Shown here: positions 1-64,000 of the stretch, piece after piece
Position numbering within the stretch: the first letter of the stretch is position 1
How the letters are laid out: every line of letters begins with the position of its first letter
Origin: Lingula anatina
Taxonomy: Eukaryota; Animalia; Brachiopoda
NCBI GenBank assembly: GCA_051362555.1
Contig: CM120643.1
Coordinates: forward strand, 3,906,001 to 3,970,000
Length of the DNA stretch: 64,000 nucleotides
Reading direction: 5' to 3'
The notes under the pieces: generated by a model
The model's input: the letters and a program-made list of their open reading frames with translations, nothing else
The model's database searches: none
What the model was told of the DNA's origin: nothing
Made by a program: the position numbers and the translations under genes

Positions 1-1326
1 ACAACAAAAAATTGCAAGAGTAGTTTTAGGCCCGTTGTACTATAAAATACATACAGTCTGATTATACAAACAGTGAAACACGCACACAACTTACGAGCAC
101 ACTGTTCTTCTTTATTTATTTCATTTTCCATATCAGCTATCATCTGCAATATGTTCAATAAATTAAAGAAATCGTGTTAACGGGATACTAGAATTCTGTA
201 TCTTTATTTGGTATAGTTTGTAATGTAAACTTCATTTGTACCATTACCAGAATGATCAGCAAATCGTCATGTGACAAGAAATTTTTAAGAATTTCATTTA
301 AAATATGAATTAATCACATAAAAAATCATGAATGACGGATAAAAAGGCGCAGTGTGGGCTTACATAGAACTTGCTACAGAATTTCAGATTTGAATAAAAA
401 ATAAAACTAACCAGCGACTGTGTAGACATTGTCTCTTTGCTTTGTTTACTAAAACAATAAACAGGAATAATTATTGTATAAAAGAATTTCATTGGAACCT
501 GTTGCTGATATTGGTCGTCAGTCCTTTACAAATCCTAAGTCTCACCTCTTGCACAGCGCCATCTATACTCAACAATTTTTATATGGCGTGGGCAAAGGGT
601 GACGCTGAAAAGCCCGAATTTTCATCAAACGTTCTGCACACTGAGTTTCACCATACATCAGGACACTTTTCTTAGATGATTTTGTTATAGATTCTATTGA
701 CAAACTTAATCGGTGAATTCAGGATGAGACATCTAAAGTGACGGATACATATGGTATCGACTGTGTCAGTTGTTCACTGTTCACATCACGATGCAATGTG
801 CTGGTGAAGATTTTACAAAATGCTTCAGAATGTTGACGCTGCAGATTAAAAGTGTTTTTGGAGAACTGACACGATTGCAAGCCGTCATCTACTTCAACTT
901 TTCCATTCTCTTTTCTTCTGAAATTACCCAATGGCTTATGAAGGTGAGATAATTAATTGGAGAGCTGACGTTATGCCTTCTAATATAATTTTTATTTTAA
1001 GTGGGCATTTTTCTTTTTTCTTTTGAGTCATCTGTCGAAATAGTAATATATGAACTTAACTATGAACAACTAAAACTTCCCATGGAGTGTCCACTTACGT
1101 GAACTAGCACTACCATCCCGAGTTTCAGAAAGCACCATAAACCCACCTCTTTATTATCATTACTGGTACAGTGTATGCTTCAGCTTTGACTTACAACAAT
1201 ACTTTTTTTGGTAAATTTATTTTATAAATTATTTCTTTGCATTTTATTTGATGTAATTCTAATATTCTGGATCTTGAGGAAAAACCCTAGTCATTGACTT
1301 TTTTTTGTCTTTTCCAGTCCATCATC

Positions 1327-2110
1327 TGACTCCACACTACACTGTACTAGGAGGCACAGGATTATACTGCCACAATGGAACATAATGACTCCAGACTACT
1401 ACACTGTACTGGGAGGCACAGGACTATACTGCCACAATGGAACACAATGACTCCAGACTACTACGCTGTACTAGTAGACACAGGACTATACTGCCACAAT
1501 GGACAACAATGACTCCAGAATACTACACTGTACTAGGAGACACAGGACTATACTGCCACAATGGAACACAATGACTCCAGACTACTACACTATACTAGGA
1601 GGCACAGGACTATACTGCCACAATGGAACACAATGACTCCAGAGTACTACACTGTACTAGGAGGCACAGGACTATACTGCCACAATGGAATACTGACTCC
1701 AAACTAAAATGCTGCACTAGGAGGCACAAGACTATACTGCCACAATGGAACACAATGACTCCAGACTACTACACTGCACTAGGAGGCACAGGACTATACT
1801 GCTACAATGGAACACAATGACTCCAGACTACTACACTGCACTAGGAGGCACAGGACTATACTGCCACAATGGAACACAATGACTCCAGACTACTACACTG
1901 TACTAGGAGGCACAGGACTATACTGCCACAATGGAACACAATGACTCCAGACTACTACACTGTACTAGGAGGCACAGGACTATACTGCCACAATGGAACA
2001 CAATGACTCCAGACTACTACACTGTACTAGGAGGCACAGGACTATACTGCCACAATGGAACACAATGACTCTAGACTACTACACTGTACTAGGAGACACG
2101 GGACTATACT
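1327..2110 (+). repeat. 62-bp minisatellite, about 12-13 copies, followed by a poly-A run (2111-2131) and a partial unit
   Basis: Unit GACTCCAGACTACTACACTGTACTAGGAGGCACAGGACTATACTGCCACAATGGAACACAAT recurs with a 62-bp period. Confidence 0.95.
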
Positions 2111-2467
2111 AAAAAAAAAAAAAAAAAAAAACACAATGACTCCAGACTTATTTTCAAGATGGTCAGATAACAATAGAGTTTCATAAATTGTCATAAGTAG
2201 ATTGCATTGTCTTTTAGATTATTACATATTTCAGTGAGTTTTTGAATCTGTAATGCTGCTTAATTACAGCCTTTCAGCAAGTTTTCATCTTGTTCAATGT
2301 AATACCTGATATTTGAGTGATTTTGTGTTGCTACTGATGTAAGAATTTTTATATAAATCTTTCGGATATTTTATTGCTTTGTCAAAGAAATTGAAGGAAC
2401 AGTTTTTAAGACACTTGAAAATAAAGTAGATTGCTTTAAAGATGTATTTTTTATTGTCTTCCTGTGG

Positions 2468-2581
2468 ATCACACATGTTCTCCATACAAGTTTGTATGTG
2501 ATAATGGCTGCTTTATCAACTTATCATGAAGATGTGACCAGGACAATGACTGTAGAGCTAACAGTGATGAGGAAGGGTGTA
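2468..2581 (+). pseudogene. Pseudo-exon encoding one LDL-receptor class A (LDLa) module
   Basis: 114-bp phase 1-1 segment translates to HTCSPYKFVCDNGCFINLS*RCDQDNDCRANSDEEGC, matching the LDLa pattern C..F.C.NG.CI...W.CD...DC.D.SDE..C. TGA replaces the conserved Trp (2527-2529); donor GTAAGT at 2582; acceptor reads CTGTGG instead of ...AG. Confidence 0.85.
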
Positions 2582-2822
2582 GTAAGTATTACTTAGAATG
2601 AAGATGTGACCACAACAATGACTGTAGAGATAACAGTGATGAGGAAGGGTATAGTAAGTATTACTTAGAATGAAGATGTGACAACAACAATGACTGTAGA
2701 GATAACAGTGATGAGGAAGGGTATAGTAAGTATTACTTAGAATGAAGATGTGACAACAACAATGACTGTAGAGATAACAGTGATGAGGAAGGGTGTGGTA
2801 AGTATTACTTAGAATGAAGATG
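2526..2822 (+). repeat. 72-bp tandem repeat, about 4 copies, derived from the 3' half of the LDLa exon plus its splice donor
   Basis: ATGAAGATGTGAC...GAGGAAGGGT(G/A)TAGTAAGTATTACTTAGA starts at 2526, 2598, 2670 and 2742. Confidence 0.9.
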
Positions 2823-3039
2823 GATATCAAAGAAATGGGTTGTCAGGTAGTGCACTGGGTAATGGCCTACATGAAGCTGTAAAGATTGCTTGTCAATTTA
2901 GCACATACATGTATTGAGAGACGGGTAATGGGTTCATTTTATGCAGAAAATTAAAATTTCTGTCTTAGAAAATAAGATATAAATTATGTTCCAGCTTTTA
3001 AATTACAGAAATTATTCCATTTCAAAAATTGTTGCACAG

Positions 3040-6000
3040 CTGATTCATATACTGCTATTGAAAAAGTTGTATATAGTCACCTGTTGTAAATTCCAACATA
3101 TTTTTAAATTATTGTTAAGCATCATTTGTACAAATTTTAGAAACATTGGACAAGATTTGACAAAATTATTAACGTTTAACTATTTTATGTCATGGGATTT
3201 GCCAGTGTTTTCATTGTAATTTTCAGTTTTTTCAAAGATATTGTCCAAAGAGGATACTTGTCATAAGACACAGTCATTTGATCAGCTTATCACAGGTTTT
3301 TATTGTTGGTAAGCATCATTTGTACAAATTTCAGAAATATTTGACCAGATTTGACAAAATTAATAATGTTTAATTATTTTAAGCCATGAGATTTGCCAGT
3401 CTTTTCAATGTAAATTTCATTTTTTCCAAATATGTTGTCCCAAAAAACACTTTTCATTAGATACAGTCGACAGATCATCTAATCACAGATTTTTATTGTT
3501 GTTAAGCATCATTTGTACAAATTTCAGAAATATTGGACAAGATTTGACAAAATTATTAACATTTAACTATTTTAAGTTATGAGATTTGCCAGCGTTTTCT
3601 ATGTTATTTTCAGTTTTTTCAGTTATATTGTTCTTTTTCCAGAGTACCTTTACCATGAAGATGCAGGCAGCGAAAGACAGCACCAAGAGCAGCACTATGT
3701 CTTATCCATGTGTACAATACATGATATGTGGCAAGATTTAGGACATTGTCAAATGTTGTGATAACAGCAACCCATTCCAGAAACCCATTGTAAGGAGTAA
3801 TCTGCATCTGGCATTGATAGTAAGGAGAAGTCTTGTATGGGTATATATTGTTTTCCAGATAACAGTTATAGGTAATTTGCAACCTCCTACACAAACAACC
3901 TCAAATCATCACATTTGCTATTTTATTTTATAATCACATTGCAAAATAATTAACATTTAACTATTTTAAGCCATGGAATTTGCCAGATTTTTCAGTGTAA
4001 TTTTTAGTTTTTTCAAGGATATTGTCGAAAGAAGATACTTTTCATAAGACACAGTCATTTGATCAGCTTATCACAGGTTTTTATTGTTGTTAAGCATCAT
4101 TTGTACAAATTTCAGAAACACTGGACTAGATTTGATAAAATTATTAACGTTTAACTATTTGAAGTCCTTGGATTTGCCAGGCTTTTCAATGTAAATTTCA
4201 TTTTCCCCAAATATGTTGTCCCAAAAAACACTTTTCATTAAATACAGTCAACAGATCATCTAATCACAGATTTTTATTATTGTTAAGCATCATTTGTACA
4301 AATTTCAGAAATATTGGACAAGATTTGAAAATTTTATTAACGTTTAACTATTTTAAGTCATGAAATTTGCCAGTGTTTTCAACGTAAATTTCAGTTTTCC
4401 CAAATTTGTTGTCCCAAAAAACACTTTTCATTAAATACAGTCAACAGATCATCTAATCACAGATTTTTATTATTGTTAAGCATCATTTGTACAAATTTCA
4501 GAAATATTGGACAAGATTTGAAAATTTTATTAACGTTTAACTATTTTAAGTCATGAAATTTGCCAGTGTTTTCAACGTAAATTTCAGTTTTCCCAAATTT
4601 GTTGTCCCAAAAAACACTTTTCATTAAATACAGTCAACAGATCATCTAATCACAGATTTTTATTATTGTTAAGCATCATTTGTACAAATTTCAGAAATAT
4701 TGGACTTGATTTGACAAAATTATTATCGTTTAACTATTTTAAGTCCTTGAATTTGCCAGTCTTTTCAATGTAAATTTCAGTTGTCCCAAATATGTTGTCC
4801 CAAAAAACACTTTTCATTAGATACAGTCAACAGATCATCTAATCACAGATTTTTATTGTTGTTAACCATCATTTGTACAAATTTCAGAAATATTGGACTA
4901 GATTTGACAAAATTATTATCGATTAACTATTTTAAGTCATTGCATTTGCCAGTCTTTTCAATGTAATTTTCAGTTTTTTCAGTTATATTGTTTTTTTTTC
5001 CAGAGTACCCTTACCATGAAAAGGCAGGCAGTGAAATACAGCACCAAGAGCAGCACTATGTCTTATCCATGTGTACAATACATGATATGTGGCAAGATTT
5101 AGGATATTGTCAAATGTTGTGATAACAATTAACAACCCATTCCAGAAACTGATTGTAAGGAGTAATCTGCATCTGGCATTGATAGTAAGGAGAAGTCTTG
5201 TTTGGGTATATATTGTTTTCCAGATAACAGTTATAGGTAATTTGCAACCTCCTACACAAACAACCTCAAATTATCACATTTGCTATTTTATTTTATAATC
5301 ACATTGCAAAATTATTAACATTTAACTATTTTAAGCCATGGAATTTGCCAGATTTTTCAGTGTAATTTTCAGTTTTTTCAAGGATATTGTCGAAAGAAGA
5401 TACTTTTCATTAGACACAGTCATTTGATCATCTAATCACAGGTTTTTATTGTTGTTATGCATCATTTGTACAAATTTCAGAAATATTGGACAAGATTTGA
5501 CAAAATTATTAACGTTTAACTATTTGAAGTCCTTGGATTTGCCAGTCTTTTCAATGTAAATTTCATTTTTCCCAAATATGTTGTCCCAAAAACCACTTTT
5601 CATTAGATACAGTCAACAGATCATCTAATCACAGATTTTTATTGTTGTTAAGCATCATTTGTACAAATTTCAGAAATATTGGACAAGATTTGACAAAATT
5701 AATAATGTTTAACTATTTTAAGCCATGAGATTTGCTAGTGTTTTCAATGTAAATTTCAGTTGTCCTAAATTAATTGTCCCAAAAAACACTTTTCATTAGA
5801 TACAGTCAATAGATCATCTAAATACAGATTTTTATTGTTGTTGTGCATCATTTGTACAAATTTCAGAAATATTGGACAAGATATGACAAAATAATTAACA
5901 TTTAACTATTTGAAGTCCTTGGATTTGCCAGTCTTTTCAATGTAAATTTCAGTTGTCCCAAATATGTTGTCCCAAAAAACACTTTTCATTAGATACAGTC

Positions 6001-7030
6001 AACAGATCATCTAATCACATATTTTTATTGTTCTTAAGCATCATTTGTACAAATTTCAGAAATATTGGACTAGATTTGACAAAATTATTAACGTTTAACT
6101 ATTTTATGTCATGGAATTTGCCAGCGTTTTCTATGTTATTTTCAGTTTTTTCAGTTATATTCTTCTTTTTCCAGAGTTACCCTTACTATGAAGATGCAGG
6201 CAGTGAAAGACAGCACCAAGAGGAGCACTATGTCTTATCCATGTGTACAATACATGATATGTGGCAAGATTTAGGACATTGTCAAATGTTGTGATAACAA
6301 TTAACAACCCATTCCAGAAACCGATAGTAAGGAGTAATCTGCATCTGGCATTGATAGTAAGGAGAAGTCTTGTTTGGGTATATATTGTTTTCCAGATAAC
6401 AATTATAGGTAATTTGCAACCTCCTACACAAACAACCTCAAATCATCACATTTGCTCTTTTATTTTATAATCACATTGCAAAATTATTAACATTTAACTA
6501 TTTTAAGCCATGGAATTTGCCAGATTTTTCAGTGTACTTTTCAGTTTTTTCAAGGATATTGTCGAAAGAAGATATTTTTCATTAGACACAGTCATTTGAT
6601 CAGCTTATCACAGGTTTTTATTGTTGTTAAGCATCATTTGTACAAATTTCAGAAACACTGGACTAGATTTGACAAAATTATTAACGTTTAACTATTTTAA
6701 GTCATGGGATTTGCCAGTCTTTTCAATGTAAATTTCAGTTGTCCTAAATTAATTGTCCCAAAAAACACTTTTCATTAGATACAGTCAACAGATCATCTAA
6801 TCAGAGATTTTTATTGTTGTTAAGCATCATTTGTACAAATTTCAGAAATATTAGACAATATTTGACAAAATTATTAACGTTTAACTATTTTAAGTCCTTG
6901 GATTTGCTAGTCTTTCCAATGTAATTTTCAGTTTTTTCAGTTATATTGTTCTTTTTTCAGAGTACCCTTACCATGAAAAAGCAGGCAGTGAAAGACAGCA
7001 GCAAGAGCAGCACTTTGTCTTATCCATGTG
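3040..7030. repeat. Complex satellite: ~194-bp monomers interrupted by four copies of a ~300-bp cassette (last copy truncated)
   Basis: AAGCATCATTTGTACAAA at 3117, 3311, 3504 and onward. The cassette, beginning (C)AG|AGTACC..TACCATGAA, starts at 3643, 5004, 6175 and 6961. Confidence 0.9.
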
Positions 7031-8035
7031 TTGAGAGGAAATATGTCTCACACAAAGCAGAATAGATGTTGGTAGTTATGATGGAATTTTATTATGAAGT
7101 GTTATATTAAACCCATATAATATATTTGTTCTTTTATGGGTGAAGTTTTCAACTCTGATGAAGAATTGGAATTGATGTTTACTAAATAATTCCAGATAAA
7201 ATGTTACGCTATTAAAGAGTCAGTCCTCCTGTTTGAATATAGTGTTTGTGCTGATGTTCTGTTTGCAGAAACTTTAGCCCTCATGCTTGCACATAAAATA
7301 TTCCTCAAAGAACTCTCATACCAATATTTGGTTTATTTGTTGCTAATTTAACAATAAGAAATCAGTTAACAGATTTTTAAAATCTTGATTAACCTGTAGG
7401 CTTTACAGATTGCAAGACGTAACCATGAGACTGTATTGTTACATAGTAGTTAGCACATATATTAACTGGATTAATGGACTGAATTAAAAGAAGTGCTAAG
7501 GCAAATACAACCAACAAAAAAGTTCCATGACAAGGATTATCTGACCCGTAATAATGATATTTTTGTTGTATTTAAAATGTGAGGGAAATGATACAGCTTA
7601 GTTAATGTAACAGCGGAGTTGAAATTGAGAATCCAGATGAAAATCAAAAACAGCACTTTGCAGTTTGTTTTAATACATTATCCTAGAAATACATCTGTGT
7701 TGGCTTCCTTGGTGTACTCAACATTCCAGGAACTGTTGTCTTGGTTCAGAAAAGGGTAGAAGATCAATTTTAATTTTACAATATACAAGACATAATAATG
7801 CTTTTTCCTTCTGGCTTTAAACTGTATGTCATGTGACATTTGTATAGACATCTTCAGATGGAAATTTTATTAATGTTGTACAAATATAAAAGCTTTAAGA
7901 AGGCTGGAAGAAAATTTGTCCCACACCATTGCAACATTCACTTAAAAATGATTTTTATTTTCAGCCATGTCCGTACATTGCTGTCACCTATGCTATTTTC
8001 AATTCTTTGGCATGTTAACCGTCTCATTATTGAAC

Positions 8036-8302
8036 TAATTACCTGTTTGTCTGTCATCCACATAACTCAAAAAGCTATGGACCAATTTTGATGAAATTTT
8101 CAGGAACTGTCAGAAGTGGGCCAAAGAACAGATGAATAGTTTTTGGTGGTGATCCGGATCAATAATCAATCAATAATCAATCAATAATCAATAATAAAAA
8201 AAACTTAATCATTATAGAATGATAATTTAGGAGTGAAACGGCATTGGGTGGAGACTTTGCTGACTTGGCAGAGGTCTGCTCTCTCCGAGTGCTTTTTTAG
8301 TT
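8036..8302 (+). mobile_element. Non-autonomous Helentron/HINE-like element, 5'-degraded
   Basis: Core ATAACTCAAAAGCTATGGACCAATTTTGATGAAATTTTCAGG...TTTTGGTGGTGATCCGGATC, an (AATC)n tract, and 3' end CTTGGCAGAGGTCTGCTCTCTCCGAGTGCTTTTTTAGTT (subterminal repeat plus short hairpin), all typical of DINE/HINE elements. Confidence 0.65.
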
Positions 8303-10938
8303 GCATATGTAAACATGTTCTTTTGACATTTTCTGCATCTTAACAATTTTGTTAGTTGTTTATATTAAAATGATGGTAAATCTGTTAGCGTGTATTGTGA
8401 AATAAAGAATAAGAAATGGAAATAAAATTATATCAGTGTAGTGTGTCAGATTCATTCCTTTACTGTTTTCAGATCAAGGAAATTAGATATTTAAAATTGT
8501 TTTATTGATGTATTTTTATTTGTTTGAAAAGAGGTCTGTCCATACTGTAATGCCATACTTGAAATTTTGTTAATTCTTTTGGAGGTGATGTATTGTTCTT
8601 TATGTATGAAGATATATTGATTTTCATTTTTAGATACTAGTGAAAGTCTTTTTGTTTTTGGTACATGCATGCCAATAGTATGTATGTTCTTCATTATTTC
8701 ACTGTAATAAAGGATATTTTTGGGGAAAATATGTATGTTCAATTGTTGCTCTTTTTCTCCGTCTTCTTTTTCTTCCCTTTCACTTTAATTTTTATAAGAA
8801 AAACAAATAATTTTTGTGAAAAAATGGAATAATATCAATAAGTAGATTTTCCAATTAAAAATATACAAAGGTTAGACAAAATTCTAATTTCAAGAGGGGA
8901 ATATTGGTGTGATATATTTTTCAGAAACCTTTTAATCGGCCACTGCGTTACCGATATACACGTTACCATATTGCGTGTAGATTGTTGTTATTGTTGTTAT
9001 TTACGTTGTGAGTTGTCTGTCGGCACAACACTCAATAACTCCCTTTCCTTTAACTTGTTTGATTCCGTTATAATCTTTATCTGCAGTTAGTGAAAGTCTA
9101 AGTCATTTACTTTACAACATCAATTGGCTACAAGTTGCCTTAAATTTTTGCATGTGATCCTCTATCAAGAGGAACTGTAGTGGCCAATAAGATTTTTAAC
9201 TCTGAATTTTTTTACTTCTGAATATTTTGACTGTTATGCGCATTATTTTTTCGCTCGGCTTTCTCCTTTATATTCGCTTAATAAGAGAGAGAGAGAGAGG
9301 GGGTATTCTAATTAAATTCATCCTTGTCTAACACAAATTAATAGAAATGCTGTCAAGATTTTAATGGTTTGATGATATCCCTTTTCAATCACAGTTTTAA
9401 TCCTATATATCATGATTATGAGGAAATATCGCGTGTGATTTTCGCCCAAAAGCCGTGACGTCTGCAGCGCATCTCTGAGGCGCGTTTATTATTTATTCTT
9501 CACTCGTGGAATGATTGTGTTAGTGCAGAAAATTTCTTTCTCACCAGATGACAACTGAAAACTTTGAAAATATTTTATGAATCAACATTAAGATCATCAA
9601 AGCAATCATCATCATCATCGTTATGAACATCACTTCCGGCCAGTCTTATATTACTTCAAGGAACCTAATTTGCATATAAGAGAAAAAATGCATTTTTTCT
9701 GATTTTGGCTTGTCTCCAATTTCTTCATTATTTTCAAATAGCAATGTCATCTTTTGCTCACAAATCTGGACACGTTTATTCCAAATGCATTGTTTGTAAA
9801 TTATGTAATTAGAAATAACTTTTATATCACAGACGTGTATCACGTTTTCACTCCACAGCCATAAAACTCATTGATAGCTGCATGGGTATAAAAGTAGGTC
9901 AATTGCCTGTATAAAATTGCCATACGATTATGATTTTTTAGTGTGGACCGTTTTAGGGGGGAGACACAGATGGGAGATGTTTCAAGATACCAGCAAAATA
10001 TTTTCGTTGCATGCGGGTACTGAAAGTCAGAGTATATTGCAAACTTTGAAAGAAAAGAGTAAAACTAGCCCACATCTCCAGCTTCACCATGTAGAACTTT
10101 ATAGATGCCACGGTCCCTCTTTATTTCATCTGACTCTCCCTAAAATTTTTTTGGACCGCATTAACTGTTCAGCTCCCGGGAACCGCGAAGCATCCAGCGT
10201 GGTGGCAGACGCTGAGCTCTGCAGACGGCACATTGCATTCACAAGAGGGGGTAAAGGTTTTCTAGGGAAATGCTATATTTTATTACATCTGACGAATTAC
10301 GTGATAAAGGAAAGATGTTTTACATATTTGAATTTATATTGACTAAGTGCAATGAGAGACACCGATTCACTGCATTTCTTCTCAAAATTGACAGGTTAAA
10401 AAAAAGAGCAAAAGGAGATTACCTATCTCCCCTATGAATCCTTACATGGCATATCCTATCCGTGAACTTTTGATCTACTTTAGTTTTCACACTCCCACAC
10501 ACACTGAGTTTATATGGTATCAATAGAAATGGGGCGTATTGGTGGGACGGGGGGGGGGGGGGGGAGAGAATTCTAATGTGACTTTTCATGTTCAAGAAGA
10601 TATGGTAGTTCTATTTTGATAATGCTACATGTATAACATATTTGGGTTAATGAACAGTATTACACACAGCTAGACCGAAGTCTGTTGTTTTATACGTTAT
10701 TTTATATGCAATAAAACATTTTATTTTTAAAGATAGATCTGAAGAGCGTTGGCAACGGGGAAGAGCAGTTTTGTATCCAAACCCACAGGTGTTGATTATG
10801 CTGGTCTGCACATTCCGCGCTTTATTGTAATTTTGATCTGATTCGTTTATTTTATGATGATTTACTTAGGACAAATAGTGACCCGATGTACAACTTCGAT
10901 GATTGGATTTGGTTCTCCCCCTCTTCGACGAAGGGCCT

Positions 10939-10942
10939 GTGC

Positions 10943-10977
<35 letters not shown>
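10939..10977. repeat. (GT)n/(GC)n microsatellite
   Basis: Read directly. Confidence 0.9.
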
Positions 10978-10978
<1 letters not shown>

Positions 10979-11289
10979 TTAGTGTATGTGTAGAGGAGAG
11001 TGTATGTCGTTTTCACGTAGTCCTGCCATACATTGACAAGGTACCGACATTATTTTTAAAAATTAATTGTAGCTTAACTCGTACGTCAAGGGTGTGTATA
11101 TTCTATTTTCATTTCCATTTGCTTGAAGCTGTATTTGTTGTTCAGGTTCCATTTTTAATTTAAAATTATTTTGCCTTTGTTCTATTCATTAATTTTTCTT
11201 GTATTATTCTGAAAAGTAATTTTTTTATTTTTAGGTAATAATTACTTTAATTGTTATAGATAGAGTCATCCAGATTTGTTCATGATTCT

Positions 11290-11830
11290 TTTTTATTTAT
11301 TTATTTATTTATTTTAATGCGTTTATTCACTCAAATAAAAAAAAGAAAATATACATATATAATGAAATATTTAAACAGATAAAAATTAAATGCACATAGT
11401 AGGGCCTACTGGTGATAATTTCGGTAATTAAATACTGATAAATAAAAAAGAACATAAATATATAGAAATACTTTCACTCACTCATACATACATACATACT
11501 GCACGTATACATGCTTGTTGTGTGCTACATATCGGCAACTATAACGTACTTAACACGTTATGGTAATGGAATGCGTTTCCATTTTGTATTAAACCAATCT
11601 TCTTTACCTGTCTTTATAGCAATGTATTTTACTATTTTCTTCTTCTGACTGAGAAAATGCAGAAACAGTTCAAAATCATAGACTGATGGATTTTCTGAAT
11701 TTTTGTTTATAAACTGTTTAGCCACAATAATAGAGAAATTTAAAGCTTTTGCGCAGTGGTCGCTAGACAAACAGCCGTACATTATAGTTTTTTCATTTTT
11801 TCTAAAGTGAATGGTATTATTCGGAGTGTT
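11290..11830 (-). mobile_element. 5'-truncated L1/Tx1-type LINE relic (ORF2 C-terminus, 3' UTR, (AAAT)n tail)
   Basis: ORF 11558-11782 (MYGC...ALNFSIIVAKQFINK...FLHFL...KYIAIKTGKEDWFNTKWKRI) resembles the Tx1 ORF2 end (LN.IIL.AK.YI...EKYIA....F..KW). AT-rich tail near 11290-11315. Confidence 0.7.
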
Positions 11831-12172
11831 TATTATAACGTAATCTTCAAGACGTTAACCTTTATCACGCACTTCTAACTTCGTGTCCCTTTTCCATGCA
11901 TCATACGTCACGCATCCCTGTAGTTTGCTTGTTTATTCTTGTTTTGGTACCTGAAGAAGGTTCACAAGCAAAAGCTCAGGCATTTTTTCACCTTTCAGAG
12001 TTAATCTTTACAGATGCGTTTTCAATATATTTTTTCGTAAAAATACGGAAGATGCTGTCGAATGAAAATCTGCAATTTTTTTATCAGTCATAACAGTTAA
12101 TTATCATAAAAGAGGTTTGTTATCTGATTCTGGTCCGAGGATCAACTGGTTGTGAATTCGGCCAGAGACAAC

Positions 12173-12174
<2 letters not shown>

Positions 12175-12228
<54 letters not shown>
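12175..12228. repeat. (GA)n microsatellite
   Basis: Read directly. Confidence 0.95.
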
Positions 12229-12231
<3 letters not shown>

Positions 12232-14244
12232 CTCTACCTGAGTCACAGATAGAGTTTTCACTAGATATTCATAGATAGGCCTATGTATAAAATGTAAGGA
12301 TGTGTTTAATAATTTTTGAAGAAGGATTCCTGTTTATGATTTGAGCGCAAAGGACGATTGCGTTTGTTACGTTCAGTAAAAGCAGTATTGACGACAGCTA
12401 TCATCTGAGTCCTCAAGGGGGTTGAACTCCCAACACGGTCGGAGGTACGTTGTGTAGATGAATAATAACAACATATGGTCTCTCTTGCTCTTTCTTTGGT
12501 TAGTCTTTCGATTCACACAAAAATCGTTGCATAAGTTAGCTAAGCACATGTGCTAATCATATTTAAAACACGAAATGCAGACTCATTTTTAGACCTTCGT
12601 TACTGTCGCTTGCAACACCATCTCACATTTGCCTATAAGTTTATTTTCAATAAAGTAGATAAATAAGGTACTTGTTTGGAAGCAAGTCTAACGTCTCAGA
12701 AAATGTCTAGAATGTTTATCTTAAATAATACAATGAATGACTTGCAGCTACTTTTAAAAGCCGAAAAATCCTTCGTGGCGTATTTTTGCTCCAGATCATT
12801 AATTTTAGTTGCTTTAATGTTTTGAAATATTTTAGTCATTAATAAAATCTTCATTTTAGTTAAGACAAGGACTGAAGGCCCCGTTGGGTATTTTCCTTAC
12901 TCGTAACATGCACTTATCATTCCCCGAGATGTGAAGCACCCCATTCCTGTGAATCGTGAATTGCGGGTTTCTATCCCTCGTCCTTATACTGTATATAGTG
13001 GAACGAAGTCATTATACTCGATGATAGTTATTTTCAGCTCGCCGGACTCGCATTTTCAATGAATAAAATTCTAATTCAATTTATGTTATTTGTGATTTGA
13101 TGATTTTATTTTCCGCGGCCGTGAACTGTGATCACCCCCCCTCCCCCTTCCCAGCGGGCCCTCATGATTAGATGGACGATATGTTAATAGGGCACAGTCA
13201 AATGTTTTACACGAAACACGACAAAACTGCACTCTGTTAGGAAGCCAATTGCAACATCTTCGTTACCAGGCATTGAGAAAATATACTTGAGATTGGGAAA
13301 AATAATTGGAACGTTTTAGAAAAAATTAACGCGCATCTAATATAGCCTAAGCATAGTCTCTAGATAGCGCAGTCTATAAAAGTAAAGTAGGCCTACAAGT
13401 AGGCTTACTAGTAGATTTGCAGGATATTTGGGAAAAAATTGACTTTAGAATATTTTCAAGTAGGCTACGTTTATTTTACTTTTAATGGTAATCACTCTAA
13501 ATGCGAAGGTCCTTAAATGCTCTATTTGCTCAAATTGAACGTTGTGTTAGCAGTGCTGAGAACCAGCAAAAGTTGAAGCAAAAAGAAAATACATAATAAT
13601 AACAATACAAAATAATTTAAAATGACCTTTTTGCAATAATTTATTCTTTATCAATAATCAATGATATCATATCTAAACGAAAAATCAAAAGATATAATAA
13701 CTTGGACGCAGAGTAAAACTGTGGCGCTTCATGTGACCGGATGTGCCGAGATGTGACCCAGTATTCACTATTCACTGCGGGTTTTTCTTTGACCTACTTA
13801 GGCGGGCGGAGCGGGAAAATTTTACACGTTAATGAAATAACGTTATTCCAAGGACAAGATATATCTATGAGTTGCCATTAAAGTTTTATCTAAAGCAGTA
13901 GGGCATTCCACGATTCCAGCATCCCTTTAAATGTATGCAAAGACATTCTTGATGACAAAAGGGTGAGTACTTTGTTGTAGTGATCTGGTACCGGAAGTCT
14001 TGGGATTGAAAGCGACAGTTGGGCGGGGCTTTTGAGAGAGAGAGAGAGAGAGAGAGAAGGACCTGCAGATACAAGAGGTAGAGAATAGACGTAGGGATCC
14101 GGTGATCCCAGTGTTATAAGTGTTATTCAGTAGCTCTGAGTTCGATCCTTGAAACATCTGAGGTAAAACATAAAAAAGTACTAGCAGAGTTATATATAAT
14201 CAAGAAGCAATGAGAAGATCCGAGTGCTAACTGGTCCACGGCCT

Positions 14245-14394
14245 TAATATGGCAGACCTACATGAAAGGAAGACTGCTTAATCCTGTAATGGTCACTCCA
14301 CCTCTCACACGCCTCCACTGGCGTCGTTCAGGCATGGGCACATTAATCAAATCTCGACTATACAGTCGTGTGGGGATCGAGGCATGTGACCATT
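14245..14394. mobile_element. Truncated MITE copy related to the element at 36537-36795
   Basis: AATATGGCAGACCTACATGAAAGGAAGACTGCTTAATC...CCACCTCTCACACGCCTCC aligns with about 36587-36660. Confidence 0.65.
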
Positions 14395-14397
14395 TAA

Positions 14398-14781
14398 GGG
14401 ACCATTCCCAGACTAAATGTTAATCAATTTATTTCTGAGGGATTTCTTGCTGAATTGCTTTTAGCTTAGCAGCTTAGATGTCTGGCATGCCTACTGATAA
14501 TTAATTACCCTTTAGCAGCTTCAGTAGGTATGACAGACATCTAAGCTGCTCAAGTTGATTGCAATTTAGCAAGAATCCCCTCAGAAATACATTGATCAAC
14601 AGTTACAGGTAATTTCTGACAGGCTTCCGAATTATCTTTATTGATCCATCCTCCATTTTAGACCGTCTTCCAATAGAAAAGATTAGTTACTCGCCAATGT
14701 AAACTTAAAAATCTGACCTTCTTCCGGAAGATCCCGGAGGATGGCCTAAATCCGCCCCTGAGTTAGTCTAGGAATGGTCCC
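14398..14781. mobile_element. PIF/Harbinger-type MITE with TAA target-site duplication and an internal foldback
   Basis: TIRs GGGACCATTCCCAGACTAA / TTAGTCTAGGAATGGTCCC, flanked by TAA on both sides; internal inverted repeat at about 14418-14601. Confidence 0.85.
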
Positions 14782-14859
14782 TAATATTCTTCTGGCTCTT
14801 GTGGACTGTCAATGTTCTTTTTATTAAGATAATTTATGTCACTTCATTAATATTATCTT

Positions 14860-15350
14860 TTGTCTCTTTTTCCAGCTCCAGTCTCCATAGAGCATGGTGA
14901 CTTCTAGGTGATCTGACTTTACCTGGCTGGACATGGGGGGGATGTATTATTAATATGAAATAGACAGGAAATAACAGCTGCAGGAATATCCCTTCATCTC
15001 ATGCAACTGTGCAAGACACAGCAAGTTTCAGGATGAATGGGTTATGAAGAACCAGAGACAGGACAGCCATGGTAAACAGGGAACTGGACTTTTTGCAGGT
15101 TGTACACAAAATGAACAGCTGGTTTTGTCTTTGAAGTAACAGTGGGTATAATTGGTCTTCTTTCTTACCTCTGTAGAGACACAAGGCCAGTTATCCCAAG
15201 GCTTGGATTTGAATATTTTTTAATGTGACTTAAAAAGCACGGGTTTTATAATTACCACACTTCTTTATTAAAAAAAAAACTTATAATTGTAATGTGCATT
15301 GAAGTTGTTTAAGGGCATTTTTTATCCACGTCTCTCATTTGTTACCAATG
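14860..15350 (+). repeat. Diverged direct duplicate of about 23489-23960, starting at a splice-acceptor-like site
   Basis: Both copies begin TCTCTTTTTCCAGCTCCAGTCTCCATA.AGCATGGTG.CTTCTAGGTGA and share CCAGAGACAGGACAGCCAT.GTAAACAGG. Confidence 0.85.
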
Positions 15351-17666
15351 CATTTTTATGTACAGACACAGAAGTGTCTGTACATATTGCCATCACCTGC
15401 GTCTGGCGTCGCCGATGCCGATGCCGATGCCGGCGCTGTGCACTTTCCTTGTTAACACGATAAGTGGAGGGCAGTTTTACTTTTTGGCTTTATATTTACA
15501 GAGCTGATGAATATTCATAAAACACAGGTAAAGTTTGAAAATCAGCATGATCGGGCCATTATTGTAGAAGTTATGCTGTTTTTTCACTTTTCAGCATATA
15601 TGCAACCCTGTTAACACATTTTAAGGAAAACCGATAGGCCTGTTGTCATTAAACTCACAGGAGTAATCAATCTTACTAAAACGCAGGTCAAGTTCGAAAA
15701 TCGGCATGATCGGGCCACTATTTTAGTAGTTATGCTGTTTTTTCACTTTTTAGCATATATGCAACATTGTTAACACATTTCAAGGAAAACCGTTAGGCCT
15801 GTTGTCATGAAACTCACATTAGTAATCAATCTTACTAAAACGCAGGTCAAGTTCAAAAATCAGCATAATGGGGCCATTATTTTATAAGTTATGCTGTTTT
15901 TTCACATTTCCTCAGATTCAATTCTTAGGCATGTTAACAGTCTCATTATTTAACAAATAAGATATGTAAATGTGTTTGTTTGACATTTCCTGCAACTTTA
16001 CAACATTGTTAGTTGATTATGTAAAAATGATGGTAAACTTGTTATCATGTATTGTATAATAGAGTTTTAAAAATGGAAAAAAACTCATATCATTGCAGTT
16101 TGTCAGATTAATTCATTCACTATGTTCAGAAACTCAGAATAGAGGAAATTGGACATTAAACACTGTTCTATTGATATTTTTCCCATGTCATCAATTTTCT
16201 TAGTTGATCATATAAAAATGGCAGTAAACTTAATTTTGTTATATGTTAAACAATTGTTAAAAATGGAAAAAAACACATTTCAGGACAGTGCTGTCTTGTT
16301 TACATTTTGGCATTTTCAAGTTGTGACTTTGAAGTTCCATGGGCCTGAAGACCTTTGCTTGTCACATTTTCTGAATATCCATGATACTAATATTTTATTA
16401 TTAAAAATTGATGGTCATTATGCTGTTAAACATTATGTAATATTGCATCAAAATTTGAAGAAACCCCTATTTTGGACACTGCTCCCATGATGACCATTTA
16501 AGGAAAACCATGTCACTTACTGTTCTCAAACTTACAGGAAAGAAACATGGGACTAAGATACAGTTTAATTAGGCAATGCAGTCTGTTTGGTAATTCTTTC
16601 TGGCAGTTAATCGGTTTTTTGTGAAAATTTAATTTTTCACATATTGGCATTTTCAAGGTGTGACTTAGAACCCATGCTAGTCACATTTTCTGAAAGTCCT
16701 CAATACATATATTTTATTATGTACATATTGCCATCACCTGCATCTGTCGTCGCTGTCCATGTTGCCGTCGCCGTGCACTTTTATCGTTAACACCATAAGT
16801 GGAAGACAGTTTTACTTTTTGGCTTTATATTTACAGAGCTGATGAATATTCATAAAACGCAGGTCAAGTTCAAAAATCAACATGATCGAGGCATTATTGT
16901 AGAAGTTATGCTGTTTTTTTTTTCACTTTTCAGCATATATGCAACACTGTTAACACAATATAAGAAAAACATATAGGCCAGTTGTCATGAAACTCACAGG
17001 AGTGGTTAATCTTACTAAAACTCAGGTTGAGTTTGAAAATCAGCATAATCGGGCCATTATTTTAGAAGTTATGCTGTTTTTTCACATTTCCTCAGATTCA
17101 ATTCTTAGGCATGTTAACAGTTTCATTATTTAATTAATAAGATACGTAAAAGTGTTTGTTTGACATTTCCTGCATCTTTACAACATTGTTGGTTGATTTT
17201 GTAAAAATGATGGTAAACTTGTTATCGTGTATTGTGTAATATAGTTTCAAAAATGGAAATAAACTCATATCATTGCAGTTTGTCAGATTCAATCATTCGC
17301 TATGTTCAGAATCTCAGAATGGAAGAAATTGGACATTTAACACTGCTCTATTGATTTTTTTCCCATCTCATCAATTTTTTTAGTTGATCATATATAAATG
17401 GCAGTAAACTGTTAATTTGTTTTATGTTAAAAATTGTTAAAAATGTGGAAAAAAACATTTCAGAACAGTGCTGTCTTGTTTACATTTTGGCATTTTCAAG
17501 TTGTGACTTTGAAGTTCCATGGGCCAGAAGACCTTTGCTAGTCACATTTTCTGAATATCCATGATACTAATATTTTATTATTAGAAATTGATGGTCATTA
17601 TGCTGTTAAACATTATGTAATATTGCATCAAAATTTGAAAAAAAACTATTTTTGGGCACTGCTACT

Positions 17667-17815
17667 TGTTGCATATTGTAATGTAATTAACATATCTCCC
17701 ATAATGCATTGTTCTTTTCTCTACCAGTTAGCCAGCATGGCTGGATGTGTTATGTAATAAATGAGTTATTAAAAAATGTTAACTTGAGTTACATAACAAC
17801 AGAAAAACTACGACA
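17667..17815 (+). repeat. 5' LTR of element 1 (149 bp)
   Basis: TGTTGCATATTG...AAACTACGACA, identical by eye to 22158-22306. Confidence 0.97.
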
Positions 17816-17833
17816 TGGTGTCAGAATCGGGAT
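17816..17833 (+). promoter_or_regulatory. Primer-binding site complementary to the tRNA-Leu 3' end
   Basis: TGGTGTCAGAATCGGGAT immediately follows the LTR; the canonical Leu PBS is TGGTGTCAGAAGTGGGAT (2 mismatches). Confidence 0.85.
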
Positions 17834-17929
17834 CTACATTGGATGTAGCATAATTTGGAGATTGGATGACCCACAAACTACAAGATTAAAACGGATTTAG
17901 AATCACTAAAAAAAAAAAAAGGAAAAAAA

Positions 17930-20900
17930 ATGGAGCACATGTATGGGATACAGCCGCCTCACATGGACTGGGAATCCATGGACTTACCGCGTACGTTCAA
18001 ACTTTTCAAGGAAAAGTGTGAATTGATATTCCAAGGACCTTTAGATGCTGTGTCAGAGGAAAGACAAGTGAAATTTCTTCTTCTTTGGATCGGAGAAAAA
18101 GGCCGCGAAATTGTGAAAACTTTTAACATTGATGATCCAGACGTGTTGACCTCGTATTGGCAAAAATTGGAAGAATACACAAAGCCCAAGAGTAACTTTC
18201 GAATTCAGAGATTTAAACTTAGAGCATGCAGACAAGAAGCAGGTGAGAGCATTGATTCTTTTGTCAGACGAATCAGACTCGTGGCAAATGAATGCAAATA
18301 TACCGATGTTGATCAACACATAATTGACACTCTCATTTTTGGCACTAACTCGGAGCGAATTCAGGCAAAATTATTACAAAGAGAGGACGATTTGACTCTA
18401 GATCAGGCTCTTGTCATTGCACGAACAGAGGAAGCAACTAAGAAACAGATTGAGGATCTTCACAGTACATCGGCAAAGGAAATTCACGCACTACGGCCAA
18501 GTGGAAACAGTCAAAGAGGGAGACCGCGTTACAGACAGCCACAACCTCGCACTCCTCGCCAGCAAACTCAATCAAAGGTACCAAACAAACAACGCTCACG
18601 ACAGCCACTGCAAGAATGTGGTAAGTGTGGAACTGAACATGTTTTTCAACAGTGCCCAGCTAAAGGTACAATTTGTCTCAAATGTGGCAAGCCAGATCAC
18701 TGGAAAAGGGTATGTAGAACAAAAACAGTAACTGCATCGACCCATAGTAAAACTGTGCATTCAGTAGCAAATGAAAGTGACAGTAGCAGTGTAAACTTTG
18801 ACTCTGTATATGTAGATAGTATTCAGTCAAAACAGTCCCCAGTTAAGCCATTTGCTGACATTGAAGTTAAAGTTGGGAACTCTACTTCAACATTACGTTG
18901 CAAAATAGACACTGGTGCTGAGGGAAATGTAATACCACTGTCTTCTTTCAAAAAACTTGCAATTCAGCAACCGCTAAAGCCTACGAATGACACGATTACA
19001 GCATATGGTGGCAGTAAGTTACCAGTATGTGGAATAGCAACATTGACATTCACAAATGACAAGGTCATGGTGACCTCAGACAGTTATATTGTGGACTGTG
19101 AAGGACCAGTTATACTAGGAATGGAAACCAGTCAGAAACTGGGACTTGTTACTCTGAACATAAATACAGTGACAAGACAGTCCATACTATCAGAGTATAA
19201 GGATATCTTTGAAGGTATCGGGAAATTGGACGGGGAATATCACATAAATATTGACCCCACTGTTTCTCCTGTTGTTCACCCACCACGGCGTGTACCTATT
19301 GCATTGCAGCCAGCACTCAAGGAGGAGTTGGACTCTCTCGTTGAGCAAGGGATCCTGTCACCTGTCACACAACCAACGAAATGGGTAAACTCGTGTGTAT
19401 GTGTTACCAAACCCAATGGAAAAATACGTCTCTGCCTGGACCCAAAAGACTTAAATACGGCAATTAGACGTCCACACCACTACACACCAACACTGGATGA
19501 CATCCTACCTCAACTGAGTGGCGCGCGTTATTTCAGTATACTTGACCTTCGGAGTGGGTATTGGAATATCACGTTAGATGAAGAAAGTTCTCTTCTGACT
19601 ACCTTCAATACGCCCTTCGGAAGATTTAGGTACAACAGACTACCCTTTGGCCTCTCGCTATCTCAAGACGTCTTCCAGGCCAAGATTGAAGAAGTATTCA
19701 AAGACATTCCAGGGTGTACCGGAATCGCCGACGACCTCATCATAGCAGGTTGGCAAGAAGACGGATCTGACCACGATGCCACTCTGCGCGTAGTATTAGA
19801 TACCGCCAGAAGAAAGGGGATACGCTTTAATGAAGACAAGATGATTCTTAGAAAGGAGGAAATTCCATTCTTCGGTCATATTATAGGAAAAGACGGGCTA
19901 AAACCAGACCCAGCAAAGGTAGAAGCCATTAATGTAATGAATGAGCCGAGAAATGTATCCGAGCTACAAACATTCCTTGGGATGACCAATTATCTAAGCA
20001 GATACATTCCCCACATGTCTCAACTTACAGCCAGTCTCAGAGACCTGTGCAAGAAGGATAGTGTTTTTCAGTGGAATGCTGAACACAGTATTGCATTCAA
20101 TGAGATTAAAGGAGAAATAGCAAATGCAACCAACCTACAATTCTACGACAGTAGCAAGTCACTTACACTCCAAGTTGACGCTTCATCTTATGGATTAGGA
20201 GCTGCCTTAATCCAGGATAAAGGCCCAGTTGCATATGCTAGCAAAGCACTCACAGAAACAGAGTCACGTTACTCCAACATTGAACGCGAGATGTTAGCAG
20301 TAGTGTTTGGTCTTGAAAAGTTTCACCATTATGTCTATGGTAGACATGTTAAAGTAGAGACTGATCACAAGCCTCTAGAAGCCATTTTCAAGAAGCACCT
20401 ACACAACGCACCACCGCGTCTGACCCGCATGTTGCTGAGAACGCAGTGTTATGACACAGAGATTGTGTATGTCCCAGGCAAAAATATAGGACTAGCTGAT
20501 GCCCTCTCTCGCATGAAACCTTGTGATGGTGACGACATCAAAGGACTTGACATTACAGTACATGAATTACACTCGTACATGAACGCAAGTCCAACACGCA
20601 TTGAGCAAATTCGCGAGGAAACTAGTAAAGAACCACAGCTAGCAGCTCTTCGTGAAATGATTTCTGTAGGATGGCCAGCTACACGCAGCGAGTGTCCAGA
20701 AATTCTTCACCCATACTGGAACTACCGTGATGAGTTAGGCATCGCAGATGGAATCATTATGAAGGGGAATAGGATGATTATTCCTACAGTACTTCGCCCT
20801 GACCTACTTAAACAGCTACATTATGCCCACCAGGGAGTGGAGAAATGTAAGCTACGTGCAAAATCGTCTGTATTCTGGCCTGGCATGAATAATGATATTG

Positions 20901-21856
20901 AGCACACAGTCGGACTGTGTCCACCTTGCCAGAAACACCAAGCTGCCAACAGTAAGGAACCCTTATTGCCAGCAGATGTACCTCCCCGCGCATGGCACAC
21001 ATTAGCAGCAGATTTGTTCTATTGGAGACAAACTGACTACTTATTAGTTGCTGACCAGTACAGCAAATATCCCTTAGTGCGGAAACTTCCAAATACATCA
21101 TCAGGCAGTGTAATTGCACACTTAAAGAGCATATTCGAGGAGCATGGCATCCCTGAGATTCTTAAAACTGACAATGGACCTCAGTTTTCATCAGAAGGAT
21201 TCAAAAACTTCGCAAACACTTGGGGATTTACGCACATTACATCCTCACCTATGTATCCGCAGTCAAATGGATTCATAGAACGAATGGTACAGACTGTTAA
21301 AAGTCTATTTCAGAAAGCATGGGAATCAAATTCAGATCCCCACCTATCCATGTTATGTCTTCGCACAACACCCATTGATCACAACCTACCAGCGCCTTGT
21401 GAGTTATTGAATAACCGGAAGTATAAAACAAATATTCCCGCTGGACAGTCACAGTTGAACTCCGACTACAATGTAGCATTACAGAAGAGACAGAACGCAA
21501 GTAAAACACACTATGATCAGCATGCCAAACCGCTTGAACCTTTACATGAAGGAGAATTTGTTCGCATGTATGACACTCAGAATAATACATGGCAACCTGC
21601 CAAAGTTAAAACTGTATCAGACAAACCCAGATCTTATTATGTGGAATCCAATGGTGGAAATTACCGACGCAACAGGAAACACATTCATAAGACAAAAGAA
21701 CATTTTGATTTCAGAAACAATGAGATTGAGGAAACTGATGAACCTCTTGTTGACATTACAAACACAGAGACTGTTACAAAATGTGAAACACCTCAATCTC
21801 AACCCTTACGCAGATCAAGCAGGAACATTAAACCTCCAGAGAGACTGAACTTATGA
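17930..21856 (+). CDS. Gag-Pol polyprotein, 1308 aa (Gag, two Zn knuckles, PR, RT, RNase H, IN)
   Basis: CGKCGTEHVFQQC and CLKCGKPDHWKRVC knuckles; protease KIDTGAEGN; RT LPFGL and IADD; RNase H VDASSYGLGAAL; integrase HYAH..CPPC, ADLF, TDNGPQF, GFIER. Domain order PR-RT-RH-IN. Confidence 0.97.
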   Translation: MEHMYGIQPPHMDWESMDLPRTFKLFKEKCELIFQGPLDAVSEERQVKFLLLWIGEKGREIVKTFNIDDPDVLTSYWQKLEEYTKPKSNFRIQRFKLRACRQEAGESIDSFVRRIRLVANECKYTDVDQHIIDTLIFGTNSERIQAKLLQREDDLTLDQALVIARTEEATKKQIEDLHSTSAKEIHALRPSGNSQRGRPRYRQPQPRTPRQQTQSKVPNKQRSRQPLQECGKCGTEHVFQQCPAKGTICLKCGKPDHWKRVCRTKTVTASTHSKTVHSVANESDSSSVNFDSVYVDSIQSKQSPVKPFADIEVKVGNSTSTLRCKIDTGAEGNVIPLSSFKKLAIQQPLKPTNDTITAYGGSKLPVCGIATLTFTNDKVMVTSDSYIVDCEGPVILGMETSQKLGLVTLNINTVTRQSILSEYKDIFEGIGKLDGEYHINIDPTVSPVVHPPRRVPIALQPALKEELDSLVEQGILSPVTQPTKWVNSCVCVTKPNGKIRLCLDPKDLNTAIRRPHHYTPTLDDILPQLSGARYFSILDLRSGYWNITLDEESSLLTTFNTPFGRFRYNRLPFGLSLSQDVFQAKIEEVFKDIPGCTGIADDLIIAGWQEDGSDHDATLRVVLDTARRKGIRFNEDKMILRKEEIPFFGHIIGKDGLKPDPAKVEAINVMNEPRNVSELQTFLGMTNYLSRYIPHMSQLTASLRDLCKKDSVFQWNAEHSIAFNEIKGEIANATNLQFYDSSKSLTLQVDASSYGLGAALIQDKGPVAYASKALTETESRYSNIEREMLAVVFGLEKFHHYVYGRHVKVETDHKPLEAIFKKHLHNAPPRLTRMLLRTQCYDTEIVYVPGKNIGLADALSRMKPCDGDDIKGLDITVHELHSYMNASPTRIEQIREETSKEPQLAALREMISVGWPATRSECPEILHPYWNYRDELGIADGIIMKGNRMIIPTVLRPDLLKQLHYAHQGVEKCKLRAKSSVFWPGMNNDIEHTVGLCPPCQKHQAANSKEPLLPADVPPRAWHTLAADLFYWRQTDYLLVADQYSKYPLVRKLPNTSSGSVIAHLKSIFEEHGIPEILKTDNGPQFSSEGFKNFANTWGFTHITSSPMYPQSNGFIERMVQTVKSLFQKAWESNSDPHLSMLCLRTTPIDHNLPAPCELLNNRKYKTNIPAGQSQLNSDYNVALQKRQNASKTHYDQHAKPLEPLHEGEFVRMYDTQNNTWQPAKVKTVSDKPRSYYVESNGGNYRRNRKHIHKTKEHFDFRNNEIEETDEPLVDITNTETVTKCETPQSQPLRRSSRNIKPPERLNL

Positions 21857-22140
21857 ATAAATTCAGTAACTATAGTGACTGTAACAAGTCAGTTGTGAAA
21901 GTGTCACAAATTGACTGTAATTTGAATAAGCTAAATCATAATTGTTTCATTTATGAACTCTGGACTTGAGATTCTGTTGACTTTTGTGTTTAAAAAAAAA
22001 ACAAAAAAAAACATTTACATGTGCCTATGAACTGTGAACATTGAAATGTCTTGGAGACAAAGACAACACGGACAGTGAACTGATTGTTTATTAGCAACTT
22101 AAAAAAAATAATAATAATAATTCCAGGATTTATTTTTATT

Positions 22141-22157
22141 AAAAAAAAAAAGGGAGA
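22141..22157 (+). promoter_or_regulatory. Polypurine tract of element 1
   Basis: AAAAAAAAAAAGGGAGA directly precedes the 3' LTR. Confidence 0.9.
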
Positions 22158-22306
22158 TGTTGCATATTGTAATGTAATTAACATATCTCCCATAATGCAT
22201 TGTTCTTTTCTCTACCAGTTAGCCAGCATGGCTGGATGTGTTATGTAATAAATGAGTTATTAAAAAATGTTAACTTGAGTTACATAACAACAGAAAAACT
22301 ACGACA
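22158..22306 (+). repeat. 3' LTR of element 1 (149 bp)
   Basis: Identical by eye to the 5' LTR; followed by TSD CTACT. Confidence 0.97.
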
Positions 22307-23488
22307 CTACTATGATGACCATTTAAGAAAAACCATGTCACTTACTGTTCTCAAACTTACAGGAAAGAAACATGGAACTAAAATATAGCTTCAGTAGGCA
22401 ATGCAATCTGCCAGTTAAACATTTTTTTGTGAAAATTTAATTTTTCACATATTGGCATTTTCAATGTGTGACTTTGAAGTTCCACAGGCTTGAAGACCCA
22501 TGATAGTCACATTTTCTGAAAATCCATGATAGGTATATTTTCTTATTAAAAATTGATTGTCCATATGCTGTAAACCATTATGTAATATTGCATCAGAATA
22601 GAAGAAAACACAATTTTGGGTGCTGCTGCCATGATGACCATTATGAGAAAACCATGTTACTTATGATTGCAAAACTTTCAAAAAAGAAATACAGGACTAA
22701 AATGCAGCCTGACGTTGGAAAAGCAGTCTAATTGACTTCTTTTTCTGGAAGTTTAACATTTTCAAAGTGTGAACTTGAACTTCCATGGGCCTGAAGCCTT
22801 ATGCTTGGTACACATTTTACTTACATTGGTATTACCTGTTGAGCATAATTAAAATTTGATGTTGCATTTGCAGTTTAACATAATGTACTTTTGTATCAGA
22901 ATTGACAGTAGCCTATTTTGTTATTTCCTGCTTTTTGTCTGTACATTTGACAGCTTTGCTGCCTTGTTTAAATTTAAACCATTAATTATAAATGCACAAA
23001 ATATCTAAAAGAAGAATACTTCCATTAAAATATTGTTCATGTACACTTTACTCTTCATATAAAGTGGCTGATGGACGTGTTAAAATTTCCTTGGTGACTC
23101 CTCTCAAATTACTCCTCAGAAAATGTCTTTCAATTAGTCACACCCAATTGATATCATTAGTCCAGATTTTTACAATTGTTAGGCAATTTGTGTGCAAATT
23201 TCACAAAAATCTCGAAGATTTGCAGAGTTCTGTTTATTTAATTGTGTTCAATCTGAGAATGTGCTGGTCTCTGCAGTCACAATTGTGCCCAGTAGCCTTC
23301 AAAATGCAAAGTCATTTTTAACTTATCACAGTTCAATCACCACAACAATGATGTCTACCATATAAGGTGGGCACTTGGCAGTGTACCATAGTTTTAATAT
23401 TTTTTCCAAATGGCTCTGGTGGAATGTCAGGTTTTTGTCTTTTCTTTGTGTTTAGATAATCTGTGTTCCTTCACTTGTACATTGTCAT

Positions 23489-24000
23489 GTCTCTTTTTCC
23501 AGCTCCAGTCTCCATACAGCATGGTGTCTTCTAGGTGAACTGACTTTACCTGGCTGAACATGGGGGACATGTATTTTATAAGAAGCAGATATAAAAAGGC
23601 AGCAACAGGAACATCGTCATCTCACCCAGTTGTGCAAGACACGGGATGGGGCAAGTTTTAGGATGAATGAACAGCCAGAGACAGGACAGCCATTGTAAAC
23701 AGGTGACTGGACCTCTTGCAGACAAAATGTATGGTTGTTTTTTTTATACAAATAAAGATAGGTAATTTGGTGCCCTTCTTTCCTTGTAAAGACACAAATA
23801 CCAATTGTAACAAATTTTTTTGGGGGGGGGAGGGGGGGGGGGTGAAATGATTATTATGAATAAAATTAATGTTTCATTGCTTTAATTATAATGTTAATTT
23901 AAATATTAATATTCATCAAGTGCTTTATTAATCACACCTGTCATTTGTTAAGAATTTGAACCAATTCATCTTGTATGCACAAAACACATAAAATGAATAC
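23489..24000 (+). repeat. Diverged duplicate of 14860-15350 plus about 22969-23030, lacking the HINE
   Basis: Similarity continues across the HINE position: ...TCATTTGTTA...AATTT(G/A)AACCA...ATGCACAAAA...GAATACTT. Confidence 0.75.
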
Positions 24001-24380
24001 TTATATTTTAATTTGATCACCATTACATACGAGCAGTATCAAGATATAAATATGGTGATACAAAAATAAGTAAGTATGGTGATACAAAAATGATTTTCTG
24101 CATTTTCTGCATTTTACAAAAGCATCCTATATTTGAATTACTTATCATTGAATTGTTTCTGATAATAGTTTATGCACGAAGAATTGTTAAGGATATTACA
24201 GAGGATTCACATGAAAACAGTTACACTGCAAACAGTTACACCCATTTCATTTATGATTTTAGAGAGTGCTGCCAGAACCACCCAGAACAAGACTTCCAAA
24301 CATGGCAGATCCTGTGGAGCCAGTTATATGGAACAGTACAATTACACAACAAATGTGGGTTCCAGGTAACACAAAGAATC

Positions 24381-24691
24381 AATTTCTCCCATATACATGG
24401 AAACTATAGAGGTAGGGTATATAAAGCAAGGAGATTGTGTTGGACAATACTCTATCACTGAAGACGAATAGACAACATGGAAATGTTTAAAAGTGAATTG
24501 ATATTTCAGCTCAGTTGTGATGTGTTATAATAATTTTCCTCATATGCATGGAAACTGTTACAGTACTAGTAGAGGTAGTATATACAGCGAGATTGTGGTA
24601 GACAATATGCCATAGCTGAAGAGACCAAGAGGTCATTGAAAATGTTTAGATGTGAATTTATATTTCAGGTCAGATATGATGTGTTATAAAT
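24381..24691 (+). repeat. Diverged two-copy tandem duplication, ~155 bp per copy
   Basis: CATAT.CATGGAAACT...GAGATTGTG...GACAATA...AAATGTTTA...GTGAATT.ATATTTCAG.TCAG...GATGTGTTATAAAT occurs twice. Confidence 0.75.
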
Positions 24692-24979
24692 GGTCTCTGT
24701 TATTGCATGTGAGTGCATTAAGTTATAATTGCAAATTTTATCACATATTTATTATATACAGACACTTTCAGTCTGTCTATATTCTGATCACTGTGTCTGT
24801 CCAGTGTCATTGCCATAGTCAGCACTTTGTGACACATCTGTTGTTTGCCCTAAAACTGATAAACTGTTTTTTTGTTTTAAATTCCTCTAGAAAATCAGCA
24901 TGATTGGATTATTTTATGTTATTGTTTTGTTATCGTTAGCAGTTTGGATATGATGCTACAGTATTTCCTGAGTATATCA

Positions 24980-25660
24980 GATTAAAGCAGCAATGTAGAT
25001 GTGTTTGTGTATCAGGAGTGGTTTTAGTGTATCTGCCTGTTTCAATGTGGAGTTTGTGTGAAAACAACTAAGGCTTTTTCTTTTTTCATCATCTTGAACA
25101 ACGTCCAGGTATTTTTTCTTTTTTAAATGTATTTTTGAATTGGCAGTAGATGCTGGATTTAGATTTGTCCACAAGTTAACTGTGCAAGTTTTGTACGAAG
25201 CCACTGATGATGTGTTTTTTGAATGTGCTAAGGAATTTTTTGTGAGGATTCTGTTTTAACCATACATCTCCAAATCCGTTTCGAATAGAGAAGTTATCAT
25301 CTTTCAGATTTGACAAGCTTTTTGTTGAGAGTAATTTGTAATATTGTAATTCATCTGTAGGTTTGCTTGTTTAAGTAGGTTGTTATCATCCAAGTGTTAT
25401 ATTTTAAGCCAAAATTTTATTAATTGTATTTTATACTTTATGTGAGCAAGAATTCTTCCAGTCTCTCCTCTGCCTGCATACTTTGATGATAAAAGTTGTT
25501 TACAAAACCTGAGGTTAAGTTTTTACAATTTTTACTGTTAGAGTAGTATAGCCTCATAACTCTGATCTGTATGTTCATGACTCCATAATGCCCCAGCTTT
25601 GGACAGATGTTATTAAGTCTGTAATTTTCATTGTTTCTTGAGCACAAACATTTGGTTTTA
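24980..25660 (-). mobile_element. Decayed non-LTR retrotransposon ORF2 C-terminus (RTE-X/L2-like)
   Basis: Frameshifted minus-strand translation gives IKFWLKI, GFGDVWLKQ, YCQFKNTF..KYL and HKLHIETGRY. Confidence 0.75.
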
Positions 25661-27764
25661 TGGTCTCATTGCCTGAGTAAAATGGTCACGGGATATTTTA
25701 TTTGATTTTGAAATCCTTTGGTACGGTAATGAGCCAAGCATTTCGACGGGCCCAGTCAATCCGACCACAAAAATTATTTTATAAAATTAATTTTTCTAGG
25801 CTCAAACATTTAGTCCATACGTCAAAATCATGCGACAGAATTTTTTTCTTGTTCCGATTGTTCGACCACGTCGTCGGCAAGACTCGGTAAATTTTCAAGC
25901 CAGTGAAATAGATGCTGCGTGCCTCGGCCCTTTGTCAATTGTTGTCCTTTCAAAAGCTCTCGTCAATGAGGAAGAAACAATTAATTGAAGATCTAATCTG
26001 GAAACATGACGTACCTGTCATTTCCTTTGTCCCCGATGACAATAATAGTGCTTATAGACATACAAATTGTGCTAATTAAGCAGACTTGCCCTCGCTGACT
26101 GATTCATCACGCCCGTAACTGGGGAGGGGGGGGGGTTAAAAAAAAGGTCTATTCTGGATGAAACCAAATATCGACAGTGGGTAGAATACGTCGTAAACAC
26201 CTTCATATAGACCATATATAGCGTTTGCTAGCAATAAAAAGTTTGGGAGGAATAAGCAATTTATTTTCAAGTTCGATTGGAATATATATTCAGATGGGGA
26301 AACGTTCTTGAAGTCAACACCGCAAGATCTTACATTTACTACAATCGACCGAAAGATCAGATCGACCCAGACTTCTTGGCGCCAAATACCACGCGCTGTC
26401 AAAATCTGACGAGCACGTGTAGCTGTTCACCTACATGGATAACTGATTTGTCAACAATAAAAATGACGTCTTCCTTAACTCCATGGCAGCTTCATAGAGA
26501 GTTCCACTGGGTATTTACGTTACCTGTGAGTCACTTTCTATTTCCCCAGATGCATGAAATGTTGATAATATTTAGCGTAAACCACGAAGAACCCCATTCC
26601 TGTGACCCCCCTCTCTCAAAATGGGACCGTCTTCATTAACATGTGGTTTGCGCTATTCTGGAGCAGACCAGTTAAGACCAGTCCCTTATTTCTGCATGTG
26701 CTCAATTCTCACGTCAAATTATAAATGCACCTGTTTTTTGAAATTATGGCAATTAAATGATTTTTTTTACGTTTGGGTTGTATCAGTGGGGTTTTCAATA
26801 TGCACCGCGGTTTGTGCACAGCGAGAGTATATAAGTAAGAAAATCGGAAGAGTGCCAGCAAGATACTGTATGACTATCGGCACAGGTAGGCTCCGTATTT
26901 TGCCTTTTCTCAATATGTTTTAATATGACATGCTTTTAAATAAAATACTGAAAAGTAATTTGAAGTGACACTGATTTCCGTTTGAGTACCAGTTGGTATT
27001 CTTTCATACGGGTGATTGAATTCTCTTTGGAAGTACGTACGTCTACGCCTCGACGCTGAGCAAGCCGGGTTGAAAACAACTGATCTCAGACTGGTAAAAA
27101 ATTTCAATTTGGTTGATTTCAGTTGTCATATTAAAGAATATTTTATGAGTAATTTTACTAGTACTTATCTTCATTATATAAAGATGGTAATGCACTAACT
27201 GTATTGTATCGTCATTTGTATATCATATTGTACAAGGTCATGATAATCTATGTACCAGTACAGAAATAAATTGAATTGAATTGAATTGAATTAAAATTCA
27301 AATAACTAGTTTAAGTCCACTAAAGCTACCGGTTTCAAATATAAGTGACTGGCCTCTGTTTACAACACCTGTCTCCGGGGAAATACTCGTCCCACTTGTA
27401 CGTGAAGCGCATCATGGAAATGATCGTATGTGAGGGAAATATATAATTAGAAATTATAATTGTCGTCTTTTGTAATGTTAAGTAATGTTAGTACATATTG
27501 TACACAGCAAAATAAGATTTCAGAAGGAGGATAAAAAATGCCTGAAACACGTGTTAGGCGAAAATTGCGGCTTATCTTGCGTAACACTTCCGGTAAAATG
27601 CAATACTTCCGGAAAGATGGACGTTTTGGCAGATGCCCCTAACAATCCGACGATATCAAAGGTTTCCATTTGCTGTATTTTAATCAATTCGACCAAACTG
27701 ACATTTCCATGAAATTAATTAATTAATCTTGGTCGAATTGTTTGGCATATTACCGTATGCAGGT

Positions 27765-27965
27765 TACTTTAGTCGGGGAAGCACGTGGGAATGCTGAGCT
27801 CATTATCGCCTGCCCAATATATATAGCAGCACATCTGATGTCAGCATTTTTGCTTTTGATTATTGACTTCAGAAGAAGATTTAAAGAGGGTGGTAACAGT
27901 GATAGGTTTTGGGAAACAGAGCTAACATCTTTTTTAGTGGGATATATGTTGTTATGCTTTGGTAG
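27765..27965 (-). mobile_element. Fragment of an Academ-like DNA transposon ORF (N-terminal part)
   Basis: LLPPSLNLLLKSIIKSKNADIRCAAIYIGQAIMSSAFPR resembles the LP.SL..L...K.ASIGQAIMQA.RPR motif I associate with AcademX-type proteins. Confidence 0.55.
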
Positions 27966-28212
27966 GGCTCTACCATACTTGCCCAAACTGGAAACTCGAA
28001 TTTTACCAAGCAAAAAATAAACAGTGTTTATGTCTCTCTTCATTTCAATTTTATTCTGGTGTTTGGGGTTTCTATTCTGTGAAATATCTGAAATGTAGTG
28101 ATAGTCTTGGATATGTCTGAGATATTGCCTGAGACTATGCTTCAAATCTGCAATACAGAATATAAAGAGAATAATGAGTACAAATATTGTCATCCTTTCT
28201 TGTCAAATTTCC

Positions 28213-28874
28213 TAGCTTCTGGAAGAGTCACCCATCACAATCATCATTGACGCGACGGCGTCTCTGACCTCCATGCAGTCACCTGTCATACACCTTGTCT
28301 GCATCAAATGCCTCATATGATTCACCCTCAATGGAAATGAGAAGAAGGTTATCTAACATGCTGGTGGCTAAACTCTCCCGCTTATCTGTTTTCACTCTCT
28401 TCACTGCACTGAATCCACGTTCACAGACTGCTGAAGACATGGCAGTCACTAAAAAAAATTCCACTACCATACTGATGTTACTGAATCTTCTCTGTAATTC
28501 TTCATCTGTAAACAACATGGCCCATGTATCCTGAATGTGCGCAGCATCACGTCTACCCCTCACATTCACTCTGTTCATTACCAAAGCTTGAAGTGCTGGC
28601 CACTCCCTGAGAACTTGGTTCTGGTCACACTCAAGTCTCTGCAGCAACTCATTAAAATGAACCATGATTATAATTTGGAGATCAGCATTCCCTGTACAAC
28701 CACATTTATGAAAATTTCACGATATTTATGAAGATTTCACAATTTTTTGAAATTAAATATCTGTTCTTTTACTTTATTTTGAGACTTGCCTGATCGCATT
28801 CAGGTGAGTGGACTTGTCCGACATCGATGTCTACTTGCCCTGGGCAATCGGGCAATCCTCATTGTCGAGCCCTG
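28213..28874 (-). mobile_element. hAT transposon deletion derivative carrying the C-terminal dimerization domain (ZNF862-like)
   Basis: ORF 28279-28665 contains SSAVCERGFSAVKRVKTDKRESL..LDNLLLISIEG. Terminal GAGCCCTG (28867-28874) with TTGCCC/GGGCAA subterminal motifs. Confidence 0.85.
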
Positions 28875-28884
28875 GACAGTTAGG

Positions 28885-29625
28885 GACAGATTTGATGCGA
28901 GTTGCTCCAATCTTCCTATTTTGCAGCAACCTTCTGCTCTTGTGTGAGCTGTTTTCAATAAAACACCTGTCTAAGGTACATTTAACCTGGGCAAATTTGT
29001 CACTTTGCCAGGATGGGGTGTGTGTGACAAATCCTTCATCACACTCTTAATCGCTAGACGTGTACTTGATATCAATGGCGCTCTTGATTTGTGCCTGCTG
29101 CACCTCAGTCTGCCACCCTTGGGCTGACAGGCTCACCTCAGTCTGCCACCCTTGGGCTGACAGGCTCACCTCAGTCTGCCACCCTTGGGCTGACAGGCTC
29201 ACCTCAGTCTGCCACCCTTGGGCTGACAGGATCACCTCAGTCTGCCACCCTTGGGCTGACAGGATCACCTCAGTCTGCCACCCTTGGGCTGACAGGATCA
29301 CCTCAGTCTGCCACCCTTGGGCTGACAGGATCACCTCAGTCTGCCACCCTTGGGCTGACAGGATCACCTCAGTCTGCCACCCTTGGGCTGACAGGATCAC
29401 CTCAGTCTGCCACCCTTGGGCTGACAGGATCACCTCAGTCTGCCACCCTTGGGCTGACAGGATCACCTCAGTCTGCCACCCTTGGGCTGACAGGATCACC
29501 TCAGTCTGCCACCCTTGGGCTGACAGGATCACCTCAGTCTGCCACCCTTGGGCTGACAGGATCACCTCAGTCTGCCACCCTTAGGCTGACAGGATCTGCA
29601 GCGCCTTCAGCCTTCTTTTGGCTTT
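28885..29625 (-). pseudogene. Pseudo-exon of a C14orf93-like (TE-associated) protein with an in-frame 33-bp amplification
   Basis: After a poly-T/CAG acceptor it reads KAKRRLKALQ[ILSAQGWQTEV]x15 QQAQIKSAIDIKYTSSD*ECDEGFVTHTPSWQSDKFAQVKCTLDR, with the pattern K..RR..AL...Y.SS.E...F...P.W.S......LD and two internal stops. Confidence 0.55.
29101..29595. repeat. 33-bp minisatellite, 15 copies
   Basis: Unit CACCTCAGTCTGCCACCCTTGGGCTGACAGGAT; the first three units end in GGCT and the last has TTAGG. Confidence 0.98.
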
Positions 29626-30699
29626 CTGAAAAAAAAAAAAAGAATTCAATTAAAGTATGAGTATGTTCTGAAAAACCTTCCATCTAATTGGTTACCACAT
29701 TCACCGATACTCTGTCTTCTCCACGATATTCCAAAACTTTTTATAAAAAAAATACAGATTTAGAAGAAAAGATCAATCCAAAAACCGTACAGATTTAGAA
29801 AAAAAAAAGACTAAAAAAAGCTTTTGATAACTGCTATCTGTCTGTCTCTTGCTGAAAGGGATATGTATGCTCTATCTATAGAAAGCATGCCACATACTGT
29901 CATTGTCCTCTTCACCCTCTTGTCTGTTATTGTCCTCTTCACCCTCGTCTTTCATTGTCCCCACCTTCATAATCTCCCCCTCTTTCAAAATGACCTGGCC
30001 TAATTTTTCAACAAAACATATGAAAGACTGATTGTACAGGTTTATTCTTTTTGTTTAATGTCTTATATTACTCATTCATTTATTTTATTCATTACATTTT
30101 TTAGGTGTAGCTAATTCATTTTAAATTAAAATCAGTCTGAAGACAGTGTAGCAGCAGAGCCAGAGCAGAGGGTTTTTCATTGATCAGGCCTATCTCAATT
30201 TTTGAAAGTTTCTTGCAAAACACAAGGAGAAAGATTTTCAACCAGCATATCTCCTCTCCGTCGTTTTCCTGGTCAGGAGAAGTAGAAGTTGTGGATCTGG
30301 ACCTGTCAACAACACCATTAATAAGTGTCACCGCTTGGTTGAGGAGTCCTCCAATAGATTGGAGAAAGGTTCTATCTATTGACTCTGTTCGGTTGTGGGA
30401 CATTATATATATATTCTAGTTGAATAAAAAGGTGAAACTCGAGTAATCTGAGATGTTAAAATCCAAGTAGGCTGTCTTTCCTGTTCTTTTTCATGCTCTG
30501 CCTCTTCCTCCGGAATGGGAAACTGGAGAATAAAGTGAACACTTTGTGATCAAGCTAACTATAATTATAAATCCTGTTTAGTGGATAGAGACTTTATCAG
30601 ATGATATCAAGGAAAATATAATGTACAGTAACTGTAAGGAACTGGAAAAAATGAAAAATATCTATTCTTACCAAGAGATTAGACTGTCTTTCCTTTTCT

Positions 30700-31745
30700 T
30701 GTACATGAGACATTTCACATGTTTCTTTTGGCTTTCCCACACTTCCGCGATTTTTTCTGTGTTTAACAATGGTACACCAAGTGTGTCCCGTCCTGCAGGA
30801 CCACTGAAGGCTGCCAGCAGCTGGTTGATTAGACTTAATGTTTCTTTCTCACCCCTGGTGGTACGTCTGCAATGCAAAGCAAGCTCTTTCCAAGTCAGTG
30901 GTTTCATATTTTCATCTCTGTCAGTCGATGGATGCATTTCATTTGCCTTGGCATCAAGTAAGAGCTGGAGGTTGTCTCTGTCTCAGGTGAAGATGTACTT
31001 GCTGAGGGTGGATATGAAGACACTGTATAGAGGCTGGGAATCAGTGGTGCAGCCAGTAGATAGTCGTCTCATAAAATGCCAGATGTGCAGCCTGATGACC
31101 GTATCTTCCCAACTGTAAAAAAATCTTCTTCAGGTTTGTTTTACTACAACAGTCCCTATCCATATATACCAAAGTTGGAGGGGGTTCTCCTGCATCCCTT
31201 TACCTAGTAACCAGCCCCTGTGCCATTTTGGTCAAGCCGTGGCCCTCACCTGCAGTAATTACAGAGTTCAGGACTTGACTGTGCTCATTTCCAACATTTG
31301 TACACCACATTGCGGTCTTGGTTACCGCACCAGCTAATTTCTTGACGACCTTTTTAGTTGAATCAAGCTTTAAAATATTTCCAAACTGACTTGTCAGCAC
31401 TGCTTTCAGTTTGGGAAGCCTGTCCATGACATCAATGGCATATGCATGCATCAGCCATCTTGGTTGGGGAACATGCTCTCTGGGCGGAGGCTGAACAAAC
31501 GCTGGAGGGGCAATGAGACCTGTCTGGGAAGCTTTGTGGAAGGGATGGCAGTCTGACCCATACTGGACAACCTTCCTGAGCCAGGGGTCTGTTTGTTGTA
31601 CACGAAGCTTCTTTTGTATTTGTGAGCTTCTGATTCTTAGGCCCCTCTCTTGTAAAAGACTGATCACTTTAACATTGCAGGCCAACTTTGCTGTTAGAAC
31701 AGCTGGGAAGTAAAGTCCGTGGCCAACATCCAGCTGTTGGATTAT
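30700..31745 (-). mobile_element. Decayed DUF6729-type putative transposase ORF
   Basis: QLDVGHGLYFPAVLT, LKLDSTKKVVKKLAG, NVGNEHSQVLNSVIT, VYMDRDCC, RLHIWHFMRRLSTGCTT, ELALHCRRTTRG and GRDTLGVPLL occur in order, across stops and frameshifts. Confidence 0.7.
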
Positions 31746-31786
31746 GTCCATACTCCAACTCACCAGTTTCCAAACCAATCTAAAAG

Positions 31787-31817
<31 letters not shown>

Positions 31818-31819
<2 letters not shown>

Positions 31820-31945
31820 ATTCCAATTTGATTAGTCTTTGCGCCGCTAAAATATGTCTGTCATTCAGCCATCCATTTCCTAACAGTGTATTTATGTCCC
31901 CTTTGGTTAGCCTGACACCTCTAACAGTGAGATTTTCATCTTCAT
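31818..31945 (-). pseudogene. Fragment resembling the N-terminus of a Ulp1/C48 SUMO-protease domain
   Basis: LTKGDINTLLGNGWLNDRHILAAQRLIKLEF contains the WLND..I motif. Confidence 0.55.
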
Positions 31946-33129
31946 TTTGTGTCCTATCATTGTCTATAGCTGATATGGGATGGTTGCAATACCCTGAAAG
32001 GGATTTCAGCTGGTACTCAACCACACCCTCACTCTCACAGTTGGTACATATATTTTCTGTTATCTGAGATTGCAATATAAAATCAAATGATAAGTAGGTG
32101 TAGGATGTTAGCCTTTTACAATATGGGTTATATATGTATATATTTATATATAACATCAGCAGGCAAGATTATGTCCCTTCTCTAAAAGGATTTTAGAGGA
32201 AATTTTTACTCTAAAATCTGTCTTTAGTCAGGTTAGAAAAAGTAATCATTATAAATATATTTTTTTTATTCAAAAAGGGTATTTCAGCCATACTATGGCA
32301 ACATTAGATAAACATTTGGAGATGATAGATATGTAGTTCACATTTTAAATTGCAAAGTACAGATTCATTGCTCAAGACAATTCTTCAATTATAAGATGAA
32401 AATTTCAGTCTAACCTATATCCAGAAAAATGCACAATCTGAGGACGACACATATTAAAATGAATGCTTCTTAATGTATATTTGCCAATTCAGGATACATG
32501 TATCTAATTAAATCTACATTTGTCCTTTTATACAAATAATATTAATACAAATTATTTAAACATTACCGTTATAAGTTGCTATACCTGATAAACATCTTTT
32601 ATGTGTCTTTGGCTCACCCTTGGTAACTGTAGGTGGCAAAGGAAGAACAGGAGAAGGGCAACAAGGTATACTGGTAGAACGGTAATCCTCTCTTGGGCTA
32701 GTAATGTCTGTTGGTAGCTCTAAATCAGGAAATCTATTTTCAGTTTTTATTACCCAATATTAAACTATTCAGTTCTGTTTCATGTGCTAGTAATGTGCAT
32801 ACTTTGGTGTTGTTGTTGTTATTATTATTATAATTATTAAAAGCAGCACAGATTATGCAAAAATACTACGGAGCAACTAAAATCTAGAGTACTAAAACCA
32901 TCATCATCTATGTTCTCTTTGTTTTGGGAAGGTCTACATGGCTTGATCCTAATTAATTGTCCTGATTATATGTCTTTTCTAGTCATATATTTTCTCTACT
33001 GACATCTGTAATGTTTGTTCTACAAACCCATCACCATCTCCACATTCCATCAGTTGAAGGATTGTATTTTGTAGGAGTAAACTGTGGATACTGTGTTGTG
33101 AAGGTGAAAATATTCTGCACAGAAAACTG

Positions 33130-33345
33130 AGGAGCCCTGTGATACAGTGGTCAGGGCATGTGTCTTAATTCTCTCTTCAGGCTCACTTTTTATTCTGTGT
33201 CTTCAGATAATGCAGACTTGTTGATAAATCATTCTTCAACCTTTGACATTGATTAGCAGAAATGAACCCTTTGATCTGCCAAAAATCACACTGTTCTCTG
33301 AAAGCCCTTAAGCCTTTTGCGCCATCTGCTGCAATGTTAGCACAG
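33130..33345 (-). mobile_element. Decayed DNA transposase fragment (Sola3-like, tentative)
   Basis: NIAADGAKGL...RLKNDLSTSLHYLKT...CPDHCITGLLS resembles G LD...G..AF...YLK.DYK.H...DHC...ALS motifs; recalled by eye. Confidence 0.4.
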
Positions 33346-33439
33346 CTCTATGCCTTTCTGGCATATTTCTGTGGATCCAGGGTTCTCCTATCATCTGCAA
33401 ACCATTTTCCACAGGCAGAATCTGGCACAAACTAGTCCA

Positions 33440-33605
33440 ATTTTATTTTACTTAATTGTCATGTGATTTGTTAAAGAAGGTGGTGTAAGTGAGGCTCTCC
33501 AATCCGTTTTTACACGTTTCATTAGAGAAAAGCCCCTTTCTGCATCGGCACTGCTGACTGGAAGGACCATCACAATGGCCAAGAGAGCACAAATATTGGT
33601 TATTT
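33440..33605 (-). mobile_element. Second, distinct hAT transposase C-terminal dimerization-domain fragment
   Basis: TNICALLAIVMVLPVSSADAERGFSLMKRVKTDWRASLTP. Confidence 0.85.
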
Positions 33606-34149
33606 GTCTTTATGTACTGTCAGCATACTACTTAAGAAGGCAACAAGCTTACTATGTCCTGCCCCTTTTCATGAAACTCCAGCACAGATTTTTTTCAATA
33701 TAATTTCTTAGCAATTAGAAGTGGGTATTGACATATTTTCACGTTTTAGTTTGACGTAAAATTTATGAATGGATGCATATATGGTGATATTGAAATGTTG
33801 TTATAGAAATAACTTGTTCAAGATTATAGAGATATGATAAGGTTTATTTGGGTGCAAAGCTGAGGGACTGTGGAAGTATTGTATTCACACGTACTTGAAT
33901 GAAGTCAAAAGTAAAAGATGTGCTGGCATGCATTAGGTGTGTGAAAGTTATCTTCCAGAGTTTCTCAAAGGAAAGTAAAAGAGATAAACGTGACTGTTGA
34001 GGATATTTTGAACATTAAAAAACAACAAGAGTGGAAATCAATAAATAAATAATTTTAATATGACGAAAAAAACTGTACAGAAAATGTTGAATAAAATAGA
34101 CAAAAAACTCTGAAAAATTGATATCGTTAAGTCACTGAAGTAGACGAGG

Positions 34150-35579
34150 TACTGCTAAGCCGTGAAACGGTAGACCGTGCTGCTACTGAAACGAATAGCT
34201 GTAGAGCCGTTGGTCGGTAGATCGTGCTGTGGGCTGCTGAGACGAGTAGCTGCAGAGCCGTGGGTCGGTAGATCGTGCCATGGGCCGCTAAGACTAGTAG
34301 CTGCAGAGCCGTGGGTCGGTAGATCGTGCCATGGGCCGCTGAGACGAGTAGCTGCAGAGCCATGGGTCGGTAGATCGTGCAGTGGGCCACTGAGACGAGT
34401 AGCTGCAGAGCCGTGGGTCGGTAGATGTCGTCCCGTGCCGTGGGTCGGTAGATGTCGTGCCGTGCCGTGGGCCGCTAAGACTAGTAGCTGCAGAGCCGTG
34501 GGTCGGTAGATCGTGCCATGGGCCGCTGAGACGAGTAGCTGCAGAGCTGTGGGTCGGTAGATCGTGCCGTGGGCCGCTGAGAGGAGCAGCTGCAGAGCTG
34601 TAGCTCGGTAGATCGTGCCATGGGCAGCTGAGACGAGTAGCTGCAGAGCCGTGGGTAGGTAGATCATGCCGTGGGCTGCTGAGACGAGTAGCTACAGAGC
34701 CGTGAATCGGTAGATCGTGCCGCTGAGACGAGTAGCTGCAGAGCTGTGGGTCGGTAGATCGTGCCGTGGGCCGCTGAGACGAGTAGCTACAGAGCCGTGA
34801 ATCGGTAGATCATGCCGTGTGCCGCTGAGACGAGGTGGGCCGCTGCTGTAGAAGAATAGACTGAGCAGTAAAACTGCCCAGCTTATATACATTGGCCGTT
34901 GGTCGATAGATCGTGCTGTGGGCCGCTGAGACGAGTAGCTGCAGAGCCGTGGGTCGGTAGATCGTGCCATGGGCCGCTAAGACTAGTAGCTGCAGAGCCG
35001 TGGGTCGGTAGATCGTGCCATGGGCCGCTGAGACGAGTAGCTGCAGAGCCATGGGTCGGTAGATCGTGCAGTGGGCCACTGAGACGAGTAGCTGCAGAGC
35101 CGTGGGTCGGTAGATGTCGTCCCGTGCCGTGGGTCGGTAGATGTCGTGCCATGCCGTGGGCCGCTAAGACTAGTAGCTGCAGAGCCGTGGGTCGGTAGAT
35201 CGTGCCATGGGCCGCTGAGACGAGTAGCTGCAGAGCTGTGGGTCGGTAGATCGTGCCGTGGGCCGCTGAGAGGAGCAGCTGCAGAGCCGTAGCTCGGTAG
35301 ATCGTGCCATGGGCAGCTGAGACGAGTAGCTGCAGAGCCGTGGGTAGGTAGATCATGCCGTGGGCTGCTGAGACGAGTAGCTACAGAGCCGTGAATCGGT
35401 AGATCGTGCCGCTGAGACGAGTAGCTGCAGAGCTGTGGGTCGGTAGATCGTGCCGTGGGCCGCTGAGACGAGTAGCTACAGAGCCGTGAATCGGTAGATC
35501 ATGCCGTGTGCCGCTGAGACGAGGTGGGCCGCTGCTGTAGAAGAATAGACTGAGCAGTAAAACTGCCCAGCTTATATAC
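34150..35579. repeat. GC-rich 51-bp minisatellite organised as two 689-bp higher-order units
   Basis: Monomer GAGCCGTGGGTCGGTAGATCGTGCCATGGGCCGCTGAGACGAGTAGCTGCA; the variant pattern and unique tail (...GCTTATATAC) recur at 34881 and 35570. Confidence 0.95.
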
Positions 35580-35829
35580 ATGCTGCAGGTAAAAATCGTT
35601 CTGCTTCGAAAGAGTTAAAAAACGGGAGGGGGGTAGGGTAAACCGTCGCTGACACGTGACAAAATGTTATTTTGGCTAGTAATCTATAATAAATATCTGA
35701 TTCAAATTGAATAAAGTAACTTTTCTGATTTTGGAACCGAGACGGCAGTTCTGTTGTTTCTGACACCGACATCGCCCACTGATAGAGACTGTTTATTATG
35801 AATTAACACAAAAATTAACAGTCAGTTAC

Positions 35830-36048
35830 CTCCACATCTCTGCTGCCATTGATGTGACAGACCAGTCTTTCTTCAAATGAATTAAAACTGATGCGGTATT
35901 TAAATTCTACACAGTTGCCAACTTTTACAGGTGAACTGGAGTCATCACGCCAGAGACTGACAGGTATGGTGTCTGTGGTATCTGGAACCAAAATACTTCT
36001 CAGTTTTGCTGGCTTTCCTTTCACCATTAAATCCTTGGTACTTTCTTC
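35830..36048 (-). pseudogene. Isolated exon encoding an OB-fold (RPA/SSB-like) segment
   Basis: TTTTCACAG acceptor, GTAACT donor, 219 bp, phase 0-0; translation EESTKDLMVKGKPAKLRSILVPDTTDTIPVSLWRDDSSSPVKVGNCVEF shows the D.T..I.V.LW..G OB pattern. Confidence 0.55.
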
Positions 36049-36502
36049 CTGTGAAAAGTTGAGAAAAGAGTTCAACAAAAGAAGCTAACAATAAATAAAA
36101 TATTAGCCTGCAATACTATGCAATGGTTTTGGAATGTTATTGCAAAATAGTTATTTGTGGTACCTCTTGAAGATCCAGTGATAATCCTATACAGACTTAT
36201 GCTAAGCACAAATATCCCAATGTGACATGATGCTGATGAAATACCTTCAGTGACAAACTTAGTTAAGATCAAAACTTAAGTTTAACAATGCATTAAAAGT
36301 ACAATATCTCTCACCATACAGGGCTCTGTAATAACTTTTTCAGCCATGTGCCCAGCTTCTAGAAGAGTCACCCGTCACAATCATCATTGACGTGATGGCG
36401 TCTCTGGCCTCCATGCAGCCACCTGTCATACAGCTTATCTGCATCAAATGCCTCATATGATTCACCCTCAGTGGAAATGAGAAGAAGGTTATCTAACAGG
36501 CT

Positions 36503-36977
36503 GGGCCTAGTTTCATAAAGGACATTGTGTTTCCTAGATCGCATTCACAACGAGTTGAGCCAGGCTTTACAAATCCTGGGGACTAAATATGGCAGACGTA
36601 CATGAAAGAAAAACCGCCTAATCTTTTAATAGTCTCTCCGCCTCTCACACACCTCCCCTGCAGGGGGACAGTCATTAAATATCGGCTCTATTGGAACGAC
36701 ACATGGGGAGGCGTGTGGTTTTTCTTTCATGTACGTCTGCCATATTTAGTCCCCAGGATTTGTAAAGCCTGGCTCAACTAGTTGTGAATGCGATCCTAAA
36801 CTGTTTAAACAGCCGATTAGTTAACTGGCCAGTGTATAGCTGCATAAAATATTTAAAGGTCAGTTAACTAACCAGCTGTTTAAACACTGTTTATGTTTAA
36901 AATTGTGTTTCATAGGAGAATTTATCCACTGGTTAGGCTTATACACTGGTTAGTGCTAAACGTCCTTTATGAAACTG
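36503..36977. mobile_element. MITE (Harbinger-like TIR) inserted in the hAT fragment
   Basis: GGGCCTAGTTTCATAAAGGAC ... GTCCTTTATGAAACTG; absent from the paralog near 28360. Confidence 0.75.
36537..36795. mobile_element. Foldback MITE with ~78-bp terminal inverted repeats, nested in the previous MITE
   Basis: GATCGCATTCACAAC.AGTTGAGCCAGGCTTTACAAATCCTGGGGACTAAATATGGCAGACGTACATGAAAGAAAAACC and its reverse complement end the element; CTA on both flanks. Confidence 0.9.
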
Positions 36978-37515
36978 TTTTCATTCTCTTCACTTCACTG
37001 AATCCACATTCACAGACTGCTGAAGACATGGCAGTCACTAAAAAAATTTCTAATACCATACTGATGTTACTGAATCTTCTCTGTAATTCTTTATCTGTAA
37101 ACAACATGGCCCATGTATCCTGGATGTGTGCAGCATTACGTCTACCCTCACATTTACTCTGTTCATTACCAAAGCTTTAAGTGCTGGCCTCTTGGGTTCT
37201 GGTCATACCCAAGTCTCTGCAGCAACTCATTAAAATAAGCCATTATAATTTGGAGATCAGCATTCCTGTGTACAGCCAATTGACCTATTTATGGAGATTT
37301 CACGATTTTATGAAATTAAATATCCATTCTTTTACTTTATTTTGACACTTGCCCAATCAGGCAAGCATTCAGGTGAGTGGACTTGCCCGACATCAATGTC
37401 TACTTGCTCCAGGCAATCAGGAAATCCTTATTGTTGAGCCCTGGACAGTTACATAGATAAGCATTCTTGGGCAGGGTAATGTAGTACAGGTTGCTGGTTA
37501 AAATGAAAACACTAA

Positions 37516-37971
37516 TGTAACCGAGTGTTTCTTGTATTTTATAGCATGGCAACAAAGTTGATTGGTTTTCCAAAAATTAACGTTTATTCAATTCAATTAT
37601 GGCATATAGAGTCATATGTAATAAAATGACATACAAAATGGCATATATAAGGCCCCCTGAAAAGGTACAAAGAATATATTTTAATAAGGCCTATTATAAA
37701 GTTACATACATACATACTGAAATACTGACATATTGAATGTGAGACAAATATCGGTATCTTTTATAATGAATAACTATGAATGAATATAATAATTTATAAG
37801 TAAATACCTGTACTAACCCTGATAACACTGAAAAAGCCTAGAGCACACAACACACGTGTCTCTTCGTCTCTCCACACACACAGTGAATGAATACTAAGGT
37901 CAAATTCACCGCGTCACTTCCGGAGTTACCGGAAGTTATATATATTCATGAGAATCTTATCACTTGTCACA
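37516..37971 (-). repeat. 3' LTR of element 2 (456 bp)
   Basis: Identical by eye to 44650-45105. Confidence 0.97.
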
Positions 37972-37983
37972 TTCTCCCCTCCT
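37972..37983 (-). promoter_or_regulatory. Polypurine tract of element 2
   Basis: AGGAGGGGAGAA on the minus strand abuts the 3' LTR. Confidence 0.9.
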
Positions 37984-38198
37984 AATTGTTTTGTCGTCCC
38001 AGACAAAATAATTGTTACAGTAATTACTTATAAAAAAAATTTGCATAAGCTTGTCTTAAACTATATATACCATAATCAAAACAACAATAAACCATTATAT
38101 ATAATGACTACTATTTACATGACACCAGTATCTCCCTCAATTATAACTATTCTTTACTCTCTTAAATCAAATACTTAAACCAAAGCTTACATCATTTA

Positions 38199-38640
38199 AG
38201 TTATCAGAGACATCCAATGTACATTAACATAGTAAGTATAATGCATCTTACAAGAACTCTCTCTCTACTTAGACCTTAGCCTACACAACATACTTGATAA
38301 AAGTTATCAGAGACATCCAATGTACATTAACATAGTAAGTATAATGCATCTTACAAGAACTCTCTCTACTTTATCACTTAACTACCCTGTACAATCAAGA
38401 TATCAACTTTATACTATCTAATCACCCTCTTAATACTGGAGTCTTATACTTAACTACACTTAAACTACCTAATATATACTAACTTATCACCCTCCTCATA
38501 CTGGAGTCTTATACTTAAATACACTTAAACTATTAACTAAGTAATCACTATCCTAATACTGGATTTCTATCACTTAAAAACACCTAAACTATCAACTACA
38601 TACTAAGTAATCACCCTCCTAATACTGGAGTATTATTACT
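38199..38640. repeat. Internal repeats in the 3' UTR of element 2 (one ~100-bp duplication and ~60-70-bp ATCACCCTC..AATACTGGAG units)
   Basis: AGTTATCAGAGACATCCAATGTACATTAAC occurs twice; ATACTGGA motifs occur four times. Confidence 0.8.
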
Positions 38641-38714
38641 TTGTAAAAAAAAATAAATACAACTATACCAGCTTAGCTGTCCTGAAAAATACCTAAGCAT
38701 AACTACACATGTAC

Positions 38715-41700
38715 TTAAGTTTTTCTCAACATTAATTGTAAGAACAATTTTTGAGTCTCTACTAAATCCTGTAATGAATCAGACCCTCCTGATTTTTTAT
38801 TCTCAGTACCCTGAAAATCTAACTGTCCATCAGTCTGAGTAGATATTGTTTTACACTCTACAGATTGCTCCACACAGACACTTTTAGGCAATTTATTGAT
38901 ATTTGAATGTTTTCCTGCTGTTCTTCGCGTACTTCTCCTTAATACAGCTACTTCATTACGAAGCTGGTCCAATGACATGTTACTAAAATCCATTTCAGCA
39001 TTTTGGTCACATTCCTGTACATTTGATTCAGGATTTGATTTTCTTAACACATAAACTTCATATTCCTCATTTTCATCACTTTCATCAGAATCTGAATCAT
39101 TTTTGTACACACGTTGCACATTTTGACATGACTGACCAGTCTCAACTTCACTGCTTTCCTCTTTCTGGACCCTATCTAAGATTAACTCACGAGCATCCAT
39201 CAATGCGTCACGGTGAATTGTTCTCTCAGGCCCTGTTCCATTGACACGTTTCACTTTGTACACTCTTCCCTCAGTATCCACACAGTCTATAACAATATAT
39301 GGCTCTGCTTCCCACTTGTCTTGAATTTTATTCCTTCCCATTACATGGAAATTTTTCACAAAAACCTGGCTTCCAAGCACCAAAGGTCTGCTATTTGCTT
39401 TCACTTTGCTTCTTTCATGGCGTTTAGTAGCTTCATTTTCTGTATATTTCAAAGCTGTTCGGTATGCTTCCCGCAGGCGTTTCTGGTGACCAACAATCCA
39501 GTCATTCACTTCTTCCCCTGCTGTCTCCCCTCCTGGAATACTTGATTTTAAAAGAAAATCAATTGGCAATCTTGGCTCTCTCCCGAACATTAAAAAATAG
39601 GGAGAATACTTCGTAGTTGTATGAGGTGTACAGTTATATGAATATACTAATTCTGGTAAATACTCTGGCCAACGTTTTTTCTGTTCTTGTTGTAGAGTTC
39701 TTAAACGGTCGTGTAATGTTCTATTAAAGCGCTCAGCTTGAGAATTTCCCTGAGGATGATACGGTGTTGTTCTGCTTTTTACAATGCCATAAATTCCACA
39801 CAATTCCTTTATCAATGCACTTTCAAAATTACGTCCTTGATCACTGTGAATACGATCTGGAGCACCAAATCGAACAAACCATTCCTTAACTAAAATCTTA
39901 GCTACAGTTTTTGCTTTCTGATCACGTGTGGGGATAACCTGAGTATACTTTGTAAATACATCTGTCATAACTAATACATTTTCAAGACCAGAACTACTTG
40001 GTTCTAACATCGTGAAATCTATAGCTAACACTTCTAAGGGACGCTTTGCAATTATTGAACCCAAAGACGTTTTCACACTTTTTCCTTTGGCAACTACACA
40101 ACGCTGACAATTATCACAATAGTCTTTCACTTCTTTTCCCATGCAAGGCCAAAAACAACGAGATTCCAATATTTGTAATGTTTTCTCACTCGACTGATGA
40201 CCCATATTATCATGTACTGCTTTCAAAACAACAGTTTTTAAAAATTCTGGTAACAAAACTTGACATGCAACTACATTGTTATGCACCTTGGTTCTATATA
40301 ATATTCCATTCACTTCTTTCAATCTACTCCAGTCTCTGAGAATTCTGTTCACTTTCTTAGTTTCTTTACGCATCTGTCGGACAGTTGGCTTTCCATGTCT
40401 CCAATATTTGAGTACTCTACCAATCGTGTTGTCGGTTTCCTGGTATTTTTTCATATCTTCACTATCAATTGCAGGAAAAGTACTAGTGGATAAATGATTT
40501 TCTTGAATCCTTATGTCTTTATCTATACTGGCAGTCTGTGCAATCAGTTTTCGTGGAAGTAAAGTACCATAATGTCTAAAAAATGAATTTTCAGCTTGCT
40601 CATTCCACTGTACTTCTTCAAACCGCACAGAATGAGGTTCTGCGTCTGTAACATCTTTTCTACTCAATGCATCTGCTACCACGTTGGTTTTTCCTGATCT
40701 GTACTTTATCTGTAATCTAAAATTGGCTAGCTCGGCAACCCATCTTGCCTCTGTTGCTCCAAGTTTTGCAGATGACTGTACATATGCAAGTGGATTATTA
40801 TCTGTATATACAACACAGTTTGCACCAATTAGATAGTCTCTGAATTTCTCTGTAACAGCCCACTTCAAAGCACACAGTTCTAGCTTCATAGCACCATAAC
40901 TCCCACTTTTCTCAGCTGGACGTAAGGATCTACTCGCATAACTAATTACAACAATTTTTCCATTTTGTTCTTGAGATAGTACAGCTCCAAGACCCATACC
41001 GCTAGCATCTATTTCTAATATATATGGTTTTGTAAAGTCTGGATACCCCAGCAGTGGCGCATGAGTTAATGCATGTTTCAGTTTCTGAAATGATTCCACA
41101 CACTGTGAATCCCATTTCCAAGCAGTAGTAGACTTCACAATCTTGCTTGATTTCTGTGATGATTTTGTTCCTCCAGTAAGTTTATGCAATGGCCCGGCGA
41201 TTTTAGCAAAGTTTGGAACAAATCGTCTGTAATAGCTGCACACACCAAGGAACTGTGACAGTTGTTTCTCATTTTTTGGAGTGTTCCAGTTTTTTATTGC
41301 GGATATTTTACTAGGATCTGGTTCCACACCTTCTCCTGACACAATATGACCCAAGTAACGTAACTTCTTATGTAACAGTTGACATTTGCTAGGCTTGACC
41401 TTGAGGTTCTCTTCCTGTAACCTTTGTAAAACTATCTCAAGTCTCTCTAATGTTTCTTCTACTGTAGACCCAAACACTAAAATATCATCAAGATATATCA
41501 GTACACTTTTAAAATTTATGTCACCAAACAATTGATCCATCAATCGCATGAAAGTAGCTGGTGCTCCACAAAGACCAAAACTCATTCGAGTAAACTCAAA
41601 AAGACCACCTGTCCCTGACCTAAATGCTGTTTTTGGAATATCATTTTCATTTATTGGTACCTGGTAATACCCATGAGCTAAATCAAGAGAACAGTAATAT

Positions 41701-42974
41701 TTTGAACCACGTAATACATCTAAAGCCTCTTCAATTCTCGGTAGAGGGTATGCATCATGATGTGTTTTTGCATTAAGTTCCCTATAATCAACACACATTC
41801 GAAGTTCACCTGTTTTCTTACGTACTAATACAATTGGAGCAGCATAAGGACTATGCGAGTCTCTGATAATACCTCTTTCCTTCCATTGCTTCAAATACTG
41901 TCTCAATTCTTCCCAGTGCTGAGGAGGAACTCTTCTATGTGGAATACGGACTGGTACATCATCTTTGGTTCTTATGTAATGTTTCACTTTCCGGCATAAA
42001 CCAATGTCATCATCATTCTTGCTAAAAACATTATCATATTTTACAATTAAGTCAATCAGCAGTCTTTTACTTTTCTCATCAAGTGTCATACCAACATCCA
42101 TTTTCTGTAACAACTGTTCTGCAGTGGCCTTGGCATTCGGAGTTGACACATCACACATCTCAGATTGAACAACTAAATTGTCACCTACAGCATCAAAGCG
42201 ATTTATGGGTTGTATCTTAGCTATCTGTGTACGAGGTTTCAAATAAATATCTGCATCACTGGTATTTGCTATTGGGCATGGTATAATTCCTTCTTGATTA
42301 ACAGCTACACAGGTTGTGCCAATCATTATACCACGAGGCAAAGTTAGACTTTCCATTTCTTCTATAACAGCATAATAAAACTGACCATTACCTGCTTGGC
42401 TTACAGTTGCTGGTACCACTTGGACTGAACTTGCTGGTATAAGTATGGGTTGATTCCCTGCAATCTTGACTTTACTTTCTTGTAAACGGTTTGTGTACGC
42501 CACATTTTCTTCATAAAGTGACAGCACTGCTACCCATTCGTCTGAGTGATTCTTCAAAATAGACTTGTAGCCTTCTCCAAAGTACTGTTTAACATGGCGG
42601 AAGACATTAGATCCAATTACCCCAGGCACCTGTATTTTCCGTTTCTCCACAGGAGTATCAGTAGGATCTTTAACTACAAGGAAACCTACATTGGGAATAA
42701 CATGATTATTGATCTGTAAATCAGTTTCAATGTATCCAAGGTATGGTATATCAGCACCTTGTGTACTAGAAATGTTAATCAAACTTGAAACGTCAATCAA
42801 ATGTACACTGGGTAAGTTTTCTCTGTACCATCTTTCTGTGACTGTTGATACTTGCGCTCCCGTGTCCAATAAACACTGAATACTACATCCATTAATGCTA
42901 ACCACAGTTTCTGGACATTTTCCAACTATCTTTGTTAAAAACCCATTTAAAAATCCTGATTTTGTGGACAGTTT
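38715..42974 (-). CDS. Pol polyprotein (PR, RT, RNase H, IN), about 1400 aa, probably expressed by -1 frameshift from gag
   Basis: LLDTGAQVST; YLDD; DASGMGLGAVL; HDNMGH..CQRC; IDF; DQGRNFE; AER. The frame is open up to 42974, upstream of the annotated GTG at 42905. Confidence 0.96.
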   Translation of the reverse strand, partial: KLSTKSGFLNGFLTKIVGKCPETVVSINGCSIQCLLDTGAQVSTVTERWYRENLPSVHLIDVSSLINISSTQGADIPYLGYIETDLQINNHVIPNVGFLVVKDPTDTPVEKRKIQVPGVIGSNVFRHVKQYFGEGYKSILKNHSDEWVAVLSLYEENVAYTNRLQESKVKIAGNQPILIPASSVQVVPATVSQAGNGQFYYAVIEEMESLTLPRGIMIGTTCVAVNQEGIIPCPIANTSDADIYLKPRTQIAKIQPINRFDAVGDNLVVQSEMCDVSTPNAKATAEQLLQKMDVGMTLDEKSKRLLIDLIVKYDNVFSKNDDDIGLCRKVKHYIRTKDDVPVRIPHRRVPPQHWEELRQYLKQWKERGIIRDSHSPYAAPIVLVRKKTGELRMCVDYRELNAKTHHDAYPLPRIEEALDVLRGSKYYCSLDLAHGYYQVPINENDIPKTAFRSGTGGLFEFTRMSFGLCGAPATFMRLMDQLFGDINFKSVLIYLDDILVFGSTVEETLERLEIVLQRLQEENLKVKPSKCQLLHKKLRYLGHIVSGEGVEPDPSKISAIKNWNTPKNEKQLSQFLGVCSYYRRFVPNFAKIAGPLHKLTGGTKSSQKSSKIVKSTTAWKWDSQCVESFQKLKHALTHAPLLGYPDFTKPYILEIDASGMGLGAVLSQEQNGKIVVISYASRSLRPAEKSGSYGAMKLELCALKWAVTEKFRDYLIGANCVVYTDNNPLAYVQSSAKLGATEARWVAELANFRLQIKYRSGKTNVVADALSRKDVTDAEPHSVRFEEVQWNEQAENSFFRHYGTLLPRKLIAQTASIDKDIRIQENHLSTSTFPAIDSEDMKKYQETDNTIGRVLKYWRHGKPTVRQMRKETKKVNRILRDWSRLKEVNGILYRTKVHNNVVACQVLLPEFLKTVVLKAVHDNMGHQSSEKTLQILESRCFWPCMGKEVKDYCDNCQRCVVAKGKSVKTSLGSIIAKRPLEVLAIDFTMLEPSSSGLENVLVMTDVFTKYTQVIPTRDQKAKTVAKILVKEWFVRFGAPDRIHSDQGRNFESALIKELCGIYGIVKSRTTPYHPQGNSQAERFNRTLHDRLRTLQQEQKKRWPEYLPELVYSYNCTPHTTTKYSPYFLMFGREPRLPIDFLLKSSIPGGETAGEEVNDWIVGHQKRLREAYRTALKYTENEATKRHERSKVKANSRPLVLGSQVFVKNFHVMGRNKIQDKWEAEPYIVIDCVDTEGRVYKVKRVNGTGPERTIHRDALMDARELILDRVQKEESSEVETGQSCQNVQRVYKNDSDSDESDENEEYEVYVLRKSNPESNVQECDQNAEMDFSNMSLDQLRNEVAVLRRSTRRTAGKHSNINKLPKSVCVEQSVECKTISTQTDGQLDFQGTENKKSGGSDSLQDLVETQKLFLQLMLRKT

Positions 42975-43891
42975 CTAAGTAAATGTTCTTCTGAACCACA
43001 CTTAAAACATTTCCTCACCTCAGATTGTCTACCATATCGGTTGCTATGTCGACCTCTACCTCTACTTTGACCTCTACCTCTTACTTCTCTTATCATGTCA
43101 CGCTGACCTCGAAATTGTCCTCTCATTAACTCATTTATTTGTTGCTGTTGCTGCAAAATTTGTTTAGATTGCTGAGCTATTTGTTTACTTTGCTCTTGGA
43201 CTAATTTTAAAATTTCATCATTTTGTACAGCAGACTCTTGGAGAGTACCTGTTTCTTTCTGATTCTGATCACTCCTACCGATCCAGTCAATAGCTCTATC
43301 TCTAAGGTCAAAAAATGACAATCTTGGTTGTTCTAAATTTAGTCTTCTCAACTCTCTTTTCAAACTGTTATCTCTAACACATTCCGCTAATCTACCTTTC
43401 AGTGTATTATCTCTGTCAACCAAGAATTCTTCCCTGATAACACAAATTTCATCAAAAAGTTCAACCAATTTTAGTGAACATGAGAGCAGATCTTCTTTAC
43501 TACCTTGTTTGTACTCATAAAAACGTTGCTGAAGAACAGGCAGTATGTCACCATCCCCGAAAACTTTTATTAAAATTTCAAAAATTTTCTCTGGGTTTGT
43601 GCTAATTTCTATCCCTCTACCAATGATTTCTTTTCTAGCTTTACCAGCTAAATTACTAACAATGAAAGCGGTAGCTTCTTCCCTATCTTTAAATTTTCTG
43701 GTATTGAGGTGAGCTTTTATATCTTGCACCCATTCCTTAATTTCTACATCATCAGGAGATGAAGGCTTATCTTTAAAACGTGCTATTCTTCTTGAAGAGG
43801 AAATATACTGGTAACATGATTGATCAGTAAAACCTTCAGATCTTAACTCTTCTTTAATTTCTGACTTTAGTTTTTCTTTACTCTCTGCCAT
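42947..43891 (-). CDS. Gag, 314 aa, PNMA-like capsid region with a C-terminal CCHC knuckle
   Basis: CFKCGSEEHLLRNC, RG-rich linker, position upstream of pol inside the LTRs. Confidence 0.92.
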   Translation of the reverse strand: MAESKEKLKSEIKEELRSEGFTDQSCYQYISSSRRIARFKDKPSSPDDVEIKEWVQDIKAHLNTRKFKDREEATAFIVSNLAGKARKEIIGRGIEISTNPEKIFEILIKVFGDGDILPVLQQRFYEYKQGSKEDLLSCSLKLVELFDEICVIREEFLVDRDNTLKGRLAECVRDNSLKRELRRLNLEQPRLSFFDLRDRAIDWIGRSDQNQKETGTLQESAVQNDEILKLVQEQSKQIAQQSKQILQQQQQINELMRGQFRGQRDMIREVRGRGQSRGRGRHSNRYGRQSEVRKCFKCGSEEHLLRNCPQNQDF

Positions 43892-44089
43892 TTTTATTCA
43901 AACCAACTAACAACATGCAATATTCTAACTCAGTTGACTGATGTAATGTTAAACTAAACTAAACAAAACTAAACTAAACTATAACATATAATACTACTAC
44001 AACTGATAAACAATAAGAATATATACAATATTTACAATATATTTATTCACTGTAATGCACTGCAAAATGTATGGTATGAGACTACTCTG

Positions 44090-44571
44090 GCTCCACAGAT
44101 CATTGGTCTTGCGCCGACACCATGAAGATTTACTGAGGAAGTCACTGGCCCTGGTCCTGCGTTGACACGACGAATTTCACTGATCCTGTACTATGTCCAC
44201 ACACGCAGATCACTGGCCCTGGTTCACTGGCTCAAGGAAATCATGCACTGGTCCTGCGCCGACACCATGGAGTTCACTTGCCCTGTACCGAATTCACATA
44301 GATCACTGGCTCTGATTCACTGGCTCAAGGACATCACTAACCCAGAAATGGATTCACACATGACACTGGCTCTGGTTCACTGGCCCAAGGAAATCATTAG
44401 CCCAGAACAGTATTCACACAGGTCACTGGCTCTGGTTCCCTGGCTCAATTACATCATTAGCCCTGAACAGGATTCACACAGGTCACTGGCTCTGGTTCAC
44501 TGGCTCAATGACATCACTAGCCCTGAACTGAATTCACGCAGGTCACTGGCTCTGCTTCACTGGCTCAAGGA
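44090..44571. repeat. 60-bp tandem array in the 5' leader of element 2
   Basis: ATTCACAC.GGTCACTGGCTCTGGTTCACTGGCTCAA recurs at 60-bp spacing across 44290-44570, with degenerate copies to about 44090. Confidence 0.9.
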
Positions 44572-44629
44572 AGGGCGGGGTGGGCTAACTACTTGTATGC
44601 CTTATATATGCCATGTGCCACACTATCTT

Positions 44630-44647
44630 ACCCTGTTCGCAGCGCCA
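44630..44647 (-). promoter_or_regulatory. Primer-binding site, most like tRNA-Ser
   Basis: TGGCGCTGCGAACAGGGT lies 2 nt after the 5' LTR; it resembles Ser PBS TGGCGC(T/A)G(T/C)GAGCAGG(A/G)T and, less well, Lys TGGCGCCCGAACAGGGAC. Confidence 0.75.
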
Positions 44648-44649
44648 AA

Positions 44650-45105
44650 TGTAACCGAGTGTTTCTTGTATTTTATAGCATGGCAACAAAGTTGATTGGT
44701 TTTCCAAAAATTAACGTTTATTCAATTCAATTATGGCATATAGAGTCATATGTAATAAAATGACATACAAAATGGCATATATAAGGCCCCCTGAAAAGGT
44801 ACAAAGAATATATTTTAATAAGGCCTATTATAAAGTTACATACATACATACTGAAATACTGACATATTGAATGTGAGACAAATATCGGTATCTTTTATAA
44901 TGAATAACTATGAATGAATATAATAATTTATAAGTAAATACCTGTACTAACCCTGATAACACTGAAAAAGCCTAGAGCACACAACACACGTGTCTCTTCG
45001 TCTCTCCACACACACAGTGAATGAATACTAAGGTCAAATTCACCGCGTCACTTCCGGAGTTACCGGAAGTTATATATATTCATGAGAATCTTATCACTTG
45101 TCACA
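44650..45105 (-). repeat. 5' LTR of element 2 (456 bp)
   Basis: TGTGACAAG...CTCGGTTACA on the minus strand; identical by eye to the other LTR. Confidence 0.97.
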
Positions 45106-45294
45106 CTAACATGCTGTGATGTTTCCAGTACTACAGCTAAATGAAGTTAATTATGTGCTCGGTGAGGCATGGCAAGAAACACATGCTGATGGTCACATTT
45201 AATACCACGATCCGTTAACATGTGATAGCTGATACAAGAAGGCGCACATCTTGGTAGTGAGAGCTTTATCATAAAGTAAAGTGTTTTACTCTAT

Positions 45295-45655
45295 TCTAAC
45301 ACAGGTGATGTTTTACAGTAGGTTTATTCACAAAAACGTCGTAGGCGAAGGTCATAAATAGCTTCACCTTCCTCGCCACCATATAAAGGCACTAGTGCCT
45401 TTTCACGGCCTCAATTATCCTTTCTTGACATGAATTGTCACTGGCAAATGTGATTGCCTGCTGTTTCAAAAAAGGACTTCTCATGCCCATTAGAAATACC
45501 TGTTTTCCTATTCCATAGGGAAATGATGTGTCACATTCCAAGATGGAATGGATGAAGAGAATATTGTCGCATATATCACTTCCTAACTTGGCCCTTGTTG
45601 TTCTAATGTTCCAGCATTTTGATGGCCCTTTGGCATTGCTCTTTTGTTGGGGTTA
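45295..45655 (-). mobile_element. Decayed Academ-like XPG/FEN1-type nuclease domain fragment
   Basis: WNIRTTRAKLGSDICDNILFIHSILECDTSFPYGIGK...IIEA(G)EKALVPLYGG...DLRLRRFCE matches the H3TH-type HA..GCDT.S..G.GK...GE..L..LY..L..LR pattern. Confidence 0.7.
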
Positions 45656-45728
45656 TCTTTATGGCCCCTCTACTATGATGCTAATCAGTTTCTGAATAAA
45701 TTTGTGGAAGAAAGGGGCCATAAAGATA

Positions 45729-46220
45729 ACCATCAAACACCACTACAGCTCTATTACTAGGACATATGTGACATACTGGTGTGCAAATAACCATCAAACA
45801 CCACTACAGTTTTATTACTAGGACATATGTGACATACTGGTGTGCAAATAACCATCAAACACCACTACAGTTTTATTACTAGGACATATGTGACATACTG
45901 GTGTACAAATAACCATCAAACACCACTACAGCTTTATTACTAGGACATATGTGACATACTGGTGTGCAAATAACCATCAAACACCACTACATCTTTATTA
46001 CTAGGACATATGTGACATACTGGTGTACTAATAACCATCAAACACCACTACAGTTTTATTACTAGGACATATGTGACATACTGGTGTACAAATAACCATC
46101 AAACACCACTACAGTTTTATTACTAGGACATATGTGACATACTGGTGTACAAATAACCATCAAACACCACTACAGCTTTATTACTAGGACATATGTGACA
46201 TACTGGTGTACAAATAACCA
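45729..46220. repeat. 61-bp minisatellite, about 8 copies
   Basis: Unit AACCATCAAACACCACTACAGTTTTATTACTAGGACATATGTGACATACTGGTGTACAAAT. Confidence 0.95.
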
Positions 46221-46904
46221 TATTTCAGCTGATTAAAAGTCAACTGCAGCTGGTTTGTCTTTGTGGCTTTGATAAACAATGGCTACCAGATAATTACGAG
46301 GCCTGTATGCTGGGGACTTATGAGAATTCCTTTTAGAACAGTGCATTAAGATATGAGATGAGAGTTGATATATTGTTTCTTATGTGTCTGAAAGAAAAAA
46401 TAAGTTTTTGAAGTCATCCCCCCCCCTCCTTTTTTATTATTTTTTCCTCCCTGACATCAGGAGATAGGGTCCATGTTCCTGTAGCCATCCACAGACATCC
46501 ACTGGTGATCATTCTGAACATGGTGCGTGCCCCCCCCCCCCCCCCCCCCCCCATTTTGAGTAAAAAAATTAAAAAAAAAACACATAATTTATTTATTTAA
46601 TATTTATTTATTTTTTTGCATGTATTTTGGTGACTGTCTTACCATAAATACCAAACCATGTTTTTGTTTTAAATCAAATTTGCACAGAGGCTTTGTTTAG
46701 TAAAAAAGGCTGCTTGAATGAAAAATTAGCAGGATTTGATTATTTTTACCAATACTTAATATGTACAGTTTTATAAGTATTGAAAGAAGCTATTATATAA
46801 CTTATGGTTAAGCTGGTGAAGTTGATAAAACCCATAGGCCTTGGCCCATATTTGTATATATTTGGTGCAGAAAAAATCTATTAAACTCTTTTGTTGCAAC
46901 ATGT

Positions 46905-46941
46905 TTTGTGTCTGTATATTTTGCCAGCTTTGCTGTCTAGT
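46905..46941 (+). mobile_element. Solo 3' end of the same HINE family as 15353-22968
   Basis: GTGTCTGTATATTTTGCCAGCTTTGCTGTCTAGT compared with TGTCTGTACATTTGACAGCTTTGCTGCCTTGT at 22936. Confidence 0.55.
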
Positions 46942-47727
46942 CTTATGTTAGTGCTCATCTTATGGTTTGCCCAAAGATAATTAAGTATAAAAGATGTCTG
47001 CAGCACTTTTATATTAGTAATATGCAGAGAATTGTTTTAAAATAAAGATTTTAGCAACTTTTTTGTAATAAGTATATAGAAGCTTTTATACTAATATGTA
47101 CAGTACACTACTGTTGTGATCTCGTTGTAGTCTTAATGTAAAAGATGATTTATAATTATTGTTTTTGTTGCTTACTTTGTAATATTGTAACTTTTGTAAA
47201 TTTTTTACATGAAATCGAATCAAAAGACAAGGCATTTTCTTATCTTAGATATCCAAAGTTATTTATTGGGTTAGCTTGCCTAAAGTAGTGCTAATGAACT
47301 AATAGTGGATAAAGCAAGTCAGAATGATGACTGAATCATCACATTGTTAATGCCTGTTATAAGTACTGGTACCTAGTAAATTCCCACCTGGTAATTCTGG
47401 AGCTGTTTGTAATCAAAGAATGTTTATTTATTTAATAAACCTCATTAGTGCAGAATTTTATTTAAGAGAAACTGGGTTGAACTTGTAGAGAGGCATAGAT
47501 AAAGAGAAGGGAGAAAGAGAAATTAAGTAGTAAGAAAATTTCAGACTCCTATAACTGTTGTTATATTTTCTCTCTCATGCCTCATTGGCTACATTCAGAA
47601 CAGTGGACTAATGGATCCCCAGATCAAATATGGCCACCTTCTAAAAAGCTTATCACTTAAAATTAAAATTCCTGATAAGACACAAAATAGATTATGATGT
47701 GACTATTTTATTCATCAGTGCATTAGA

Positions 47728-47949
47728 GATCATAGTTGTATATGTGTCTGTAGTCTCATATGGAAATCACTGAACACACTGTGGACATGATATACAGTGA
47801 TGATCATAGTTATATATGTGTCTGTAGTCTCATATGGAAATCACTGAACACAATGTGGACATGATATACAGTGATGATCATAGTTATATATGTGTCTGTA
47901 GTCTCATATGGAAATCACTGAACACACTGTGGACATGATATACAGTGAT
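47728..47949. repeat. 74-bp tandem repeat, 3 copies
   Basis: GATCATAGTT.TATATGTGTCTGTAGTCTCATATGGAAATC starts at 47728, 47802 and 47876. Confidence 0.95.
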
Positions 47950-48489
47950 AAGAGAATGGACATGTTAAAAGCAGCAAACTACAGTCTCTTTGCAGTAAAT
48001 TTCAGGCTTTTGTTTCCTTAAAGGGATAATAACTCTTCGTATGAGATCTATATTTCACAATAAAAACATTGTGAATAACTCATAGATATATAATATAATA
48101 TATTCTGTTTAATGACAAAAACAGCAGTTATAGCTATTATTCGGATAGAAGCTTGTCTTCAGATCACGTGACCTCCATTGATGGCTATACTCTGTTATAA
48201 TCTCTTAAGTCATTATTTATCATACTTATATTATTTTAGGTAATTATATGATTTCATCAACTTTATTCATAACTTTCAATTTAAATGCACTTCTTGAAAA
48301 TGTATTTGACCTTTGTTTTTCTGAGAATTATCATTTCAACATTATAAATGTACCAACCAACTTTTAATTACAAATAAATATTGAAAATTATTATTTATTG
48401 TTGTTGTTTTATTTACATGACTGTGTAAGAATATTGAGGTCTAAGAACTCAGTCCCAATAAAAATAAGAGTGCATTCAGTGCTTTATCT

Positions 48490-48668
48490 GTCTAGGTAGA
48501 TCAATTCAGGGGGACTCTTGCTGAATACAATCAGATTAAGAGATTAGCATACCACCCCCTAGCTTTGAGTAGAAAATGGAAAACAAGCATGTTATAAACA
48601 AAAGGAGGCGAGCCAATCCAATTGCATTCAGCAAGAGTCCCTGTGGAGTTGGATCGATTTACATAGAC
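48490..48668. mobile_element. Degenerate foldback MITE
   Basis: GGGACTCTTGCTGAAT.CAAT ... ATTGCATTCAGCAAGAGTCCC inverted pair, similar to the internal foldback at 14418-14601. Confidence 0.6.
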
Positions 48669-48912
48669 CAATAGTGTCATTGTGAATGAGTCCTAAATTG
48701 AGGCACTAGTAGATATGTCAGTGGCAATACTAAGATGAATAAATATAAAATGATAAGAAGAAAGTGTAGTGATAGTTTCTAATATGATTCTTTTACTTCC
48801 AAAAGTGTTTTATGCGGTTCAAAGTGATAACATTGGTAAAATTAAAGAATCGGGGACCACTGAAAGACAAAGTATATTGCAAACTTTTTGAGAGGTAAAA
48901 AACTAGGCCATG

Positions 48913-49071
48913 CAGGCCCGTAGCCAGGGGGGGTTCGAAAGAACCGCCCCTTTTGCTGGGAAAAGGTCCACTCTGGGTAAGATTTGATCTAGGTACATGA
49001 AGTTTTTATGGGAAAAGGTCCACTTTTTCAGAAAAAGAACCCCCCTTTTGAAATTGCTGGCTACGGGCCTG
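48913..49071. mobile_element. Small MITE with 15-bp TIRs and CCATG direct flanks
   Basis: CAGGCCCGTAGCCAG ... CTGGCTACGGGCCTG; CCATG at 48908-48912 and 49072-49076. Confidence 0.9.
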
Positions 49072-49117
49072 CCATGTCTCCCATTTCTCCCTGCAGAATC
49101 TTACAGATATCAAGTCA

Positions 49118-49295
49118 GCGACGTTGTATATGTGCGCACGCATGTTATTACGTCGCTCATTCTTCTTTGTTACGTTTAGAATAAATATTTACACGCTTCA
49201 TGGTAACGTATGTATCGGTAACGTATGTATCATTTTAGCGTAACAAAGAAGAATAAGCGACGTAAAAACAAGCTTGCGCACATATACAACGTCGC
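49118..49295. mobile_element. Palindromic foldback element
   Basis: GCGACGTTGTATATGTGCGCA...ACGTCGCT.ATTCTTCTTTGTTACG is mirrored by CGTAACAAAGAAGAAT.AGCGACGT...TGCGCACATATACAACGTCGC. Confidence 0.85.
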
Positions 49296-51828
49296 ACGCA
49301 ACCACAGAGTCGCGACAACAGAGAAGAAACAATGAAATCAGAAAACAATACCTTCACGAATGATGCGTAACTCAGTAAACTGATTCTTATGTGATTTGTT
49401 TTTTCTAAGAAGCATATTTGAGTTCATATGTACTGCTGCATAAAAATAAAAATGTTAGATATACATGTACAAACCTAAGTCGCCACAACTCTAGTGTTAA
49501 ATATTCACAGTGCTAGAGCAATAGGCGACATCATGTTTTAATTGGGATGCTTTAATAATAATAACCTCATTTATTTGGGATGAAGGTCTATAGATGGACA
49601 AAACAAAATGGTCTGTTTGTACAATAATCTGATGGTAACGTTTTAGATTGTGTTAAGCCACATCGTGTCTTCTCTAACACAATCCGGCGACAGTGCTATT
49701 ATTATGTAAACCAGGTGAGCATTTTGGTGAGAGGTATTCAGATAGGACCAAGGTCAGTAGGAAGAGGAAGAAGCCTCATGTGCCACATTGCCATAATTTC
49801 CACACGTAGGCTGAAATTTTGGCACTGAGAACTGCTGTAGTTTGCTGTAAGTACTGTATAGATGATATAAGGCAACACTGATCATTTTATGATGACGATA
49901 TTTTATCAAAAAGTATGCGTTTCCCACTTCAGGCGTAAGTACTCTTGGGTATATTTTACTGACTTGAATGCTGAAATGAGCTTGAAAATTTTATTACCTT
50001 TTTGCGTTGCTTCTTCCAGAAGGAAAGTATTTGCTCATAAAGAAGTGAGAAGATTATTCCAGCCGTCCAAAGGTCTGAACGCGTTATTCCGCCTTAAACA
50101 AAGCAAGACGACAAAGCAGGTGATTACCGGTACATTCTCAGCTCCCAATGAGTGCACTTTTTATCTTACGACAGCGGCTTGTACACATATATCCTGTTAA
50201 TTAAAGTTAACTGTTAACAAACAAGTGGTTTTCTAGAGAACTAGTATATTTGCTAGGCACTGTCGACCTCCCTTGCCTTCAATTTTTTTCCTGATTTCAA
50301 TTTCAATTACACACCGTCCTTGATATTATAATTTGAAATAAGATATTGCATAAAACATTTGATTTTAAAAAAAGTTGAGCTAAAGTGCCTGCATTCGGAT
50401 TACGAATTTATTTAAGTATGGATTCATTGGTAGAAAGTAATTGGTAAAATCATTCAGAAGAAGTTATAATAAGCACATATAGCAATAAAATCCTGAATTT
50501 ATATCACTCTACCCACAAAATACGCAAAATAATGTATAACTTAGAAAGTAAAAAACCAATCAAGATTATTATTAATATTATGTATTTCACTTTGTCAATT
50601 CCTTAGATATTATTATGAATTTAGTTTAATTTATTTCATTTTACATTTAATTTCAGTGCCTCGTAACAACCGTCTACGATGAGATAGGACGCACTCCCAG
50701 CAAAGACATCAGATTCGTGAACGCCAGCACCCGCACCCATGTCAACGTTGTCTTAATGCTTGCGTGTCGAAGTTTGTCGTATAGTCAACTTGCAGGGTTG
50801 ACATTTGGTTTGGTTTGAAATGTAATATTTGCTTTGGTTTGTAATATTCTGCATCAAAACATGTATCGAATGAAGTACAGCGTGCAACAAATGTTGCTTA
50901 TTCATGAAACTTCTGATAAAAGGGACCAAATCCAAGCGTCAACCCTGCACTTCGCTGGTTTATTATTATACATATGTAAATAAGTTGTAGTACAGCACTC
51001 TATCCGCACACGATGTTTTTATCATAATTTAAAATTTTGTTCATACCCACCAGTTCTCGAACCTGAAACGACACTTTTAAAATTATCCTAAAACAAAAAA
51101 GTGCCTTGCTTAAGTGATCTATGACAATAAAATTAATTGTTGTAAAATTATCATTAAGTGATGAGCAGGTAGAGCGCTGTAGTGGTGCGACCGGTTTAAT
51201 GTTTGATTGTAAGATTTTGTGTGGGCAAATATGTAATAAGACGCTTTATTATGCACTCGAAAATACATTTTTATTCATATTAAATTGGATATGGATACAA
51301 ATATTGATTTTAATGAAGTTAACTTTAAAAAAATAAGTAGACTCGTGCGTAAAATGTATACAGGAATCTTCTCTTGGAAGAATATTTTACAAGAATCTTT
51401 TATTGGAAGAAAGGACCGAGATATAAAACTACAATAAGCTGTTAACACTGTAATCCAAATTATGACACTTAAGAATTATCGGAAGTATGAATCGTAAAAT
51501 GTGCTCAAGTTATTACAGAATTGCCTGCACGTATTAAAACGGGCCTTTCTAAAATTATAGATATGCGGTTATTGTTTCCCGCTGTTTTGATATGCGAGTA
51601 GTGTGTCTGATCTGTGATAGACCTATAGTTTTATTGCTGGGAGGGGGTAGAAATGTTTTTGTTTTCAGAAAATCAAACCAATGGTTGGGTCCCTTTTTTT
51701 TTTTTTTTTCGAAATTTATATGTTTTTGTTATTTAAGAAGGAAAATTGGCTTTTTGCCTTCGTTACAAAGCGGAATTGTTAATAGAAACAAAGTGTTTTA
51801 TTTTGGCATCCTTTGACAATTAAAGTGT

Positions 51829-52364
51829 ACGTGCAGGACTGGCATTTATCGCATCCTTTTATAACTTGAAAAATCCTTATCATATTCTTATCGTTAACCA
51901 CAGTTGTCGCAAAGCTTTTTTTTTTTTTTTTTTTTTGGGGGGGGGGGGGGTATCGGTATTTCCTAGTAATTGGACGAACTTTTGCAGACTGTCAACTTTT
52001 GCCAATCCTCTAAAAAACAAAATAAAATCTTTATTGAATTAACATAAAATCTGCATACGTATCTGTTTTTATATTTGGTACATTGTAGTTTAGTGTATGA
52101 TTTGGCCAGTTAATTGCCAATTTACTGACTTATTGTTTAAAATCCTTTGTTTTGTGGCATTTGTCTAATCAAATGTGAAAAATCAAAATTTCATCAGAAA
52201 GATGACACTTTGATTGGTAAGGCTAAAAGTTTAATAAAAAATACGAAGTTCAGTGTTTTATTTAATGCTGATCTTGTACTTGGCACTTTCTTTATTCTAT
52301 ATTTCGGTCGGGATCAAGGAGTGATTGAGAACAAAAGGCCTGATTAGGTGCCAGTCCTGCACGT
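51829..52364. mobile_element. MITE with 16-bp TIRs
   Basis: ACGTGCAGGACTGGCA ... TGCCAGTCCTGCACGT. Confidence 0.8.
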
Positions 52365-53444
52365 GCTGTTGGGTTATTTTTGCTGAGTGTTTCTGAATCA
52401 CTGAGCACAAGTGACCGTAGAGTTATTTTAAGTAAACTTGTTTTGCACAGCCTTTTTAATTTTGTTTACGTAATATTGTTCTTAAAATGACTATTGACTG
52501 GGATACGGTTGTAAACTGACCATGTCTTCATGCTGTTCTTGATTCGCACGGCGCATAAATTTGTTCCTATTTTAAGATTTAAAGAGAAGAAAAACATATT
52601 CATTTATCTATGAGAAAGCATTCATTAAATTTACAGAACTGAATAATGTTTGACTGCTGTTTGGTGTTGTGTGTGATCATCAGCATGGGGACATACAGTT
52701 AGTTGTGGGGTCATGAGTGTGTTCCCGCGTGCGGGGAGAACGCTTACATGAGATCATAATCATTTTGAATTTTCTATACTGTTACCACCCTTGAATTTAG
52801 ATAAAAATGTCCCTCGGTGAAATATTGGATCAGTCACAAGACAAATACTCCAATTTCAACTTTGAACGATTACTGTAAAATACGTCGTCAAATCTTCAAC
52901 TTTCTCTTTTAACTCTGGGCAAAAACCTGAGTCAGTATTTTGTCGTCTGCGGTATTCTTGAACACTTTTTAAAAACCAAAAGGATTGATCTAGAGCGACA
53001 ATTTTCAAAATGCATAGAACCTCCATTTAGTAGTAGATAGTTGTATTTAAGCTTGATTTACATCTCGAACTGCAAAGTCGTTATGTATGAGACTTGCTTT
53101 TTATGTTGAGCCAAAGCGTAGTGTTCGGATTTTTCATACATCTGTAGGCCCTATGGTGCGATTGTTTGTATTATTTTATAATAAACGTACATAACAGTTG
53201 TATTAAATGTAGTTTCAAAATGTACAAAAAGTCACCGCTCATTCCTAACTTTCTTTTCTTCAGCTGGACTCGAACCTTTCGCCTTCAGGTTCTTGGTCAG
53301 TAGTTTGCATCCCATTCTTGATCTGTCGCCTTACCTACTGGGCCAATGTCTCAGCTTGCTTTTTCTCATTCGCACGATCCTCTTATAGTAGTTCAAATTG
53401 TTTATTTAGGTTTATTTTTGCAAAAGGTAATTTGCTGGGACCTA

Positions 53445-53516
53445 GGAGCGCCAGGAATCGAACTGGGGACCTTCTGTCTCAGAGGCAAGCGCGTTACCTA
53501 CTCCTCTAAGTGTTCC
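53445..53516 (-). pseudogene. tRNA-like sequence (tRNA pseudogene or SINE head)
   Basis: 72 nt with A-box TAGAGGAGTAGG, B-box GTTCGATTCC and a degenerate acceptor stem GGAACAC/GCGCTCC; T and anticodon stems are mispaired. Confidence 0.7.
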
Positions 53517-53961
53517 CACCCACCCTCCTCGGGTAGATTTTCTTCTTATAGTAACCAAAGAAAAATTCTAATAGCACACCTCTGTGATTCCAAAGTGCCC
53601 GAGCCAGGAATCGAACCCCAACCCCAGGCTACCACTGAGCCATGTAGCCATCAGGAAAAACGCTAAGACAATTTGCATATTCAATAAGTTTTTTTTTTAT
53701 TATGAGCAATTCAAATGTATTTTACTGTATTCAATTATTAATAAAACATGTATCTATAAAACATCATTGTCTTAAGTCTTTTTATTACTATAACTATCTG
53801 TGAAAATATTATTGATGTCTGCATTTAAATTGCCTTACAGGTGTGAAAAATATAACGTTCTTATCTATTCGACTTGACAAATAAACAGTCTACCACATTA
53901 ATGGTCTTATGTTTTATCTTAATGACACAAGCAAAATATTCCAACTTCTTCATTAAAAAAA

Positions 53962-54097
53962 CAGTGGTGGATCTAGTCTCCGCCCTCCCCGAGGAGAGAG
54001 ACCCATTCTGGACTCACATGATCAAGTTCTCAAAATACTCCATCTTGCCCCAAATGTCAACATCTGACCCCTTTAAAATGTCCGGGATCCGCCATTG
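53962..54097. mobile_element. Small MITE of the CAGTGGCGGATC-type TIR family
   Basis: CAGTGGTGGATC ... GATCCGCCATTG. Confidence 0.7.
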
Positions 54098-57000
54098 TTT
54101 TTCTGTATATAAGACTGAAAGTTATGAGATATTTATTAAATGTTCTGTTTAAAATTGCACGCTTTTTCAGTCGGACACTTATCGTTGGGAAAAAAACAGA
54201 CACACACTTTTGTTATGTTTGGCAAAAAAAGTGTCAAACGTACTAACGTAAAAACACACACAGCGTTTACTTAGCTATTGACAAAATCGACAGAATAATA
54301 AACACTAGTTTATAAAGAAAATATGAAATTGAATAAATTCCTTATAAAAACTATTTTAAAAACAAACTTCATCTTCACTTATGAAATCTGGGTTGAAATC
54401 CAAGTGACAAATCACGATACATGTATTTCTCATATTTCCTACATCCATTTTCAATTTCAAAAATCTTGTAACAAATGATTTGCAACATAAATTGAACCTG
54501 TATTTGTTCAAGAAATTAATGCAAAAAATATCAGCTATGTTGCCGGATAAGACGTGTTACATTTGTAAGAACTACATTCAGATATACCCTTGTAAATACT
54601 AAAACACGAATGGCAATTACATGCACCAAATCAGCTTTTCAAGGAGGAAAATTATATACAAATATAAATTGAAATTTGAAAATTCTACATACTTCACTAG
54701 TGAAACAAAATAATCAATCTTCGTTCGTAAAATTACATCTCTTATTCAACAAGACAGCAGAGTTTAGAATTTCAAGAGACGATTTGCCGAATTTCTCATC
54801 TGAACATTAAAAGAAAGACACAATGAGCGTCATTCTAGATTTCAGTCAATTTGGAGAATGAGGCTGAAGAATATAGTCACGCCGTTAAAAACAGAAATTA
54901 AGAATTCGACACCGGGCTTGTAAAGTTTATTAACGCTTTTGATAATGTGTTTTTGCGTACTTAATTAGCATTCCATCTGAACTAGAAAGTCACCCCTTGC
55001 TGTCTTGCTGAAGAATACCAAAAATAGTACCATTTCACATGACACGTGTGACAAATTCGAAACTACGATAGTATAGAACATATTTCAGTACAATAAAGCA
55101 AATTTTTAACTGATGGCCATGCAATCTGATATATCATTACATTTAATTCGTAAAAGACCTCAAATTCGTGATGCTATATAAAAAAACACGTAAAAGACAC
55201 ATTTAGACAGAGCCTCTTCAAATCTGTGCCAAACAACATTTCGGGCAATCAACTCGCGTAGACCGTCTTGAAGGGTTCTTCTTATAATCTGTCAAGCAGA
55301 AATCATTACAACTACAATTTAGCTCACACATGAAATGAAATATTACATCTTAATTTATGAAATCTTGCCAATATTCGAGATGGAAGTGTATTACTATACC
55401 CCCTTAATACATGAATTATGTTCTTTTCTTCGGAAATGGACGTTTGTTACTATACCTATATCGTATACCTAGCGCTCACTACATGTAAATATCAACATGA
55501 CAATGGCCAGGCTCTCACAAGTCATTTCACAGCCTTTTCCCCTTCTTGGCCATTTCTCACGGTAAACTTCCACTGCCACTACTATTTCTACCGACGAAGG
55601 TCAAAATACTGAACATGAAGTGCAACTGCATCTTCCTTTGTTTTATGAGACGTGATGAGATGAAGTGAAGGAGGAAATAAATGGTACGTGGGGAAAATGT
55701 TGGGAAATGATCAAAAACCACTTTTAAACAAACGAGCGTCAAAATACTTTTCAAAAATGAATCACAAGTAACTTATCACCAAATACCTAACATTGGTTTC
55801 TTAAAACGTTATATTGATATGGCTGAAATTACGATATTCGTATACTTAATATCTAAGCCGCCTTCGCTCCACTTCCTGATCACTCAGCACTGAGGCAGTG
55901 ATGTCTCCTTCCAGGCTGTCCATCCCATTACATTCATGGTAGGGGAGGTGGCAGGCTGAAGTGACCGCCTTTCCTTTTCAACTCTCATCAATATTTTACG
56001 GATGGAACTTCATTTGTACTTTACAACATTAAAAATGCATTGCACGACGTTTGTGTTCAGTATATTTTAAAAAATGCCAGACGAAAATTAACTTCAGATC
56101 CTTATCAACCCCAAATTGAAACGACATTATGTGGGTCACTGGCTTTCTTGATATGACTCAATAAGGTCCACTGATTTAAATATCTGAGCAGTTTTTGCTA
56201 TGTTTGACCAACTAGACCTTACGATAGAGACTGCAGTGTTTTGATTCTGATGCTGTCTCAACCATGATTGTGACAGATTCCACAAAATATCACCTCATTG
56301 TGTTAGTGAAGACATAACGCGAGGCGGGGAGGGGGGATAAAAAGTTCATAAAGAAATTACCTAGTAAGCTATTGAAAATGACAATATGATATTTTAGTTT
56401 AAATTAGATGTCGACGAACCATTCAATAGAGAAAGTTGGATTAAAAGGAAATATGTTGAAAAAAACGGCTGAAAAATGATGGGGGGAGGGTATGGATGAT
56501 GGTATAAAAGGTTTGGGAAATTGAGTTTTGAGTGCGTTCGGGTGTTTACCAGTGTCCTTTAACTTAAACACACCAGGTTATACAAACTTTTACAACTTTT
56601 GTCTCTAAAGAAAACCTGTTCAGATTTATATTTTCTACTTTTATAACTACCGCATGTTTCAACTATGGTAATTCACAAAGATGGACTTCGAATTCAAAGA
56701 TGACGTCTATTGAGAAAGAGGGCCATTACAAAAAACGCTACGAAAGGAACTAAAATTAAAATAAGTTCCAGCAAATGTTATGCTGTTGTTTTGCTAGAAA
56801 ATCACCGTGGCGTTATAATTTAGCGCTGATTTACTCTATCACATTCTTCCTCTGAAATGTTGCCACAATGAATAAAAAATGAAACTTGGATACTCGTCTA
56901 TCATGTCTTGAAATTGAAATTTTAAAAAATTAAAAGAGAAAGAAATAAACGGCATTTTTTATTGAAATTAGCATTTTTACACACAACGAAGGCGACGATG

Positions 57001-57433
57001 GCGCGTGAAAAAAACGACCTAAAATCCCCACTGTCAGTTACAGATGGAACAAGTGCCGACAGAATTGACATGAAATCAAAGTTTGCCATTTTTGTACTAC
57101 ACAGACTGTCGGCGATTATTACATCAAGTATGTTTGCCGACTTGCACGAAATGTTGCACATTTTCATATATGCACTAGGGCCTATTTGCGCGATTATCCA
57201 GAATATACATCAGAAAACATAAAACAGAAGTGCTAGTGAATGAGATTTCGTGCTTTTGCCGAAATTTCCCCATAGGCAGTGGGCTAAAAAGAGTCGTACA
57301 GATTGCGGTTTGAAGGAAAGAATAATAACTTTTTAAATTAAAAACGAATTTTTTTTTTCACGAAATGAGATATTTGGGACTTGTTAACAACACATTTCTA
57401 ACCGAGGCGTTACTTTCCAAAGCATAATTTTTT

Positions 57434-57437
<4 letters not shown>

Positions 57438-57472
<35 letters not shown>
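57438..57472. repeat. (GT)n microsatellite
   Basis: Read directly. Confidence 0.95.
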
Positions 57473-57474
<2 letters not shown>

Positions 57475-58131
57475 GGGTGGAGGACACAGGAAGTAAAAGC
57501 TGTCGTGCGCGGGAATCTTTCTCTCTGGCAATTGTTAATGTTGACAGGTATAATGGTCCGGGAGAATAGAGGAAGTTGAGTTACAACAGTTTTAATGCTA
57601 CAGTATTTGACCTCAGAGTCTATCTCAACATGATTGTGACGTTGTCCATGAATTTCATCATATTGTGGTAGTGAAGACAGTGACAAATGATAGAGGGCTC
57701 TGATATGATCATTTTTCTTATAATTTCTTCTCATAATAATTTTTTTTAATACGCGAAACTTTTTGTACTGAATTCACTTATTTCAAACGTTTCCAAATGT
57801 CATGAATTTCATTTATATGAAAAAAGAGTACCATGTAACAGTGGTAACCGTACTTGAGACCCCTGCAGGCGATGTATGTTTTTTTCTCTGGGAATTCACG
57901 TGGAGACGTTGTCCAGGATCGAGAAGCTATCTCTATCTATGAAGCTAATTCCTTGTAAAATTTTACTATATATAATAACACGCTTTATATTAATGATCAT
58001 GGGCCTATTTGATCAATACTTTCATCAAGCTTTATTATTTTCTTGCCTTATAAATTCCAGTCCTGGGGGAATTTGTCCAGTGCGGACGGCTCCTACAATA
58101 TCTTTGTAGAATAAAAGAACTCTAACATCTC

Positions 58132-58405
58132 GTGATTGATAGATATCAATCAAAGCTGTCAAATTTGACAGTTTGAGTAAACATACGTCAATCACATCCA
58201 TACCGCCAAAGAACTTTTATCTCCTGTGATTGATAGGTGTCAATCAAAGCTGTCAAATTTGACAGCTCGATTGACGGTTAGTTAAACAAACGTCAATCAC
58301 AATCATCCTGCAAAGGAGCTTTTACTTCCTGTGATTGAGAGGTGCCAATCAAAGCTATTAGAAGTGGATGGCTTGATTGGCAGTTATATAAACAAACGTC
58401 AATCA
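58132..58405. repeat. Three tandem ~95-105-bp units, each bounded by GTGATTGA...TCAATCA
   Basis: The first two units contain the perfect palindrome CTGTCAAATTTGACAG. Confidence 0.75.
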
Positions 58406-61237
58406 TCATACTGGTGATCAAGTACAGCTGTCGAACAATGAATACGCCGTATGTCCCCGGGATTATTTAAATGAGTAAATTAAAATTAGGCGTCATTAAT
58501 GAGTAAATACAGTGTATAGGCATGTGCAAAAAACAGATATCTTTTACAGTTTAGGGTGCCCGTGTTTAAATTAAAAAGTCTCGGTCCTGCATTTCTATAC
58601 AAGCAGGCATTTTTTAGTCATGTTAAAAATAAGTCCAAGCTACGCTTGCGGTTGGAGATTGTCAGCAGGAGGACTGTTCAGTTTAGATGTTTAGAAGATT
58701 GAGAGCAAAGGAAAGAGTTTGAAATCCCCAAAAAATGCAAGTCTGCTCTGCGCCAGTATAGCTATGTAGTCTCACCTTGTTTTGAGGGACACATTTTACT
58801 TTGTATTGTAGACTCCAAAGGCTATCCTTCAGTTACATGTACACATCAACTCTATGGCATGGAGTGTGTTCACCCGGATTGAAAGAAAAAGGGAATAGGG
58901 CACAGGATAATTACCCACAAAATAAACAAAATAAGAAATAAATACACGATAATAAATGAAGTTCGCAGTGAAATACATATGTTAAATCCCAGGTCAAAAT
59001 AGATAATAACTAGAAGTATTAAAAACTACTTTAAAGGTAATGTATTGGCCGTTTTAATACATACATTGATTTTCTGTGACAAATAAACCCAGTGTAGTTT
59101 CGGTGTCTACTCTATACCCGCATATTAGTACAACACATAATCTACGTTCACATTTAAAAATGTCCTCATGTCTACCTTTTTTATCATCAGCCTGTGATGC
59201 AAACAACGAAATTTAGAGAAAGCAGATGCGTATATTATGAATATTTCCAGCGTTATGATTTCGGTTTAGAAATGTTTTGAAACTTATCGATCTTGCACGA
59301 AGACAGTCCAGTCTGGCCTGCAAAGTTTTCCAAAAAATAAATGTTATTTCCAGCCCACACGTACTCAAAACCAAAATTTATTTATTTCTTTATGATAAGT
59401 ACCGTAGGCTGAGAAAAATGTTTGCCGGGGGGGGGGGGGGGGGAGTATAGAGCTTACTCCCCTCACCCACCCCGCCCTTACATTTTCAGCCACGTCAGTT
59501 CTTAGCGGAGAAGAGGATGATGGGCCCAGTTCATTTCTTTACGCCTTACATATTTATAAACAAGTTCTTGATACATGGCATCGAGGACCGTGACCCCAGT
59601 CAGTCCTAGGCCAACTTCAAGTGAGTAAATTTCTCGTTGCCCCCCCCCCCCCACCCCCCACCCCCACCTCCCTTCTCCTACTCAGCGATTCAGTGTTTGC
59701 ACTGATGTCATATTTGCCTGCAGCTTGACAGACGAGACACTTACTTGACATGGAACACCCCCTGACGTATTTTACTGATAAGGTTGGACCTAGAGAAGTA
59801 GTCAGGAACCCATTACGGAGAATGACTTCTCACTGTCCTTGTTCATCCCCTAGCTTCAGGTTAAACATACCATATCTCATAACATTGGTTTATAGTCATG
59901 TTATTCAATTGATGTTTTCATTCTTGCAAAATCAGTTGTTTGTGTGGACAGACATTTTGCTATTTTACAGAAAGAGCTTATATTGTTATCATGGTGACGA
60001 TGTGGTAAGTGTGCTTGTAAATGAAATTAGCTAGAGGATTACGTGGGCTTCATTGCGGCAGTTGCCCCTCTCCCAAAATATGGGCTTCATGAATTTTTGA
60101 AGACAATGCAAAAAACGATGACTTAGACCTTGGACCTAAATAGAGAAGGACAAGTAACGCGGCATCTTCCTTTGAAGCTATGTGCGTTCGGGTAAACATT
60201 CGCCTATTGTCTCACATTAGTCTCTTACCTACACTGGTCTATCGTTTCATTGTGTGAAAAGCTCCAGTGGCCAGACAATTTTCACGGTGCCATGAAGATA
60301 AACAGTTAAAAAATGTCCACAATAAATTCGGCAACCGTAGGATGCGCCAACATATAGATAATTGCGATGGTATTTATGCCAAAACATCAAAATGAATAGC
60401 CCTGCCGTTCCAATCGGCAATCCTCGACTGTCGAGTGCGGAGACATCCGAGTAGTTCCAAGTGCTGCCGTTCTACCCTTTACACCAATCAAAGCAACGGC
60501 AAGGGGTCACGTGATAACTTGACCTACATCTGATCGATGTAAACAATGAATTTCCATGCGAAGCTTGCACATTTAATAGACGATTCCCATGCGTTGTTTA
60601 AATAAAAAAAAATACGTCCTAGGATTTTAAAATCGATGTCAATATTGAGAGAAAGATTTAAATAGTTGGAGAATACGTGTATTTATATAATTGGCTAAAT
60701 GTTGACGTGAATTCACGGCAAGAAGGTATATGTAGTATAGCCCGTAGACTGCACTGTACCACTTCTACTACAATCGCACACAGGTCACACTATTACCCTA
60801 TATAGTGATCATATAATCACTTACATGTATGTTCAGTAATGTTACATTGAATTAAAGCGCATATAATCACTGAAAATTATTTGACTCAATATTTTACACT
60901 GATAAATAGTACAAACTAGGTATTCATGTGGGCTGTCTGTTTATGAAGCTGGCAAGTGCTCAAAAAATTATTTCAAAAATATGTAAGTGCTTCACTAGGT
61001 AGAATAATTGAGTTTTTTATGTTCAAGTTTATCTTTAAATTGCAGAGGTACAATTTTTAAAGAAGTTTGATTATTGCAATTAATTGCAGCATTGTCTAGT
61101 AACAACAGCATATTAAAAGAAATAACAGCTCACATTTAACAAGGCTTTTATGATATATATATAATATATTTTTTCCAACTTAATTATTTAAACTGTGAAA
61201 TTATAACTTTCTACATTTCTTGTGCATATCTGAAAAA

Positions 61238-61712
61238 GATTAATAAAATGCCATTCGAACAGGTACACTTAAAATTTTGCAAATGGATTTTAGGTCTAAG
61301 AAAGCAGGCTAGCAATACCATTTTTAGAGCTGAGCTTGGCAGTTACCCTATTATTTCAACTATAACTAAACCTGTCTAAAGATTAGTCTTAGACTGGAAC
61401 AACTACTAGTAGATAATAGAACTGTAAATCAGGTGCACAGTCTTGAGCAAGATACAAAGGGAAACACATGGACAGAATCTATCCGAAGATAACAACCCAC
61501 CAAAGAAATTATATCAAAAGAAAACCTTTTGGAAATATTGAACATAAAAATTGAAAAACACTTCTGGCAGGAATTAAATAGCTCAATCTCAAACAAATTA
61601 AGGACATACAAAACAATAAAAAAATATTATGAATGTGAAAATTACATCAAAATGAGTGTCTCCCCATTAAATATCAAAACACTTGCAAAAATTAGACTAA
61701 GTGACCACAACT
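61238..61712 (+). mobile_element. Decayed non-LTR retrotransposon ORF2 C-terminus (RTE-X/L2-like)
   Basis: FEQVHLKFCKWILGLRKQASNTIFRAELGSYP and NKLRTYKTIKKYYECENYI...LAKIRLSDHN. Confidence 0.8.
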
Positions 61713-63027
61713 TTTTTTTTACAAATAGTGCAGATAGCTGGCAGCACTGGTGACTTTGATATACCAAACCCTGAGACTGATCTCAATTTCTTGGGAGATG
61801 GACCTTGTATTTTGGGAAGAGTATAACTGGTTGATGGTTCTGTAAAAGAAGCAAAATAACATTTTACTTTTCATACCATATATATTAGTGCATTATAATG
61901 TGCAGATACTGACTACTACAGAAACAACTTTAACGTTGGATAAATATTCAAGTGGGTGTAACAAAGATATTTAAAAATAGTAATGTGCTCAAAATTCAGT
62001 TATAAAAACAGTTGCCCTGTATAAATAAAAAGACAACATAGAATACATATTTCAAATAAAAACATCTGGATACCTGGATACACAAATGATTTAGCAAATA
62101 CAGAGCAGACCGCAAAGCCTTGATTGTTGCAAGTGCAATTGTATATACAATCACTATGATTTAACTATAAAATAAATGAATAATAATGAAATAAGATAAG
62201 ACAGTCGCATGTGAGTTTATCACATGATTGACACCAAGTGATATTGACAACTATAATTACATATATCCTCATGATTCAAAGGGCATAGGGTAGGTATAGG
62301 ATTCAATGTATTAGTGGCTCAGCATGTTCCTTTTATGAGGAACTAAGCTGTAACAAACTATAGGCAAATGAGACCCACTGTTTAATATTTGTTGCAACTA
62401 AGACAAATTAATCAAGCTTAAAGATCTAATAATTAATAGGGAGCCCACTAGCATTCTGCTGCCCAGATTAATATCAGATGCCTTGAATAAAAGTGACTCT
62501 TCTCTTTAAACTGAACTATATCTACCAGTCACCCTACTCATTATCATTATTCCTTAATTGATACTGTTTGTCAACGTATTTCTTTATTGATACTATTTAT
62601 GTATACCTTTACTGATTCTATTCATAAGGGAAAGTTACAAGGATTATTCCTAACAGTCCTAATTAAATTAATCACATTGCAGCTTGTTCTGTGAAAAGCT
62701 ATCCTACTTTTTCTGGCTCACAAGATACAGTAAATATTCCCTAAAATACATTCTCATTGAAGTTGGGCTTAGCCTATACATATTTATATTCACTAATGGT
62801 TGCACATGTGCAGCAATGTATTGGGGGGGAGGAACACTCCACAAATAACATAAAAGATTCTACCATGATACTTAAGCCTCTGTCTCATAAAATCCCACCA
62901 TAACATTTGTTTGTATATCTTGTTGTGTGAAGCCTTACATTATTTTGTGTAAATGCAATGGTAATTATGATAAATATGGATGAACTAATAATGAGATGTT
63001 AATCATGGCAAGAACATACAGCTAGCT

Positions 63028-63229
63028 TAGGCTGTATTCCCAGAGCTTTTAGATTGATCTGTCCCCGCGGGGAGTCTAACTAGATTACTGTCAGATAATC
63101 CGGCTTAAATGTCCGTCCCGCCTACTACAAGCTGTAAGGGGGTATTTAACTTTCGTGTCCGCCCCACTGACAGCTGTTTAGCGTGAACCCCTAAAGTAGA
63201 TCTATCTAATCTCTGGAAATGGGGTCTTA
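63028..63229. mobile_element. Degenerate Harbinger-like MITE
   Basis: Imperfect inverted ends TAGGCTGTATTCCCAGAG..TTAGATTGATCT ... AGATCTATCTAATCTCTGGAAATGGGGTCTTA. Confidence 0.5.
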
Positions 63230-63353
63230 TTCAACAGAGAGGAGTTGTTTCATATCTTAAAACCTTTAAGTATTTACAAATAAAATAATAATAACACTAA
63301 TAAACTTTTTTATCATTTTCTTATTTTCTTTCTTTCATATCACTTTTATCAGT

Positions 63354-63522
63354 CACCCAGACAGCCTCAATAATCTGGCCCACGTCTGGCCCAGATCTGG
63401 CAACGTCTGGCAATATCTGGGCCAGATTTTGCCAGACACTTGCCAGATCTGGGCCAAGTCTGGCAAAGTCTGGCATTTACGCCACATTTTGCCAGATGCT
63501 GCCCAGACTTGGGCCAGATATG
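63354..63522. mobile_element. Terminus of an EnSpm/CACTA-like non-autonomous element with subterminal repeats
   Basis: CCCAGACAGC start followed by many direct and inverted GCCAGA/TCTGGC motifs of about 11 bp. Confidence 0.55.
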
Positions 63523-64000
63523 GTACTTTCATTTTCAATTTTTATTTTCTATTTATTTATTTTTTATTGACCAGTGAGCTGAATGCATTGAACTGACGTC
63601 ATTTGATAAATTTTGATTTAATTTATCTCTCTCTTTTTTCTTCAAAGTCCCCTCATAAGTGTGCTATTTGTTTAATTTGACTTGACATTTGAATGAATTC
63701 ACTGATCTAAAACTTTTTTGGACTACTCGTTCCGCTGTTGTAAGATTCCGCTTTTTATGCTAAGCCGGTCAAGGACCCGGATGTAGCGTTTCTTAGAGTT
63801 ATGGATATGAAAAAAGCACAAGCGTATCAAACTGATACAATTTCGTTGAGTGATTTGATTCGTGGTGCGATTTATTTCGAAGGCATCAACACTGGCGACG
63901 AGGATAAACACTAGTGCAAAACTGTGAGTCAAGTTTCTTTGAAAAAAATGGAGAAAAAATGTGAAATTACGGAATTCGAACCGTACAGAAGTCCGGAGAC

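What the first reader, a model, noticed from the sequence alone, without database searches (positions are those of the whole stretch)
24980..45655. ~20-kb single-orientation mosaic of unrelated TE fragments: candidate uni-strand piRNA cluster / TE trap
Seen: every coding relic I could orient in this interval is on the minus strand. These are an RTE-X-like LINE (24980-25660), Academ-like (27765-27965), hAT (28213-28874), C14orf93-like exon (28885-29625), DUF6729-type (30700-31745), Ulp1-like (31818-31945), Sola-like (33130-33345), a second hAT (33440-33605), OB-fold exon (35830-36048), a hAT paralog (36319-37443), an intact Gypsy (37516-45105) and an Academ XPG-like piece (45295-45655). Most are 150-1000-bp pieces of different superfamilies placed close together. 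Established: uni-strand piRNA clusters such as Drosophila flamenco accumulate TE fragments antisense to the precursor transcript. Inference: a + strand precursor crosses this region, and the young antisense Gypsy is a recent capture. About ten independent fragments sharing one orientation is unlikely by chance.
Basis: partly seen in the sequence, partly recalled or inferred. Interest (0 to 1): 0.78.

Follow-up and report, generated by a model that had tools for sequence, protein, structure and literature searches.

The report
Duplicated antisense transposon patch, piRNA candidate
A 20-kb patch of broken jumping-gene pieces that all face one way appears to exist in a few copies, and opposite-strand RNA reads match it at low level behind spliced exons, so it likely belongs to the known one-strand loci that make transposon-silencing small RNAs, although those small RNAs are untested.

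Summary
The one-way layout is real but overcounted. Tools place 7 of the 12 named pieces clearly on the minus strand and 2 weakly; 3 labels (RTE-X, C14orf93-like, Sola-like) stay unconfirmed. Two hAT pieces are paralogs. An equally young, intact plus-strand Gypsy lies 2.7 kb outside the chosen edge. The run probability is 0.03 to 0.002.

DNA contigs indicate that the mosaic, with its junctions and linkers, exists in about 3-6 copies (inferred from depth). No flanking termini, Helitron end or Rep/Hel gene was found.

Stranded poly(A) reads, oriented by splice sites, are plus-strand, so antisense to the relics (89-100% in two libraries of one study). Depth falls from about 500x on upstream spliced exons to 2-5x in the block. 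There is a 1.4-kb gap, and many reads carry paralog variants.

Best reading (0.5): a duplicated, read-through-type uni-strand piRNA precursor like those of slugs and mammals. It is not a flamenco equivalent. The scan noted this layout before in other genomes (8 notes).

The parts
14877..15080 (+). Exon-like paralog of the 23.5-kb exon; its donor site is GG, not GT, in this copy
   Evidence: 73% identical to 23411-23797; 22 letters of an X12 loose end (327 reads) match 15022-15043 exactly; alignment
17667..22306 (+).
   Evidence: ORF 17870-21856 with protease, RT, RNase H and integrase; 149-bp identical LTRs and 5-bp TSD
23503..23702 (+). Spliced exon with stops in all three frames; highest RNA depth (about 500x in X12; under 1x in X15)
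   Evidence: 167 reads leave at 23702, just before GT; translation
24263..24365 (+). Second spliced exon (three short frames open, no family hit); RNA continues beyond it at 325x, then 63x
   Evidence: 190 reads join at the AG before 24263; no Pfam family at E 0.02
24980..25660 (-). LINE-like C-terminal relic (RTE-X label unconfirmed); low copy; antisense RNA 21-50x in X12
   Evidence: translation resembles a recalled motif; no Pfam hit; depth
25724..27755 (.). High-copy non-autonomous TIR element flanked by TA duplications; no coding orientation
   Evidence: termini; summed contig depth 10,000-32,000; empty-site joint 25720 to 27755 at depth 231 in X6
27765..27965 (-). Academ-like transposase fragment (weak)
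   Evidence: one homolog at E 0.28; tblastn E 0.002 on a minus frame; family name recalled
27967..28874 (-). Internally deleted hAT element 1, with TIR-like ends and no TSD in this copy
   Evidence: Pfam PF05699 E 1.6e-4; termini
28885..29625 (-). C14orf93-like exon (unconfirmed), holding a 33-bp x 15 tandem array at 29101-29596
   Evidence: array; no usable Atlas hit
30707..31769 (-). Internal fragment of a DUF6729 DDE-type transposase, with one stop and one frameshift
   Evidence: Pfam E 5.5e-28; covers aa 512-866 of a 1478-aa fish homolog
31818..31946 (-). Ulp1/SENP-like fragment (weak), cut at a 31-nt C run
   Evidence: SENP2 best hit, E 0.034
33130..33345 (-). Sola-like piece (unconfirmed)
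33451..33609 (-). hAT dimerisation-domain fragment from a different family
   Evidence: Pfam PF05699 E 2e-5; no DNA match to hAT 1 in the self-BLAST
34186..35523 (.). 51-bp tandem array, internally duplicated
35818..36048 (-). RPA-like OB-fold exon
   Evidence: Atlas score 0.94, 183 shared features
36319..37443 (-). hAT element 2, paralog of hAT 1 with the same 8-bp 5' flank; interrupted by a palindromic MITE at about 36509-36976
37516..45105 (-). Intact young Gypsy with gag and pol; no further minus ORF of 90 aa or more after pol
45317..45652 (-). Nuclease-like fragment of Academ/XPG type (family name recalled)
   Evidence: 14 of 15 phmmer hits align back here

Best explanation
The block is a patchwork of transposon fragments on the minus strand that is likely duplicated in about 3-6 copies and is matched by low-level plus-strand poly(A) reads behind spliced exons with no known protein match, and it likely serves as the 3' read-through part of a one-strand piRNA precursor.

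Shown: minus orientation of 7-9 pieces; plus-strand spliced RNA upstream; antisense reads over 24.8-31.7 and 33.1-33.7 kb; linkers and one junction present at several-fold single-copy depth.

Inferred: the upstream exons and the block lie on one transcript; antisense pieces were kept by selection; the mosaic was assembled once, then duplicated and reshuffled; the RNA would be cut into 24-32-nt piRNAs aimed at DUF6729, hAT, Academ-type and Gypsy transcripts.

Which copy is transcribed is open.
For: 1. Orientation of the relics, with no plus-strand Pfam hit in 133 ORFs.
2. First mate is minus in 99.7% (24.8-25.7 kb) and 98% (27.7-29.1 kb) in X12, 83% in X15 at 27.7-29.1 kb, and 89% (X12) and 100% (X14) at 29.6-33.7 kb. 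Break points at 23702|GT and AG|24263 fix this as plus-strand RNA.
3. X12 depth falls from 502x to about 250-325x, 21-63x and then 2-5x, as read-through would.
4. T+G excess on plus in 14 of 15 1-kb bins over 7-17.7 and 22.3-27.3 kb, against 8 of 17 on the right flank. AATAAA counts are 11 plus against 34 minus over 7-17.7 kb. This fits long-standing plus-strand transcription upstream.
5. A few sense-direction reads at 30.7-31.1 kb in X12 suggest a transcribed DUF6729 relative that could be a target.
6. Precedent: slug clusters are uni-strand over densely packed antisense TE fragments, and piC-DoGs are spliced read-through precursors (PMC11615739). Lymnaea clusters are enriched for Gypsy and DNA transposons (PMC6128900).
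Against: 1. No small-RNA data were available.
2. RNA in the block is low: 76 reads in X12 and 32 in X14 over 4.5 kb, from about 6% of each run. X15 is about 1x or less, and X18 has almost nothing outside one repeat. X12 and X14 are one study.
3. X12 has no reads over 31728-33095 and X14 none over 32032-33247, where this copy differs from its paralogs.
4. Only 12 of 76 and 495 of 5929 X12 reads are 99% or more alike, and 61% of X12 reads run on into unlike sequence. Reads carry paralog variants, so this copy may be silent.
5. No read or joint links the exons to the block.
6. AATAAA is not depleted on plus within the block (16 plus, 16 minus), and the block linkers show no strand skew.
7. A sense Gypsy as young as the antisense one lies between the exon copies.
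Confidence: 0.5

Rival explanations
1. An ordinary non-coding transcription unit runs weakly over a duplicated transposon graveyard. Sense-oriented pieces were purged because their splice and poly(A) signals disturb the transcript, and few piRNAs are made.
For: Antisense bias of TEs in introns is described as a result of such selection (PMC3517506, PMC1794541; abstract openings). RNA in the block is low and patchy. AATAAA is depleted on plus upstream. In mouse, read-through alone is not tied to antisense TE content (PMC11615739).
Against: The cited intronic bias concerns mammalian genes and, in PMC1794541, retroviral elements; the pieces here are mostly short DNA-transposon coding fragments. 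Their density is higher than in the flanks: no credible Pfam family in 125 of 197 flank ORFs of 50 aa or more, although most block relics also escape Pfam.
Confidence: 0.28
2. The block is cargo of one composite mobile element (Helitron or Helentron type) that captured fragments in steps and was copied several times; the shared orientation reflects capture, and the antisense RNA comes from a host unit around one copy.
For: Linkers and junctions occur at several-fold depth: joint 25720 to 27755 at 231, linker 29931-30116 at 258, joints at about 182, against 56 for a 901-nt near-identical contig. Most pieces lack termini and TSDs. An RPA-like OB fold is present, and RPA domains occur in Helitrons (PMC3288121). 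Stepwise capture is known. An unchecked note reports Helentron cargo in this genome.
Against: No Helitron-type hairpin plus CTRR end on either strand of the window by a strict scan. No Rep/Hel Pfam hit. No TIR pair brackets the block. Low-copy depth continues left of 24980 into the exon region. The 59 DUF6729 loci from other organisms show none of the other relic types nearby, although they are only 1-9 kb long.
Confidence: 0.12
3. The run is chance plus edge choice: a handful of independent insertions, inflated by local duplication, happen to share a strand, and the RNA bias comes from one paralog lying by chance in some transcript.
For: A plus-strand Gypsy lies 2.7 kb outside the edge and a plus-strand LINE-like relic at 61.4-61.7 kb. 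Three labels are unconfirmed. The run probability is 0.03 with confirmed independent pieces only, and thousands of windows are scanned.
Against: The RNA strand matches the prediction made beforehand, in two libraries clearly and one weakly, and is continuous in direction with the upstream spliced exons.
Confidence: 0.1

Closest known systems
Uni-strand, transposon-antisense piRNA clusters of slugs (PMC11615739, passages; Deroceras laeve, PMC12506671, passages)
   Same: Densely packed TE fragments on one strand, with RNA from the other strand.
   Different: There the piRNAs were sequenced. Here only long RNA was seen, at low level, from a family of about 3-6 copies.
piC-DoG read-through piRNA precursors of mammals (PMC11615739, section 10 read) and read-through core clusters of mosquitoes (bioRxiv 10.1101/2022.08.22.504762, abstract)
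   Same: Spliced upstream exons, with signal falling off into antisense TE-rich DNA.
   Different: No host gene, promoter or poly(A) site is defined here. The upstream exons are themselves repeated and have no protein match. The content is mostly DNA-transposon pieces.
Drosophila flamenco and flam-like clusters (PMC10643416, passages)
   Same: One-strand TE orientation that includes an antisense Gypsy.
   Different: The flam-syntenic clusters cited are 227-1,085 kb, and the strand bias of flam-like loci is driven exclusively by Gypsy. This block is 20 kb, holds one Gypsy among about a dozen pieces, and has a sense Gypsy beside it.
piRNA clusters of Lymnaea stagnalis (PMC6128900, passages)
   Same: Enrichment for Gypsy and DNA transposons such as hAT.
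   Different: The passages seen give no orientation analysis and stress young elements; many pieces here are decayed.
Cargo-carrying Helitrons (PMC3288121, PMC4224331; passages)
   Same: Low-copy mosaics of captured fragments, including RPA-like domains.
   Different: No Helitron end or Rep/Hel gene was found, and the RNA is antisense to the fragments.

Membership tests
Uni-strand piRNA cluster | Makes 24-32-nt, 1U-biased, phased small RNAs from one strand | not testable with these tools
   No small-RNA run among the 21 runs listed
Uni-strand piRNA cluster | TE fragments antisense to the precursor | tested here: met
   7 clear and 2 weak minus-strand relics; RNA is plus strand, 83-100% by library and stretch
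Uni-strand piRNA cluster | One long precursor crossing this locus | tested here: inconclusive
flamenco / flam-like cluster | Hundreds of kb, with strand bias driven by Gypsy elements (PMC10643416) | tested here: not met
   20.7-kb block, one Gypsy among 12 pieces, sense Gypsy 2.7 kb away; DNA beyond the window not seen
piC-DoG read-through precursor | Read-through past the last exon and poly(A) site of an upstream gene | tested here: inconclusive
   Spliced plus exons and falling depth; no gene model, poly(A) site or linking read
Helitron composite element | 3' hairpin plus CTRR terminus, or Rep/Hel gene | tested here: not met
   Strict scan found none on either strand; no Pfam hit
Helentron/HINE composite element | Short sub-terminal inverted repeats, 3' stem-loop and TT target (recalled) | not tested
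   Needs aligned paralogs; no genome held
Composite TIR transposon | TIR pair and TSD bracketing the block | tested here: not met
   None among the 25 longest of 38 inverted pairs or in the self-BLAST
Any composite mobile element | Block recurs in several copies with common termini | tested here: inconclusive
   Recurrence inferred from contig depth, about 3-6 copies; termini not seen

The most novel reading that the evidence does not exclude
A family of duplicated, spliced non-coding loci acts as an antisense library of DNA-transposon coding pieces. The pieces were acquired as short internal fragments without termini, by repair-like capture rather than by whole-element insertion, then shuffled between copies and read out as piRNAs. 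This would be a spacer-like transposon memory, and a first piRNA-cluster family for brachiopods if the genome is Lingula, as unchecked notes say.
Probability: 0.12. Interest if true: 0.72.

Novelty: new member of a known kind. Interest (0 to 1): 0.4.

Why it matters
If small RNAs confirm it, this is a piRNA cluster predicted from DNA alone, in a lineage for which my two searches listed no cluster description (listings only). It is aimed mainly at DNA transposons and is low-copy, so gain, loss and reshuffling of fragments could be read by comparing paralogs. That bears on how clusters acquire content: trapping whole elements, or keeping or capturing fragments.

The class itself is known from slugs, mosquitoes, flies and mammals, and this scan has noted the layout in other genomes, so the surprise is moderate.

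Tried and rejected
Genome and family searches:
- No whole genome is held, so there is no background orientation test and the paralogs could not be read.
- No RNA holder was listed in the word index, and no small-RNA run was listed. This is no evidence either way.
- Pfam on flank ORFs (125 of the 197 ORFs of 50 aa or more) gave 8 weak hits, all below the curated cut-offs; they were rejected as noise.
- Rfam gave 0 matches and ARAGORN 0 genes.

Labels that could not be confirmed:
- The homolog search with the plus-strand LINE-like piece found none among 45 candidates, and it did not align to the minus-strand LINE-like piece.
- The Atlas was uninformative for the XPG-like piece and the C14orf93-like piece.
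- The PDB search with homolog P0020 gave only chance hits. P0017, a bacterial repeat protein, was dropped as a false hit.

Own analyses:
- An amino-acid-composition scan for relics was driven by GC content and is inconclusive: block 24 minus to 14 plus, right flank 21 to 16 at the lowest threshold.
- tblastx against 59 metagenome DUF6729 loci gave only 4 low-score side hits of 27-34 bits, which were rejected.
- No convincing TIRs were found in 7 of those 59 loci.

Literature and earlier notes:
- Searches for DUF6729, Academ + XPG + transposase and piRNA cluster + segmental duplication + transposon fragments + antisense returned 0 papers.
- Earlier-finding look-ups by place and by sequence were empty.
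Full report
Setting. The window is AT-rich, repeat-rich animal DNA with many tandem arrays. No whole genome is held. Earlier notes on other pieces of this genome call it a brachiopod, Lingula; I did not test that. There are only two coding units above 350 aa, both Gypsy: plus 17870-21856 and minus 38715-42974, the latter with its gag at 42947-43897.

Observation. Seven of the 12 named pieces are clearly on the minus strand. DUF6729 at 30707-31769 has Pfam E 5.5e-28, and all 16 homologs align there. Two hAT dimerisation domains are found, and a third hAT is a DNA paralog of the first. The Gypsy has 456-bp identical LTRs and a 4-bp TSD. The OB fold scores 0.94 in the Atlas. The piece at 45317-45652 is matched by 14 of 15 phmmer hits; its Academ/XPG name is recalled. 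The Academ-like piece (E 0.28) and the Ulp1-like piece (SENP2, E 0.034) are weak. RTE-X, C14orf93-like and Sola-like have no tool support. Among 133 ORFs in and beside the block, Pfam hit 2, both minus.

Independence and chance. The two paralogous hATs are 85-93% identical and share the 8 bases before their 5' end, with no TSD here, so they count once. The relics cover 4.9 kb plus 7.6 kb of Gypsy, out of 20.7 kb. A 2032-bp TIR element with TA duplications (25724-27755), a MITE and arrays cannot be oriented. An intact plus-strand Gypsy with identical 149-bp LTRs ends 2.7 kb left of the chosen edge, and a plus-strand LINE-like relic lies at 61.4-61.7 kb (by eye). With those included, a run of 7 among 9 has p = 0.031 and a run of 11 among 13 has p = 0.002. 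That is suggestive, but not decisive in a genome-wide scan.

Copy number. I laid two stretches: 22320-29090 and 29600-34150. In X6, a 901-nt contig with 2 differences has depth 56. Single contigs over the LINE-like, Academ-like, hAT and DUF6729 pieces and over a non-coding linker have depths of about 150-335. The empty-site joint 25720 to 27755 has depth 231, and two deletion joints at 31.9-32.5 kb have about 182. One X1 contig (depth 93) bridges the hAT and Academ-like junction. The tool warns that depth is no copy number; my ratio-based inference is about 3-6 copies of the mosaic with private insertions and deletions. No termini were found: no bracketing TIR, no Helitron-type 3' end, no Rep/Hel. 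The 59 DUF6729 loci from other organisms (1-9 kb) carry none of the other relic types, so these pieces do not look like parts of one native element.

RNA strand. In X12 (poly(A), about 6% of the run read), 167 reads break at 23702 just before GT, and 190 break at the AG before 24263. Both are canonical plus-strand splice sites, and these bins are first-mate-minus, so that direction is plus-strand RNA. The 23.5-kb exon has stops in all three frames, and no flank ORF has a credible family.

RNA level. X12 depth runs 502x at 23.5 kb, 254-325x at 24.1-24.6 kb, 21-63x at 24.6-25.7 kb, 2-13x at 27.7-29.1 kb and 1-6x at 29.6-31.7 kb. The plus share is 99.7%, 98% and 89% in X12, 100% in X14 (same study) and 83% in X15 at about 1x. 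X18 looks unstranded and is nearly empty outside one repeat. Strand skew and AATAAA depletion on plus over 7-17.7 kb fit long-standing plus transcription upstream; neither is seen in the block.

Results against the reading. Only 495 of 5929 and 12 of 76 X12 reads are 99% or more alike, and many carry variants seen in paralog contigs. X12 has no reads over 31728-33095. No read links the exons to the relics. X15 lacks the exon signal. A sense Gypsy of the same age lies between exon copies. No small-RNA run was listed.

Mechanism. The most likely picture (0.5) has four steps. A family of plus-strand, spliced non-coding units reads on into a tract where antisense TE coding pieces have been kept. 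The tract was duplicated and reshuffled. The RNA is processed to piRNAs. Those piRNAs target related elements; a few sense reads at 30.7-31.1 kb hint at a transcribed DUF6729 relative. Orientation, RNA strand and upstream splicing are shown. Duplication is inferred from depth. Continuity, selection and piRNA output are inferred. The rivals are an ordinary lncRNA over a TE graveyard (0.28), cargo of a rolling-circle composite (0.12) and chance with edge choice (0.10).

Comparison. It works like slug uni-strand clusters and piC-DoGs (PMC11615739: passages and section 10; PMC12506671: passages) and mosquito read-through clusters (bioRxiv 10.1101/2022.08.22.504762: abstract and outline). Its content resembles Lymnaea clusters (PMC6128900: passages). 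It fails the size and Gypsy-driven features of flam-like clusters (PMC10643416: passages). Helitron capture was read in passages of PMC3288121 and PMC4224331. lincRNA orientation bias was read in passages of PMC3580499, where it varies by family. Intronic antisense bias was seen only as abstract openings. Searches for Lingula + piRNA and brachiopod + piRNA cluster listed no paper whose title or abstract opening describes such a cluster (12 of 13 and 7 of 8 listed, none read).

Verdict. This is a candidate new member of a known kind; membership is unproven because the defining small RNAs could not be tested. Eight earlier notes of this scan report the same layout in other genomes; they are not evidence. 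Interest 0.4.

Noticed in passing
window 17667-22306 (+): Intact Gypsy with a single 1328-aa ORF, short 149-bp identical LTRs and a 5-bp TSD; a very recent insertion.
   Followed up: partly
window 1317-7020, 14877-15080, 23503-24700 (+): Repeated exon-like units with pyrimidine-rich acceptors. Four copies sit inside a 193-bp satellite. X12 reads join one exon copy to another paralogous copy, which suggests a repeated-exon non-coding RNA family; the exon signal is strong in X12 and near zero in X15.
   Followed up: partly
window 22320-22997 (also 15.5-17.6 kb and 8.3-8.5 kb): Extremely high-copy repeat (summed contig depth about one million), strongly transcribed in both X12 and X15, mostly in one direction.
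   Followed up: no
window 27861-28022: An X1 contig matches with 0 mismatches and 7 gap letters across the hAT 3' end. That number would fit a paralog that keeps the 8-bp target duplication; the contig letters were not seen.
   Followed up: no
window 53430-53650 (-): Two tRNA-like, SINE-type stretches seen by eye on the minus strand; ARAGORN finds no tRNA.
   Followed up: partly
window 61430-61714 (+): LINE-like C-terminal relic on the plus strand (recalled motif); no homolog found.
   Followed up: partly
window 14240-14320 and 36580-36660; 14414-14605; 49118-49295; 58114-58405; 63373-63519: Palindromic MITE-like elements; the one inside hAT 2 has a relative at 14.2 kb.
   Followed up: no
P0001-P0016; L001-L059: DUF6729 proteins carry a transposase-like D..D..DxxH..E pattern (recalled reading) in fish, a bivalve and metagenome contigs. 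The term is in 0 papers of the library, and no termini were found in 7 loci, so the superfamily is unassigned.
   Followed up: partly
window 33840-34000: Short high-copy repeat (depth 4,900) with RNA on both strands inside the block.
   Followed up: no
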